Virus record (IMG/VR): IMGVR_UViG_3300026762_000001
DNA: 55,416 bases
Source of the DNA: an uncultured virus (IMG/VR IMGVR_UViG_3300026762_000001)
Lineage: Fuselloviridae
Direction: 5' to 3' (one strand)
Part shown: piece by piece, positions 1 to 55,416 of the stretch
How the letters are laid out: the number at the start of each line of letters is the position of its first letter
How positions within the stretch are numbered: the stretch's first letter is position 1
The notes under the pieces: model-generated
What the model was told of the DNA's origin: nothing
Database searches by the model: none
Seen by the model: only the letters and a program-made list of their open reading frames with translations
Made by a program: the position numbers and the translations under genes

Positions 1-129
1 CTGGAAAAGATAAGAAATAGAAATAATATATGAAAAATGATAAAAATTAAGCATAAAAAAATACAAATTTAGAAAATTAAGATAAAAATTAAAAAGAGAA
101 AAGAGAAAAAACTTTAAGTTAGAATTAAA

Positions 130-267
130 TTAACTAGGCTCGGCATAAAAATCTATTTTATTTGCCTGAAGCAGTTGTTCGATTTTTTTCCTGGTTTGTT
201 CCACTTCTTGGAGGAGTTGTTGTAGTACTTCAATTATTTGATTTAAATCTACTTGACTTTCTTCCAT
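130..267 (-). CDS. Small coiled-coil protein, 45 aa (MEESQVDLNQIIEVLQQLLQEVEQTRKKIEQLLQANKIDFYAEPS); not in the ORF track
   Basis: Translated by hand. It has the same upstream block (TTTATA box, GAGGTGTG RBS) as the genes starting at 1309 and 2163. Confidence 0.7.
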   Translation of the reverse strand: MEESQVDLNQIIEVLQQLLQEVEQTRKKIEQLLQANKIDFYAEPS

Positions 268-390
268 TTTTCACACCTCTGAGAGTACTTTTGTAAAAAG
301 GGGTATATAAATTTTTCTTCAAAAAACTAGTAATGGAGATTTAAACTTTTGAATTTTGTGCAAAGTAAAGAAATTGAAAAAATTTGGGAG
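268..390 (-). promoter_or_regulatory. Repeated left-end promoter/RBS module (other copies at ~1310-1420 and ~2164-2290)
   Basis: Near-identical tttttcacacctct...tat(a)taaa...tagta...acttttgaatt...gaaatt blocks precede three genes. Confidence 0.7.
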
Positions 391-778
391 GTCTGATATA
401 AATTGAATTTTAATATAGATTGAAATAAAAAATGTGTAATATCGAGCAAAAAGGTTTTAAAGTATTTTAGAAAAAGAAATAAATCATGTTGTACAAAGTT
501 GAAAAAATTGAGATAATTGGAGATAAAGTTTTTTGTACGATTCATAATAAATATGAAAGATTCAATAGTATCCCAATTGAAAATTTAAAGTTAGCAAGAA
601 AAAATAAAAAATTATATGCGAAATTGAAAGTTTGATAAAGAGAACGAGCAGCAAGAAAAAGAAAAAAGAAAAGAAATAATATTACGAAAATGAGAAAAAT
701 TAAAGATAAAAATAAAAATTTAGAAAATTAAGATTTTAAAAAATTTAGAAAAAGAAAAATAAAAAAAGAGAAATGAAT

Positions 779-1309
779 TTAATCAAAAATGTCATCTGAA
801 TTATCTGTTTCTGTTGATGTTAATGTTAAAGGTTGATAAGATAATATCTTCCCTTTTGATGTTGATTTCTCTACAACTTGACACCAGTCCGAGGTACACG
901 AAGTAATCATATACCTTAAACTGCTTCCGCCCCAGCGTGGGGCTTCTATTGCAACACTTGTTGTTTTTTGCCCATCTGTAATAACCACGTATATCCTACT
1001 TCTAATTAACAACAATTTGAATTTAAGATGTTTAGTATATACAAGCTTGTTAAATGTCGTTATATCTAATGTCTTGCTTTTCATTAATTGTTCTTCAATT
1101 TTTCTTATATTCTCTTCAATTTCATCATACTTATTTAAATTTGTCTGAATTTCTTCTTTTTTGTTTATCTTAATTATTTGTTTAGGTTGTTCTTCCATAG
1201 ATTGGTTTGTTTTGACTTGAGGGTTTGGACTTGGAGATTGAGTTAAAAAAATCTCCATACCTTGATTTGGTTTGGGATTTGTTTGGTTTGGATTTGTTTG
1301 GACTTTCAT
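779..1309 (-). CDS. Hypothetical protein with low-complexity Q/N/P N-terminus
   Basis: 176-aa ORF with RBS and the repeated promoter module. Confidence 0.75.
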   Translation of the reverse strand: MKVQTNPNQTNPKPNQGMEIFLTQSPSPNPQVKTNQSMEEQPKQIIKINKKEEIQTNLNKYDEIEENIRKIEEQLMKSKTLDITTFNKLVYTKHLKFKLLLIRSRIYVVITDGQKTTSVAIEAPRWGGSSLRYMITSCTSDWCQVVEKSTSKGKILSYQPLTLTSTETDNSDDIFD

Positions 1310-1671
1310 TTTTCACACCTCTGCTTTTACTTTCTCATTCCCCCTTTATAAAGTTTTCTTTCTAAAGTTAGTATTGAAGGTTTAAACTTTTGAATTTTGT
1401 GCAAATGAGAGAAATTCAATTTATAGATTATGAACCTCATAAAACTAAAATTTCGCTCAGAAGGAGAAAACTGAAAAACTGCAGAGCTGCAATAGGAAAA
1501 AATTGTAAGAAATAATATTACGAATGTGGGAAAAAAGGAGATAATTTTAGCTTAAAAAACTAATAGGAATAAAATTACGAAGATGAGAAAAATTAAAGAG
1601 AAAAACAAATAAATTAAGAAAAAATAAGAAAAAGAGAAAATTAAAGAAAAAAGGAAAGAAAGAAAAAAGGA

Positions 1672-2163
1672 TTAAATTGAAAGAGTTATCTTAATCCCAC
1701 TGATTATCTTCTTCTTTTTTAACTTTCGTGAAACTTCTTCCGAAACGACTTCTCTCTCAAATAGTTCTATATTGTCTATATTAACGCTTTTTCCTACTCT
1801 ATTTAAGTCTTTTCTTATCAACATCGTTACATCAATCGCAATAGGAATGGCGTATCCTAAAGCAGTTATTATTATCTTTCTCTTTCCTCCTAAAAGTAGG
1901 TTTTCAAGCCTTGCCGCTACGGCAGAGCTTTTCATTGTTGTCTTTACTACAAATTCGTCGTTTTGTAGTGTATTAATTGTTTTATTATCTACATTTTGAT
2001 TTTGCTGTTTTTGTAATTGTTGTAGTTGTTGTTGTAGATATTCAATTTGCTTTTGTAGCTCCAATATATTTATATTTTGGGATTGAGGCTGGGGATTATT
2101 TACATTATTTTGGTTTTGGGGATTTGTTTTTTGACTTGAAGACTGATTTACTTTCACATTCAT
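1672..2163 (-). CDS. Alba-like nucleic-acid-binding protein with Q/N-rich N-terminal coiled coil
   Basis: C-terminal KIIITALGYAIPIAIDVTMLIR...ISGIKITLS resembles the Alba pattern (IxIKARGxAISxAVDVxxxxR...VSxIEIxL). Confidence 0.65.
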   Translation of the reverse strand: MNVKVNQSSSQKTNPQNQNNVNNPQPQSQNINILELQKQIEYLQQQLQQLQKQQNQNVDNKTINTLQNDEFVVKTTMKSSAVAARLENLLLGGKRKIIITALGYAIPIAIDVTMLIRKDLNRVGKSVNIDNIELFEREVVSEEVSRKLKKKKIISGIKITLSI

Positions 2164-2439
2164 TTTTCACACCTCTGAGAGTACTTTTGTTTTGGGGGTA
2201 TATAAATTTTTCTTTCTAAAGTTAGTAATGTGTACTTATACTTTTGAATTCTTTAAAAGTGAGAGAAATTGAAAAAATTGCAGAGCTGCATGAGAAAAAA
2301 TTGAATGAAATAATTTTACGAGAGTGAGAAAAATAATGAAGAGAAAGGAGAAAAGAAAAAAGAAGAAAGGAAAGAAATAATAAATGGAAAATGAGAAAAA
2401 TAGAAGATAAAAAACAACACGACTTAACGCGACACGTCG

Positions 2440-3177
2440 TTAACGTACGTTGTCATTAACACGTCTTTTTAAGTAATTTATAACGTTGTTTATGGCACCG
2501 TCGTGGCTGTCATTAACGTTGATTAAAAACGTTAAGAAGCGTTGTATAATGTAATTAGCTGCGTTGTATAACTCATCGTTGTCGTTCACGTCGTTCAGGT
2601 TAACGTTATTCAGATCGTTTATTAAGCTTCGTAGTTGTTCTAGTAGTTGTTTGTCGTAGTCGTTCTGCTCATTGTCGTTTTGTTGTTCAATAGCGTTGTT
2701 ATTCTGTTGTTCATCGTTATTGTCTTCATTAACGTCGTTCTGTTCATCGTAGTTAGTAACGTTGTTTTGCATAACGTTGTTAACGTTTGTAGTAACGTTG
2801 TTCAACATAATGCGTCTCTTCTTAACGTTGTTTTTATAGTAGTCGTCCAGGTCAAACGTCATTAATTCCTTTAAAACGTTGTTCATGTCAGCGTAAGCTT
2901 TTAACGTTTTTACGACATACTTTAAAACGTCGATATCGCGTTTAGTCGTTATTTGCGTTAGGAAATCTTCTAGACGTTGTTCAGGATATAATACTAACGT
3001 CTTTGTACCGTTCTTAAAGTCGTAATTAACGATTATTATTGCGTTGTCTTTTAGTTGTTTAATCTTTATCTTAACGTTTTTAGCTATGTCGTTATTATCT
3101 ACGTTTTTGCTGCGTTGTTTAGAGCGTATATTTACGTCTTTTAGTAGTTCATTGAACCAGTCGTCATTAGTACTCAT
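2440..3177 (-). CDS. Hypothetical protein, N/D/V-rich
   Basis: 245-aa ORF in an operon with overlapping start/stop codons. Confidence 0.7.
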   Translation of the reverse strand: MSTNDDWFNELLKDVNIRSKQRSKNVDNNDIAKNVKIKIKQLKDNAIIIVNYDFKNGTKTLVLYPEQRLEDFLTQITTKRDIDVLKYVVKTLKAYADMNNVLKELMTFDLDDYYKNNVKKRRIMLNNVTTNVNNVMQNNVTNYDEQNDVNEDNNDEQQNNNAIEQQNDNEQNDYDKQLLEQLRSLINDLNNVNLNDVNDNDELYNAANYIIQRFLTFLINVNDSHDGAINNVINYLKRRVNDNVR

Positions 3178-3557
3178 CGTTTCTCACCTCGTACAGATAT
3201 TTTTATGTTGTTTATTACTAACGTCCTGTTGTCGTTGTTGTTACGTTTATTAACGTTATTAGACGTAGCGTTGTTCTCGTCGTCTTTATAATGATCCTCA
3301 TCGTTTTTATTACGTTTTTGAACGAGTTTATTAAATAGTTCTTCAGCGTACTTAGCGTCGTAACCGTGATACCAAAACGTCAGTTCAACAGACGTTACTT
3401 TAGTACCGTTCATATAACGTTCTTTTTCGCGTTGTTCAGCGACTCCGATGCGTTGTTGATTGCAACACGTACATTTAAGTAATACTACGTTATTAACGTT
3501 ACTAATAACGTTCCAGACGTGAGTTTTAACATTTAATACTTTAAAACGTTTAGTCAT
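3174..3557 (-). CDS. Hypothetical protein
   Basis: ORF coupled to its neighbours by overlaps. Confidence 0.65.
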   Translation of the reverse strand: MTKRFKVLNVKTHVWNVISNVNNVVLLKCTCCNQQRIGVAEQREKERYMNGTKVTSVELTFWYHGYDAKYAEELFNKLVQKRNKNDEDHYKDDENNATSNNVNKRNNNDNRTLVINNIKISVRGEKR

Positions 3558-3963
3558 CGTTTCTCATCTCGTTGTAGTTAGAAGCGTATATTAACGTAAA
3601 GTGTCTAAAGTACATCGTAGACGTAGATGAGTCGTAATAACCAACGTCGTAATGGTAGTTGTTTAACAATAACGTGATTTGTTGTAAATAATACGGTGGT
3701 AAGTTAGTGCATATTGCAATCATATCGTAATTTAGTTGTTGTATAACGTTCTGTTCAAGATGACGTAGTAATTTTTGTAAGTAAGCGTAAGTTAGACGTC
3801 CATGGATGTGTAGTATCGCTACTTTGTTATTAACGTTTTCAACAAAGACGTTAATTGGTAAGTCGTTGTTATGCTGCTGCGTTATTTTACGAGAAACGTT
3901 GCTAGAAGATAACGTAGTTATAGTAACGTTGTTAATTTTTATAACGTTACTCATCGTTCTCAC
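3550..3963 (-). CDS. Hypothetical protein
   Basis: ORF in operon; the likely start is the second Met (~3954). Confidence 0.65.
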   Translation of the reverse strand: MRTMSNVIKINNVTITTLSSSNVSRKITQQHNNDLPINVFVENVNNKVAILHIHGRLTYAYLQKLLRHLEQNVIQQLNYDMIAICTNLPPYYLQQITLLLNNYHYDVGYYDSSTSTMYFRHFTLIYASNYNEMRNDD

Positions 3964-4732
3964 CTAGTTTTTTCAGGTCGTTATTATCAAACGTTATTGA
4001 TAAGTCGTATATTTTCTCGTGCTTATCTTTCGTCATTACTGTTACGTTAATCGTTAATTCGTCATTGCGTAGTTCAAACTCGTTTATTATATAGTCGTAT
4101 TTCTTACCGTATATTAACGTCGTCTTTCTGACGTTGTTTAATACGTCTACTACGTTTGTTGTATTATCGTTTTTCAAAGAGTTAAATATATCGTTTGCTA
4201 TGTCGTTTAGTTCAGCGTCTTTATCGTTGTTGTTCAAAGCGTTGTTTAATAGTTGTCTTTCATCGTCGTTGTCAAACGTTATTGTTAATTCGTCGAATTT
4301 GAAGTTGTTATACGTCATTGGAATAACGTTCATTACGTTGTTAGCAATAGACGTTATTTTGAAAACGTAATATCTTCCAAATATAACGTTGTTAATGATC
4401 TTACGTTGCTGTAAAGCGTCTTTCAAGTCGTTTATTAACAAGCCGTTCTCTAAGTCGTTGTTAAATTTACGTAGTAGATCTAACGTTTTCGGAACGTGAT
4501 TAGAAGTCGTAGTTACAGAAACGTCTTTAACGTTTACGTTGTTAGAAGAAGACGTTTTTATAGAAACGTTGTTTAATGAAATAGAAGACGTTGGGTAAGG
4601 TTGGGGCTGTCTAAGTCCCAACCATTCCCTTATCTCGGGGGACATTGCAAAAAAGTCCCCCAATGTCATCCCGCCCGCGATGGGGCGGGATCTTTTACTT
4701 TTGGATTTGTTTCCTCCTTTCATTTTTTCCAC
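3947..4732 (-). CDS. Hypothetical protein
   Basis: 261-aa ORF with a TATA box (CTTATA) upstream at ~4760. Confidence 0.7.
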   Translation of the reverse strand: MEKMKGGNKSKSKRSRPIAGGMTLGDFFAMSPEIREWLGLRQPQPYPTSSISLNNVSIKTSSSNNVNVKDVSVTTTSNHVPKTLDLLRKFNNDLENGLLINDLKDALQQRKIINNVIFGRYYVFKITSIANNVMNVIPMTYNNFKFDELTITFDNDDERQLLNNALNNNDKDAELNDIANDIFNSLKNDNTTNVVDVLNNVRKTTLIYGKKYDYIINEFELRNDELTINVTVMTKDKHEKIYDLSITFDNNDLKKLGENDE

Positions 4733-4940
4733 CTGGGAAATTTATGCAAAAGGGGGTATATAAGCTTTTCTTGTAAATTTTAATTTCTTTCACTTGAGAG
4801 AAATTCAGAAGACTGAAAAAATTTCGTACAGTTGAGACGCGTTGACGTTGAGAAAAAGAAGGAGAAAGTACGAAATGCTAGTATATAGCAAAAGTACGAA
4901 CTAAGAACTATACAGTACGTTTTTTACATAACGTAATTTT

Positions 4941-6533
4941 CTAACGATTCTCTCGTTCTTCACTGAAATCTTCTATGTCGTGCTTATCGTACCAGAAGCG
5001 TTGTTTATAAACGTTCTTAGCGAATTCTTTTAACACAGTTATCATCTCTTCGTCGTCAAACGTCCTTCCGAAGAATCCCTTAAAGTCGTCTTCGTAATAA
5101 GGTTGAAAGTCTTTACAATTATCGTGACTGTCTACTTTTACACAGCGTCCTACCCAGTCGTGGTGTGAAAAGTATTTGTAACGCGTTTCTGGACATATCC
5201 AGTAAACGCGGTTAGTCCACGACAGTTCGATAGGCGTGTTTGCACCGTCAAAGTCTCCAATATAAACGACTGGTAATGACGACTTTATTATTTGTTGTAT
5301 AGCGTCTTCATGGCTAATTTCTTCAAAGCGTTTAGTCTTATCGTTATAATACGACACGATGTAGCCGTTTGGTGCAACGTATATTATTACGTCTTTTCTC
5401 TTCAAAGCAGCTTTAAAGAACGTGTCTAATTCGTCTATCAACCACGTCATTGAACCACTGTTGTCGAGTATTAAAAAGACTTGCGACCTCGTCCTAAAGT
5501 AGTAGTAAGCGTTGATGGGTTTTCTCTCGTATTGTCTCATCATGAGTTTTTTAACGTTTAGTACTAACGTTGGGCCAGGTAGTAACGTTGGCTGTTTTTC
5601 TTCGTCGCTTAAGTACTCTACGAGTCTGTAAAACGTTAAGTATAATTGTCTTTTAATGCTGTGTTTTTCGTTTATCTTAAACGCTTGTTGTGTGTTATAT
5701 TGCGTCGTGTCTTCTTGATCTTCATCATCTTCGTAGTAATCGTCTTGTTCTTCATCATAATCATGTTCTTGTTCTTCGACTTCTTGCTCTTGATAATCGT
5801 CACTTACAGAATTGTCTAAAGTTTGTTCTTCTGTTTCATCGTTCTGATTAGTTTCGTTTTGTGATTCGCCGTTGTCTTGTTGATCGTTTTGTTCTGAATT
5901 GTTATTCTGTTGATTAGTCTCTGTTTTGTTTTGTTGTTCAGTCTGTTGATTTTCGTTAGTTTGTTGTTGTTCTGACTGTTGTTGATTAGTTTCGTTTTGC
6001 TGGTCGTTATTATTTTGTAATTCGTTTTGTTGTTGATTAGTTTGTGACTGATTGTTTTGTTGACTTTCGTTAGTTTGTTGAGTGTTGTTTTGTTGATGTT
6101 CAGTAGTCTGTTGATTTTGTCCTGAATCGTTATTATTTTGTGACTGATTGTTTTGTTGATGTTCAGTTTGTTTATCGTTTTGCTGATTTTCGTTATTACT
6201 TTGAGATTCGTTTTGTTGCTCTGATTGTTGATTTTTGGTGTTTTGTTGTTCAGTTTGTTTATCGTCAGGTTGAGAAGAAGCGTTTTGATTTTGTTGTTGT
6301 GTTTCGTTATTCTGCTGATTTTCGTTTTGCTGATCGTTTTGTTGTTGTTCTGACTGTGTCTGATTTTCGTTTTGTTGTTGTGCAAAGCGTTGATCTTCCA
6401 TACTTTGCGTTATTTCGTCGCCGCCGTGAACGTCTTCAGACGTTTTTGTCGTAGGTTCTACTACGTCTTTTTCTTCGTGTTCAGGATGAAACTCGTTGTG
6501 TAAAATTCGTGGTTTAATTACTTTAATGACCAT
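4941..6533 (-). CDS. VWA-domain protein with a long Q/N/E-rich low-complexity linker
   Basis: MIDAS-like LILDNSGSM and YIGDFDG motifs; directly downstream of a MoxR AAA+ gene. Confidence 0.8.
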   Translation of the reverse strand: MVIKVIKPRILHNEFHPEHEEKDVVEPTTKTSEDVHGGDEITQSMEDQRFAQQQNENQTQSEQQQNDQQNENQQNNETQQQNQNASSQPDDKQTEQQNTKNQQSEQQNESQSNNENQQNDKQTEHQQNNQSQNNNDSGQNQQTTEHQQNNTQQTNESQQNNQSQTNQQQNELQNNNDQQNETNQQQSEQQQTNENQQTEQQNKTETNQQNNNSEQNDQQDNGESQNETNQNDETEEQTLDNSVSDDYQEQEVEEQEHDYDEEQDDYYEDDEDQEDTTQYNTQQAFKINEKHSIKRQLYLTFYRLVEYLSDEEKQPTLLPGPTLVLNVKKLMMRQYERKPINAYYYFRTRSQVFLILDNSGSMTWLIDELDTFFKAALKRKDVIIYVAPNGYIVSYYNDKTKRFEEISHEDAIQQIIKSSLPVVYIGDFDGANTPIELSWTNRVYWICPETRYKYFSHHDWVGRCVKVDSHDNCKDFQPYYEDDFKGFFGRTFDDEEMITVLKEFAKNVYKQRFWYDKHDIEDFSEERENR

Positions 6534-8493
6534 TTTTGATCAACTCGTTGCACATGTTGTTAGCGTAATTCTTAAGTTCTTCTGCCATTTTATAAAGCAT
6601 TTTTATACCGTCTATTAAGTCGTATTCTCCAACGTAATTATTTACGATTTTATATATGTCATTAGTTATGATAAAGCTTTCTTCTTCCTTTTTGTTAGTA
6701 ACATATCTTGTAACGTCTAAATAATTAAACCTAAATTCTACGTAATTATAATGAGCATCAGTCGAAACGTTGATTTTTGTCTCACACTCGCCTTTACCTT
6801 GTTTAATCGTCGCCGTAGATTCGTAGCCTTTTGCGACGTTTATTTTAGCACGTAGATTAACCGTCCCTTTAGTGTCGTTTATGAAGTCAATTAACGTTTT
6901 ATAGTCGTTACTATTAAAGTAGTCTCCTCTTATTATTTCGTCTTTGCTATACTTAACGTTATCGAGTAGTGATACAAGAAAGTTTTGTAATTGATACTTT
7001 CTCAGCAGTCTTTCGATGAAGTTTATTTGTCGTCTTTGTTCGTCGCTGCTTAAGTTTTGTTTATTAACGTAAATTTTCGCTTTATATAAACGTCCTTTGA
7101 CATTGTCTAGACGTAGAACAAAGCGAGTAACGTCTTGTTTTTTATCAACAGTGACAATCACGTCTTTAGTATAGTATGTAAATCGTAGATCAGCGTACTC
7201 GCTTTTTATAAGACCAATAACGTCTTTAGGATCACGTAAATAAACGTAATCTTCAACGTACGCTTCAAAGTTCATTTTATAATAAATGTCATCTAATTCG
7301 TTTAGCGTTAACGGCTCATTAGACGTTAACCTTAACGTGTCATCAAGTACGACTTTAAATTTTCCTAAAACGTCTGGTCTATCCGTTGGTTCAGGTTTAA
7401 ACGTTTTGATTACTTCGCTGTATTCGTTAAACGTATTCGTGTCTATCGCTGCGTTAAACGTACTTTCGATCTCGTCATTAACCTTATCTACGTTGTTTAC
7501 CGTTTGAACGATTTTATTAACAGGTAGTTTTATTTTAGTTAATAGTTGTTGTACTGTTGTTTCTTGCTGTTGTTGTTGTGTCGTTTGTTGCGGTGGTGAT
7601 GTTACGTTATTGACTGTTTTTACTATCGTTTCTACAACGTTGGGTAAATACGTCTCTTTTTGTTGTATTTGGCTTACGTTAAGTCGTTCCAACGACACGT
7701 TTAGTTTATATAAGTCTTCAACGTTCTTTACTACAAACGAAAGTAATAGTTGATTAAAGTCAACGTCTGGCATAACCGTCATTGCGTAACCCAACTGTAT
7801 AAGTTCTTGAATCGTTATCGGCTTAGTTAATTCCGTAGTTAAACCAGCGATATATATAGTCGTTAACGTCTTAATAATTTTATCGTCATCAAAGTGTCTT
7901 CTTAAGAGTTTTTCAACGTCTTTAGGATCGGGTAGTTTAAAGTCGATAGTTATTACACGTCTTAAAAGTGGTTCAGAAAACTCTCTGTTGTCATTTGACG
8001 TTATGAAAACGATTAAGTTGTTTTTATCACCGACGATAACGTCTTCTTTATCGTCAATTCTAAACGAAACTCTAGCGTTTTGTAAATAGTCGAGTAATAA
8101 AGCGTCTGCTGAAGGTCTCGTTTTATCGAATTCGTCTATTGTGAGTACCGTGATTTTTTCGCGTGATTTTATTAACGCGTCAGGTAATGGGCCGTATTGT
8201 ATACGTACTCCTGATCTCGTTTGTTCTGACGGAATGTATTTGTATATTAATTCGTCTTCAGTCGTGTTTAAAGTAGTTTGAATAAAGACGTAGTGAGCGT
8301 TAAAGGAATCGGCTACAATTTGCGTAATCATAGTTTTTCCAGCCCCTGGAGGGCCACGTAGTAAAAATGCTGGTAACGTTTTTGAACGTCTTGCAGCGTT
8401 AATACCTACGTAAATTAACTTAATAATATCGTCTTCTCCGACTACGTACTGAGAAACGTAGTTTTTGAAAGACTCAAACGTAAACTCACTCAT
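6523..8493 (-). CDS. MoxR-type AAA+ ATPase
   Basis: Walker A GPPGAGKT, Walker B LTIDEFDK, sensor ITSN, arginine finger EPLLRR. Confidence 0.9.
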   Translation of the reverse strand: MSEFTFESFKNYVSQYVVGEDDIIKLIYVGINAARRSKTLPAFLLRGPPGAGKTMITQIVADSFNAHYVFIQTTLNTTEDELIYKYIPSEQTRSGVRIQYGPLPDALIKSREKITVLTIDEFDKTRPSADALLLDYLQNARVSFRIDDKEDVIVGDKNNLIVFITSNDNREFSEPLLRRVITIDFKLPDPKDVEKLLRRHFDDDKIIKTLTTIYIAGLTTELTKPITIQELIQLGYAMTVMPDVDFNQLLLSFVVKNVEDLYKLNVSLERLNVSQIQQKETYLPNVVETIVKTVNNVTSPPQQTTQQQQQETTVQQLLTKIKLPVNKIVQTVNNVDKVNDEIESTFNAAIDTNTFNEYSEVIKTFKPEPTDRPDVLGKFKVVLDDTLRLTSNEPLTLNELDDIYYKMNFEAYVEDYVYLRDPKDVIGLIKSEYADLRFTYYTKDVIVTVDKKQDVTRFVLRLDNVKGRLYKAKIYVNKQNLSSDEQRRQINFIERLLRKYQLQNFLVSLLDNVKYSKDEIIRGDYFNSNDYKTLIDFINDTKGTVNLRAKINVAKGYESTATIKQGKGECETKINVSTDAHYNYVEFRFNYLDVTRYVTNKKEEESFIITNDIYKIVNNYVGEYDLIDGIKMLYKMAEELKNYANNMCNELIKNGH

Positions 8494-8582
8494 TCGTTAT
8501 CACCTTTGTTTATAACGTGGTTGAAACACGAAAACGTGGTTATTTTTGCGTTTTTTGAGAATAGGATTTGTTTGCCCTTCAT
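8490..8582 (-). CDS. 30-aa peptide coupled to the AAA+ gene (MKGKQILFSKNAKITTFSCFNHVINKGDNE)
   Basis: Has GGTGAG RBS and the repeated promoter; its stop overlaps the AAA+ start (ATGA). Confidence 0.5.
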   Translation of the reverse strand: MKGKQILFSKNAKITTFSCFNHVINKGDNE

Positions 8583-8646
8583 ACTCTCACCTGAGAGAAA
8601 AAATAGGGGGAAGGGGGTTTAAAAAGTTTTCGCTTGAACGACACAA

Positions 8647-9351
8647 TTAAACGTATCCAATATCCACCAGATAAGTTGATATTAACATTATTATCGTATT
8701 TAATATTGCGTTCGGTCTTTCTTTAAGTATTTTAACTATGTCGTTATACATGAGAAGACTATTAAAATCGACAAGAGGGATATTACCTTTTATTAACAAC
8801 GTACGATCGTTTTTGTTTAGTATTTTGAACGTCATTTTTTCATCAATCTCGTATTCCTTAATAATAACGTCAACATGTATTTTTTCTATCGTTATTTCAA
8901 TTCCATCATCACTTATCTTTATGTCGTGTTTATACGTCATCCTAGCCGTGTATAATAAATGCAAATATGGGTGGGCGTTAAAAATGTGATATATAAATAC
9001 AAGATAACGTATATATGTTGGGTGTCTAAGTACGAACTGTTTAAATTCGTCGAAGTCGTTGAAGCCTAACGCATCCACTTGTATAACGTATTCATCAACG
9101 AATATTTCGTTATAGCCTGTACCAGCGTGCTTCATCATATAGTCAAGCGTGATTATTGGGAACACGTCAAACCGTATCTCATAAATGTCATAAATTTCGG
9201 TAAGTGCGATAACCTCGTTATTAAAGTTAAAGAGTAGTGGTTCATTAGCCGTAGTTTTAAACGTTAGTTTTAACTTATCGTTATTGTCTTCAACGTTTAT
9301 TAGCTCCGTTTTAAACGTTATATTGTTGTCTGAACTATTTGTCTTCTTCAT
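8647..9351 (-). CDS. Hypothetical protein
   Basis: ORF track 8647-9381; GGTGA RBS favours the MKKTN start. Confidence 0.7.
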   Translation of the reverse strand: MKKTNSSDNNITFKTELINVEDNNDKLKLTFKTTANEPLLFNFNNEVIALTEIYDIYEIRFDVFPIITLDYMMKHAGTGYNEIFVDEYVIQVDALGFNDFDEFKQFVLRHPTYIRYLVFIYHIFNAHPYLHLLYTARMTYKHDIKISDDGIEITIEKIHVDVIIKEYEIDEKMTFKILNKNDRTLLIKGNIPLVDFNSLLMYNDIVKILKERPNAILNTIIMLISTYLVDIGYV

Positions 9352-9986
9352 TTTTTCACCACATCTTGTTTTGTTGAGCATATTAGTCCTTCATACGGAC
9401 TAAGTATGGGTGCGTTAATTAAGTCTTTTAAGTGCAAATAATCATCAACGTCGATTTTTACATGCCTTATCGTAAATTCGCAGTACTTACCACGTAACAA
9501 TTCAAACGTATCGTGCCACGTGTCATTATCGCCGTCAGTATGAATAATTACAGCGTCTCCAGCGTAGAATTTGAGTAACGCTAATAACGTTGTAACCGAT
9601 ATATCGTAGTCTCCCAAATTCGTCTTTACGAATCCTAACTTTGCGTTGGTTTTTATGAAGTTTTTGCGTATAAAGTCTTCTATTTTTTTGTAGTAGTTGT
9701 AGTCCATAAGGGGGTAAATTTGAAAGCGTTTAGCTTCATTAACAATACATGGTAGATCGTATTTTGCTAAATGTACTTCTACGTCGTCTAAATAACGTAA
9801 CTCAAACGTTTCTCCTTCGTTGTTTAATGAGGATATAGTTACATCGTTACCGTTTATGTCTATATCCGCGACGTCTCTAAAATAGTCAATGTATTTTCTA
9901 TATTCGTTTATGACAGTAGATACTACGTTATTGAACTCGTTTTCGTTGAGTATGTACCAGTAATGTGAATATCCCATTGTTACCAC
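9348..9986 (-). CDS. Hypothetical protein (MGYSHYW N-terminal motif)
   Basis: 212-aa ORF in operon. Confidence 0.7.
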   Translation of the reverse strand: MVTMGYSHYWYILNENEFNNVVSTVINEYRKYIDYFRDVADIDINGNDVTISSLNNEGETFELRYLDDVEVHLAKYDLPCIVNEAKRFQIYPLMDYNYYKKIEDFIRKNFIKTNAKLGFVKTNLGDYDISVTTLLALLKFYAGDAVIIHTDGDNDTWHDTFELLRGKYCEFTIRHVKIDVDDYLHLKDLINAPILSPYEGLICSTKQDVVKK

Positions 9987-10370
9987 CTACATAGAGTCTC
10001 GTATTACAAAGGTTGAAAAGATAACGTCTCCAAAAACGTCGATAACAAGTTTAACGCCTTTTCTGTTGACGTATTGAAGGACGTCTTTGCTAAGTTTAGT
10101 TTCTCCGTGAGCTATGAGTTTATCGTTGTTAAGTTCGTATTTCGTTAATTCAAAACGAGTTGTGGTTAAAATCGTCTTTCTAGGTTGTATTGAGAAAATG
10201 CTGTTAGTCTTTATTAGCGAAATGTTTCCATATATTGAAGCGTCGAGTAACGTAGTCGTTTTATCTACTTTCTCTGGTAGCGTTATTTCCATGTGAAGTG
10301 TGAGTTTATCGTTGTTAAGTTCGTAACCCAAAACTTTCACGTCTTTAGCTGCTATCATCATCGTCATCAA
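9987..10370 (-). CDS. Hypothetical protein
   Basis: ORF in operon; YELNNDKL occurs twice. Confidence 0.65.
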   Translation of the reverse strand: MMTMMIAAKDVKVLGYELNNDKLTLHMEITLPEKVDKTTTLLDASIYGNISLIKTNSIFSIQPRKTILTTTRFELTKYELNNDKLIAHGETKLSKDVLQYVNRKGVKLVIDVFGDVIFSTFVIRDSM

Positions 10371-10761
10371 CCTCCTCTAGTAACGTCTTTATTGCTTTTT
10401 CTGCGTTGTCAAAGTCGTGGTTCTTCAGGGCGTTTATTACTTCATCACGCGTTTGTTGAAGTAACGTCTTTATTTTATCGTCAGTTGTTAACCTTATTAA
10501 GTCGTCAAACCCATTTTTAATAGCGTTGATAAGTTCTTCGTCAACAGTACGTCCTAAAGTGTAGTAGCCATGTTTTAACGTCTTTATTATGTTAGACGTT
10601 TGTAAAAAGAAACCGTAAAACGTTATGAAATACGTTACTTCTTTTGTCGCGTCCATAACGTTTTTAGGAACGTCTGGTGGAATTTCGTTGTTAGTCTGCA
10701 GAATCTCGTTGTTAGTTTTATGTTTAAAAAACGAAAAGAATTTAATAATTTTTTCCCTCAT
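10345..10761 (-). CDS. Hypothetical protein
   Basis: ORF with GGTGA RBS. Confidence 0.7.
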   Translation of the reverse strand: MREKIIKFFSFFKHKTNNEILQTNNEIPPDVPKNVMDATKEVTYFITFYGFFLQTSNIIKTLKHGYYTLGRTVDEELINAIKNGFDDLIRLTTDDKIKTLLQQTRDEVINALKNHDFDNAEKAIKTLLEEVDDDDDSS

Positions 10762-10777
10762 TTTTTCACCCCGAAAA

Positions 10778-11113
10778 TCATGCTTGTGTTAAATAGTCTA
10801 ATATCGTTTCACAAATTTCGTTGTCTACGTCTTTTTCGTCATTGAGAGACCACCATGCTCCCTGTAATTTACACGCTCCTCTACTGTAAACTAAACGTAT
10901 GTTAGGCCCTCCGAAATTTATACCGATGTCGAAGCCTATTGGTTCTTTACTTGGTAAATCGATGTAAAGTTGTACGTCAATAGCGTTATCTATGACGTCT
11001 TGTAAGTCGTCCTTAAGGTCTTGTGCTATACCATCCATATGTTTTTCTAGTTCTGTGCGTATGTCTGCCATACTTATCATCGTGTCTAACATTTTATCGT
11101 CACCCTCACTCAT
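10778..11113 (-). CDS. Hypothetical protein
   Basis: ORF in operon. Confidence 0.65.
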   Translation of the reverse strand: MSEGDDKMLDTMISMADIRTELEKHMDGIAQDLKDDLQDVIDNAIDVQLYIDLPSKEPIGFDIGINFGGPNIRLVYSRGACKLQGAWWSLNDEKDVDNEICETILDYLTQA

Positions 11114-11432
11114 TATCGTTCACCATCATTAACCGCATAGCGGGTGTTGTTACACCGCTAGGTGGTTGTGCGTATGGTATCCAGTAGTATATTCCGTCAT
11201 TATCAAAATCGACTATTGCGTTTTCCAATAACGTTCTTCCAGATTTCAGAAACGAATAACGTGGTAAAGACGCAGAGAAAATAATACGCCAACCGTCGTC
11301 TACGTATTCGAGTGGATAGAGATTTTTCTTTATCCTCGTTTTTGATTTATTTACGTTGTTTATTAATTTTAGAATTTTTATTTTTATTTTTTCTTCTTGA
11401 CTCATTTTTTCCACCTGGGGCTTTAGCCCCAT
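11106..11432 (-). CDS. Hypothetical protein
   Basis: First ORF after a promoter cassette; likely start 11405. Confidence 0.65.
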   Translation of the reverse strand: MGLKPQVEKMSQEEKIKIKILKLINNVNKSKTRIKKNLYPLEYVDDGWRIIFSASLPRYSFLKSGRTLLENAIVDFDNDGIYYWIPYAQPPSGVTTPAMRLMMVNDNE

Positions 11433-11470
11433 GATAGAAAAGGGGGAGGGGGGTTAAAAAAGCTTTCGCT
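11403..11470 (-). promoter_or_regulatory. Repeated promoter cassette CGAAAGCTTTTTAACCCCC...CTTTTTCTC...GGTGGAAAAATG
   Basis: Copies at ~8580-8635, 12940-12990, 17989-18055, 19077-19127, 21017-21067, 23529-23582, 25025-25077, 26814-26884, 28215-28267, 29853-29905 and 30449-30497; BRE+TATA-like box followed by an RBS. Confidence 0.8.
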
Positions 11471-12191
11471 CGAACGACGCAATGATCTGTTTACTCTTTA
11501 GGTCGTATTCTGTGCGGTACGGTTGTAATATGTGATTATAAGCATAGTTAATAGCCGCAACATCTTTAGCCAATGATGTGTCGTGATCTTCGTAATATCT
11601 ACGTATTATCTCTCTCGCCTTACTAAAATTATATCCGGCGAAAAGTTTCTGCGAGCTAAATCGTGATATGATCTCTTCTACCTCATTATCGTCTATGTGC
11701 TTATTTCTTACACCACCGTATATTAATGTTAGTAAGTTCGTATTGACCACAACATTGTCAATATTAGCTACCTCTACTACTATACGATTAATGTTTGAAA
11801 ATTTACCAACTACAGCGACGTATTTAAGTCCAGTAGCAGGTGCTACATGATAAAAGTCAGCTTCTAAACCTAATTTCGATAAATAAGCGTTCGGTAAGAG
11901 ATATCCATCGGTGAGAAAAGGATAAAAATAACTTGCTGGGTAATATCCAGTGAAATAGTCGTTTTCTACGTATACAAATACATCGTCGGGTGAAACTTTG
12001 TTAGATTTGAGAAGATCCTTATACGAGTCGAAGTCGTATATTGTCTTATCTTTCGTCATAAAATGATATACAGGTCGTCTCTCTTTGTCACTGAACGTTT
12101 GTGCTAAGTATTCGGCGATTTTATGTCTTTCGTCAATATTTCCAACAATTTCAATGTTTTCTAGACGTTTAAGTATTTTATCTATCTTCAT
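11454..12191 (-). CDS. Paralog family A member 1, unknown function
   Basis: Shares AYLSKLG, PATGLKY, EVANI, SQKLFAG and DTSLAKDV motifs with four other ORFs. Confidence 0.85.
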   Translation of the reverse strand: MKIDKILKRLENIEIVGNIDERHKIAEYLAQTFSDKERRPVYHFMTKDKTIYDFDSYKDLLKSNKVSPDDVFVYVENDYFTGYYPASYFYPFLTDGYLLPNAYLSKLGLEADFYHVAPATGLKYVAVVGKFSNINRIVVEVANIDNVVVNTNLLTLIYGGVRNKHIDDNEVEEIISRFSSQKLFAGYNFSKAREIIRRYYEDHDTSLAKDVAAINYAYNHILQPYRTEYDLKSKQIIASFERKLF

Positions 12192-12942
12192 TGTTTAGCC
12201 CCTCCACGAATATATACCATCCTGGTTCAATGTACGTTTCTTTGATAACTTTACCATCACGACGTTGTATATTAATTGTCGTATCAGGTAACATATGAAC
12301 GAATATCGTATTTATGACGGTATTACCCCTTTCCGACAAAATTGGTTTGTACACCGTAACGCTACCTTTAATGACTCCTAGCACGTGAGTACCGTAATAA
12401 TCCACCATTGATATTGGGACAGATTCTTGGATCTGTCTCGTTTCGTTCCATTCAAAACCGTTTGGATCAATGTCTGGTATTTTGTATATTTTAACACCGT
12501 CCATTTCATCGAATAGCGGAAATACCCTAATCCCACCTTTTACATATCTATCGTATACTGTAAAGCCATAGTTGTCGTATATGACAAGTTGAGGCGTTGG
12601 TAGTTCTTTGTTGTTTAATAAGAAGTCTTTAACGTATGATAAGAAGTCATCTTCGTTTCTCGACATCTTCTTTCTACTAGTCATTGTCAAGATTGGTGGT
12701 ATTGGTACGTAATACATACCGTATACCATTTTGAGGCCGTTATCTGTAATTTCAGCACAACCGTTAAACGTTAGTCCACTACGTGAAACGTAGTGCCAAC
12801 AGTCGACGTATTTAGTCGTAAGAGCTATTTTTACACGATCGGGATAAAGAACGAATACTTTTGGTATTGGTTGTCTTCTTTTTTGCGTCTTAACTGTCAT
12901 GTCAACATTTTTGAGGCGTTTAAGTAGCTCGTCAACCTTCAT
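12178..12942 (-). CDS. Hypothetical protein with MKVDELLKRL N-terminal tag
   Basis: ORF after a promoter cassette; body unrelated to family A. Confidence 0.75.
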   Translation of the reverse strand: MKVDELLKRLKNVDMTVKTQKRRQPIPKVFVLYPDRVKIALTTKYVDCWHYVSRSGLTFNGCAEITDNGLKMVYGMYYVPIPPILTMTSRKKMSRNEDDFLSYVKDFLLNNKELPTPQLVIYDNYGFTVYDRYVKGGIRVFPLFDEMDGVKIYKIPDIDPNGFEWNETRQIQESVPISMVDYYGTHVLGVIKGSVTVYKPILSERGNTVINTIFVHMLPDTTINIQRRDGKVIKETYIEPGWYIFVEGLNNEDR

Positions 12943-13020
12943 GTTCTCACCAAAGAGAGAAATAGATGAAGGGGGTTTAAAAAGCTTTCGGTGAGAGGAC
13001 GTAACTAAACTATAAATTGT

Positions 13021-13776
13021 TTAGTCTTTAGGTCGTACATCATACGGAATGGTTGAAATATGCGATTGTAAGCGTTTACATTCTACACGAAATGGTTTGA
13101 AGATACGATTATATGCGTCTCTTATAGCTTCAACTTCTTTAGCTAATGATGTGTCATGACTTTCGTAGTATCCACGAATTATATCTTCTGCATCGTAGGA
13201 GTCATATCCAGCGAAAAGTTTCTGTGAGTCTAGTTGTGATGCAATATCGCTTATATCATAATCGTCTATATATTTAGTACCTAAAATACCACGTATTAAC
13301 GTCGGTAACTTCATGTTAATTGTTGCAGTACCAATATCAGCTACCTCTACGGACATACGGCCAACGTTTAGAATACGAACAACAATAGCGATGTATCTAA
13401 GTCCAGGTGCGGGTATCACATATGAAGATCTGAAACCTAGTTTAGATAGATAAGCGTTTACCAAAGATTCTTTGCTTCCATACCTGAGAAAGGGATATAA
13501 ATACCTTATTGGGTCGTATCCAATGAAATAGTCGTTTTTTACGTATACATATGCGTCGTTAGATGAAATTTCGCCAGATTCGAGAAGCTTTCTGTATGAG
13601 ACAAATTCGTATATTTTCCTGTCTTTCGTTATGATAAAATATATATATGACGATTTATCAACACTAAATTTTCGTGTTATGTACTCAGCAATTTCGCGTT
13701 TTTCGTTGATTTCGTCTTCATCGATTTTAACGTTCTCTAGATGTTTAAGTATTTCGTCTATCTTCATTGCTACCAC
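13021..13776 (-). CDS. Paralog family A member 2
   Basis: Shared family motifs. Confidence 0.85.
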   Translation of the reverse strand: MVAMKIDEILKHLENVKIDEDEINEKREIAEYITRKFSVDKSSYIYFIITKDRKIYEFVSYRKLLESGEISSNDAYVYVKNDYFIGYDPIRYLYPFLRYGSKESLVNAYLSKLGFRSSYVIPAPGLRYIAIVVRILNVGRMSVEVADIGTATINMKLPTLIRGILGTKYIDDYDISDIASQLDSQKLFAGYDSYDAEDIIRGYYESHDTSLAKEVEAIRDAYNRIFKPFRVECKRLQSHISTIPYDVRPKD

Positions 13777-14515
13777 TTACTTGAAATTGTTTAGTGTTTA
13801 TGTCGTATTCTATACGGAATGGTTGAAATATACGATTGTAAGCGTCTCTTATGGCTTCAACTTCTTTAGCCAACGAAGTGTCATGATGATTATAATATTT
13901 ATAAATTATCTCTTTCGCTTCCATAAAGCCATGTCCACCAAAAAGTTTCTGTGAGTCTAGTTGTGACACGATCTCTTTTACCATGCTATCATCTATTTGT
14001 TTAGTACCTAAAACACCGCGTATTAACCTTGGTAAGTTTGTATTGGTTGCAGCAGTGTCAATGTTAGCTACCTCTACGACTGTACGATTAACATCTAGAA
14101 AATGATTAACTGCAGCGATGAATTTAAGCCCAGTAGCAGGTACTACATTATAAAAGTTGGCTTCGAAACCTAGTTTCGATAAATAAGCGTCTACCAAAGA
14201 TATTTCGCTTATCAAAGAGAATACGTGGCTGAGAAAAGGGTAAAAATAAGCTAATGAGTAGTCGTATCCAAAATAGTCGTTTAATATGAATACATATGCG
14301 TCGTTAGGTGAGAGTTTGTTAGATCCGAGAAGATCGCTATACTTATAGAAGTCGTATATTGTCTCCTTGTCTTTCATCATAATGTAAAATAAGTATCGTC
14401 TTTTTTTATGACTGAACGTCTGTGCTAAGTATTCGGCGATTTCATATTTTTCGTTGATTTTATCTTCATCAATTTTGATGTTTTCTAGATGTTTAAGTAG
14501 CTCATTTATTTTCAT
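13745..14515 (-). CDS. Paralog family A member 3
   Basis: Shared family motifs; start moved to MKINELLK at 14515. Confidence 0.85.
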   Translation of the reverse strand: MKINELLKHLENIKIDEDKINEKYEIAEYLAQTFSHKKRRYLFYIMMKDKETIYDFYKYSDLLGSNKLSPNDAYVFILNDYFGYDYSLAYFYPFLSHVFSLISEISLVDAYLSKLGFEANFYNVVPATGLKFIAAVNHFLDVNRTVVEVANIDTAATNTNLPRLIRGVLGTKQIDDSMVKEIVSQLDSQKLFGGHGFMEAKEIIYKYYNHHDTSLAKEVEAIRDAYNRIFQPFRIEYDINTKQFQVSGSNEDRRNT

Positions 14516-15149
14516 TGTTCCCACCCACAATATCGAGTATAAACTTAAGTATGTAATCGTTATATTCTGCGGCGGCAATTAGTTCTGTTATTGTCCCTAT
14601 CATAATGTCATCTTCCGTGTATTCTTTTAGTATAGTTATTGTACCGTCGTTAAACGTAGCAAAAAACGGTACGGTACCGAGAGTTAAAAACAACTCCTCA
14701 ATGCTATTTACACGGAAATATTGTTTGATCTTTTTACTCAAAACGTTGAGGTTTAAGTCTTCAAAAAGTCTTAGAACGTTATGTTTAGGGACAATATTAC
14801 GTTCAACCAGAATCGTAACTAATGGGGCTAAGTTATACGCATATACCTCGTCATCAAGCTGCTTGTATTTCTTAGCTAAATGTATCATTTCGTGAGCAAA
14901 TACGTTTAAGTCTGGTGGTTCGTATCTAAACCATGCATATTGTTCTTTGATATCGCGTGAAGGTAAGGAGAACGCCATAACCGTGTCACGCGGTTTTATG
15001 CGTAATGATTTCACATCGTAATCATCAAGAACGTAAATTTTATCTAACGGGGGCATCCTGTTTTCTACGTTAATGATGTCGTAAACTTTAACGTATTCGT
15101 CCTTAAACCAATTAACTTCAGTAAGCTTCCTCATTTTCCCAGTCCTCAT
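14502..15149 (-). CDS. Putative zinc metallopeptidase-like protein
   Basis: FAHEMIHLA (HEXXH) with downstream DEVYAY. Confidence 0.6.
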   Translation of the reverse strand: MRTGKMRKLTEVNWFKDEYVKVYDIINVENRMPPLDKIYVLDDYDVKSLRIKPRDTVMAFSLPSRDIKEQYAWFRYEPPDLNVFAHEMIHLAKKYKQLDDEVYAYNLAPLVTILVERNIVPKHNVLRLFEDLNLNVLSKKIKQYFRVNSIEELFLTLGTVPFFATFNDGTITILKEYTEDDIMIGTITELIAAAEYNDYILKFILDIVGGNNENK

Positions 15150-15561
15150 ATATTTTGACGTATTGTTTTAATACAACGAATTTCTGGAATTCGAAAACCT
15201 TACATTCCTTACCGTTACCGTAAGTGATCATGACGTATTTGTTTGTATCGTTTTTATAAACGTTCATACACTCCTGCACGTCTTTTGAATGCATAAGTTC
15301 CTTCATTAACGGTTCTACGATAAATACTCTGTCCTTATACTTGTCAATAAGTTCTAGTAATCTCATCTTAAACGACTCTGGTAATATCGCAATTATATAG
15401 ACTTTATCGTATTTTTTAAGAAGTGGTTCAATGTAGTTCTCTATCAAGTATTCAGCCGTTGGTACAAACTGTTTTACAAACGAATGTGGGTACTTGACTA
15501 TTATCTCACGTTCTGCTGGTATTGGGTCGTGTCTCGAAACCCATAATATAAATGACTTCAT
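15118..15561 (-). CDS. Hypothetical protein
   Basis: ORF coupled to the VWA gene. Confidence 0.7.
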   Translation of the reverse strand: MKSFILWVSRHDPIPAEREIIVKYPHSFVKQFVPTAEYLIENYIEPLLKKYDKVYIIAILPESFKMRLLELIDKYKDRVFIVEPLMKELMHSKDVQECMNVYKNDTNKYVMITYGNGKECKVFEFQKFVVLKQYVKIYEDWENEEAY

Positions 15562-16877
15562 TGACTTGACACCTCTTTCAGTATTTTAAGTGCTATCTTA
15601 TCATCTAAATCTTCTGTAGTTAAAACGACACCGTCTACTTTTTTAGTCAGTTCAGTTAAGTTATGGAATGATTCGTTTCCTATTAGTACTGATATTAGCT
15701 TATGTTTACCGTTTTTAATCGCGTTAACCAAAGGTTCTGTATTAAATTCGTCCTCACCGTCAGTTATGACTATTATTATGAACTCTTTCTTATTACGTAG
15801 GTCTTCAAGTGCTTTATTTAACGCACACGATATACACGTCCCGCCATCTGCGTCAACCGAACCGATTTTCGCTAAGTTTTCTAGAGTCAACTTGTCTATC
15901 ATGTCGTAGACATAGTTGTCAAAGAATCTAAACATGAACTTCAGTCTGCGTTGTTTAGCTAAAAGTCCTAAAGCGAACGCTATAGCTCTAGCGTTTACGA
16001 TTTTCTCGCCTCCCATACTACCAGATTTGTCAAGTAAAACGTAATATCCGTCGATGTTACTTTTCTTCGAAAACGTAATAAACGACCCATTTAACATCTT
16101 TATTTCCGTTATTTCGTCATCAACAAAGTTCTTAGGTATTTTAACCGCGTCTAGTATTGATGACGTAATTCTATATGAATTATAAGTACCGTGAGGTGAA
16201 TCGTTGAGTTTGTTAAACAATTCAGTACCTTTCTTCACGATATTAAGTAATACGTTCAAATCTACGTTAAGGTTAGTAATGGTATCGACGAAACGTAATA
16301 TGCCAGGCTCTCTACCGTAAGTATTACTACCCTCCTTATTTTCTTCTCCGTCATTCACATTAATCTTGTCTTTCCCGCCGTTCATTTCCTTAGATATCAT
16401 CTGACGCATCATGGGGTTTTTCAACACGTTATTAACGACTTTACACTTTGAAGCAGCTTGTGATATCTCCTTCTCAATCACGTAAGACATTTGTCTTAGT
16501 TTCTCTTTATTATTCGTCTGTTCAAGTTCGTCTAACAACTTAGTTATGTGGTTGTAAATTATTATGGTGTCGACAGAACTCGTAAGTAAATCGTCAACAG
16601 TTGAAGAACGTAGATCTTCTATCTCCATATAGTTGTTTACCAATGCCGTTCTTACGGCCTCTAACTTTTCGTCGTCGTTTTTGAACCTTAAGAAATAACG
16701 TGGTAGGTATAGTGATGCGAATATATCGCCGCTTACGATTTTATGCCTATCCGTCGGTTTTTTAATTAGAGCGTCTGTCATGATAACGAATTCTTTGAAC
16801 AATTCGTCGTTTTTATGTGGGTTCTTTACGTTAAAATTAAGTAAGTTACTGTATAGTTCCAATTTCTTACCATTCAT
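15558..16877 (-). CDS. VWA-domain protein (ViaA/CoxE-like)
   Basis: MIDAS motifs LLDKSGSM, GGT and ITDGED. Confidence 0.85.
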   Translation of the reverse strand: MNGKKLELYSNLLNFNVKNPHKNDELFKEFVIMTDALIKKPTDRHKIVSGDIFASLYLPRYFLRFKNDDEKLEAVRTALVNNYMEIEDLRSSTVDDLLTSSVDTIIIYNHITKLLDELEQTNNKEKLRQMSYVIEKEISQAASKCKVVNNVLKNPMMRQMISKEMNGGKDKINVNDGEENKEGSNTYGREPGILRFVDTITNLNVDLNVLLNIVKKGTELFNKLNDSPHGTYNSYRITSSILDAVKIPKNFVDDEITEIKMLNGSFITFSKKSNIDGYYVLLDKSGSMGGEKIVNARAIAFALGLLAKQRRLKFMFRFFDNYVYDMIDKLTLENLAKIGSVDADGGTCISCALNKALEDLRNKKEFIIIVITDGEDEFNTEPLVNAIKNGKHKLISVLIGNESFHNLTELTKKVDGVVLTTEDLDDKIALKILKEVSSQ

Positions 16878-16881
16878 TTTG

Positions 16882-17991
16882 TTACACCTTTAATAATTCG
16901 TTTACTATTTCGTCTGGTATATCGATACTATCACATAAGTTTTTCACGTCATTACTCTTAGGCGAATACTTTTCACATAGTTCTTGTGCCTTTATTAGTT
17001 CTCGTTTTAGATTTGTTAACACAATGTATTTGTCTGTTGTACCTTCTTTGGCATTAGTTATCAATACGTTAATAACGTTAATGTGAGAGCGTATTTTATT
17101 AATTACGGAAGCTATCTCGTTTAGTCCATGTTTTAACGCGATAGTTTCGATTTCTTTTATCGAATCAGTATACTTCATCGGGTCGTTAAGCGTGAATTTC
17201 ATCGCAGTTACTAGATCGTCTGGTTCTATGTTGTCCTTTCCTTCAAGTAATGCGTTCGCTGCAGCTACGTATACAGTCTTCTTTACACGTCTGTCCGAGA
17301 TTAAGTAGTTTAGTCCTCTCAGTTCTATTATCGTATCTAAGAATTTGTCAAGTAAAGCGTCGTTAATGTTCATAGCGATTTTCCTAACTTCGTTTTGTAA
17401 GTTTACAATATCGTCATATGTCAGTATGGGTTCTGGCGTCTTTGAATCACTCTTTACTATCTTCTTCAAATCGGATTTGTGAACGTAATTTGCCTCTACT
17501 ACACGTATAGTTAATCTGTCGTTAAATGCTATTAATTCGTCGTCATTATCAAACTCGTTAGATGCGAAATACGTAGTTAATAAGTTGAGTTTAATCCCGA
17601 AAACTCTCCTGTTTAAGATTATATCTAAAAGCATATTTAGTATGTCGGGTGAAGATTTGTATGGTTCGTCAAACATAACGATGTTTGCGTCAACAACACC
17701 ACCGTGATATACTAAACGCCCTTTTTTGTATTCATTTATGTCAAGTATTCCTAATACGTGGTCTGGTTCCGTATATTTATTGAGTAAGATGTAATAGTAA
17801 TTAACGTTTAACATCTTAGCTAACGTGTCTATAGTATACGTCTTTGCGATTCCTACTCGTCCTAAAATAAACGTAGGTTCTGACGACAGAAGACCGAGTA
17901 ATACTGCACGTTTCATATCGTTATGACCGAAAATGTAATTATCTAACGTTGTCTTGACTAGGGAAATATTTTTGGATTTATTTTCTGCCAT
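16882..17991 (-). CDS. RavA/MoxR-type AAA+ ATPase
   Basis: Walker A GRVGIAKT, Walker B VMFDE, ASNE, AFNDRL, ISDRR; start moved to MAENK after the promoter cassette. Confidence 0.88.
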   Translation of the reverse strand: MAENKSKNISLVKTTLDNYIFGHNDMKRAVLLGLLSSEPTFILGRVGIAKTYTIDTLAKMLNVNYYYILLNKYTEPDHVLGILDINEYKKGRLVYHGGVVDANIVMFDEPYKSSPDILNMLLDIILNRRVFGIKLNLLTTYFASNEFDNDDELIAFNDRLTIRVVEANYVHKSDLKKIVKSDSKTPEPILTYDDIVNLQNEVRKIAMNINDALLDKFLDTIIELRGLNYLISDRRVKKTVYVAAANALLEGKDNIEPDDLVTAMKFTLNDPMKYTDSIKEIETIALKHGLNEIASVINKIRSHINVINVLITNAKEGTTDKYIVLTNLKRELIKAQELCEKYSPKSNDVKNLCDSIDIPDEIVNELLKV

Positions 17992-18040
17992 TTTTTTCCA
18001 CCTGGGGGTGAAACCCCATGAGAAAAAGGGTGAAAGGGGG

Positions 18041-18781
18041 TTAAAAAAGCTTTCGCTCGAACGACGCAATGATCTGTTTACTCTTTAGGTCGTATTCTGT
18101 GCGGTACGGTCGAAATATCTGATTATAAGCATGGATAATAGCAGCAACGTCTTTAGCTAATGATGTATCACGATTTTCGTAATATTTATAAAGTATAACC
18201 AATGCCTTGTAGTACTCATGTCCAGCAAAAAGTTTTTGCGAAACCAATTGGGAGGCAATAATTTCTGCCACGTCGTCATCTATTTGTTTAGTACTTATAT
18301 CGCGTACCATTCTTGGTAAGTTAGTGTTAATTGCTACATCGTCAATGTTGGCTACCTCTACGACTGCACGTTTAGCATTTAGAAAACGAACAACCATAGA
18401 GACATATCTAAGTTCAGTAGCAGGTGCTATACGATAAAATTTGCTTTCTAAACCTAGTTTCGATAAATAAGCGTGTGGTAGGAAATATCTATCAATGAGA
18501 AAAGGATAAAAATACCTTATTGGGTCGTATCCAGTGAAATAGTCGTTTTTTACGTATACATATGCGTCGTTAGGTGAAATTTCATTAGATTTGAGAAGCT
18601 CTTTGTATGAGCTGGTGTTGTATATTTTCCTGTCTTTCGTTATGATATAATGATAATAGCGTATTGAATTATCAACGCCTAATTTTTGTGCTATGTATTC
18701 GGCAATTTCACGTCTTTCGTCTTCATCGGTTTTGATGTTTTCTAAGCGTTTAAGTAGTTCATCTATCTTCATTGCTAGCAC
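18041..18781 (-). CDS. Paralog family A member 4
   Basis: Shared motifs; last ~70 bp identical to member 1. Confidence 0.85.
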   Translation of the reverse strand: MLAMKIDELLKRLENIKTDEDERREIAEYIAQKLGVDNSIRYYHYIITKDRKIYNTSSYKELLKSNEISPNDAYVYVKNDYFTGYDPIRYFYPFLIDRYFLPHAYLSKLGLESKFYRIAPATELRYVSMVVRFLNAKRAVVEVANIDDVAINTNLPRMVRDISTKQIDDDVAEIIASQLVSQKLFAGHEYYKALVILYKYYENRDTSLAKDVAAIIHAYNQIFRPYRTEYDLKSKQIIASFERKLF

Positions 18782-18791
18782 CTAATGAACT

Positions 18792-19079
18792 TCACAAGTT
18801 ATCCGACTTTGCTAGCATTATCAGAAGTGCTAGACTGGACTTCATTGACGTGAAGAAACACAGCTTGCCATGACGAAATATTGCACGACATTCATCCTCA
18901 TCTGCTTCGCCACCAGGACTATGACCACGTATGATTTTATTTTCCTCTACCCATTTAAGGAACTCGTCTTCCTGGTCTTTAGGTACACAAATATCATATA
19001 CAACGTATTTATCGTCTAAATCTATGTTATATTCTATACCATAGATAACATATTTTTTCTTTTCTTTATTTTCACTCAT
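18792..19079 (-). CDS. Hypothetical protein
   Basis: ORF after a promoter cassette. Confidence 0.7.
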   Translation of the reverse strand: MSENKEKKKYVIYGIEYNIDLDDKYVVYDICVPKDQEDEFLKWVEENKIIRGHSPGGEADEDECRAIFRHGKLCFFTSMKSSLALLIMLAKSDNL

Positions 19080-19113
19080 GTTCTCACCAAAGAGAGAGAA
19101 AGGGAATGAGGGT

Positions 19114-19914
19114 TTAAAAAGCTTTCGTTGGGAGGACGTGACTAAGTGGTATGAATCGCTTAGTGTTTATGTCGTATACTACTCGATATGGTTGAAATAT
19201 GCGATTGTAAGCGTCTCTGATAGCTGCTACGTCTTTAACCAGTGATATGTCTTCAGCATTATAATACTTTTTAACTATGTCTTCCGCTTCACCAAAGTTG
19301 TATCCTGCAAAAAGTTTTTGTGATTTTAATCGTTTTACAATCTGCTCTAGTTGATAGTCAGGTATGTAATTGAGTCCTTTTGCGTATCGCTCCGCTAAAA
19401 TGCTATGTGATAACATTGGCAAGCTTAAGTTGACAATAACAGTGTTAATGTTAGCGACCTCTATAACAAGATGGTTGACGTCTAAAAAATGATAAACCCG
19501 TGCAATGTATTTTAGTCCAGTAGCTGGTACTATGCCAAATATATAGCGTTCGAAACCTAGTTTCGATAAATAACCAGCTACAAAAAATTGTGGATAACGA
19601 AGGAAGGGATAATAATAAACTGTCTTATAAATACTCACATCCACGTCATAAATACTCACACAACAATTATTTTTAGTGTAAATGAACTTTGAAAGGTATA
19701 CGTAAGCGTCGTTTGGTGAAATTTTGTTAGATCTGATAACTCTATCGTACGAGTCAATATCATATATTTTCTTATTTCTCAGTATGAAATTATCCATGCC
19801 CATCCCGATCTCGTTGAATTCTTGTGTTAAGTACTCTGCGATTTCGCGTTTTTCATCAATATTTTCGTCGATTTCAAAGTTTTCTAACCGTTTAAGTAAC
19901 TCATCGACTTTCAT
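19114..19914 (-). CDS. Paralog family A member 5
   Basis: Shared family motifs. Confidence 0.85.
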   Translation of the reverse strand: MKVDELLKRLENFEIDENIDEKREIAEYLTQEFNEIGMGMDNFILRNKKIYDIDSYDRVIRSNKISPNDAYVYLSKFIYTKNNCCVSIYDVDVSIYKTVYYYPFLRYPQFFVAGYLSKLGFERYIFGIVPATGLKYIARVYHFLDVNHLVIEVANINTVIVNLSLPMLSHSILAERYAKGLNYIPDYQLEQIVKRLKSQKLFAGYNFGEAEDIVKKYYNAEDISLVKDVAAIRDAYNRIFQPYRVVYDINTKRFIPLSHVLPTKAF

Positions 19915-20734
19915 TGTCTCTCACCTCATTAAATAGGTCAGTGAAGAGGTCACGAGTGTGTTCAAGAAAGGGTGCATCGACGTATACATTGCGGACTGCA
20001 AAACCTTTAACCGTTGTAAGAACATATTGTTTATCAATAAGTCCATAATTACGTAGCTTGTATAACGTTTTGAATATATTATGTCTCACCGCAGCAGATG
20101 CACATGTAGAAGACGAATAAAGTTTTTCACACACTTCATTATACGTTACAAAACTTTCAACATTCATTATTTTGTTTGCTAAATCAGCGATCCTAATTAC
20201 CTCGTTATCATATTTCAGGGTTACGATTTTAACGTATATATCTTTTAAGGGCTTCATTTTAACGTCTGCATTGTCTGGTCGTGAGTACTTTTCATATATT
20301 TCCTTTGCTCTTTCCGTAACATCGTACTCAAAAGTTATACTCCTTTCTCTAACCATTTTGTAGCCTTTTGTAACTATTCCGAACTCACTAACGACGTCTA
20401 TGGGTTCTGCTTCTTCTTTATTAAACGTTACGTTTGACAATATAGTTTCTAGTTTCTTGTGCGAAAAATCACGTAGATACGGTAATATCACAAAACTGAC
20501 TTTCGACTTGGTGGCAAGAATTAGTGGAATGCCTACGTATATCTTAAAATCATCGAGGTCAATTAACATTCTTGATGGATTTTTGTCTCGATAAACGTAG
20601 AATTCATCTCCATATTTTATTAGGATTGACGTGTTTCTAAAGAATTTATACGTATTATAAATAGTCAATAGGGTAGAGTATTTCTTAGGTATTTCAACGT
20701 TCTCTAGGCGTTTAAGTAACTCATCGACTTTCAT
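19901..20734 (-). CDS. Hypothetical protein with MKVDELLKRLEN tag
   Basis: 277-aa ORF; body unrelated to family A. Confidence 0.75.
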   Translation of the reverse strand: MKVDELLKRLENVEIPKKYSTLLTIYNTYKFFRNTSILIKYGDEFYVYRDKNPSRMLIDLDDFKIYVGIPLILATKSKVSFVILPYLRDFSHKKLETILSNVTFNKEEAEPIDVVSEFGIVTKGYKMVRERSITFEYDVTERAKEIYEKYSRPDNADVKMKPLKDIYVKIVTLKYDNEVIRIADLANKIMNVESFVTYNEVCEKLYSSSTCASAAVRHNIFKTLYKLRNYGLIDKQYVLTTVKGFAVRNVYVDAPFLEHTRDLFTDLFNEVRDNESR

Positions 20735-20746
20735 GTCCTCAGCCCT

Positions 20747-21031
20747 TTAGCTAAACGTGTTAAGTATCTCCTGTATGATAACCAACGGTAATGTATCGTG
20801 GTAACATACATAAGCGTCTGACGTTTGTATGTCGTAAATTACGGATTTGATTTCCTCCATTATCTGTTCTTTGCTTAGTTCTGGGTATAGTTGTTTTATA
20901 GTCGTTGCCAATTTTTCCTTAATATCGTTGAGTTTGTTCACGTCTATTAAATCGCGGATAGCTTCGTAAGTGAAAATACTGTTTGACACAGATTCTACTA
21001 AACATCTCTTGATCTGCATTTTTCCACCCAT
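20747..21031 (-). CDS. Hypothetical protein
   Basis: ORF after a promoter cassette. Confidence 0.65.
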   Translation of the reverse strand: MGGKMQIKRCLVESVSNSIFTYEAIRDLIDVNKLNDIKEKLATTIKQLYPELSKEQIMEEIKSVIYDIQTSDAYVCYHDTLPLVIIQEILNTFS

Positions 21032-21098
21032 GAGAAAAAGGGTGAAAGAGGGTTAAAAAGCTTTCGGTGAGAGAACGTGGTTATGAATAGTTGTTCAG

Positions 21099-21141
21099 GT
21101 GCAACACCTTAATTATTGAGTCCTTTTCTTGCTGGGGTGCA
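21099..21141 (-). ncRNA. Stand-alone single-unit TIGR-like guide array
   Basis: + strand GTGCA-acaccttaa-TTATTGA-gtccttttc-TTGCTGGG-GTGCA, the same layout as the main array. Confidence 0.75.
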
Positions 21142-21149
21142 CCTAGTAT

Positions 21150-21217
21150 ATTCGGGGTATTTTATTACACTTTAAACGTTTTGGAATTTAAATTTTGTCC
21201 CGCCCTAAAGGACGAGG
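21150..21217 (-). promoter_or_regulatory. Leader/promoter shared by the two stand-alone arrays (second copy 27043-27110)
   Basis: Identical ~68 bp; on the - strand CCAAAACGTTTAAAG (BRE/TATA) lies ~20-30 nt before the first repeat. Confidence 0.65.
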
Positions 21218-21265
21218 CTTTCAATCTTTTTGTAAATTTAAATTTTTTTGGCTGGAATAGCTCAT

Positions 21266-22108
21266 ATGAGTTGGGGATTTGAAAAAAGAGGGTATGTGTT
21301 CACTACTTTACTTAAATACAAGCAGAAGTATAAGGATGCCGAGTTTGAGTTCACTAACTCTATACCTCGCTCTTATGTTAAAAAAATACTCGCTGTAGTA
21401 AAACTTGGTACCCCTGGTAATCTAGTTGAAGAAGATGATCAATATGTCCTAGATGACGTAGCCATAGTTTATGAAGACGAGGAAAAACAGGTCCGTATAG
21501 CTGTTCCTACTCCGTGGAATGAACTTGAAGTAGTCCTTACAAACTTTGAAAAGATAGTAATTACAAATAAGATTGAAATGCTTAAGAAAATTATACAAGA
21601 AGCTGTTATGAAGAAAGAAAAGGACAATTTCATAACGAGACAGTTTTACGACTATTATGAAGTGGCATATCCCCCTGACGGCAAAATCATCTATTACACA
21701 GATGAGATAAAGGTAAGTTATTATATGCTCCCAGTTAAGGGTTTCTTTTACGCAAACGGTAATGTTTACACAGATGATCTCGATGTATTAAATTTCGCAG
21801 CAAAATACATCGTCGAGCTAAACGGAATAAAGGTAAACAACTTAAAAGAACTAATTCAGATGTTCATGAAATTTCAAGACAAATTCTACATAACTGGAGA
21901 CACGTTAGCGAACTTCAAAGATAACGTAGTAGTAAGTCTTGCTGAGACTTGTGCAACGCCACTTTATCTAGACTACATAGTAATATATACTAACGACTTT
22001 AAGGCTGAAATAGGTTGTGGACTTATACTTAAAAAAGGAGTTATAGCGTTTAGTTATGAATGGGTAGCTGCGTCTCCAGATGTGTGGTCTGCACTTTCGA
22101 CCCCTTGA
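21266..22108 (+). CDS. Paralog family B member 1
   Basis: Closely similar to 28308-29153 (LLKYKQKY...AEIGCGL...SYEWVAASPDV). Confidence 0.8.
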   Translation: MSWGFEKRGYVFTTLLKYKQKYKDAEFEFTNSIPRSYVKKILAVVKLGTPGNLVEEDDQYVLDDVAIVYEDEEKQVRIAVPTPWNELEVVLTNFEKIVITNKIEMLKKIIQEAVMKKEKDNFITRQFYDYYEVAYPPDGKIIYYTDEIKVSYYMLPVKGFFYANGNVYTDDLDVLNFAAKYIVELNGIKVNNLKELIQMFMKFQDKFYITGDTLANFKDNVVVSLAETCATPLYLDYIVIYTNDFKAEIGCGLILKKGVIAFSYEWVAASPDVWSALSTP

Positions 22109-22132
22109 AGAGTTCTATGGCCTCATCCTTCT

Positions 22133-22435
22133 TCATGAACGACTGAGCTTAACGACAACTATTTCGAATTTGTTGGGATCTAACTCGGCTTTATGAAGCC
22201 TCTCAGCTTCCGCTATCCACTCCTCAACGCTCCCAAACCCGCTATAATCTGCATACTGACTTAGCGAAAAAAGTGTGAGAGGAGCTATTGCGATAACCTT
22301 ACCGTAAAATCTCTTATCCCCTACTTTTGCAATTACTCTTTGTCCTACTCTATAATACCCTTTCCTTCTAATCGTAGTAACTACATTAGCACCACTTAGA
22401 ATGTATCTTTGCACAGTAGGAGAATTGAAAATCAT
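22133..22435 (-). CDS. ASCH-domain protein
   Basis: F...ILSG...TTIRR motif and A..SGF.S..EW. Confidence 0.7.
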   Translation of the reverse strand: MIFNSPTVQRYILSGANVVTTIRRKGYYRVGQRVIAKVGDKRFYGKVIAIAPLTLFSLSQYADYSGFGSVEEWIAEAERLHKAELDPNKFEIVVVKLSRS

Positions 22436-22630
22436 GGACGGGTCACCTTAGAAATTTTAAGACATCGTGTTCATCCTGCAGCAGCATGATTTTTGTTTCA
22501 CTGTAATTTTTGAGATGATAGAGAGCATGAGGAAATTTCGCGTGTCCCATTCTCTTCATAAATATCATTATCAAAGCATTTTGTTGATATAGCGTTCTAA
22601 ACCAACTAGTTGTTGGGTCAAATGGTAAGT

Positions 22631-22965
22631 GTGAGCTACCCCGCCCTGAAGGGCGGAGCTTCCTGCTTCATAACTCCTCCTTGCCCGTAGCCTTTCGCTA
22701 CGGGTAGAGGGCGAAGCTCCACAGGCACTAAGGGTGGCTCCCACCCCGAGCACTGGTGTTAACGTGCTGTGTCCCAATATGGGACTGTTGAATGGAGCAG
22801 AGGCGTACCACATAGACCCTCGCTTTAACCGAGGCGTCTCGGTGACGCTTGCTCCGTCAGTGACTGCCATTAAGAGAAATTTTGGCAAAGAGGTATTTAA
22901 ACTTTCTGTAATGGGGTTATCCATCCCCGCTGGCGAGGCTTTCCGCCCCTTAACCCCCAATTTTT
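22631..22965 (-). mobile_element. IS200/IS605-derived MITE, type 1 (335 bp)
   Basis: Inserted 3' of TTAC, ends in TCAC, has subterminal hairpins; near-identical to 31397-31730. Confidence 0.85.
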
Positions 22966-23015
22966 GTAACTTAATAAGATTAAACTCAACCATTTTATCA
23001 CCCTTCTCAGGAAGA

Positions 23016-23543
23016 TCAATCGCCAAATGCGATTATATTGACTAATCTGGTAAGTTCTGCCAGTGCCTTAGCTGTTTTTATTTTTTCTGGATCTTCTGAA
23101 AATTCTATTTTATATCCCCGTCTTAGATAGTTGTACAGGTCTGCGATTGTAGAACTAACGTGTTTGGTAACTGGAGTCTCTGGTAATGTGGCCAATAAAT
23201 GTGGGACGTACCTGCTAACGGTATATTCCCTAACAACGTAGACAATAATTGTATCGTTTTTAACGTCATAACTAGCCCAGTCGTATGCTTTATTGCCATT
23301 TATAATGATATTTTTACCGCCAGGATTGTCTATCGAACGACTAAAATACTTTACAACACCGTTGTTGATGTAAATAATAGAATTAAATGTGTTTGTCGTT
23401 TTTGTTAGAGTGTCAAGTATGTAAGGTATAACGTCTTCTTTTCTTTTAATTTCAAGTAAACTAATGTCTACTAGTTGATCTTCGTCGATTTTGATATTTT
23501 CTAGGAGTTTAAGCAATTCATCTATTTTCATTTTTCCACCCAT
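23016..23543 (-). CDS. Hypothetical protein with MKIDELLKLLENI tag
   Basis: ORF after a promoter cassette. Confidence 0.75.
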   Translation of the reverse strand: MGGKMKIDELLKLLENIKIDEDQLVDISLLEIKRKEDVIPYILDTLTKTTNTFNSIIYINNGVVKYFSRSIDNPGGKNIIINGNKAYDWASYDVKNDTIIVYVVREYTVSRYVPHLLATLPETPVTKHVSSTIADLYNYLRRGYKIEFSEDPEKIKTAKALAELTRLVNIIAFGD

Positions 23544-23612
23544 GATAGAAAAAGGGAAAAGGGGGTTTAAAAAGCTTTCGCTGGGAGGACGTGGTTATGA
23601 ACAGTTGTTCAG

Positions 23613-23994
23613 GTGCAATTTATGGATTATTGAACTTGCTTTTTGCTTGGGTGCATGAGAATATTTATTGAACTCCCATCTTGCTTGGGTGCAAGTTAAC
23701 GATTATTGAATACTCCTATTGCTTATGTGCAATTTATACTTTATTGATCCACATGATTGCTTAGGTGCAGTTCGTCAATTATTGAATGCTTTTGTTGCTT
23801 GTGTGCATAAGGAGAATTATTGAATCTTCTTGTTGCTTGTGTGTATATCCACTATTATTGAAGTTTGCTCTTGCTTGTGTGCAATGACGGTATTATTGAT
23901 TTTTTTTCTTGTGTGCAGTACTGTCATTAATTGACTCTCCTTCTTGCTTATGTGCAATATAGGTATTATTGAATGGACTCTTTGCTTTTGTGCA
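23613..23994 (-). ncRNA. TIGR-like dual-spacer guide RNA array, 10 units
   Basis: + strand unit GTGCA-N9-TTATTGA-N9-TTGCTTNN. GTGCA starts at 23613, 23651, 23689, 23727, 23765, 23803, 23841, 23879, 23913, 23952 and 23990. All N9 segments differ. Confidence 0.88.
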
Positions 23995-23995
23995 A

Positions 23996-25027
23996 TTATT
24001 CTACGATCTTTTTCTTTTTAAGCCACGTTATTACCTCATCCTTATCTACCTCCAACTCCTCTATAATTTTCTCAAACTTAGCTTTATATTTAGTTGTTTT
24101 TATATCCGTATAATAGTCGGTCACAGGGCCTATTATAAAATCAGCGTGTTTGCTGATACTATTGTATTCCTTCCCCAAAACTACCTTATAGGCTTCAGTT
24201 AGTGGCACTCCTTCGCGATAATGCAAGGAGATGGCAAAATATTGTGATAATAATAAAGATAACGCTTTCCTGATAGCAGTACGTTGTACTTTTAGTTTAG
24301 TCCAGTCTGGGTGTTTGGACGCTATCTCGTCCTTAAACGATTTTATTATTTTAGCGTAAACACCGCCAGCTAATATGAGGTTGTTAGTCAGAATTCCTAG
24401 TAAAAACGTCTTAACAGTCCTGTTGTACTTTACGTTTCTTGCTGCTGTACCTACGAGTTTAGTGCCATCATTAGGACATAACCATCCGTCTTTAGAGGGA
24501 ACGGCTGGTTTTCCGTTACTTGACTCACCCGCGTAATAATAATATCCGCACTTCGGACACTGGAACATTACAGCTAAACCAGCGTACTTCCTGAACTTGT
24601 TGATGTTGTATTCAAACCTAGGTGGATATGCGTAAACTATCAGTCTGGCAGCGTTAGCTGGCCCTATACCCCTAACAAACGCCAAGAAGTTGGCAAATTC
24701 AGGGAATTTAGTAACAGCGTCAGCGATTAGTCCCTCGACTATCTCCTGATGTTTAAGTAATTCCATAAACCTTTGTATGAGTTCGACTGATGGTGTTTCT
24801 TCAACGATTTTCACTGGCTCGCCACATATAGGACATTTATCACGTTTTTCATCTTCCTTGAGTAATATAATGTGATTGTTCTTACATAACGAATATCTCT
24901 TAGTAAAAACCCAATTATTTTTGTCTTTTTTTGCTCCTATACGGTTTCCGTACGCCACACGAAGTTTTATCAAATCGTCTCTGAATGCTACTAAATCCTT
25001 TAAATACATTAGGTCTCTCTCACTCAC
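23996..25027 (-). CDS. Nop-domain (IS110-related) Tas-like RNA-guided protein with no RuvC and two Zn-ribbon inserts
   Basis: DLVAFRDDLIKLRVAYGNRI, VRGIGPANAARL, FRKYAGLA, YNRTVKTFL and RTAIRKA match the IS110 C-terminal/Nop fold. No DEDD domain. Abuts the array. Confidence 0.82.
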   Translation of the reverse strand: MSERDLMYLKDLVAFRDDLIKLRVAYGNRIGAKKDKNNWVFTKRYSLCKNNHIILLKEDEKRDKCPICGEPVKIVEETPSVELIQRFMELLKHQEIVEGLIADAVTKFPEFANFLAFVRGIGPANAARLIVYAYPPRFEYNINKFRKYAGLAVMFQCPKCGYYYYAGESSNGKPAVPSKDGWLCPNDGTKLVGTAARNVKYNRTVKTFLLGILTNNLILAGGVYAKIIKSFKDEIASKHPDWTKLKVQRTAIRKALSLLLSQYFAISLHYREGVPLTEAYKVVLGKEYNSISKHADFIIGPVTDYYTDIKTTKYKAKFEKIIEELEVDKDEVITWLKKKKIVE

Positions 25028-25135
25028 ATTCTCCCCCCAAGAGAAAAAGGGAAAAGGGGGTTAAAAAGCTTTCGCTGGAATCTTCAAAACCGCAAAACTT
25101 TTAAAACAACAAAACACAATATTCCATGACCGAAA

Positions 25136-25375
25136 ATGTATGCAAAAATAGAGATAGAGATAGAAGAAGAAAAAGATGGAAGCCTAACATTAAAGTACAA
25201 TGGAATGAAGATAGGAGACCTTAATGACGTGAAACCAATAGATGAAATAAACGAAGTTCACGATTTAATCAAAGTGAGAGACAAGATAATGAGCTCCAGC
25301 AAATTACTCAATGACCTTAATAAAGAAATAGAACATAGATTAGCGAAATTATTAGCCTGGTACCACACTGAATAG
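25136..25375 (+). CDS. Small hypothetical protein divergent from the Tas-like gene
   Basis: ORF with an upstream TATA box (AAAACTTTTAAA); may start at 25126 region or 25139. Confidence 0.6.
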   Translation: MYAKIEIEIEEEKDGSLTLKYNGMKIGDLNDVKPIDEINEVHDLIKVRDKIMSSSKLLNDLNKEIEHRLAKLLAWYHTE

Positions 25376-25378
25376 TAA

Positions 25379-25402
25379 GCTTTTTTTTTTAAAAAAAAAA
25401 GC
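25379..25402. terminator. Perfect palindrome GC-T10-A10-GC, probable bidirectional terminator
   Basis: Lies between convergent transcription units and gives an oligo-T tract on both strands. Confidence 0.55.
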
Positions 25403-25467
25403 GTTATTGAGATTAAATTGGAAGACGTGAACTACCCCGCCCTAATGGACGGGGCTTTCTATTTTTA

Positions 25468-25832
25468 CTGACTTCCTCCCCGCCCTGGAAGGGTGAGGGT
25501 TCCCTTCCAGAGGGTTCATCGTTCCCACCATCGGTTCGGGGCTACATCCCTCATTTGGTGGGCAGTCGAATGGCTCAGAGAACCACTCCCATTTAGCATT
25601 GGAGTATCTCCCACAAAGGGGACTTTCATTGCCGAGCTCTAGTCCCTTGAAGGAAAGAGATAATGGTTGCTCCTCCCACAGTCCCATTAAGCCCTCAATC
25701 GAGCTGGGGAGGAGCGTCATTAGCGTCACTAAGATATTTTTGACAAAGAGGTATTTAAACTTTCTGTAAGGGGGCTATCCATCCCCGCCCTAGAAGGGGC
25801 GAGGCTTTCCGCCCCCTTAACCCCCATTTTTA
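25468..25832 (-). mobile_element. IS200/IS605-derived MITE, type 2 (365 bp, internally deleted tnpB element)
   Basis: Inserted after TTAC, ends GGGGAGGAAGTCAG; homologous to 48273-48626. Confidence 0.85.
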
Positions 25833-26492
25833 GTAAATTTCTAACTGCTCGACTAACCGTGCTAATTCTGGATGGCTCTCAAGTGTACGCTGTAACGCTT
25901 TTTTAGCGTTCTCATAATTTTTGTATAAAATTTGTTTAAATATATCGTCGTTAACTTCTATAATTTTTATTTCGTTCCCCTCGACGTATAATACGGAATA
26001 CCTCGGTAAAGCGTTGGTATACGGTAGTTTAATAGCGACAAGTGGAGTAGAAAATAACATGAACATGAATCCATTGAACCTCCCGCTAAGTTTAACATAC
26101 GACAGAGTAGTAATGTATATGTTATCGGCAGTAGTAAGTATATAATTAGACTTATCATCGTTTATAAACTTGTCTATAGCTATTTGATATATCGTAAAAC
26201 TTTTAACAATAGCATAGCCCATAAGTGAAGTATATATCGTTACACGTAAATCGTCTTCCTCTCCTTGAAAGAAAGGTAATACGACTCCTGTTTCAAAAAG
26301 CATGATTGCAATAGCTCTTTTCCCGTTAAGATAGCATGGAGGTGATAAATAAAAAAACTCTCTTTTCTGTAATTGCCCACACGTGGTATCGTCTAACTTG
26401 ATATGATCAGACTGTATTTCCTTCTCTGAAATTATAATAGTATTATTCTTTGTTAATTCAATTATTGAATTAACATACTCATCTATATTCAT
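25830..26492 (-). CDS. Hypothetical protein; its stop codon lies in the MITE left end
   Basis: 220-aa ORF. Confidence 0.7.
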   Translation of the reverse strand: MNIDEYVNSIIELTKNNTIIISEKEIQSDHIKLDDTTCGQLQKREFFYLSPPCYLNGKRAIAIMLFETGVVLPFFQGEEDDLRVTIYTSLMGYAIVKSFTIYQIAIDKFINDDKSNYILTTADNIYITTLSYVKLSGRFNGFMFMLFSTPLVAIKLPYTNALPRYSVLYVEGNEIKIIEVNDDIFKQILYKNYENAKKALQRTLESHPELARLVEQLEIY

Positions 26493-26495
26493 TTT

Positions 26496-26846
26496 TCAAT
26501 CCCCCAATTCGGGTAATTTTTCTCCTGTCCATGGGCTAATGTGCAAGTTATATACCTCGTCAGCGTGACAGGGTGCAATTACCATGTTATTTGGGTAAAT
26601 AACCAATAGTTGATAGAATTCGTGGCATGTATTGTCAGCGTCTTTACGAAATTCGTCGTAGTTTTCCCATCTTATACCATAATTAGTAATAACTCCGTGT
26701 TTCGGTTTTTTATTCCAACAGAACGATAATAATATGTCGTCGTTATTATCAACCATCATTAATAATGTATCTGGCGGTAACTTAATATTGGGAATATCTA
26801 TAGGACGCATGCTCATTTTTTCTCCACCTCGGGGGCTTTGCCCCAT
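26496..26846 (-). CDS. Hypothetical protein
   Basis: ORF after a promoter cassette; likely start 26816. Confidence 0.65.
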   Translation of the reverse strand: MGQSPRGGEKMSMRPIDIPNIKLPPDTLLMMVDNNDDILLSFCWNKKPKHGVITNYGIRWENYDEFRKDADNTCHEFYQLLVIYPNNMVIAPCHADEVYNLHISPWTGEKLPELGD

Positions 26847-26906
26847 GAGAAAAAGGGTGAAAGGGGGTTAAAAAAGCTTTCGGTGAGAGGACATGATTAG
26901 GTTGAT

Positions 26907-26952
26907 AAAACGAGCGACAAACCTCACCCTTCCAGGGCGGGGAGGAGGTCAG
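26907..26952 (+). mobile_element. 46-bp IS605 left-end/right-end fusion mini-element
   Basis: TGAT|AAAACGAGCGACAAACCTCACCCTTCCAGGGCGGGGAGGAGGTCAG. Confidence 0.75.
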
Positions 26953-26959
26953 TGCTTCC

Positions 26960-27040
26960 GTGCAGTACATTAATTATTGAATTCTTCTCTTGCTTGTGTG
27001 CAAATGCGTAATTATTGAGTTAGTTGATTGCTTATGTGCA
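26960..27040 (-). ncRNA. Stand-alone two-unit TIGR-like guide array
   Basis: GTGCA at 26960, 26998 and 27036; spacer pairs gtacattaa/attcttctc and aatgcgtaa/gttagttga. Confidence 0.8.
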
Positions 27041-27215
27041 ACATTCGGGGTATTTTATTACACTTTAAACGTTTTGGAATTTAAATTTTGTCCCGCCCTA
27101 AAGGACGAGGTTTGCCGTTCGTTTAATTAAGCGGGGTTCCCCGAAAGGGGTAGACCCGCGTCCTATCGTACCCCCACGTGAAAAAGCGACGCTGCTGAAG
27201 TATAAAAGCAATCTA

Positions 27216-27238
27216 CTGCTACTCTTTAGAAGTGCGTG
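27216..27238 (-). repeat. Solitary copy of the 23-bp repeat from the 33.7-kb mini-array
   Basis: Reverse complement is CACGCACTTCTAAAGAGTAGCAG, 2 mismatches from the consensus. Confidence 0.65.
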
Positions 27239-27242
27239 CTTT

Positions 27243-27539
27243 TCAATAACAAAAAAATTCATCTGCAATGAAGTCTAAATGCGAATTAAATACATGAAGA
27301 AGAACGCCTACTTTTACATATGGCCCTTTGCCACATATCCTACAGTAATGATAGTGGTTACTATTATTTTTATATACAAATTGTGGGCTGATGTAGTCAT
27401 ATAGTTCCATTAAAGCTTGGATAAAGTTTTCGTAAAGTTCATCTCTTCTATCATCGCCTAATTTTAATTTACTTAACTCGTTGTGATAATGTAGGATGGA
27501 TTCTATTATTTTACATTCATTTGAAATTTGCTTTGTCAT
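27243..27539 (-). CDS. C2H2 zinc-finger protein
   Basis: CRICGKG...HVFNSH; start moved to MTKQ. Confidence 0.7.
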   Translation of the reverse strand: MTKQISNECKIIESILHYHNELSKLKLGDDRRDELYENFIQALMELYDYISPQFVYKNNSNHYHYCRICGKGPYVKVGVLLHVFNSHLDFIADEFFCY

Positions 27540-27577
27540 TTTTCTGACCTCCTCCCCGTCCGTGAGGGCGGGATAGT

Positions 27578-27925
27578 TTACTCTTTCCAAATTTCCACTA
27601 TCCACAGGTGATTTAATACTAGGATTTCGATGGGTTTTAGTGGGGCGTAATCTGGAACCTCGTACTTAAAGTACTGTTTTAAGTCCACTTTATCTACCAC
27701 ATTTACGTGTTTAACTACATCGTCTCCCAGTTCGCATATTTTCTTCCATTCGTCAAGTGCGTCCTTCTCTACTATTATGTCTGAAATGTAAGATGGATCC
27801 GAAATTGAACATAATTCGGCCTCCTCAGTTTTCCACAGATAGATACGTAGTCCAGAATATACTACCATAAACGAAAAGAGCTGGTTCAAGTTGAAGTCCT
27901 TAACTATGATCTTCAATACTGACAC
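27578..27925 (-). CDS. Hypothetical protein
   Basis: ORF in operon. Confidence 0.65.
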   Translation of the reverse strand: MSVLKIIVKDFNLNQLFSFMVVYSGLRIYLWKTEEAELCSISDPSYISDIIVEKDALDEWKKICELGDDVVKHVNVVDKVDLKQYFKYEVPDYAPLKPIEILVLNHLWIVEIWKE

Positions 27926-28217
27926 CTCCCTCGTCTTCGACTAAAACGAAATCGAATTCTACTTTCTTCCCCGTCAGCATCTCATATATTTCTGAAGGCT
28001 TTCTCTTGAACTTTTCCAGTAGTTCATAGATATTTCGCACTCCTAGGTTCTCGTAGATATCTCTAACCATGTCTTTGGCCTCACGATCCTCCTCAATTAT
28101 CATTGCAAAATAATCGCCGTAATCTTTCAGAAAGTAGGACTCCCTAGACCCTTCTTCATAAAATCTTAAACCGTATTGTTTATTCTCTATTATTAGGGTT
28201 TTTCCAAGACTTTCCAT
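27900..28217 (-). CDS. Hypothetical protein
   Basis: ORF after a promoter cassette. Confidence 0.7.
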   Translation of the reverse strand: MESLGKTLIIENKQYGLRFYEEGSRESYFLKDYGDYFAMIIEEDREAKDMVRDIYENLGVRNIYELLEKFKRKPSEIYEMLTGKKVEFDFVLVEDEGGVSIEDHS

Positions 28218-28307
28218 TTTTTCACCCCATGAGAAAAGGGGAAAAGGGGTTAAAAAAGCTTTCGCTGAAAACGATAAAATTTATTTTTTCTAACTAGAGT
28301 AGTTCAT

Positions 28308-29153
28308 ATGAGCAATTTACCTTCGCCCTCTTCCATTAATTTAACATTTTTGTTTAATAATTTACTTAAATATAAGCAGAAGTATGAGGATGCCGAGTTT
28401 TTGTTTGACAACCGTATACCTATCTCTTCTGTTAAAAAGATAATTAGTGTAGAGAGACTTACTAAGGATGCTGATCTAATTGAAGAAGATTATAATTATT
28501 ACCTACAGAACATAGTCCTAGTCTATGAGGATAATAAACGTCGGATTCACATAACTATTCCTCCTAATATCATCCCGAATGACGAAAAAGGAATCCTTAC
28601 CAACATAAAGAAAGTAGTAATTACAGACAAGATCAAAATGATAAAACAAATTATACAAGAAGTTGTTATGAAGAAAAAATGGGATAATTACATTGCAGTA
28701 TACCCTTACGCCACACAATTACCCAACGGAGAAATTATCTACTACACGGATAAAATAAGTGTGAGTGATAATCTGTTTCCAGTTATCGGTTTCTTTTATG
28801 TAAACGGTGATATTTATACGAATGATCCAGAGGTACTAAAGTCTGCAGCTAGATATATTATTGAGGCGAACGGAATAAAGGTAAACAACTTAAAAGAACT
28901 AATTCAAATATTCATGAAATTTAAAGACAAATTCTACATAACTGGAGACACGTTAGCAAACTTCAGAGATAATGATAAGATAGAATTCGGTGAAACTTGT
29001 CTCACACCATTATACCCAGAAGATGTAATAATATACACTAGTAACTTTGAAGCTGAAATAGGTTGTGGACTTAGACTTAAAAAAGGAATTATAGCGTTTA
29101 GTTATGAATGGGTAGCCGCGTCCCCAGATGTCCGGTCTGCACTTACTCACTGA
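28308..29153 (+). CDS. Paralog family B member 2
   Basis: Closely similar to 21266-22108. Confidence 0.8.
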   Translation: MSNLPSPSSINLTFLFNNLLKYKQKYEDAEFLFDNRIPISSVKKIISVERLTKDADLIEEDYNYYLQNIVLVYEDNKRRIHITIPPNIIPNDEKGILTNIKKVVITDKIKMIKQIIQEVVMKKKWDNYIAVYPYATQLPNGEIIYYTDKISVSDNLFPVIGFFYVNGDIYTNDPEVLKSAARYIIEANGIKVNNLKELIQIFMKFKDKFYITGDTLANFRDNDKIEFGETCLTPLYPEDVIIYTSNFEAEIGCGLRLKKGIIAFSYEWVAASPDVRSALTH

Positions 29154-29195
29154 CCTCCTCCCCGCCCTGGAAGGGCGAGGCTTGTCGTTCGTTTT
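29150..29195 (-). mobile_element. 46-bp IS605 mini-element
   Basis: Same sequence family as 48064-48109; supplies the TGA of the upstream + strand gene. Confidence 0.75.
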
Positions 29196-29196
29196 G

Positions 29197-29856
29197 TCAG
29201 GTCAAACCATACATTCGTTTAATTTTTAGTGCTATACGATCATATTCTTCTTTGCTGAAATTAGGTGGCAAAAGGCCGTGTTTTTTGGCTAATTCAATTG
29301 CTTCCTTTGTCTTTTCTTCCTTCAACTTATCCACAAGCTTACTACTGTCTATTTTCAAATCCAGAATTTTTTCAATGGGCCCATCATAATAACGATACAA
29401 TTCTACACTTTTTCTTATTTTATCGTAATCAGTGTGAATATGCCTAAAGTGTGTTACAATGACCACTTTTTTCGCATTTTCATAATCTATTTCGTCTTTT
29501 AGAACGGCATCCCGTGTATACGAATCCCTTAGTGGTCTAATTTTTGCATTGCATATTGGACAATAAAATGAAATCTTTGAGACCTTTCTTGAACGTTTAT
29601 TATACTCTTTTCTCTTCTTTATCTCGTTTTCGGAATATTTCTCTAACTTTCTAATCTCTTCTAGATGCTGAAGAAGTTCTTCGTTGTTGATTATAAGCGA
29701 CTTCTTAGAACGGTAGTAGGGGTTTGGTACATATTTATAATCTTTTATTATGCACTTTTCAATTGCTTGATCGATTTGATAATCGGTTAAATTATATTTC
29801 TTTTTTATAGTTGATTTGTATGAATATTCATGTTTAATATCTTCTTTTTCGGACAT
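29197..29856 (-). CDS. Basic zinc-finger protein
   Basis: CPIC...HFRHIH; start moved to MSEKE after the promoter cassette. Confidence 0.7.
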   Translation of the reverse strand: MSEKEDIKHEYSYKSTIKKKYNLTDYQIDQAIEKCIIKDYKYVPNPYYRSKKSLIINNEELLQHLEEIRKLEKYSENEIKKRKEYNKRSRKVSKISFYCPICNAKIRPLRDSYTRDAVLKDEIDYENAKKVVIVTHFRHIHTDYDKIRKSVELYRYYDGPIEKILDLKIDSSKLVDKLKEEKTKEAIELAKKHGLLPPNFSKEEYDRIALKIKRMYGLT

Positions 29857-29938
29857 GTTCCCCCCAAGATAGAAAAAGGGGGAAGAGGGGTTTAAAAAGT
29901 TTTCTATGAGAGGGTATAGCTGACCTCCTCCCTGCCCC

Positions 29939-30451
29939 CTAGAAGAGGTGAGGTTTTTTGCCCCCTTTGAACTCCCCATTTTTTGTAAAGAAGGTAAAAA
30001 TACCCGTCACTAATAGTGACGATGCAACATTCTTTATCGCTAACACGTCCTCTGGTTTCAGTTTTTGTAACGCAGTCTTAAATAAGGCAGTTAGTATTTG
30101 CTTAATGTCTAGGTTTGCAGCATCATTCTCGAAAAATTTCTCAACGTCTGAAGGATCCGCCATGGTTAACTGGAAGAGTGGTAAACTTAAAGAGCTTATT
30201 CCTTTGTCTAGGTCGATAGATATGCCTTGCTCTTGCATAACGTTATACCAGACCATATCTACCACGGTCAGAAAGCTGTTTGTAGAACTTATTGCTGCCT
30301 CATTTAAGCTTAGCTCCTGAGAAACGGTAAGGTTCTCGATCATGTCTAAAATGACTATCGATCCTATTGCTAGGTACCACTTTACAAATCCCAACATGGC
30401 GTCCTTAGGCGTTTTTGCGTTACTTATATCTTTGAATATAACCTTTTCCAT
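29939..30451 (-). CDS. Hypothetical protein
   Basis: ORF with GGTGG RBS and TATA box. Confidence 0.7.
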   Translation of the reverse strand: MEKVIFKDISNAKTPKDAMLGFVKWYLAIGSIVILDMIENLTVSQELSLNEAAISSTNSFLTVVDMVWYNVMQEQGISIDLDKGISSLSLPLFQLTMADPSDVEKFFENDAANLDIKQILTALFKTALQKLKPEDVLAIKNVASSLLVTGIFTFFTKNGEFKGGKKPHLF

Positions 30452-30515
30452 TTTTCCACCTGGAGGAAAAATAGCCAGAGGTATTTAAAAAGCTTGCGGT
30501 TCTCCTACCCCGCAT

Positions 30516-30562
30516 CTGACTTCCTCCCAGCCCTGGAAGGGGTGAGGTTTGTCATTTGTTTT
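30516..30562 (-). mobile_element. 47-bp IS605 mini-element
   Basis: Same family; target TGAT. Confidence 0.7.
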
Positions 30563-30586
30563 ATCATCATTTCTCACTTGGAGAAG

Positions 30587-31177
30587 TTAAAAAGAGGGGC
30601 AGATTAATCTTGAGAGAGGATAGGCTAAAATTCCGACCATGCTTAAAGGCCCTACAGTGGTTTGGAACGGTAAGGTTGAAGAACTGGGGGGGTTTAATGT
30701 TACCAGATAATGTACCCTCACTTCTTTGATCCACTTATTAGCGACGTTATCAAATATGTATAAATTATTGTACACGGTTCTATAAAATTCAAACACTTCA
30801 TAAATTGAAGGGACAGTGTAGTTATACAAATATTTCCTATACTTCTGCGAAACTTCAAGACGTCCATCAATAAAGCCGTCGTCATATATCCTAACTCGGA
30901 GATCCCAAATATCATAGAAAAATTTCGTTATAAGAGAATGCTTTTCGCCATCCTCGTGGAAACCAAAGGTTTTCATAGCGTTGACAACTTCCTCGACTTT
31001 GTTTTTAGGTATAAACAATCTCAAGTTGCCCTCTTTTAGTACATAATCTTCTGGAAGAATTGCTGAAGTTCCGTCACAATATAATACATCTCTAGGTAAA
31101 TATATCCCTATCGATGAATCTCTGAGAACGGATACGGCTGGTATGTCGCTTGTTTTATTACCAGAGGAAGGCATCAT
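30587..31177 (-). CDS. Hypothetical protein lying between IS605 end sequences
   Basis: 196-aa ORF with a leaderless-type promoter (AAATTTTTAAG). Confidence 0.7.
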   Translation of the reverse strand: MMPSSGNKTSDIPAVSVLRDSSIGIYLPRDVLYCDGTSAILPEDYVLKEGNLRLFIPKNKVEEVVNAMKTFGFHEDGEKHSLITKFFYDIWDLRVRIYDDGFIDGRLEVSQKYRKYLYNYTVPSIYEVFEFYRTVYNNLYIFDNVANKWIKEVRVHYLVTLNPPSSSTLPFQTTVGPLSMVGILAYPLSRLICPSF

Positions 31178-31229
31178 AAATAAAAATAGTTATTTAGGCT
31201 TAAAAATTTTACTCCGCAGGGACGAGGTT

Positions 31230-31812
31230 TTACGTTCCCTTAACCCCAATTTTTTGTAAAAGAATTTTGAGTACTTCATTTACGTGGCTTACGTCGGTAA
31301 ATATCCTCACTTTTGATGCACATATTGCCGTCAGTAGATCGTAAAATATTTTGACATTAGATGCTGTGTTTGTTTCTACTGTCAGAGGCACTTTACAAAG
31401 TTGGGGGTTAAGGGGGCGGAAAGCCTCGCCAGGGGGATGGATAGCCCCCTTACAGAAAGTTTAAATACCTCTTTGCCAAAATTTCTATTAATGGCAGTCA
31501 CTGACGGAGCAAGCGTCACCGAGACGCCTCGGTTAAAGCGAGGGTCTATGTGGTACGCCTCTGCTCCATCAAACGGCCCCATAAGGGGACACAGCACGTT
31601 AACACCAGTGCTCGGGGTGGGAGCCACCCTTAGTGCCTGTGGAGCTTCGCCCTCTACCCGTAGCAAAGAGCTACGGGCAAGGAGGAGTTATGAAGCAGGA
31701 AGCTCCGCCCTTCAAGGCGGGGCAGCTCACAGCATGCTTCTTCATCATAATTGTCTATGCATAGATCTTCATACAATTTTTCATGTCTTTTTGACCACTT
31801 AGTTTTCTTCAT
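31230..31812 (-). pseudogene. ~82-aa gene interrupted by a type 1 MITE
   Basis: Removing 31397-31730 gives a continuous frame [36 protein letters not shown]...NEVLKILLQ; GGTGA RBS present. Confidence 0.65.
31397..31730 (+). mobile_element. IS200/IS605-derived MITE, type 1 (334 bp)
   Basis: TTAC|AAAGTTGGGGGTTAAG...GCTCAC; inverted near-copy of 22631-22965. Confidence 0.85.
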
Positions 31813-31822
31813 TATCGTTCAC

Positions 31823-32140
31823 CTAATGGTTAATATTCCAGATCAGTAACGCTATTAATTTCAGAATTTCTTCCTTTGCACCTTCTGCTAGCTTCTCATT
31901 TTGTGTAAACTTGTATACATTATATAGTTTCTCAATATTTTTTAGAATATTGTGAACAGTATATTCTTCAGGGCTTAAGCGTTGATAATTGATTTCACCT
32001 TCACTCAAAATTCTCATATCCTTTATTCTCACGTACAACTTATGATGTTCGTTATATTTATCTATCACTTTAACTGTTTGGATAAAAAAATTCAAATCGA
32101 TTTCTTCTTCCAACAGTTCTTTGGTTTGGTCTTCAGCCAT
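31823..32140 (-). CDS. Hypothetical protein
   Basis: ORF with an upstream TATA box (TTTATA). Confidence 0.7.
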   Translation of the reverse strand: MAEDQTKELLEEEIDLNFFIQTVKVIDKYNEHHKLYVRIKDMRILSEGEINYQRLSPEEYTVHNILKNIEKLYNVYKFTQNEKLAEGAKEEILKLIALLIWNINH

Positions 32141-32187
32141 TTTTGATCAAGATATTCATCTATCAATACGGTATATAAATTTTTCTA

Positions 32188-33357
32188 TCAGAGATTGGAA
32201 AAGTGTGAGAGGAACTCGTCTGATTTCAGTATCGACTCAATAATCTCATCTAAAGTCTTTTCATAAAAAGCTTTTGAATATGACTCTAACCCGCTTGGAT
32301 CTGGATCTCTATGCAGAATAACATTGTATAAATCTTTAATCTCGAAATAAACGGGATTTTCAAGTATCCAAGTTTTTTCATATTTGAAGGGTAGTACAGA
32401 CCTCGTCGCATACTGAATATACATATAAATGTCAAACGTCTCTGACGACCATTCATGTCCAGTATCTCCAGCGTTCATGTAAAACCATAATAAAATTGGA
32501 GTTAAGTCTTCTAATTTTCTTACGTCATGCCAATTCATAGACGGGAACATTTGTTTCATCTCTACATAATGCGGGTTCTTATCACCAAGGTTAACCCCAC
32601 TCCCACCCTCTACATAATTCCTGAACCCATCTCTATGTACCTCCCATAATGCCTTAATATGATAGTAAGGGTAATTTAAAGGTGTACTTTTGACGCCTAC
32701 TAATGCTTCATGAACCGTGCCTTCATACCTAACCTGGTCTAAGATTGGAAATATATTCAATTTCTTAAAGTCGAACTGCCTAAAGAACGCATATTCTGTA
32801 ATTCCTAAAGCTTCTACTAATTTCTTAACTTCATCTGGTGGTTCCTCTCCACCACTTACCTTTTCTTCTAAATACCCGTTATCGCCAAAATAATACGTGA
32901 AAACAGGGTCAACATGTATTCTGTATCCTATCCTTATATCATGAGAAGGGGTTGCATAACCAGTTGTTACATCATCGCCGAGCTTACTATAAAATTCCAG
33001 AAGTTGTCTGGATGGAAACTCATCACTGTCCATTACTAGGCACCATTGAACTCCTCCCTCCTTTTTTAAATAGTCGATGTATACGTTTCTTTGGCATACA
33101 TGACAGTTGTCCCATTTTCTCGTTAGTATTACTATATCTCTGTTTGTAAATTGGGAGAGATATTGTTTAGTGTCTGGAGGAAAAGTACCGTCGTCTACTA
33201 AAACGAATCTATCAACATAAGGAGATGCCAGTTTTAGATGAACTGGTAGCCAAGTTTTTACAAACCTACCTTCTGTTATCATACAGTAGCTTTTCAACTT
33301 CTTTTCCTCATGTTTGTTGTGCTTGTTGTTGTTGCTTACTTGTAGATAATAGTTCAC
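32188..33357 (-). CDS. GT-A (family 2-like) glycosyltransferase with C-terminal DUF4214-like motif
   Basis: VLVDDG, LVMDSDE and YEGTVHE motifs; C-terminal LYNVILHRDPDPSGLESY. Confidence 0.75.
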   Translation of the reverse strand: MNYYLQVSNNNKHNKHEEKKLKSYCMITEGRFVKTWLPVHLKLASPYVDRFVLVDDGTFPPDTKQYLSQFTNRDIVILTRKWDNCHVCQRNVYIDYLKKEGGVQWCLVMDSDEFPSRQLLEFYSKLGDDVTTGYATPSHDIRIGYRIHVDPVFTYYFGDNGYLEEKVSGGEEPPDEVKKLVEALGITEYAFFRQFDFKKLNIFPILDQVRYEGTVHEALVGVKSTPLNYPYYHIKALWEVHRDGFRNYVEGGSGVNLGDKNPHYVEMKQMFPSMNWHDVRKLEDLTPILLWFYMNAGDTGHEWSSETFDIYMYIQYATRSVLPFKYEKTWILENPVYFEIKDLYNVILHRDPDPSGLESYSKAFYEKTLDEIIESILKSDEFLSHFSNL

Positions 33358-33682
33358 CTACTCTTTTGAAAACTTCACCTATAGCGTTAGGATCTAAAGA
33401 ACTGAGTGCTTTCATAAATGAAAATATCATATTTATGATGTCAGCAGAACCAGAACCAGATGTTTTGGTAAGTTTTTCTGACATACTCATCATTCTGTCT
33501 AATAAGTCGAAGATGTCTTCTGGAGGCTTTGGATTCAACGTTGCAATAACCTTTCTAAAATGTTGATATTCTTGCTCTTTTATTGTTTCAAATTGATGAC
33601 GCATCTGCTGATACTCATCCCATGTCAAAACAGGCACTTGCTCTTCTTGTTGTTGTGACTTTTTAACTGGAACAGTGACCAT
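33308..33682 (-). CDS. Hypothetical protein
   Basis: ORF; start moved to MVTVPV. Confidence 0.65.
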   Translation of the reverse strand: MVTVPVKKSQQQEEQVPVLTWDEYQQMRHQFETIKEQEYQHFRKVIATLNPKPPEDIFDLLDRMMSMSEKLTKTSGSGSADIINMIFSFMKALSSLDPNAIGEVFKRVGELLSTSKQQQQAQQT

Positions 33683-33711
33683 GAATATAAATAAATCTTT
33701 GAGGTTAAAAA

Positions 33712-33857
33712 CCCGCACTTCTATAGAACTGCAGTGCTTCTTGAACTTTTTCTTTAAGATGTTCTATCCCACGCACTTCTATAGAGTTGCAGCTGCGTAT
33801 AAGTTCCTGGGTGTTATGAAATGGGATCCGATTTCACGCACTTCTATAGAGTTGCAG
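33712..33857. CRISPR. CRISPR-like mini-array with 3 repeats (23 bp) and 2 spacers (35 and 42 nt); no cas genes
   Basis: C(C/A)CGCACTTCTATAGA(AC/GT)TGCAG at 33712, 33770 and 33835; inverted partial copy at ~33888-33910. Confidence 0.55.
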
Positions 33858-33881
33858 CGATATTGTAGATGTAGATGAGAT

Positions 33882-34682
33882 TTATGAAGAAAACGCTTTA
33901 GAAGTGCGGGTATTTGTTTGTAGCAAATATTTTAGATATTCCTCAGGGTTTCCGATATCATAATAATTATTTACTCTGAAGACTCTTATTTTCCTTTCTT
34001 TTGCCATTCTTGATATTGCTGGTGTTAATTGGATCTCGTCATTTTTATCTGGTTTTTCTTCTTTTAGATAATCATAAATTTCCGTCTCTAACATGGCATA
34101 TCCGAGGAAAATCTTGTTCGATTTTGGATTTTGTGGTTTCTCTTCAATTTTCTCTAAATACTTATCTCCATACACAACGCCGTATTTTTGTGGCTCTGAT
34201 GAAAATGATGCCAGTATGAAATTTTCACCCTTTAACGTAATTGTATCATATAAAATGACATCTGGGGCTGCAATGAAAATGTAATCAGACTCAACGTACT
34301 TTTCAGTAGATAGTACTGCTCCCCCGAATCCATTAGGTGTAGTTGGAACGAAATATATTATCGAATCATCAACTTTACTGAAAAATTTCTCTAACATCAT
34401 TTCCTCCTTTATTTTATTTTTCCTTTTAAGTAACTCCAAGAATTGTTCATCTCTACTGAAATGAGACATAATGACTTCTTTGTTTTTCCTTATAACGATT
34501 ATGAATCTCCTGATCCCTAAATCATAAAGGTATTCAAAAACGTACTGTATTGCTGGAATTGGAACACCGTTGACTAAAATTGGAAGCATCTCTTTTGGAA
34601 GTGTATATGACCAGGGCAAAAACCTAGTCGCGTAACCAGCTGCTGTTAATACAGCCGTTATCTTATTCATGCTCCAACCCAC
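33882..34682 (-). CDS. Sugar-1-phosphate nucleotidyltransferase (GalU/RmlA-like)
   Basis: AAGYATRFLP...PKEMLPI, GFGGAV, YGVV, IEEKP, EIQLT and YYDIG motifs. Confidence 0.9.
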   Translation of the reverse strand: MGWSMNKITAVLTAAGYATRFLPWSYTLPKEMLPILVNGVPIPAIQYVFEYLYDLGIRRFIIVIRKNKEVIMSHFSRDEQFLELLKRKNKIKEEMMLEKFFSKVDDSIIYFVPTTPNGFGGAVLSTEKYVESDYIFIAAPDVILYDTITLKGENFILASFSSEPQKYGVVYGDKYLEKIEEKPQNPKSNKIFLGYAMLETEIYDYLKEEKPDKNDEIQLTPAISRMAKERKIRVFRVNNYYDIGNPEEYLKYLLQTNTRTSKAFSS

Positions 34683-35587
34683 CTGGAAAGAATTAGATCC
34701 CTTATCAACTCATGCGGTTTGTTAACCTCACGAATATATGTCTCTATTCCTGCTTGGTCTACTGGTCTACCAAAAACGTGCATATATATTCTGTTAAGCT
34801 TAGCGAGGTCATCTAAATTAATGTTTCTGTGAGATGCGTAGTAATAGGGGAGAAATGAGTCGTAGTAATGTACCTTGTTGTATATTTCGTTTGCAATTTT
34901 CTCAAAGAGTGGAGGATCTAGATAACATTCATTAGGATAACTTTCAAAGAAATAGTAGTAAAACCCTCTTCCGTTATCACATGAAGTGTGTGATTCTGCC
35001 CACTTCTTAAGCTCTTCTGAAGGTGAAGATACTATCTTATAAAACTTTGGAACCGTAACATTTCCTATAATTTGTCTTAATTTAAACCAATCCTTGTCAT
35101 AAGCTCCGCCGAAATAATACGTTCTGGCGAGCGATAACATGTATTGTCTTTCCGTCTTATTGTTCTCTATTTCTATATCATCGTCATAAATTCTGGGGAA
35201 TTTATGAGGGAAGAAGTCATCACCAGTATCTATGTAGAGGACTTCATGGTCAGCACCGATGTACTTAAGTTTTGAAGGATATATTATAAGTTTCCAACCA
35301 TACCATCTATACTTACCTACATTATTGATTATTTTAGCGAAGATTAAATCATATTTAAGTAAATCTCTTTTAATACTCACTATCGCTTTTTCTGGATTTA
35401 CTAATCTCTCGTCAGTATCAAATCTCATAATGTACTTTTCCGACGACATTGAACTACAGTAGTTTCTAGCCCACGAAAAGGATGGGAAATCTAGAGAGAG
35501 TATAATCACACGGAAATATCTCTTGAGAAACTCTATAGATTCAGATGTGAAATTGGGGTCGTTAGACAAAACGCACACGTCAAGCAT
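34667..35587 (-). CDS. GT-A glycosyltransferase-like protein with C-terminal DUF4214-like motif
   Basis: FSWARN, RFDTDE and YIGADHE motifs. Confidence 0.7.
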   Translation of the reverse strand: MLDVCVLSNDPNFTSESIEFLKRYFRVIILSLDFPSFSWARNYCSSMSSEKYIMRFDTDERLVNPEKAIVSIKRDLLKYDLIFAKIINNVGKYRWYGWKLIIYPSKLKYIGADHEVLYIDTGDDFFPHKFPRIYDDDIEIENNKTERQYMLSLARTYYFGGAYDKDWFKLRQIIGNVTVPKFYKIVSSPSEELKKWAESHTSCDNGRGFYYYFFESYPNECYLDPPLFEKIANEIYNKVHYYDSFLPYYYASHRNINLDDLAKLNRIYMHVFGRPVDQAGIETYIREVNKPHELIRDLILSRWVGA

Positions 35588-35596
35588 AAAACTCCC

Positions 35597-36238
35597 TCAT
35601 TTTGGCTTTTCAGCTAGAACTAACATAGATCGTTTCACTCTACTTTGAATGTAAGACTTCATCTTGTTTGTATATATGAACTGACAAATCTCATCTAGTT
35701 TTCTAACTATGACGCCTATTGCATCGAACATATCTGGGTCAACTATATAACATGATCTGTAATTTTTATTAATCTCGTATAAGTTTTCAACAACATTTAT
35801 AGAGTTCATTTTAAGCAACTGTCGTAATTCAGCGGATGTCGTATAAACATCTATGTCATTTCTTGGAGTAATCATTCTGTTGGTAACCACAAGAGAACCA
35901 GGTTCGAAATTATAAGGATAAATTACATCCGAGTAACTATCTTTCATATATAGCTTAAACATCGCCAACTCGTTAAGTTCTTTATACACTACGGTATCTT
36001 TTATACTGTTAAGGAAGTCCCATAATGCTAGATTTGCAGATTCCTTAAATAATTGCCTTTTTTGTTTGTTTTCGTCTGAGGTATAGAGGATAAAAACCAG
36101 TTGAGGAATATTGAGTTCACCTTTTCTTAATTTTTCTGCATAATTTGATAAACCTTCTGGATCTGGGTCTCTTTTCAAAATAACTCTATATAAAAATGTA
36201 ACAATGTCCTCCTCCTTTTGAGGAAGCTGTATAGCCAT
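35597..36238 (-). CDS. Protein with N-terminal DUF4214-like motif
   Basis: LYRVILKRDPDPEGLSNY...SDE. Confidence 0.7.
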   Translation of the reverse strand: MAIQLPQKEEDIVTFLYRVILKRDPDPEGLSNYAEKLRKGELNIPQLVFILYTSDENKQKRQLFKESANLALWDFLNSIKDTVVYKELNELAMFKLYMKDSYSDVIYPYNFEPGSLVVTNRMITPRNDIDVYTTSAELRQLLKMNSINVVENLYEINKNYRSCYIVDPDMFDAIGVIVRKLDEICQFIYTNKMKSYIQSRVKRSMLVLAEKPK

Positions 36239-36261
36239 ATGTTAAAAGTTAAAAACTATGC

Positions 36262-36424
36262 TTAAAAAGTTTTCGATTGAACGAAATTGTAAGGATATAA
36301 CGTGATATACTGGTGTATATTTGAATATAACGAGATATACCGAGTTATATTCTGGTATACCTGAATATAACGCAGTATACTGGTGTATATTTGAATATAA
36401 CGGGCTAAAAAGAAAGATTTAAAA
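36262..36424. repeat. Phased-decamer cassette, copy 1
   Basis: 11 consecutive TATA-N6 decamers at 36296-36405. Confidence 0.9.
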
Positions 36425-36739
36425 AGAACTTGTAATGTATGAGCCGAGCATTTTATACCTAAATAATGAAAGTCGGGTATGATTGGGGTCATCACCTAAA
36501 GAATAAAGAAAGTGTGCTAGCCTATTAACGTCTCCATCATAAAGTAACTCTATGTAAATATGAACGTGGTTGTTTTTACTCCTCTCTTCTTTCAATGAGA
36601 GTATTTTATAGTTGAAAAGTTTCGCCATCATATTTATATGTTCCATAATGAAATTACGCATGTCCATATAAAATTCGTCATAATCGTAATCAAGATCAAG
36701 CAACAACTTGAATCTAACTGATTGGGACACATTCCTCAC
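36419..36739 (-). CDS. Hypothetical protein containing an HUH-like HVHIY motif
   Basis: ORF with ERSKNNHVHIYI and LGDD. Confidence 0.55.
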   Translation of the reverse strand: MRNVSQSVRFKLLLDLDYDYDEFYMDMRNFIMEHINMMAKLFNYKILSLKEERSKNNHVHIYIELLYDGDVNRLAHFLYSLGDDPNHTRLSLFRYKMLGSYITSSF

Positions 36740-37301
36740 CCTCGATAACCCTCATTTCTGGATATAGTTCATGTATACCCCCTAAGCATAATACCCCTTG
36801 CGGCGAAGGGATTGGTCTCCTATAAGATACGATAGTGTCATCTTTGCATGAGAGAAAGATTGCAGCACCGCCTCCTTCACAACAATACTCTAAACGATCG
36901 CCAACGTTTATAGTTTTAAAGTATTCATCTATCGCTTCTCTTACTTTATTCTCCGCATCAGTGATATTTGAGTTGATATAGTTTATAAATAAATCTATAG
37001 AACTAATTTGACTCCACTCGTCTTCAGATTTCCTCACACATTCAACCGTATAAATGTCTATGTTCCTCGTATGTTTCCTTTGCTCACTGTCATACAGATA
37101 GTTACATTCTGCACATAAGTAGAATTCATGAATCATTCTACCAAATTGTGGATATGGTTTTCTATAGAACTCTTGCACAAATATCCTACCTCTTCTAACA
37201 TATACAATATACTCCTTGGTTTCATTGCCACAGAATATATCTAGGAAAAGTGCTCTTTGTGTTCTACTATAAGTATAAAGCGTGGACTGTCTACATTCCA
37301 T
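36714..37301 (-). CDS. Cys-rich hypothetical protein
   Basis: ORF with GGTGGG RBS and TATA box. Confidence 0.7.
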   Translation of the reverse strand: MECRQSTLYTYSRTQRALFLDIFCGNETKEYIVYVRRGRIFVQEFYRKPYPQFGRMIHEFYLCAECNYLYDSEQRKHTRNIDIYTVECVRKSEDEWSQISSIDLFINYINSNITDAENKVREAIDEYFKTINVGDRLEYCCEGGGAAIFLSCKDDTIVSYRRPIPSPQGVLCLGGIHELYPEMRVIEGEECVPIS

Positions 37302-37336
37302 TTTCCCACCTTTAGATATACTAAAAAAGTAGGGGT

Positions 37337-37499
37337 TTAAAAAGTTTTTGTTTGAACGAAATTGTAAGGATATAACGCAGTATACTGGTGTATATTTGAA
37401 TATAACGAGATATACCGAGTTATATTCTGGTATACCTGAATATAACGCAGTATACTGGTGTATATTTGAATATAATGGGCTAAAAAGAAAGATTTAAAT
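37337..37499. repeat. Phased-decamer cassette, copy 2
   Basis: Decamers at 37371-37480. Confidence 0.9.
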
Positions 37500-37521
37500 A
37501 TAACACATCGATATTTAACAT

Positions 37522-38028
37522 ATGCGAAAAACAACAATTAGAATAAGCGAGGAAACAAAAAAGATCTTAGATGAATTGAAAATGCATCCACGTGAGACAT
37601 ATGATGATGTGCTTAGACGACTATTACAGAAAAAGGGGGTTGAAGAGGAAGAAAGTCCTCAGAGTAAAGAGGGGTCAGAGACTAATGATAAAAAAGTTAA
37701 GAAAACAGCAATAGATATAGTCAAGGAAAGAGGCTTTTTAGTAGAATCGAAAATGAACCTGCGTAACGCTGACGCGTTTTTCAGTAAACTCGAAAGAGAA
37801 GGAGCAAAAATAATTGAAACAGACAATGATGGAAGAATAGCAATAGATAGCAATTTTTATGAAAAATTTTTGAAAGAGTTAGACAAAGTAGACTATACAG
37901 ATGAAAAAAAGGTAGTTGAAACATTAAATAAAGCAGATAAAAGATTCGTAGAGTTATTCAAAATATTGAGAAATAATGCCATATTATATTTTGATGCAAA
38001 TGAAAGAAAATGGAAAGAAGTACTTTGA
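37522..38028 (+). CDS. Ribbon-helix-helix DNA-binding protein with a C-terminal domain
   Basis: KTTIRISEETKKILDELK...ETYDDVLRRLL. Confidence 0.75.
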   Translation: MRKTTIRISEETKKILDELKMHPRETYDDVLRRLLQKKGVEEEESPQSKEGSETNDKKVKKTAIDIVKERGFLVESKMNLRNADAFFSKLEREGAKIIETDNDGRIAIDSNFYEKFLKELDKVDYTDEKKVVETLNKADKRFVELFKILRNNAILYFDANERKWKEVL

Positions 38029-38055
38029 AAATTCTGACCTCCTCCCTGCTCTAAA

Positions 38056-38218
38056 TTAAAAAGTTTTTGTTTGAACGAAATTGTAAGGATATAACGCAGT
38101 ATACTGGTGTATATTTGAATATAACGAGATATACCGAGTTATATTCTGGTATACCTGAATATAACGCAGTATACTGGTGTATATTTGAATATAATGGGCT
38201 AAAAAGAAAGATTTAAAA
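38056..38218. repeat. Phased-decamer cassette, copy 3
   Basis: Decamers at 38090-38199; identical to copy 2. Confidence 0.9.
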
Positions 38219-38226
38219 ACAACTTT

Positions 38227-38502
38227 TCAAGAATTCACGTGCATATACAGGTATAGAATACCGACTATTAATAGTATGAAACCTATGATGAACGAGAGTG
38301 TTGCAAATCCTACTGTTGAGAATAATGAAAGGATGAAGAATGATGATACTGAAACGAGCACTTCAACAGACCATGCTAATCCATGAACTATTATTGAATA
38401 TTGGTTTTTGCTACTAAGAGCAGCACGCTGAGTAAATATAGCTAAAACACCGAAGATTAGTTCTACTAAGATGATATACGTAGACACTATTGCAGACAAC
38501 AT
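38227..38502 (-). CDS. Small membrane protein
   Basis: About three hydrophobic segments. Confidence 0.65.
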   Translation of the reverse strand: MLSAIVSTYIILVELIFGVLAIFTQRAALSSKNQYSIIVHGLAWSVEVLVSVSSFFILSLFSTVGFATLSFIIGFILLIVGILYLYMHVNS

Positions 38503-38663
38503 TCATATCACCTATTATGCTATTTAAAAAGAAAAGAAAAAAAGCTTTCTATGAAATACGTTGAACTGAAAGGAATTTAATTATATTTCTTTCACGTTCT
38601 CTTAGAATTATTCTACTCTCATAACCCCACATTTTATATTTTTTTACGGAAAAGTTAATAGAA

Positions 38664-39038
38664 ATGAGTGAACACGCCATAAGATTCGTTTACGGTTTAA
38701 TTCCTTTGTTTTCTGCGTTAATATCGTTGATGTATCGTGTGACAATGAAACCTAATTTAGTAATTTATTTCACTTTATTTATTGCAATCATTTGGTCAGC
38801 TTACGAGATTTGCTATGCTTATTTTATAGAAAATATATATGAAGAGGCTTTAGTTTTACTGTGCGTGGTTTCGTTTGCATTTGGTGCAAACTTAGGATTC
38901 TTCCTACTTACGTGGAATTTTAATTTGGAAGATGTGCTGAATGACAAACAATTAGTAATATCTGGTATTCTGTATATAGTTTTAGGTTTATTACTAAATT
39001 TCTCAAAAACTTTTAAAGAACTAATAAAAAAGAACTGA
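38664..39038 (+). CDS. Membrane protein
   Basis: About four hydrophobic segments. Confidence 0.7.
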   Translation: MSEHAIRFVYGLIPLFSALISLMYRVTMKPNLVIYFTLFIAIIWSAYEICYAYFIENIYEEALVLLCVVSFAFGANLGFFLLTWNFNLEDVLNDKQLVISGILYIVLGLLLNFSKTFKELIKKN

Positions 39039-39074
39039 CCTCCTCCCCATCTGAAGGAGGGGGTATTGAAAAAA

Positions 39075-39431
39075 TTACATTAACTTTTCATATTCACTTA
39101 CTACTAAATATGCTAACGGTGCGTCTAATATTAGTCCTAGAACAAGACCTAAAACAGCGAGTGTATTTACGTCTGCTTGCCCTAATGTAATACCGAGTGC
39201 TTGGCTGATATTAGCCTCTTGTGCATATACAGAGTTATGGGTTGCTTGTGCTACAGTAGCTAACAATCCACCATAGGCATATCCGTTTTCAATGTCAGTA
39301 ACGGCCATATGTGACCCGATGAAATTGCCTATGAAGAATCCAGCAATAGGTAATGCCACAAGGGAGGCTGCACCGAATAGCACTAGTAGTAGCCTTATTA
39401 GCCTTCCGCCTGAACCAGGCTGTGCACTCAT
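39075..39431 (-). CDS. Two-helix hydrophobic protein, candidate virion coat protein
   Basis: N- and C-terminal hydrophobic G/A-rich helices. Confidence 0.6.
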   Translation of the reverse strand: MSAQPGSGGRLIRLLLVLFGAASLVALPIAGFFIGNFIGSHMAVTDIENGYAYGGLLATVAQATHNSVYAQEANISQALGITLGQADVNTLAVLGLVLGLILDAPLAYLVVSEYEKLM

Positions 39432-39502
39432 ATTCTATCTGTGTAAAACATTGGGGATAAAAATAAAAAACTTTTTCTGATCCCCGCCCTAACTTTCAAG
39501 TT

Positions 39503-40480
39503 TTAATAAATCCCTAATAATTTATGATAAGATTCAAATTTTGTATACTTCTCCTTCCTTAAAATCTGAGTTAATCTGCCTGGCTCTACTCTTTCTTCCA
39601 CAACTTTGAAGTCCCACCAGTCAAACAACCATTTAAGACCATCAGCAGAAAATAGTGAAATATGCCAAGGTATTTTCATATCTTCACTAATAGTAGGTGT
39701 GGAATGATAGAATAATCCTCCTTCCTTAAGCACTCTCCTAATTTCACCAATCGTAATAAACGGAGCATACATATGTTCTAACGTGTCGAATGCGAGGACT
39801 GCATCGAAATAATTATCAGGGTAGTCATTATATTCAAACATCATAAATTTTCCCGTTTTACCTAGTGCGTTTAAATGAATACATTCAACGTCATAAAGTT
39901 TACTAAATATCTCGTATTCTGTAGAAGTACAACCTAAAATAAGAACCTTAGAACCATTACTCACGTATTTTTTAACAGTTTGTACTCTGTCTTCTGGTAC
40001 TGGTGAATCGTTCTGCAATGCTTCCATCTGAATTAGTGCATATCTGAATAATTTGTTGAAAAATTTGTCTTTCATCCTACTTTCGAATAAACGTAGACTT
40101 CTCTCCATATCTGCATGAAGAAGATAATTAATCCCCATCGTTTTCTTAGCACTCTCTAAATCAAGTCCTTTTGAAATGAGATATGCTAAAGAATATGCAA
40201 CTGAACGTGAAACCCCTGCATTACAATAAACCAACACTTTCTTATTATAAACAGTTGAGACGTGGATCAGAGAGATAACTCTTAAGAAATTCCAAAAATC
40301 TATTTGGACAGCGTCTAATTGTGGTATGTAAAGTGTATTCCATGGATAATTATGTTCAATTGCGACGGAAATTATAACGTTAAAATTTCGATAATTAGAA
40401 GCCGCATATTCAAAATCGGACTGGAAAACGTTTTCATCTATTCTTCTGCTTAGCATCATGCTGATAGTATAAATGGACAT
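39503..40480 (-). CDS. Dual-specificity phosphatase fused to a class I SAM methyltransferase
   Basis: VYCNAGVSRS (CX5R); KVLILGC, FDAV...LEH, RVLKEGG. Confidence 0.8.
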   Translation of the reverse strand: MSIYTISMMLSRRIDENVFQSDFEYAASNYRNFNVIISVAIEHNYPWNTLYIPQLDAVQIDFWNFLRVISLIHVSTVYNKKVLVYCNAGVSRSVAYSLAYLISKGLDLESAKKTMGINYLLHADMERSLRLFESRMKDKFFNKLFRYALIQMEALQNDSPVPEDRVQTVKKYVSNGSKVLILGCTSTEYEIFSKLYDVECIHLNALGKTGKFMMFEYNDYPDNYFDAVLAFDTLEHMYAPFITIGEIRRVLKEGGLFYHSTPTISEDMKIPWHISLFSADGLKWLFDWWDFKVVEERVEPGRLTQILRKEKYTKFESYHKLLGIY

Positions 40481-40542
40481 ACTTAAAAATTTTCTGAACT
40501 CTTCCGTTTGTCCCTACACTTTCATTTAACTCATTTTATGAT

Positions 40543-42037
40543 AAAAAGAACAGCAAGCCTCGCCCCTTCTAGGGGCGGGGTAAAGTTTTTAAACGTAAAC
40601 GTCTCTTTTCTTTAAGATGCCTTCCTCTGGTCAACTCTTAGGGCATGAGGAGCGGGAGCCGATTTCTCCCGCAATACCAGAGGAGGGCGTCTACGAAGTT
40701 AAATATGAAAATAGGAGGACAAATGTAGTCAGACTTCTTCCAAACGGTTTTCAGGAAAGGAAGTTAAGGAAGTTGGCAGACACGTCTGCCAGGTTGTTCA
40801 ACGAAGTTAACTATGAGAGGAGGCAACAGTTCTTCCAGCAACATCAAGTGGACTTTCAAGGTACATACCAGAAGTACTACGAGAAGTATAAGGGTATACT
40901 AGGTTCTGCTAATGCACAGGAAGTAATCCACAAGAACAACGAGGCTTGGTCGTCGTTCTTCTCCCTCATCAAGCTGAAGAAAAAAGGAAAATTGCCATCT
41001 CACATGAACCACGTTTCACCACCTCGTTACTGGAAGAAGGAGAAGAAGAGGAAGTTACTCCTTGTCATCAGACAAGACAGATATGTGGTTGATGAGAAGA
41101 ACAACAAGCTCATCCTCAGGAACTTCGATCTAGAAATCGAATTCGCTGGTAGGTTGAGGTGGTACGGTAAGCAAGGTAGGTTGGAGATATACTATGATGA
41201 CACAGAGAATGCTTGGTACGCTTCAATACCAGTCGAAGTAGGTGTTGAGGAGACAAAGACTGGAAAGAAGAGTAAGTTGATCGTACGCGGTGAAAGGAAG
41301 ACAATCCAAGTTGAATCTCCAAAGGGAAACAAGGTAGCGTCCATCGACTTAGGTATAAACATCCTAGCTAGCGTTGTAGTAGACGACGGTACTTGGTTAA
41401 TCTATAAGGGCGTCAGAGCTAAGGAGGACTACTTCTATCTTCAAAAGAAGATAGCAGAGGAACAATCTTACGCAGACAATGCAAGAAATCTAGAAGAGTA
41501 TGAAGCCCAAGAAGAACATAACAGAGAGAAGAGGAGGCTGTTCGAGAAATTAACTAGGCGTCTCCTTCACCTCTACAGAACCTTGGCGTCCCATATGGTT
41601 AAAACACTTCATGATCAAGGAGTCTCCATCATCTACCTGGGCTACCCGTACAACATTGCACAGGACAAGGGAAATAAGTTCACCGTGAATTTGTGGTCTT
41701 ACCGAGAATTTATGAACGCCATCGAGTTGAAGGCACAAGAGTACGGTATGAAGGTGTATGAAGTTGTTGAATATAATACATCAAAGTATTGTGCCTACCA
41801 CAACGTCGAAGTCAGTAGGAGACCAAGAGGAGTAGTCAGTTGTCCTAAGGGACATAAGCTGCACAGCGATTTGAACGGTGCATTGAACATCCCGAAGAAA
41901 GCTGTTGGTATTGTAGTTTCAACAATGAAGAAACCATTATCTTTCCTAGTGCTTCATAACGGAGTAGCACCCACAAAAGGGGTGTAACGTCTGAGACCTC
42001 GGTAAACCCCCGTTCTAAAGGACGGGGAGGGGGTCAG
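40543..42037 (+). mobile_element. IS200/IS605-family tnpB-only element
   Basis: TGAT|left end with hairpin CCCCTTCTAGGGG; right end GGGGAGGGGGTCAG; no tnpA. Confidence 0.85.
40617..41987 (+). CDS. tnpB: TnpB RNA-guided endonuclease
   Basis: SIDLGIN (RuvC-I), EYNTSKYC Zn finger, HSDLNGALNI (RuvC-III). Confidence 0.92.
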   Translation: MPSSGQLLGHEEREPISPAIPEEGVYEVKYENRRTNVVRLLPNGFQERKLRKLADTSARLFNEVNYERRQQFFQQHQVDFQGTYQKYYEKYKGILGSANAQEVIHKNNEAWSSFFSLIKLKKKGKLPSHMNHVSPPRYWKKEKKRKLLLVIRQDRYVVDEKNNKLILRNFDLEIEFAGRLRWYGKQGRLEIYYDDTENAWYASIPVEVGVEETKTGKKSKLIVRGERKTIQVESPKGNKVASIDLGINILASVVVDDGTWLIYKGVRAKEDYFYLQKKIAEEQSYADNARNLEEYEAQEEHNREKRRLFEKLTRRLLHLYRTLASHMVKTLHDQGVSIIYLGYPYNIAQDKGNKFTVNLWSYREFMNAIELKAQEYGMKVYEVVEYNTSKYCAYHNVEVSRRPRGVVSCPKGHKLHSDLNGALNIPKKAVGIVVSTMKKPLSFLVLHNGVAPTKGV

Positions 42038-42095
42038 TATAAGCAAACAAATCTAAAAAATTTTCTGACTTCCTCCCCGCACTGGAAGGGCGAGG

Positions 42096-42524
42096 TCAGG
42101 TCCCCTTACCCCCAAACTTCAATAATTTAATTATTGAGTCGAGAACTGGAGATTTAGCTCTAGCCTCTTCTAATGCTTCTGGTAATTTCGTCTTAACTTG
42201 CTCCGCTATAGAATCAGCAAAATGCGAAGCTAAATCGTTCATGATAGCTTGAAATTCGGGATCTTCCCTAAACGCTTTTAAGATGGATTTTGTCATTTCG
42301 GTTACTATTTTAGGATCAGCTAACTCTGGATCGTTCTTAAAAGAATTTAGGAAGTTTTTTATTAGTAAAATGATGGGTTGGGGATTTGTAGAAAGTTTTT
42401 GTAGATATTTATTTGCACGTTTTTCGGCACTTCTCCAACCAAGTCTGAACATAATGTATGAGTCAATTGTTATAATGACTGCAAGTATAACATCGTTTAC
42501 AATCGGATTTGATAGAGATATCAT
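42096..42524 (-). CDS. Membrane-anchored hypothetical protein
   Basis: N-terminal transmembrane segment. Confidence 0.65.
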   Translation of the reverse strand: MISLSNPIVNDVILAVIITIDSYIMFRLGWRSAEKRANKYLQKLSTNPQPIILLIKNFLNSFKNDPELADPKIVTEMTKSILKAFREDPEFQAIMNDLASHFADSIAEQVKTKLPEALEEARAKSPVLDSIIKLLKFGGKGT

Positions 42525-43441
42525 TAGACATTCTCTCCAACAAGAAAGTATTTATAAAGGAAAATAACTGTCCTCTTTATCCCTTCATTAAATGGTGTCT
42601 TTTGTTTCCATCCCAACGACTTCAACTTGTCACAAACAAGCGATTGGTTAATTATTTCTGGATACGGAGATTTCACTTTAACTATTTTAAACTGTGACAT
42701 ATAAAGACTTTCGGAAATTACTTTCATCGCTTCTACTATCTTGTTCACTACTTCCTCTGATGTTAGAACATCTGAACTGCAAACATTAATCGTATCAATC
42801 TCTCCATGAGGGGCAATAGTAAGTAATGCGTCAATTAGGTCATCTATGTATATATATCCTCTTTTGCCGCTAGGGACATACAGGGTAAATGGGATACCTC
42901 TCACAAAGCTATAAACGGCTTTAGGTATTATCCTTGTTAGGTTATGATCTTGGGGGCCATATATATTAACAGATCTAACTACTGTCACTTCCATACCGAA
43001 TTCTTGTCTGTAGGCAAGAGCAATAAGTGAGGATGCCAGCTTAGAGGTACCGTAAATGCCGCTATTTTTAGCTAATGGTGCATTCTCGTCCGCGTTCTCT
43101 ACTTCTCCGTATTCCTTATCAGTCCCCATTACTATAATTCTCTTAACTGACGAACTTCTCCTAGCTGCTTCCAACACACCAGCGGTTCCCATAACATTGT
43201 TTTCTATGGTCTCATAAGGAGCTTGATGTCCCTCGGCTACGATAGAAGTAGCAGCAACATGGAAAATTGTGTCTATATTATTCTCATTGAGAATGTTAAG
43301 AAGTTTCCACCAGTCTTTAACATCTACGTCTTTTCTTGAAACGCCCACTACATAATATCCTTCACTTTTAAGCTTCTTTAAAAAAGAACTACCTATAAAA
43401 CCAGTGGAACCAGTAACTAAAACATTCTTCATTATTCTCAC
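42524..43441 (-). CDS. NAD-dependent nucleotide-sugar epimerase/dehydratase
   Basis: VLVTGSTGFIG, YGTSK and NIYGP motifs. Confidence 0.92.
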   Translation of the reverse strand: MRIMKNVLVTGSTGFIGSSFLKKLKSEGYYVVGVSRKDVDVKDWWKLLNILNENNIDTIFHVAATSIVAEGHQAPYETIENNVMGTAGVLEAARRSSSVKRIIVMGTDKEYGEVENADENAPLAKNSGIYGTSKLASSLIALAYRQEFGMEVTVVRSVNIYGPQDHNLTRIIPKAVYSFVRGIPFTLYVPSGKRGYIYIDDLIDALLTIAPHGEIDTINVCSSDVLTSEEVVNKIVEAMKVISESLYMSQFKIVKVKSPYPEIINQSLVCDKLKSLGWKQKTPFNEGIKRTVIFLYKYFLVGENV

Positions 43442-44091
43442 TCTTTTTCATTAACCCATGATAAAGTGCTGCAACATTTACTTGTAGAATTATATACAAG
43501 TTTGAATAAGTTGTTTAATGTTTCTTTTATCGAATCTATATTTCCATCAATAATGGTGAACCTATCGAATGAATCGTCCTTATAAAATATTTGAATGATA
43601 TTGTTTGTCAAAGTAACGGATTTTATCACATCTCTAGATGTAACTAAACGTTGTTTCAGCTGGTTAGAGCTAATCTCCTTATTTTTTCTAACTAATTGAT
43701 AGACCTCAAGGTCAAACGTCGAATAGGGAATATAGAAGTTAACTGATGATAAAAAATATGTAAACAATGTACTTAATATGGGTTGTGTAACAAAAGCACT
43801 ACCAATACCTACTGGCAAAAAATCAACAAACTCCTCTGGATGAACGTAATCAGTGATACGGTATGCTTTCCTAAGTGTTCTATAAGATTGCAGAACCAAG
43901 ATTATACTATATCCGAGTCTCTTACTTGTAATTAATAAAAAACTTTCAACGTATGGAAGAATCTCCTTTCCTGCTTTATCTTTCTCTATTGTATTTTCTA
44001 GTAAATCTGTAACTAATGCCGCGAGTGAATCTAAAAAACCTATTACTTGTGTAATACGATAAAGTTTATTTGTGATAATTTCTTCGGTCAT
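43438..44091 (-). CDS. Hypothetical protein
   Basis: ORF in operon. Confidence 0.7.
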   Translation of the reverse strand: MTEEIITNKLYRITQVIGFLDSLAALVTDLLENTIEKDKAGKEILPYVESFLLITSKRLGYSIILVLQSYRTLRKAYRITDYVHPEEFVDFLPVGIGSAFVTQPILSTLFTYFLSSVNFYIPYSTFDLEVYQLVRKNKEISSNQLKQRLVTSRDVIKSVTLTNNIIQIFYKDDSFDRFTIIDGNIDSIKETLNNLFKLVYNSTSKCCSTLSWVNEKE

Positions 44092-44138
44092 CTTTCAACA
44101 CCAGTTTATTACTAAAAATTTTCACTTAAAAATTTTTG

Positions 44139-44345
44139 TTAAGATGTAGACATCGAAACTATTAGCACTGGATTTAATACTGGCGATGGTGTTGGAGTTG
44201 GTGATGGAGTAGGTGTTGGAGTAGGTACTGGTGGTGTTACTGCTAATACTCTTTTTACGAATATTAAATAAATTAGAATTGCTATAATTATAAGTGCTGC
44301 AATTATAGCAAGCAAAATTTTCTGTCTTCTGGTCAAAACAACCAC
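44139..44345 (-). CDS. Small membrane protein with a PT-repeat tail
   Basis: Transmembrane segment followed by PTPTPTPSPTPTPSP. Confidence 0.7.
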   Translation of the reverse strand: MVVLTRRQKILLAIIAALIIIAILIYLIFVKRVLAVTPPVPTPTPTPSPTPTPSPVLNPVLIVSMSTS

Positions 44346-44552
44346 ACAATAAATAGAGGAGAAGAAAAAATAAAAATTACTTTGTTGGGTTTTACATCTT
44401 AAACGTACTTTGGAGAGCTTGTTGATTTATCGAATTTATATATAATGTCACAACAAAGTAAGTCACAATAATGATAGCAACAAGAACAATAAGAGCAATA
44501 AGAAAAGAAGTTCTTAAACTCAAAAAAATCACTTATCGCTTTATTTTATGTG

Positions 44553-44596
44553 CTGATCTCCTCCCCGCTTTAAAGACGAGGCTTGTCGTTTGCTTT
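44553..44596 (-). mobile_element. 44-bp IS605 mini-element
   Basis: Same family; target TGAT. Confidence 0.65.
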
Positions 44597-44597
44597 A

Positions 44598-45047
44598 TCA
44601 TAATCTTACTTCTGATACAACCTTCTTAGGAGTTTCTTTGGAAGCAGCACCGCCATAACGGCCATAACGGGCTGCATAACCACCATAGCCTCCACTCTTC
44701 GGCAGTTGACCAGTCTTCGCTGCTATAATCATTTTAGCTCTCTCTTTCTTCCACTCATTAGCAAGGCGATGAGTGATCTCCATTATTTTTGTTGCCATCT
44801 GTTCTCTCAGTGTTCTGTTAGTATCAGCGAAATAATCTGGGGTCGAATCTAATATGTTTTGATATTCGCCTTCAACTCTTGGTATATACCATGCTACGTA
44901 TTCTCCTAAACCTGCCTCATAATTTGCTTTTGCATTACTTACACCAGTAATCCAATCCTCAGCAGCTTTTTGTAATGCTACATCTAATGACCCACCGTGT
45001 GCTAGTATTCTACCTATGGTACCTCTATAACCTCTTTTTCTAGCCAT
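44598..45047 (-). CDS. Helical protein with basic termini, candidate nucleocapsid/DNA-binding virion protein
   Basis: MARKRGYR N-terminus and GYGG/RYG-rich tail. Confidence 0.55.
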   Translation of the reverse strand: MARKRGYRGTIGRILAHGGSLDVALQKAAEDWITGVSNAKANYEAGLGEYVAWYIPRVEGEYQNILDSTPDYFADTNRTLREQMATKIMEITHRLANEWKKERAKMIIAAKTGQLPKSGGYGGYAARYGRYGGAASKETPKKVVSEVRL

Positions 45048-45096
45048 ATTGCATCAATGAAAAAAGGGTGGTGAAAAAATAAAAGCTTTTCCATGC

Positions 45097-45570
45097 TCAA
45101 TGATACTGAGAAGCTCTACTGAGTTTTCTCGCCCATTTATATAGTGCTTCTAAAATTGGGGCAATTGAACTAAATGCGTTGTCATGAGTTACATACCCAA
45201 CTACCATATCCTCATAAATTACTGGAGAACCACTATCGCCATTTGAAATTGCTCTAGGAGTAAATTTATATCTGTAATATTTGCCGAATGGTAAAGCTTC
45301 AACTATCTTAACTGCGATGTCCCTATTGTCTGTCCTTATGATCACGGTATCACCTACATCAAGATTGACAACGCCTATGTTAGTTGGTTTCTTATATTCG
45401 CAAAAACCTATGAAATAATCATAAGCGGTTGATAATTCGACCTTGACAACCTTTATTCCTCCTTCCAAATATAAAGGCTCTCCTCTGAAGAAATGCCCTA
45501 CTGTAGCTACAAAACCTCCTCCAGTAGTTAAAGTCAAAGTAGCGTGACTATTTCCGCTATATATCTTCAA
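45097..45570 (-). CDS. Trypsin-like serine protease
   Basis: TVGHF, D and GDSGSP catalytic motifs. Confidence 0.75.
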   Translation of the reverse strand: MKIYSGNSHATLTLTTGGGFVATVGHFFRGEPLYLEGGIKVVKVELSTAYDYFIGFCEYKKPTNIGVVNLDVGDTVIIRTDNRDIAVKIVEALPFGKYYRYKFTPRAISNGDSGSPVIYEDMVVGYVTHDNAFSSIAPILEALYKWARKLSRASQYH

Positions 45571-45884
45571 GTTTGTCGCCCCCTTGAGGGTTTATAGAAC
45601 ATTGAATTGATATATGATAAAGTGAGAGATGCTCTGTACCCCTTTTCCCCAATCTCTTTAACTAAAGTTATCACGCCGTATCTTTGAAAGTGTCTAGCGA
45701 CGTATGAAACATATGCATTTACTGAAAGTCTGTTTTTAAATAGCCTTTCTCCGTATTTATTCCATATATGTTCCTCTATTTCTGCAAGCCTGACAGATAT
45801 TTGACCTTCTTTATACTTACTTAATAGGTAATTGAAGAATTCATCGGCAACTAGTTTGATTCTGCTGAGCCTTTCTTCTTCCAC
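45567..45884 (-). CDS. Hypothetical protein, possibly winged helix
   Basis: 105-aa ORF. Confidence 0.55.
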   Translation of the reverse strand: MEEERLSRIKLVADEFFNYLLSKYKEGQISVRLAEIEEHIWNKYGERLFKNRLSVNAYVSYVARHFQRYGVITLVKEIGEKGYRASLTLSYINSMFYKPSRGRQT

Positions 45885-45916
45885 AAAAAAAATAGATATT
45901 TTGGTCGCTTAAAAAC

Positions 45917-46810
45917 TCAACTGAAAACAAACGAAAGAGCAGTAAGAAGAGTACCCGTAATTATCGGAGGAATCGCAGCTAGATATAAAACTGCCTTGTT
46001 GTTAGAAATATATAACCTTAGTCCTAAACTTCTCAAAGTGCTGATAACATTTAATATATCGTTTCCTAAGGCAAATTGTCCATTTCCAGCAACAATCGTT
46101 GAGACAATGGAATTCCCTACAAATACGGGGCCGCCGCTGTCTCCTTCTTCGCTAGGTAGCTGAAACAAAGAACCAGTGAAGTAAATTAGGTTGCCATAAA
46201 CGTTTAGAATCTTAAATGTGGCCGATTGATCAATGACAATACCAGAAGTAAGAGAAGTTCTAGCTCCTACTTTGACTACTGGTTCCAATTCATTAGGAAC
46301 GTCAAAAAATAGCGGGAGCATTTTACCGTAAGTGATGGTATAGGGGACGATGTCACTGTAAAGTTTGATCACTGCCATATCTAAGTTCACATCTGTCGTG
46401 TTAATGTTTGACCTATATATTACTGTCCCTATTGGTACTGGATTAATTATAGGAATATTCTCAGTAGTATATGAAGGGTTTATTTTTAATAAAGGAGAAG
46501 GAAAATACACAGTATCGTAACAAGGAACAACGTGAGAATCTGTTATGGCATAATAATTGCCGCTGTTATCGACAGCGAAAAAACTTAGAGTACCTAAATA
46601 ATACGTATTTCCGCATATACCACCTATAGGGACGCCTGCAAAGATACCTTGTGAAAAAGTCTTAAATTTACCAGAGATTACGAAAGTTTCCACTCCAGGA
46701 ACGTAAACTGGACTATTTACATAGATACGTTTCTTTGTATTAGACCAACCAATACATTGGGGAATTTGCATACATATACGTCTATTTTCCTCAATGAGTT
46801 TTTCGTTCAT
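45917..46810 (-). CDS. Membrane-anchored trypsin-like serine protease
   Basis: TDSHVV, DMAVI, KVGART and GDSGGP motifs; C-terminal transmembrane segment. Confidence 0.8.
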   Translation of the reverse strand: MNEKLIEENRRICMQIPQCIGWSNTKKRIYVNSPVYVPGVETFVISGKFKTFSQGIFAGVPIGGICGNTYYLGTLSFFAVDNSGNYYAITDSHVVPCYDTVYFPSPLLKINPSYTTENIPIINPVPIGTVIYRSNINTTDVNLDMAVIKLYSDIVPYTITYGKMLPLFFDVPNELEPVVKVGARTSLTSGIVIDQSATFKILNVYGNLIYFTGSLFQLPSEEGDSGGPVFVGNSIVSTIVAGNGQFALGNDILNVISTLRSLGLRLYISNNKAVLYLAAIPPIITGTLLTALSFVFS

Positions 46811-46823
46811 CCTAATCCCATAA

Positions 46824-47474
46824 TTATTGGGGTTTGACCCTAAATATATGAAAGTATCCTGTACCAGAAATGTTCGTTATTATGATATAGCCAGTTCTAC
46901 TGGATAATATCTGGCTTCCAGTAGGATATTCGGATTCCGAAGTTCCAGATGGTAAATTAACTGCGACTGGTTGACCGACTGGTAATCCAGTTATCGGATC
47001 ATAATCTTGCACACTAAATGAAACGCCAGATCCTACAAACGTAATAGGTTCGAATCCGACATGGATAACATTTACTGGACCCACAGGCTGACCGTCAATC
47101 GTAACAGATGTTATTGAGTTATTTGAAACGCTAACCAAAATACTCGAAAACGAAGGGACTTCGGCTTTTATTTGGCCTGGTGTTACTAAAATACCTTGAA
47201 CTTGTTCGTCTATTTTAACTGCAAGTGCCCCTGAAACGATAATCTTACTAACATTGGATAATACTAAAGAAACTTTACCGATAACTGGTATAGTAACTGT
47301 ATTAGATGAAGTAGCGAAGGATGATAAAGACTGAGGTACAGATATGGCGAAAGTTATGGTTAATGAACCGTTGCCAGATGCGTCTATGGAAATCAGCTGT
47401 GACGGACTAACAGTTATAGTTTGTGAAGTACCAGGTGAAACTTGCACATTGATCTCTCGTCTAAAGTGAACCAT
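46824..47474 (-). CDS. Beta-rich putative structural protein
   Basis: S/V/I/T/G-rich composition. Confidence 0.6.
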   Translation of the reverse strand: MVHFRREINVQVSPGTSQTITVSPSQLISIDASGNGSLTITFAISVPQSLSSFATSSNTVTIPVIGKVSLVLSNVSKIIVSGALAVKIDEQVQGILVTPGQIKAEVPSFSSILVSVSNNSITSVTIDGQPVGPVNVIHVGFEPITFVGSGVSFSVQDYDPITGLPVGQPVAVNLPSGTSESEYPTGSQILSSRTGYIIITNISGTGYFHIFRVKPQ

Positions 47475-47516
47475 AAATCCTCATAAAAATACTTAAACAT
47501 TAAAAATTTAAATTTA

Positions 47517-47540
47517 TCCGCACTTCCATAGAGTTTCAAC
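47517..47540 (+). repeat. Degenerate solitary copy of the 33.7-kb repeat
   Basis: TCCGCACTTCCATAGAGTTTCAAC. Confidence 0.5.
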
Positions 47541-47565
47541 AGATAGTTTTCGCGTTAAGAAGTCC

Positions 47566-48027
47566 TTAACCCCCAAATTTTTGCAATTTTAATATTCTTA
47601 CAATTATTAATAAAGCAAGTGCAATGATTGCGGCAATTAATACATATATTAGATAACTCGGTACACTCGGTATAGGAGTTGGAGATTGTACTTGCGGTGG
47701 GCATGTTATTATTTCAAATGACCCACCACTATAGTTAAAACCCCATGAAACTTGCACTTGAACGAGGTCATTAATCTGCACTGGCACAGTTGCTTGACCA
47801 CCAGTTCCAGGTATTGTAGACAAGATATTCCCATTTACAATTATTTGAAAGCTACTTGGCGGATTTCCGCTTAATATCTTAGCTGTTACAGTATATGCAC
47901 CTGGTATTTGAGCTGTGAATTGCTGAAGAAACAGATTTCCAGAAAGAAATTGGGAACCTATAGAATTCACACATATATAACAGTTATTTACGTTATCGCA
48001 CTGTCCTTGAACACAGGTACATGACAT
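47566..48027 (-). CDS. Cys-rich membrane-anchored protein, paralog of 52277-52750
   Basis: Shared SIGxQFL and SGNPPSSF; PTP linker and C-terminal transmembrane segment. Confidence 0.75.
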   Translation of the reverse strand: MSCTCVQGQCDNVNNCYICVNSIGSQFLSGNLFLQQFTAQIPGAYTVTAKILSGNPPSSFQIIVNGNILSTIPGTGGQATVPVQINDLVQVQVSWGFNYSGGSFEIITCPPQVQSPTPIPSVPSYLIYVLIAAIIALALLIIVRILKLQKFGG

Positions 48028-48063
48028 ATGATGAAAATGGAATAAAAATTTAAAAATTTTTAC

Positions 48064-48109
48064 AAAACGAACGACAAGCCTCGTCCTTCCAGGGCGGGGA
48101 GGGGGTCAG
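48064..48109 (+). mobile_element. 46-bp IS605 mini-element
   Basis: TTAC|AAAACGAACGACAAGCCTCG...GGGGGTCAG. Confidence 0.8.
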
Positions 48110-49440
48110 CTAATAAAACCGTAGCTTGCACCCCTTAAAAACTCTGACAATTTTTTATACACATCGTCTAGCGTATATTTTGCTACAGAATTAAATTGTC
48201 TTATCCTTGCCATAGCATCACTATCATATATTTTTACTTTTTCACAGACGTTTATATCAACTGGTAGCTTATAAAGTTGGGAGTTAAGGGTGCGGAAAAC
48301 CTCGCCAGATGGATAGCCCCATGTAGAAAGTTTAAATATTTCTTTATCAAAATTTCTCTTAGTGACGCTAATGACGCTCCTCCCCAGCTCGATTGAGGGC
48401 TTAATGGGACTGAGGGAGGAGCAACCAGTATCTCCCCCTTCTTTCAAGGGACTAGAGCTCGGCAATGAAAGTCCCCTTTGTGGGGGATACCCCAATGCTA
48501 AATGGGAGTGGTTCTCTGAGCCACTCGACTGCCCACCAAATGAGGGATGTAGCCCCGAACCGATGGTGGGAACGATGAACCCCTTGGGAGGGAACCCTCG
48601 CCCTTCCAGGGTGGGGAGGAAGTCAGTTATGTCCGAATAATGCTTCAATGCAAACACACAGTCACCCCATTTGATACCGTTATGATAGACTGAACCAGTT
48701 AGTATGCCACAATATGGTTCATGTACACATCTGGTTTCAGTAAACCTTGAAGACCATGAAGGGGAACCTACTTTATATATATGTGCTATCTCTATAGTTG
48801 GATATATATCTATCGTATATCCCAGCCTAGCCGCGGAAATTGTCAGATCGAAACTTTCTTTACCCCAATATTCGGCTAAGGTCAGTTTTCCCTGTGCTTG
48901 AATTAATGCCTCAATAACTTCACGACTTAACGCGTATGAAGGTTCTGTAGTCATGACAGTTTTGTTAGTCATTGTAGAGTATATATATGCCCATCTCCAC
49001 GTGTCCCTATCTAAAAATGAACTAAGGGTGTATCTATTCCTATCTATCATGGGAGGAATAATATACTTTAAAATGTCCTTCATAGGACCGTCATATATCT
49101 CCGCTAAAACGATTTTAGGATGACCTATCTTACTATTGCAGATCTTCAAGTAATCGTCGGAAATAATAATCATATGTGAATCCATGAAAATAAGACAGTC
49201 ATATTTATTATAGTATGCGTAGAGACCAGCGGCGTTCCTAGCTTTACCTACACCATGACCTTGGACGCGAGTCTGATAGACTTTCGTAGGGACTGAAAGT
49301 ATAGGGGAATTTTCATCTGTAACTATAAGGATGTCGACATCTTTACCTAATTTCTCTCTTATTGACAAAAGAGTAGTGTCAAGATAATATTTATCATCAG
49401 ATACATGATAAGGAATTCCCACTAAAATACTTGAAACCAC
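48106..49440 (-). CDS. GT-A (family 2) glycosyltransferase carrying an in-frame MITE
   Basis: GVGKARN, IFMDSH, WGKESFDL and AHIY motifs; 118 codons derive from the MITE. Confidence 0.8.
   Translation of the reverse strand: MVSSILVGIPYHVSDDKYYLDTTLLSIREKLGKDVDILIVTDENSPILSVPTKVYQTRVQGHGVGKARNAAGLYAYYNKYDCLIFMDSHMIIISDDYLKICNSKIGHPKIVLAEIYDGPMKDILKYIIPPMIDRNRYTLSSFLDRDTWRWAYIYSTMTNKTVMTTEPSYALSREVIEALIQAQGKLTLAEYWGKESFDLTISAARLGYTIDIYPTIEIAHIYKVGSPSWSSRFTETRCVHEPYCGILTGSVYHNGIKWGDCVFALKHYSDITDFLPTLEGRGFPPKGFIVPTIGSGLHPSFGGQSSGSENHSHLALGYPPQRGLSLPSSSPLKEGGDTGCSSLSPIKPSIELGRSVISVTKRNFDKEIFKLSTWGYPSGEVFRTLNSQLYKLPVDINVCEKVKIYDSDAMARIRQFNSVAKYTLDDVYKKLSEFLRGASYGFIS
48273..48626 (+). mobile_element. 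IS200/IS605-derived MITE, type 2 (354 bp)
   Basis: TTAT|AAAGTTGGGAGTTAAG...GAAGTCAG; homolog of 25468-25832. Confidence 0.85.
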
Positions 49441-49480
49441 AAAACTAAATTTTTTAACAGGGGTTTAAAATAGTTTCTAC

Positions 49481-50440
49481 ATGGAACGGTTCAAAATTAA
49501 AATCATAACACAACCCTCGTTTATCTCCTTTAATTTTATAACACAAAAATGGGTTCATTATATGAACTTAAGAGACGATGTGGTCGCCACAATGTACTAC
49601 TTTACAGATAATTATTACAAAGAGACAGATGTAACAATATTGCACGAAGCAGTCGCTGTGCTGGAAAATTTCAAACCAGATAAACAAAGAGATGGTGTAA
49701 TAGTTTGTGCAGAAATCTCGGATACTGATAGAGTATCTGATAAAATGGCAACAGTATTAAATGAAAATTGTGACCTGGTAATAACACCGACTGAATTCTC
49801 CGCATGGGGACTTAAAAGGGGTGGTGTTTACGTCCCTATTCACGTCATTCCTCATGGGTGTGACCTACCATTGATCGAAAGAACCGATAAAAAGTTAGGA
49901 TTTTATATATCGATTACAAACGAGCAATTTGTACGAAAAGGTTCATATATAGCATTAGAAGTCATTAACAAAATAAATTACCCTAAAGTCGTAAAGATAT
50001 TCCCAGACTCTTTAGATTTTAAGATACCAAATGCTGAAATTTTAGGCAAATTAGAAAACATGTTAGACTTTTACAAAAAAATAGCGATTTATGTACTGCC
50101 GATATTAGGCGGTGCATTTGAGTTGACTGCTCTGGAGGCATTGTTCACTGGGGCAATCGTAATAACTACTGATCATCCTATCTTTTCACAACTGCCTACA
50201 ATCACGGTAAAAAGTATATATACAAATAGAATCTTGTTACCACCTCATCTACTAGAATACCATATAGGAGGTGGATATATCCCAGTTATGGAAGATCTCA
50301 TAGACAAAATAAACTATGTATATCAGAATTATGAAAAAGAGATGAACAGACTTAAAAAATTACTTCCGAAATTACGTAAGGTATATCACTGGCAAAACGT
50401 CATTGAAAAAATGGTAAAATTATTAAATGACTACGCGTAG
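49481..50440 (+). CDS. GT-B (family 4-like) glycosyltransferase
   Basis: VIPHG, RKG and GGAFELTALEAL..G..VI motifs. Confidence 0.85.
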   Translation: MERFKIKIITQPSFISFNFITQKWVHYMNLRDDVVATMYYFTDNYYKETDVTILHEAVAVLENFKPDKQRDGVIVCAEISDTDRVSDKMATVLNENCDLVITPTEFSAWGLKRGGVYVPIHVIPHGCDLPLIERTDKKLGFYISITNEQFVRKGSYIALEVINKINYPKVVKIFPDSLDFKIPNAEILGKLENMLDFYKKIAIYVLPILGGAFELTALEALFTGAIVITTDHPIFSQLPTITVKSIYTNRILLPPHLLEYHIGGGYIPVMEDLIDKINYVYQNYEKEMNRLKKLLPKLRKVYHWQNVIEKMVKLLNDYA

Positions 50441-51171
50441 CCAAAGTCAATTATTACTGCAGACGGATTGGTTACGTAACTTTGTATCTGTGGCGGGACT
50501 ATACCTAAAGTCATAGCCGTATTATAGGTTATGGCTAATGGTGCAGCCATGTTTCCTGGTATAGAGAGGACTTTCGCTATTTGTTGTAATTGAGGATTAG
50601 CTGCAAGTGACGATATAATTTGATTGACTAGTGGTAAATTATCCGATACAACTGCTTGATATAATTGCGTAAATAAAGACTTATTACCCCTTATTATATC
50701 CCTAAGGACTCCAGCAGTTAATGTTACAGTTTGAGTGCCATAAGAAGCATAATAAGCGGTTGACTCCATTTTCATCTCTGCTGATACACTAGTCGGTACA
50801 ACTTGAACCGTATAAATGCTGTTAGGCGTCAATAGACCTTGAGAAATTTTTTGTTGAGCAACATTTATTGGAAACGGAATAAGCACCAATATACCATTTG
50901 GTGTTTGTACAGCAACCCACCAGCTATCTCCTATTTGTAACTGTGGAGGAGATGGAACTATAGTAACTGGCAAGCCAGCGAAATTAGCTAAATATGAACC
51001 GCTTTGTACAGTAAATGTCGGTAAGGATGGAGCAGACACTGGAGTTGGAGTTGGCGGAGGTACTTGAAGTGCTTGCTGCTTAAATACAAATTTGGTTAAT
51101 ATGAACCATGCTATTACTGCAGCAGCCACAATCCCAAGGATGACATATATCCATTTCTTATCTATATCCAT
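50431..51171 (-). CDS. Membrane-anchored protein with Pro/Thr linker
   Basis: N-terminal transmembrane segment and PPPTPTP. Confidence 0.7.
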   Translation of the reverse strand: MDIDKKWIYVILGIVAAAVIAWFILTKFVFKQQALQVPPPTPTPVSAPSLPTFTVQSGSYLANFAGLPVTIVPSPPQLQIGDSWWVAVQTPNGILVLIPFPINVAQQKISQGLLTPNSIYTVQVVPTSVSAEMKMESTAYYASYGTQTVTLTAGVLRDIIRGNKSLFTQLYQAVVSDNLPLVNQIISSLAANPQLQQIAKVLSIPGNMAAPLAITYNTAMTLGIVPPQIQSYVTNPSAVIIDFGYA

Positions 51172-51228
51172 TTTCCCTCAACTAAAATGTCAGTTAAAAA
51201 AATAAAAATCTTATCCCGTTCTGAAACC

Positions 51229-51642
51229 CTACCTTAAAAATACCAAAACAGTAATAATAACAAGAATTATTATCACTATTATCAGAATTAAAGTTAGATT
51301 TGTAGATGAGGGAGGAGGAGGAACATTTCCAGAAATTTGACCAGTGTAACAAACATAAGCGTCTGCAGTGCATGCCGAAACTGTGGATGGGAGTCTAGCA
51401 AAAACTTCTACAAGCTGATCTGAAGATAACGATATATTCACTGACTGTCCTTGCAAAAACTCAGCTACAACGCTCTTATTAACTTCAACTACAAATGTTG
51501 CACTACAGGTTGAAGCACCCGTAAATGTTGCCACGCCAGAAGTCATAGTTTTAAATTGCAAAATGGGGGCGAGACAATTACCTAACAAACATGAGGAGGA
51601 TGTTGTACCTTGAAGGGAAGTCCCAGGGCATGCAGACAACAA
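51229..51642 (-). CDS. Cys-rich membrane-anchored protein
   Basis: C-terminal transmembrane segment after PPPP. Confidence 0.7.
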   Translation of the reverse strand: MLSACPGTSLQGTTSSSCLLGNCLAPILQFKTMTSGVATFTGASTCSATFVVEVNKSVVAEFLQGQSVNISLSSDQLVEVFARLPSTVSACTADAYVCYTGQISGNVPPPPSSTNLTLILIIVIIILVIITVLVFLR

Positions 51643-51694
51643 CTACACCTACAAGTACTTAACTTTTTAAAAAAATAAAAACGTGAAGAGCGAG

Positions 51695-52222
51695 TTAACA
51701 AGCACTCCCTATGAATTTTTGTGAGTTTGATGTCGGTACAGTAGCTAACGGATTCCCTGTTGTAGGTGTCACAGACACGGTATACTGGGTTCCATTGATT
51801 ACAAATACTAGTGATGTTATTTGTCCTGGAGGGCTACAGCTCAAATGGTTACACGGCAAGCAATCATCTAACCAGATAGTATTTGTTCCTTGAGTTACTG
51901 TATAGCTTCCATTCCACGAGTATGTTGACCCATTAGAATAAACAGTATTTACTTGTGTTAATGTTCCAGTAATACCAGAATTGAAAGTTATCATACCCCA
52001 ACAATATGCGTCCGTACAACCACTTGGTATTATAAAGGATGTTACTTGTATTCCAGAAGGTGTTGGTGATGGTGTTGGCGATAATATTGGAGAAGGTGTT
52101 GGAGTTGGTGACACAACACTGGTTGTCTTTCTGGTTAAGAGTAGGAAGATCAATATAATTATTACAATAAATATAACGAAAATTAATATTAACTCTGTTC
52201 TGCTTGGTCTAGATTCCGCCAT
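51695..52222 (-). CDS. Membrane-anchored protein with PT/PS linker and Cys-containing domain
   Basis: N-terminal transmembrane segment. Confidence 0.7.
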   Translation of the reverse strand: MAESRPSRTELILIFVIFIVIIILIFLLLTRKTTSVVSPTPTPSPILSPTPSPTPSGIQVTSFIIPSGCTDAYCWGMITFNSGITGTLTQVNTVYSNGSTYSWNGSYTVTQGTNTIWLDDCLPCNHLSCSPPGQITSLVFVINGTQYTVSVTPTTGNPLATVPTSNSQKFIGSAC

Positions 52223-52276
52223 AACACCTCATCATAAACATAACGGAAAAATATAAAAATTTTTAGGTACTAAAAA

Positions 52277-52750
52277 ATGTGGGAAAGGATGAGTAGCACT
52301 AATTGTTCATGTGCCAATGGGGCAACATGTCAAGGCTCGCCAGCATGCTGTAGATTCTCAATCGGCTTTCAATTTCTTGGAGGAGGTACAAGAATAATGA
52401 CTTATATTGTACAAATATCTGGTACTTATAATATATCTGGGACAACAGTCAGCGGAAATCCGCCATCGAGTTTTGTAATCTTCCTAAATGGAACTAAAGT
52501 AGCTTCTTTTAATGGTTCTGGAGGATCTGCTAGTGTTTCCGCTAATGCAGGAGACGTTATCACAGTAAGTGTAAATTGGGGGCCATTCTATCAAGGAGGT
52601 ACAGTAGAGGTATGTATTATGAGTCCAACTCCTACTCCGATCCCATCATCACCACCCCCAAGTATTCCATCAACAATGTTGTTAATAATATTCGCATTAA
52701 TCTTTGCTATTGTTCTGATAATATTCCTATACTTATACATTAGAAGCTGA
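52277..52750 (+). CDS. Cys-rich membrane-anchored protein, paralog of 47566-48027
   Basis: Shared motifs and C-terminal transmembrane segment. Confidence 0.75.
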   Translation: MWERMSSTNCSCANGATCQGSPACCRFSIGFQFLGGGTRIMTYIVQISGTYNISGTTVSGNPPSSFVIFLNGTKVASFNGSGGSASVSANAGDVITVSVNWGPFYQGGTVEVCIMSPTPTPIPSSPPPSIPSTMLLIIFALIFAIVLIIFLYLYIRS

Positions 52751-52804
52751 CTTCCTCCCCGCCCTGAAGGGTGAGGCTTTTCGTACCCTTAACCCCCAAT
52801 TTTT
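52747..52804 (-). mobile_element. 58-bp IS605 mini-element with the MITE-type left end
   Basis: Reverse complement: TTAT|AAAAATTGGGGGTTAAGGG...GGGGAGGAAGTCAG. Confidence 0.8.
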
Positions 52805-52885
52805 ATAACGTCTATCGGAAATGGAAGAGAAAGTAATAAATTCAAATATAATTGTAAAATGACCTGATTATTTGTCAAAGGAGAA

Positions 52886-53179
52886 TTATTCATTACTAAA
52901 TAAATTTTTTAACAAATCTAAAACTAAATTTGCCACTGTATCTACTGCGTCGGCATATTGCTTAACATCTACACCTAAAATCGGCTCTAATTTTATCTTA
53001 ACGTAAACTTCACGTGTTTCTTCATCATATTCTACTGAATCAACAACAGGCGGGGATTTCGTTGATTTACCTACGAGTTCAAGTAAATTCTTAATGTCCT
53101 CTCTTTCGACAAACTCAACAGCTTTAGGTAATGCTTCCAACACAAACTTCTGAAATAGCTCTCCTAGTCCTTCACTCAT
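52886..53179 (-). CDS. Hypothetical protein
   Basis: ORF in the parA operon. Confidence 0.7.
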   Translation of the reverse strand: MSEGLGELFQKFVLEALPKAVEFVEREDIKNLLELVGKSTKSPPVVDSVEYDEETREVYVKIKLEPILGVDVKQYADAVDTVANLVLDLLKNLFSNE

Positions 53180-53182
53180 TTT

Positions 53183-53506
53183 TCATTCCTCATCGTAAAA
53201 TTCTATAGTTATCTTCGCCTTAACTTCCTTTTTGCTCAAGGGCGGTATTTTATCTCCAAAATCTACTCCTATATCTATCGGATTGCCCATAGAATCTGTA
53301 AATCTTACATCGGCTACATAATGAGTTGTTTGACCTTCCTTTAATATGTCCATTACATCCGAGAATATTCTGGAAAGTGCCATTTGAAATGCTAGTGGAT
53401 TAGAGAAGTCTTCTGGCTTTAATTGTATTGCTTTGAAAACTCCCATAACCTCGCCTATTTTGGACTTTCCCTCAAACTCGACCTTTACAGTAGGTTGTTG
53501 ACTCAT
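53183..53506 (-). CDS. Hypothetical protein
   Basis: ORF in the parA operon. Confidence 0.7.
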   Translation of the reverse strand: MSQQPTVKVEFEGKSKIGEVMGVFKAIQLKPEDFSNPLAFQMALSRIFSDVMDILKEGQTTHYVADVRFTDSMGNPIDIGVDFGDKIPPLSKKEVKAKITIEFYDEE

Positions 53507-53525
53507 ATCTACTAACTCCTCATTT

Positions 53526-54374
53526 TTAATATTTTAAGTTTTCCGCTTCTTCTTCTTTCGACGCCATATATTTCTGCAAACGATACAAAAACTCTTGAGC
53601 TACACTGAGAGCTTTCGTATTACTAAGTGACCTAGATATTGACATAGTGTTCTTAGTCTTGATAAGAAACGCAAAACTATCATAATTAAGAATTGCTTGC
53701 CTTCTCGCTATTTCATTAGTAAATACACAAGGAGTATGATGAGGAACTGTCTTTAAAGTATCACAGATGTCATTGAGCATAGATATTGCAGAGGACATTT
53801 CTCTGGAATTCGTAGAATAAATGTTGTTCTTTATAATACCGATAAAGTACGGGACATTTCTAATTTTGTCAAGTAACATTGGCAAAATGAGCCTCAGTTC
53901 TGCGTTCAAAATTCTTATGGACGGTTTTGCTGGTGCAACAATTGAAAAATATGCATCGACATTCCTTAACAATTCTTCAGCGGACACTCTATCAAATGAG
54001 GGTGGAGTATCTATCAATATTATATCATAACCTTCTGGTAAAGCGGAAAGTTTTCTCATTATAGTTTGTTGATCAACGTTAATAAAGGCGTCATGCTCCA
54101 TAGGAATTAAATCTAGGTTATCCATAATGTTGATCGGTCTCGCACGTAAGTTTGGTATCGAAGAAAATCTTCCTATACCGTAATATTCTTCACTAAAAAT
54201 TGAATAAATAGAAAGTGAATCACCTAAAATTCTATATGATAAGTCTGCTTGTAAGTCCGTATCAACCAACAATACTTTTTTCTTAAATTCGGTAGCAAAT
54301 GCCAGACCTAATAAAAGAACTAATGCGGTCTTTCCTACTCCTCCTTTTATAGTTAATACAGCTATCTTCATCAC
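53526..54374 (-). CDS. parA: ParA/MinD-family ATPase
   Basis: Deviant Walker A KGGVGKT, LLVDTDLQA and YDIILIDTPP. Confidence 0.88.
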   Translation of the reverse strand: MMKIAVLTIKGGVGKTALVLLLGLAFATEFKKKVLLVDTDLQADLSYRILGDSLSIYSIFSEEYYGIGRFSSIPNLRARPINIMDNLDLIPMEHDAFINVDQQTIMRKLSALPEGYDIILIDTPPSFDRVSAEELLRNVDAYFSIVAPAKPSIRILNAELRLILPMLLDKIRNVPYFIGIIKNNIYSTNSREMSSAISMLNDICDTLKTVPHHTPCVFTNEIARRQAILNYDSFAFLIKTKNTMSISRSLSNTKALSVAQEFLYRLQKYMASKEEEAENLKY

Positions 54375-54459
54375 ACTATAATGATATGAAAGTACTTTTA
54401 AGTTTTTCGCTCCCTTAACCTCCGCTAAATTTAAAAATTAGTCTTTTAGAGATTCACTT

Positions 54460-54930
54460 ATGAATGAGGAATGTATACCAATTATTGAAATACAAAACAA
54501 ATACAGTTTAAATAAAAAGGAACTGTTAGTACTAGCTTCGGAATCTGGAATCTTTCTCACAGAACAAGATAATGAGATATGTGGAAAAAATGAGTTGTTT
54601 TATAAAAATGTAGAGACCTATGTGAAATATAGGAAATATGTAGAGGAAAACAACATTGTAATGATGAATGTGGAACATGCAAAAATATTCGGTATGCTCG
54701 ATTACACTGTAATTATACATTTTGGGAAAGCATTCGTCACAAACAAATATAAGCAGATACGCCAAACAGACTTGAGGTATATAGTAGATAGTAAGGATAG
54801 AGAAAAAGTGATATTGTTTTTTAACAGATATTATCTTGTACCTAATGACGTCTACGAAAAAATACTACTGCAAAAAAGGAAAGACAAAACTAGAACAAAA
54901 ACATTTGTAATAGATATTAATGAAACATAG
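54460..54930 (+). CDS. Hypothetical protein
   Basis: ORF with a leaderless-type promoter. Confidence 0.65.
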   Translation: MNEECIPIIEIQNKYSLNKKELLVLASESGIFLTEQDNEICGKNELFYKNVETYVKYRKYVEENNIVMMNVEHAKIFGMLDYTVIIHFGKAFVTNKYKQIRQTDLRYIVDSKDREKVILFFNRYYLVPNDVYEKILLQKRKDKTRTKTFVIDINET

Positions 54931-55258
54931 ATAATAATATCGAAATTAAACCATCTAATATACTTATTGCTGTTAATATATAGAGCATCGTCCTCGTATT
55001 TGATTTGTTTAACTGCCTTTGCAACTCGTCGATTTTAAGAGAAAGTGTCTCTGTTTTATCATCGATTTTTTCACTAAGCATTTTAATCTGTTCCTCCAAT
55101 AAGAACATTTTGGACATGAGACCAGGTTTAGTGTTTTTACCACCAAACAATATTTCTTCTTGTTTATCTACTTCGTTTTTTAAATTTTGGTACTCAGTTA
55201 TTATCGTCTGCAGTTTTTGCTGAATCTGGTCTAACCTGGCTTCCAACTCTTTATCCAT
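54917..55258 (-). CDS. Coiled-coil protein with C-terminal transmembrane segment
   Basis: Heptad pattern and hydrophobic tail. Confidence 0.7.
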   Translation of the reverse strand: MDKELEARLDQIQQKLQTIITEYQNLKNEVDKQEEILFGGKNTKPGLMSKMFLLEEQIKMLSEKIDDKTETLSLKIDELQRQLNKSNTRTMLYILTAISILDGLISILLSMFH

Positions 55259-55416
55259 ACGTTAGAACTTTGATAATAAAAAAATAAAAATTAATCTAGA
55301 AAGTTAAACCTGCTGGTCCACTCCTTTTTTGCTTTTTTGTTGTTTCTTCCAGTTCTTTTCCAGTTTTTATATAACCAGTTATATGATCTGACATCGATTC
55401 AAAATCGGTACTTTCA

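What the first reader, a model, noticed from the sequence alone, without database searches (positions are those of the whole stretch)
2420..20700. Regional over-representation of ACGT (often AACGTT) that shapes protein sequence
Seen: from ~2420 the palindrome ACGT becomes very dense. I count 8 in 2761-2940 and 6 in ~4521-4592, against roughly one per 300 nt expected at this base composition. It is densest up to ~11 kb, stays elevated to ~21 kb, and is sparse in 1-2400 and in the right half. It spans unrelated genes and enriches NV, DV and TL dipeptides. Inference: selection acts on the DNA itself, for example as binding sites for a coating or packaging protein, modification sites, or decoys for a host factor.
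Basis: partly seen in the sequence, partly recalled or inferred. Interest (0 to 1): 0.7.

Follow-up and report, generated by a model that had tools for sequence, protein, structure and literature searches.

The report
12-bp ACG lattice in archaeal virus
One arm of an uncultured hot-spring element, likely an archaeal virus, carries the triplet ACG about once every 12-13 bases, starting abruptly at a conserved junction, fading over some 20 kb and skewing the proteins encoded there, which likely marks a track for a DNA-coating protein.

Summary
Confirmed and sharpened. ACGT is 10x expectation at 2420-4420 and normal beyond 21 kb, but the real unit is ACG on either strand. Enrichment starts at a conserved ~26-bp junction (2422-2447), fades one way (fitted decay ~12 kb) and recurs in relatives ~80% identical. 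It survives codon and amino-acid controls, is reached by transversions as well as transitions, and raises NV/DV/TF dipeptides. New here: the sites avoid each other. A synonymous site makes ACG 172/188 times when the next ACG is 10 or more bp away, but 46/75 times when it is within 7 bp. Gaps peak at 12 bp, and a ~13-bp coverage model reproduces them. Controls show no such avoidance (right half of the window, pooled ATV/ATSV/SMV3/SMV4). The element is Sulfolobales virus-like (five ATV ORF273 paralogs, MoxR/VWA), probably ~100 kb. Best reading (0.5): selection for one binding site per footprint of a cooperatively spreading coat protein that nucleates at the junction. The protein is unidentified; the adjacent Alba-like gene and a conserved basic helical protein are candidates. 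Rivals are shielding by base modification and a short-patch repair ratchet. No description turned up in the literature searches or earlier scan notes.

The parts
2422..2447 (.). Conserved junction element where the ACG-rich arm ends abruptly; it follows the last stop codon of the leftward operon arm and precedes a terminator-like T-run on the coding strand
   Evidence: ACG+CGT per 100 nt jumps from 0-3 to 7-13 at 2401. The block is aligned and nearly invariant in window, L024, L025 and L027. L025 ends exactly at it, and L024 continues with a different gene. Its folding is no better than shuffles, z 0.03-0.72.
2420..4590 (.). Saturated part of the lattice: ACG/CGT cores about every 12 bp with A/T-rich spacers, across four unrelated ORFs
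   Evidence: 2421-4420: 147 cores, median gap 12, 77% of bases within 6 nt of a core against 60% for random placement. Gap mode 12 and spectral peak at 12.0-13.0, z 3.6-4.4.
4591..22000 (.). Decaying part of the gradient (about 50 cores per kb to 10 kb, 25-45 per kb to 20 kb); neighbour exclusion persists, clear periodicity fades
   Evidence: Synonymous-site use of ACG/CGT falls from 0.70 to 0.39; an exponential fit with L of about 12 kb beats linear and step fits. Exclusion in zone B: 43/83 vs 112/142, p 5e-5.
1..2419 (-). ACG-poor, A-rich region of repeated promoter cassettes beyond the junction
   Evidence: ACG+CGT 19 vs 32 expected; repeats D8, D11, D20; equally poor beyond the junction in L024 and L027, 17-18 vs 98 per kb.
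1672..2163 (-). Alba-like protein with a Q/N-rich N-terminus, directly beyond the junction; candidate coating protein
   Evidence: Pfam Alba 28.7 bits vs cut-off 25; 9 hits among 64 candidates, including itself; aligned. DNA binding not tested.
2440..3177 (-). ORF245, 20% Asn and 11% Asp: the protein most reshaped by the motif
   Evidence: orthologs 74-76% identical in L024 and L027 carry the same density, 73-74 per kb
6523..8493 (-). MoxR-like AAA ATPase whose [NDYH]V dipeptides are doubled
   Evidence: Pfam AAA_5. O/E is 1.72-2.36 in 12 of 12 proteins at 65% identity or more (query included) and 0.48-1.73, median 1.18, in 24 more distant ones; 36 of 120 listed hits were examined.
11454..19914 (-). 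Shuffling cassette zone with five ATV ORF273 paralogs and a MoxR-VWA pair
   Evidence: PF20828 hits at 11454, 13021, 13745, 18041 and 19114; VWA 15558-16877 and MoxR 16882-18069; rearranged joints in public runs
44598..45047 (-). ORF149, a highly conserved basic all-helical protein; candidate nucleocapsid protein, outside the gradient
   Evidence: 14-member cluster, 97% mean column identity; 20 hits among 50%-identity representatives; no link to a known capsid fold
53526..54374 (-). ParA-type ATPase, relevant to the partition variant of the explanation
   Evidence: PHROG 164 E 1.5e-21; NF041546 below cut-off

Best explanation
The arm from the junction at about 2420 rightwards holds ACG cores at roughly one per 12-13 bp, and this is likely a selected binding track for a protein that would cover about 12 bp per unit, nucleate at the conserved junction and polymerise one way along the genome as a coat. 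Shown: the motif, its polarity, its conservation, its spacing and its imprint on proteins. Inferred: a protein lattice as the selective agent; each unit would gain from one ACG core in an A/T-rich setting, a second core inside the same footprint would add little, and the benefit would fade with distance from the nucleation site, giving the ~12-kb decay. Its purpose is not shown. Initiation of genome coating for packaging at or near a genome end is my first guess; a centromere-like or silencing nucleoprotein is the second.
For: (1) Neighbour exclusion at synonymous sites: Asn/Asp/Tyr/His-before-G sites form ACG 46/75 times at 7 bp or less from another core and 172/188 times at 10 bp or more (p 3e-8); Thr sites 24/71 vs 64/95. 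It repeats in L024+L011 (64/105 vs 181/208) and is absent right of 28 kb (18/55 vs 106/271) and in ATV/ATSV/SMV3/SMV4 (315/617 vs 998/1976). (2) Pair correlation 0.32 at 3-6 bp, 1.47 at 11-14, 0.86 at 15-20, 1.28 at 21-26. (3) A coverage model 13 bp wide matches the gap histogram and independent sites do not. (4) All routes lead to ACG: Arg uses CGN 48/68 times after A and 8/35 otherwise; four-fold sites before CG are A 14/14; Thr before T is ACG 83%. (5) Same gradient and same junction in L024, L025, L027 at ~81% identity, and the same rise in L011 and L009. (6) In zone A a selection-type rate model fits (2dLL 0.8-2.1) and protection-only is rejected (11.3-11.4). (7) Known archaeal DNA coats have this repeat: 12 bp per capsid dimer in AFV1 and SIRV2 (PMC5517147, passages) and 10-12 bp for Alba in low-density mode (PMC3325275, passages).
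Against: No binding protein was identified. Typical Alba proteins bind without sequence specificity (PMC3325275). Order is short-range: gaps spread over 9-15 bp and there is no single coherent period over kilobases, which fits a rigid 12-bp capsid lattice poorly. The 12-bp spectral peak is weak or missing in L011, at 9400-12500 and in the pooled zone-B loci. In zone B the selection-only rate model is rejected (2dLL 8.1-20.6) and a pure ATG>ACG gain model fits. Within 8-25 kb, density does not track position among relocated homologs (rho 0.38, p 0.15, n 16) or ORF273 paralogs (rho -0.10, n 33). A virion coat covers the whole genome, so a local gradient needs the extra assumption that only early steps are sequence-limited. 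CC/GG loss shows no phase relative to the cores and is unexplained.
Confidence: 0.5

Rival explanations
1. ACG is the target of a base or backbone modification, and one modified site per ~12 bp shields the most exposed arm from host nucleases or CRISPR; the parallel CC/GG loss would be PAM avoidance.
For: A coverage benefit gives the same spacing statistics. CC/GG falls to 28 per kb at the junction against 77-90 in much of the right half. CCN as the Sulfolobales type I-A PAM is recalled, not tested. The element encodes glycosyltransferases, a nucleotidyltransferase, an epimerase and a methyltransferase domain, and avoids GCGC (0) and CCGG (2).
Against: No DNA-modifying enzyme was recognised in the window, though about half the genome may be missing. 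The sugar enzymes lie near Ser/Thr/Pro-rich membrane genes. The 2.4 kb beyond the junction is neither ACG-rich nor CC-poor for its composition.
Confidence: 0.22
2. A non-adaptive ratchet: methylation-directed very-short-patch repair or biased conversion, acting on tracts that start at the junction, fixes mismatches towards ACG and saturates at one site per patch, as Elhai modelled for HIP1.
For: ATG>ACG rates are 3.2-4.2 against 0.65-1.4 at baseline sites in all three zones, and a gain-only model fits zone B. ATG/ACG sites are hypervariable. Elhai's model predicts saturation at the repair length (PMC4390886, section 3.4 part 1).
Against: Transversion routes and G/T>A routes also converge on ACG, loss of ACG is slower near the junction (0.49 vs 1.8), and peaks recur at 21-26 and 36-38 bp. 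No such enzyme was found.
Confidence: 0.13
3. An intrinsic DNA property is selected: evenly spaced AC/CG/GT steps with A/T spacers would tune bending, melting or the B-to-A transition next to an origin or genome end, with no sequence-reading protein.
For: G+C content is unchanged while its arrangement shifts (purine-pyrimidine alternation 0.52 vs 0.45-0.49), and G+C and AA/TT/TA oscillate around the cores.
Against: CG steps outside ACG/CGT show no spacing pattern. A 12-13 bp repeat is off the helical repeat, so bends would not add up in plane (established knowledge).
Confidence: 0.1
4. The arm came from an ACG-rich donor, or reflects codon usage and Asn/Asp-rich low-complexity proteins.
For: Density stays with genes inside the shuffled zone, and the proteins are N/D-rich.
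Against: The signal survives fixed-protein nulls, ACG is still being gained, intergenic DNA shares it, and no comparable donor appeared among 7 reference viruses or 80 of 120 IMG/VR pattern hits.
Confidence: 0.05

Closest known systems
HIP1 (GCGATCGC) of cyanobacteria (PMC4390886 abstract and section 3.4 part 1; PMC5861425 abstract)
   Same: An over-represented CG-centred motif inside and between genes, argued to come from selection or from methylation-directed repair, with a proposed role in chromosome architecture.
   Different: HIP1 is an 8-bp palindrome spread genome-wide, saturating near 1 per kb with 10-90 kb periodicity. This is a 3-bp core at up to ~75 per kb, spaced at 12 bp, confined to one arm and anchored at one junction.
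Nucleocapsids of filamentous archaeal viruses AFV1 and SIRV2 (PMC5517147, passages)
   Same: 12 bp of DNA per protein dimer; same host order inferred.
   Different: The passages read describe backbone contacts and no sequence code. SIFV has no such gradient or exclusion, and no SIRV2-fold protein was demonstrated here.
Alba/Sac10b chromatin (PMC3325275, passages)
   Same: Cooperative coating with 10-12 bp per dimer at low density; an Alba-like gene sits next to the junction.
   Different: Typical Alba has no sequence specificity. The viral protein has a long Q/N-rich extension and lacks part of the canonical basic motif (canonical motif recalled).
Partition complexes that spread from a centromere: ParB/parS, AspA-ParBA, SegAB (PMC8682754, passages)
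   Same: Nucleation at one palindrome-like site and spreading over kilobases; a ParA gene is present.
   Different: Known spreading is non-specific beyond the cognate site and is not reported there to imprint a motif lattice on coding DNA. No ParB, AspA or SegB was recognised.
DNA uptake sequences, KOPS and nucleosome-type dinucleotide periodicity (recalled, no call)
   Same: DNA-level motifs that bias protein sequence, show polarity towards a fixed site, or are phased to a protein repeat.
   Different: Longer motifs at far lower density, or a 10-11 bp helical phase. None is recalled to combine a one-sided gradient with footprint-scale exclusion.
Bicaudaviridae (ATV, ATSV, SMV3, SMV4) as relatives of the element
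   Same: ORF273 paralogs, MoxR plus VWA, ORF244 (52% to SMV4), the Tas-like gene (81% to ATSV), TnpB (74% to ATV).
   Different: None has the ACG gradient. No spindle major capsid protein or integrase homolog was found in the window.

Membership tests
HIP1-type motif system | Genome-wide over-representation of a 6-8 bp palindrome | tested here: not met
   The core is the trinucleotide ACG and is confined to one arm.
HIP1-type motif system | Cognate DNA methyltransferase in the genome | tested here: inconclusive
   None recognised in Pfam (74 ORFs), PHROGs or NCBIfam scans; the window may be only part of a ~100-kb genome and the host is unknown.
HIP1-type motif system | Motif favoured at silent and non-coding sites | tested here: met
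Adnaviria-type nucleocapsid (AFV1/SIRV2) | Major capsid protein with the SIRV2 fold | tested here: inconclusive
   ORF149 model pLDDT 58.7; best VIA Z 6.0 among generic helical bundles; no profile match to PDB or to one SIFV virion protein.
Adnaviria-type nucleocapsid (AFV1/SIRV2) | 12 bp of A-form DNA per dimer | not testable with these tools
   Sequence spacing peaks at 12 bp, but order is short-range and no particle is available.
Adnaviria-type nucleocapsid (AFV1/SIRV2) | Linear genome with inverted terminal repeats | tested here: inconclusive
   No terminal overlap or inverted repeat at the window ends; five contigs end 0-3 kb beyond the junction, which may be an end or an assembly break.
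Alba/Sac10b chromatin protein | Alba domain | tested here: met
   PF01918 28.7 bits over a cut-off of 25; below the NCBIfam cut-offs.
Alba/Sac10b chromatin protein | Cooperative DNA binding through conserved basic residues | not testable with these tools
   The alignment shows ALG[YF]A where the recalled canonical motif is basic; no binding assay.
ParABS / AspA / SegAB partition system | ParA ATPase | tested here: met
   53526-54374
ParABS / AspA / SegAB partition system | Centromere-binding protein and its site | tested here: inconclusive
   No ParB, AspA or SegB family hit among window ORFs; the junction is 51 kb from parA in this contig.
Bicaudaviridae | Spindle-virus major capsid protein (ATV ORF131 type) | tested here: inconclusive
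   No tblastn hit of window proteins to the annotated head proteins and no profile match for ORF149; part of the genome is missing.
Bicaudaviridae | MoxR AAA plus VWA and ORF273-like genes | tested here: met

The most novel reading that the evidence does not exclude
This lineage of ~100-kb hot-spring viruses writes an assembly code into its coding DNA: a defined origin of assembly at the junction, followed by a kilobases-long, one-site-per-subunit track that nucleates and orients the nucleocapsid and has been paid for by rewriting the proteins encoded there. It would be a double-stranded DNA counterpart of an origin of assembly, readable from sequence alone, in an undescribed virus group.
Probability: 0.25. 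Interest if true: 0.9.

Novelty: new variant of a known kind. Interest (0 to 1): 0.74.

Why it matters
How archaeal viruses with protein-coated genomes choose their own DNA and where coating starts is, to my knowledge, open. Here a start site, a direction, a motif and a footprint can be read from sequence, so the question becomes directly testable with short synthetic DNA and two or three candidate proteins. It is also an unusually strong case of DNA-level selection overriding protein sequence (20% Asn in the nearest gene, doubled NV/DV in an AAA ATPase). The neighbour-exclusion statistic gives a way to screen other genomes for such lattices.

Tried and rejected
No whole genome is held for the window or for the 102,872-bp relative, so genome topology and the missing half are unknown. 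IMG/VR scans with three window proteins and one alignment found no relatives. GTDB gave none with MoxR and 11 distant loci of 62 stretches with the AAA alignment; the two archaeal ones checked have background ACG. A spaced-AACGTT pattern had no match in 48 loci. A related pattern gave 120 IMG/VR loci; 80 were examined and none resembles the window (best local O/E 2.6 without exclusion, against 5.5). ACGT as a palindromic unit was rejected. A single-lesion mutation signature was rejected, and so was protection-only. A hairpin at the junction has no support. A polarised singleton count was too small to decide. ORF149 could not be tied to a known fold or family; that is no evidence against a capsid role. 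ORF261 had no useful Atlas hit. Long-range phase coherence was looked for and not found. Paper searches for a prior description found none; the library omits most subscription journals and no supplements were read.
Full report
Observation. Against base composition, ACGT is 65 vs 6.4 expected in 2420-4420, 177 vs 28 in 2420-11000, 98 vs 33 in 11-21 kb, 109 vs 116 beyond 21 kb and 1 vs 5.9 left of 2420. A second-order Markov model does not find ACGT itself in excess (z -4.5), because the enriched unit is shorter. K-mer contrasts put ACG first (76 vs 20 per kb). A conditional model of synonymous choice gives ACG the largest weight among 2-3-mers (about 1.1 log-odds; 1.65 on the coding strand and 0.79 on the template), a smaller weight to AC and a negative weight to CC. 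ACGT is what appears when both strands carry ACG.

It is not codon usage or protein composition. With protein and regional codon usage fixed, coding-strand ACG is 425 vs 351 (z 9.5) and ACGT 171 vs 107 (z 8.4) in 2.4-11 kb, against z 2.2 and 0.9 beyond 21 kb. Asn codons end in C 134 of 153 times before G and 3 of 21 times before C in zone A, with no such effect in zone C. Intergenic DNA in zone A has 12 ACG and 10 CGT in 389 nt. The motif also shapes proteins: NV 47 vs 20.5, DV 33 vs 16.2, TF 19 vs 8.5, TL 28 vs 17.6. In the AAA ATPase family, [NDYH]V O/E is 1.72-2.36 in all 12 examined proteins at 65% identity or more and has a median of 1.18 (range 0.48-1.73) in 24 more distant ones. I examined 36 of 120 listed hits, and they are phylogenetically non-independent.

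Geometry. ACG+CGT jumps from 0-3 to 7-13 per 100 nt at 2401 and then decays. An exponential with a length of about 12 kb fits silent-site data better than linear or step forms (NLL 1860 vs 1936 and 1921; those two fits may not have fully converged), and a weak decline continues past 24 kb. A metagenome scan gave 29 loci from 33 of 194 stretches. L024, L025 and L027 (about 81% identical, close to one another) rise to 64-66 ACG per kb and stop at the same place, and L011 and L009 rise in the same direction. The stopping point is a conserved block at window 2422-2447. L025 ends on it, L024 continues into another gene, and the window and L027 continue into a T-run and a promoter cassette. By coordinates, five contigs end 0-3 kb beyond it, which may be a genome end or an assembly break (inference). 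A gene found on both sides has 27-42 cores per kb inside and 17 in the one copy beyond the junction. Inside the shuffled 8-25 kb zone, however, density does not follow position (rho 0.38, p 0.15, n 16; paralogs rho -0.10, n 33).

What drives it. ACG is reached from all sides: Arg uses CGN 48 of 68 times after A and 8 of 35 otherwise, four-fold sites before CG are A 14 of 14 times, and Thr before T is ACG in 83% of 66 cases. One lesion or one repair enzyme acting on T:G cannot do all that. Two-state rate fits on gene trees give ATG>ACG 3.2-4.2 against 0.65-1.4 at baseline sites, and ACG>ATG 0.49, 1.0 and 1.8 moving away from the junction. Protection-only is rejected in pooled zone A and in zone B. 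A selection-type model fits zone A but is rejected in zone B, where gain-only fits. These fits assume equilibrium and orthology, both doubtful in the cassette zone.

The decisive new feature is spacing. In zone A the pair correlation of cores is 0.32 at 3-6 bp, 0.75 at 7-10, 1.47 at 11-14, 0.86 at 15-20 and 1.28 at 21-26. With the protein fixed it is still 0.58, 0.83, 1.16, 0.98 and 1.12, while pooled ATV/ATSV/SMV3/SMV4 genes are flat over these lags. Gaps in 2420-4940 peak at 12, with 95 of 167 between 9 and 15. The spectrum peaks at 11.5-13 bp (z 4.4-4.5 in the window and in L024, 27 periods tried), but not clearly in L011 or at 9.4-12.5 kb, and there is no coherent phase over kilobases. Site by site, an available ACG is used 172 of 188 times when the next core is 10 bp or more away and 46 of 75 times when it is within 7 bp (p 3e-8). 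This repeats in relatives and in zone B, and is absent in zone C and the reference viruses. A toy model in which each core benefits a 13-bp stretch reproduces the gap histogram; independent sites do not, and the data keep an extra shoulder at double spacing (six hand-set parameter pairs, not a fit). So the selected quantity behaves like coverage by a unit about 12-13 bp long.

The element. It is a hot-spring element (20 of 22 listed runs hold part of it, mostly hot-spring metagenomes). It has five ATV ORF273 paralogs, two MoxR-type ATPases (one beside a Pfam VWA gene), glycosyltransferases, ParA, TnpB and an Alba-like gene just beyond the junction. It shares single genes with ATV, ATSV, SMV3/4, YNP1 and SIFV. 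A relative lies on a 102,872-bp contig, and a distant ORF149 homolog is annotated in an Acidianus infernus MAG. A Sulfolobales virus of about 100 kb is the likely identity, but no capsid gene was proven. ATV, ATSV, SMV4 and SMV3 (50 kb of each), YNP1, YNP2 and SIFV lack the gradient.

Mechanism. I favour a protein coat that nucleates at the junction and grows one way, with one ACG core per subunit (0.5). The repeat matches known archaeal coats: 12 bp per dimer in AFV1 and SIRV2 (PMC5517147, passages) and 10-12 bp for Alba at low density, though Alba is described as sequence-independent (PMC3325275, passages). Spreading over kilobases from one site is known for partition proteins (PMC8682754, passages). 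The candidates are unproven: the Alba-like protein and ORF149, whose fold could not be assigned. The rivals are evenly spread base modification as a shield (0.22), a short-patch repair ratchet of the kind Elhai proposed for HIP1 (PMC4390886, abstract and section 3.4 part 1; 0.13), an intrinsic DNA property (0.10) and a donor or composition artefact (0.05). The CC/GG loss is unexplained by the coat model and is the best point for the shield model.

Novelty. Motif over-representation that biases proteins is a known kind: HIP1 (PMC5861425, abstract only), and uptake sequences and KOPS from recall. A one-sided, junction-anchored, footprint-spaced trinucleotide lattice was not found in the paper searches (open-access library only, no supplements read) or in earlier scan notes. 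I rate it a new variant of a known kind with interest 0.74, and give a 0.25 chance that it is a readable origin-of-assembly code.

Noticed in passing
window 23996-25027 (-) with array 23606-23992 and a second short array near 26953-27038: TIGR-Tas-like system: the protein hits NF052498 at E 1.6e-12, below the cut-off, and is followed by about ten 38-nt units with two conserved boxes. It is 81% identical to an ATSV gene that also has a repeat region, and 79% to a YNP1 gene. TIGR-Tas is described in PMC12045711 (search listing only).
   Followed up: partly
window 11454-23543: Array of cassettes starting MK[IV]DE[LI]LK, including five ATV ORF273 paralogs, many behind near-identical promoters; order and number differ among strains (L011 holds 13 ORF273-like copies; joints).
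   Followed up: partly
L024 16545-16965, L025, L027: These relatives carry about 400 extra ACG-rich bases, apparently a gene, between ORF245 and the junction that the window lacks; L025 has a ~170-nt duplication there, possibly an assembly artefact.
   Followed up: no
whole window: GCGC occurs 0 times and CCGG twice in 55 kb, and CCTG/CAGG is depleted in the right half, suggesting avoidance of host restriction sites.
   Followed up: no
window 44598-45047 (-): ORF149 defines an unannotated family of 135-152 aa basic helical proteins; one homolog lies on a 102,872-bp contig and one in an Acidianus infernus MAG.
   Followed up: partly
window 4590-4800: A GC-rich, ACG-poor stretch with an inverted repeat interrupts the lattice at the promoter of the ORF261 operon; the true start of ORF261 is probably downstream of it.
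   Followed up: no
window 22630-22928, 25467-25741, 31433-31731, 48350-48627, 40617-41987: Several near-identical non-autonomous elements, likely of IS200/IS605 type, and one full TnpB; one element interrupts the glycosyltransferase at 48106-49440.
   Followed up: no
window 32188-36238, 42524-43441, 46824-52750: Sugar-nucleotide and glycosyltransferase genes near Ser/Thr/Pro-rich membrane proteins, likely a surface glycosylation module.
   Followed up: no
window 4941-6533 (-): A protein with a ~200-residue Q/N/E-rich tract followed by what looks by eye like a VWA domain (no Pfam hit), directly downstream of the MoxR-like AAA gene, probably a second MoxR-VWA pair.
   Followed up: no
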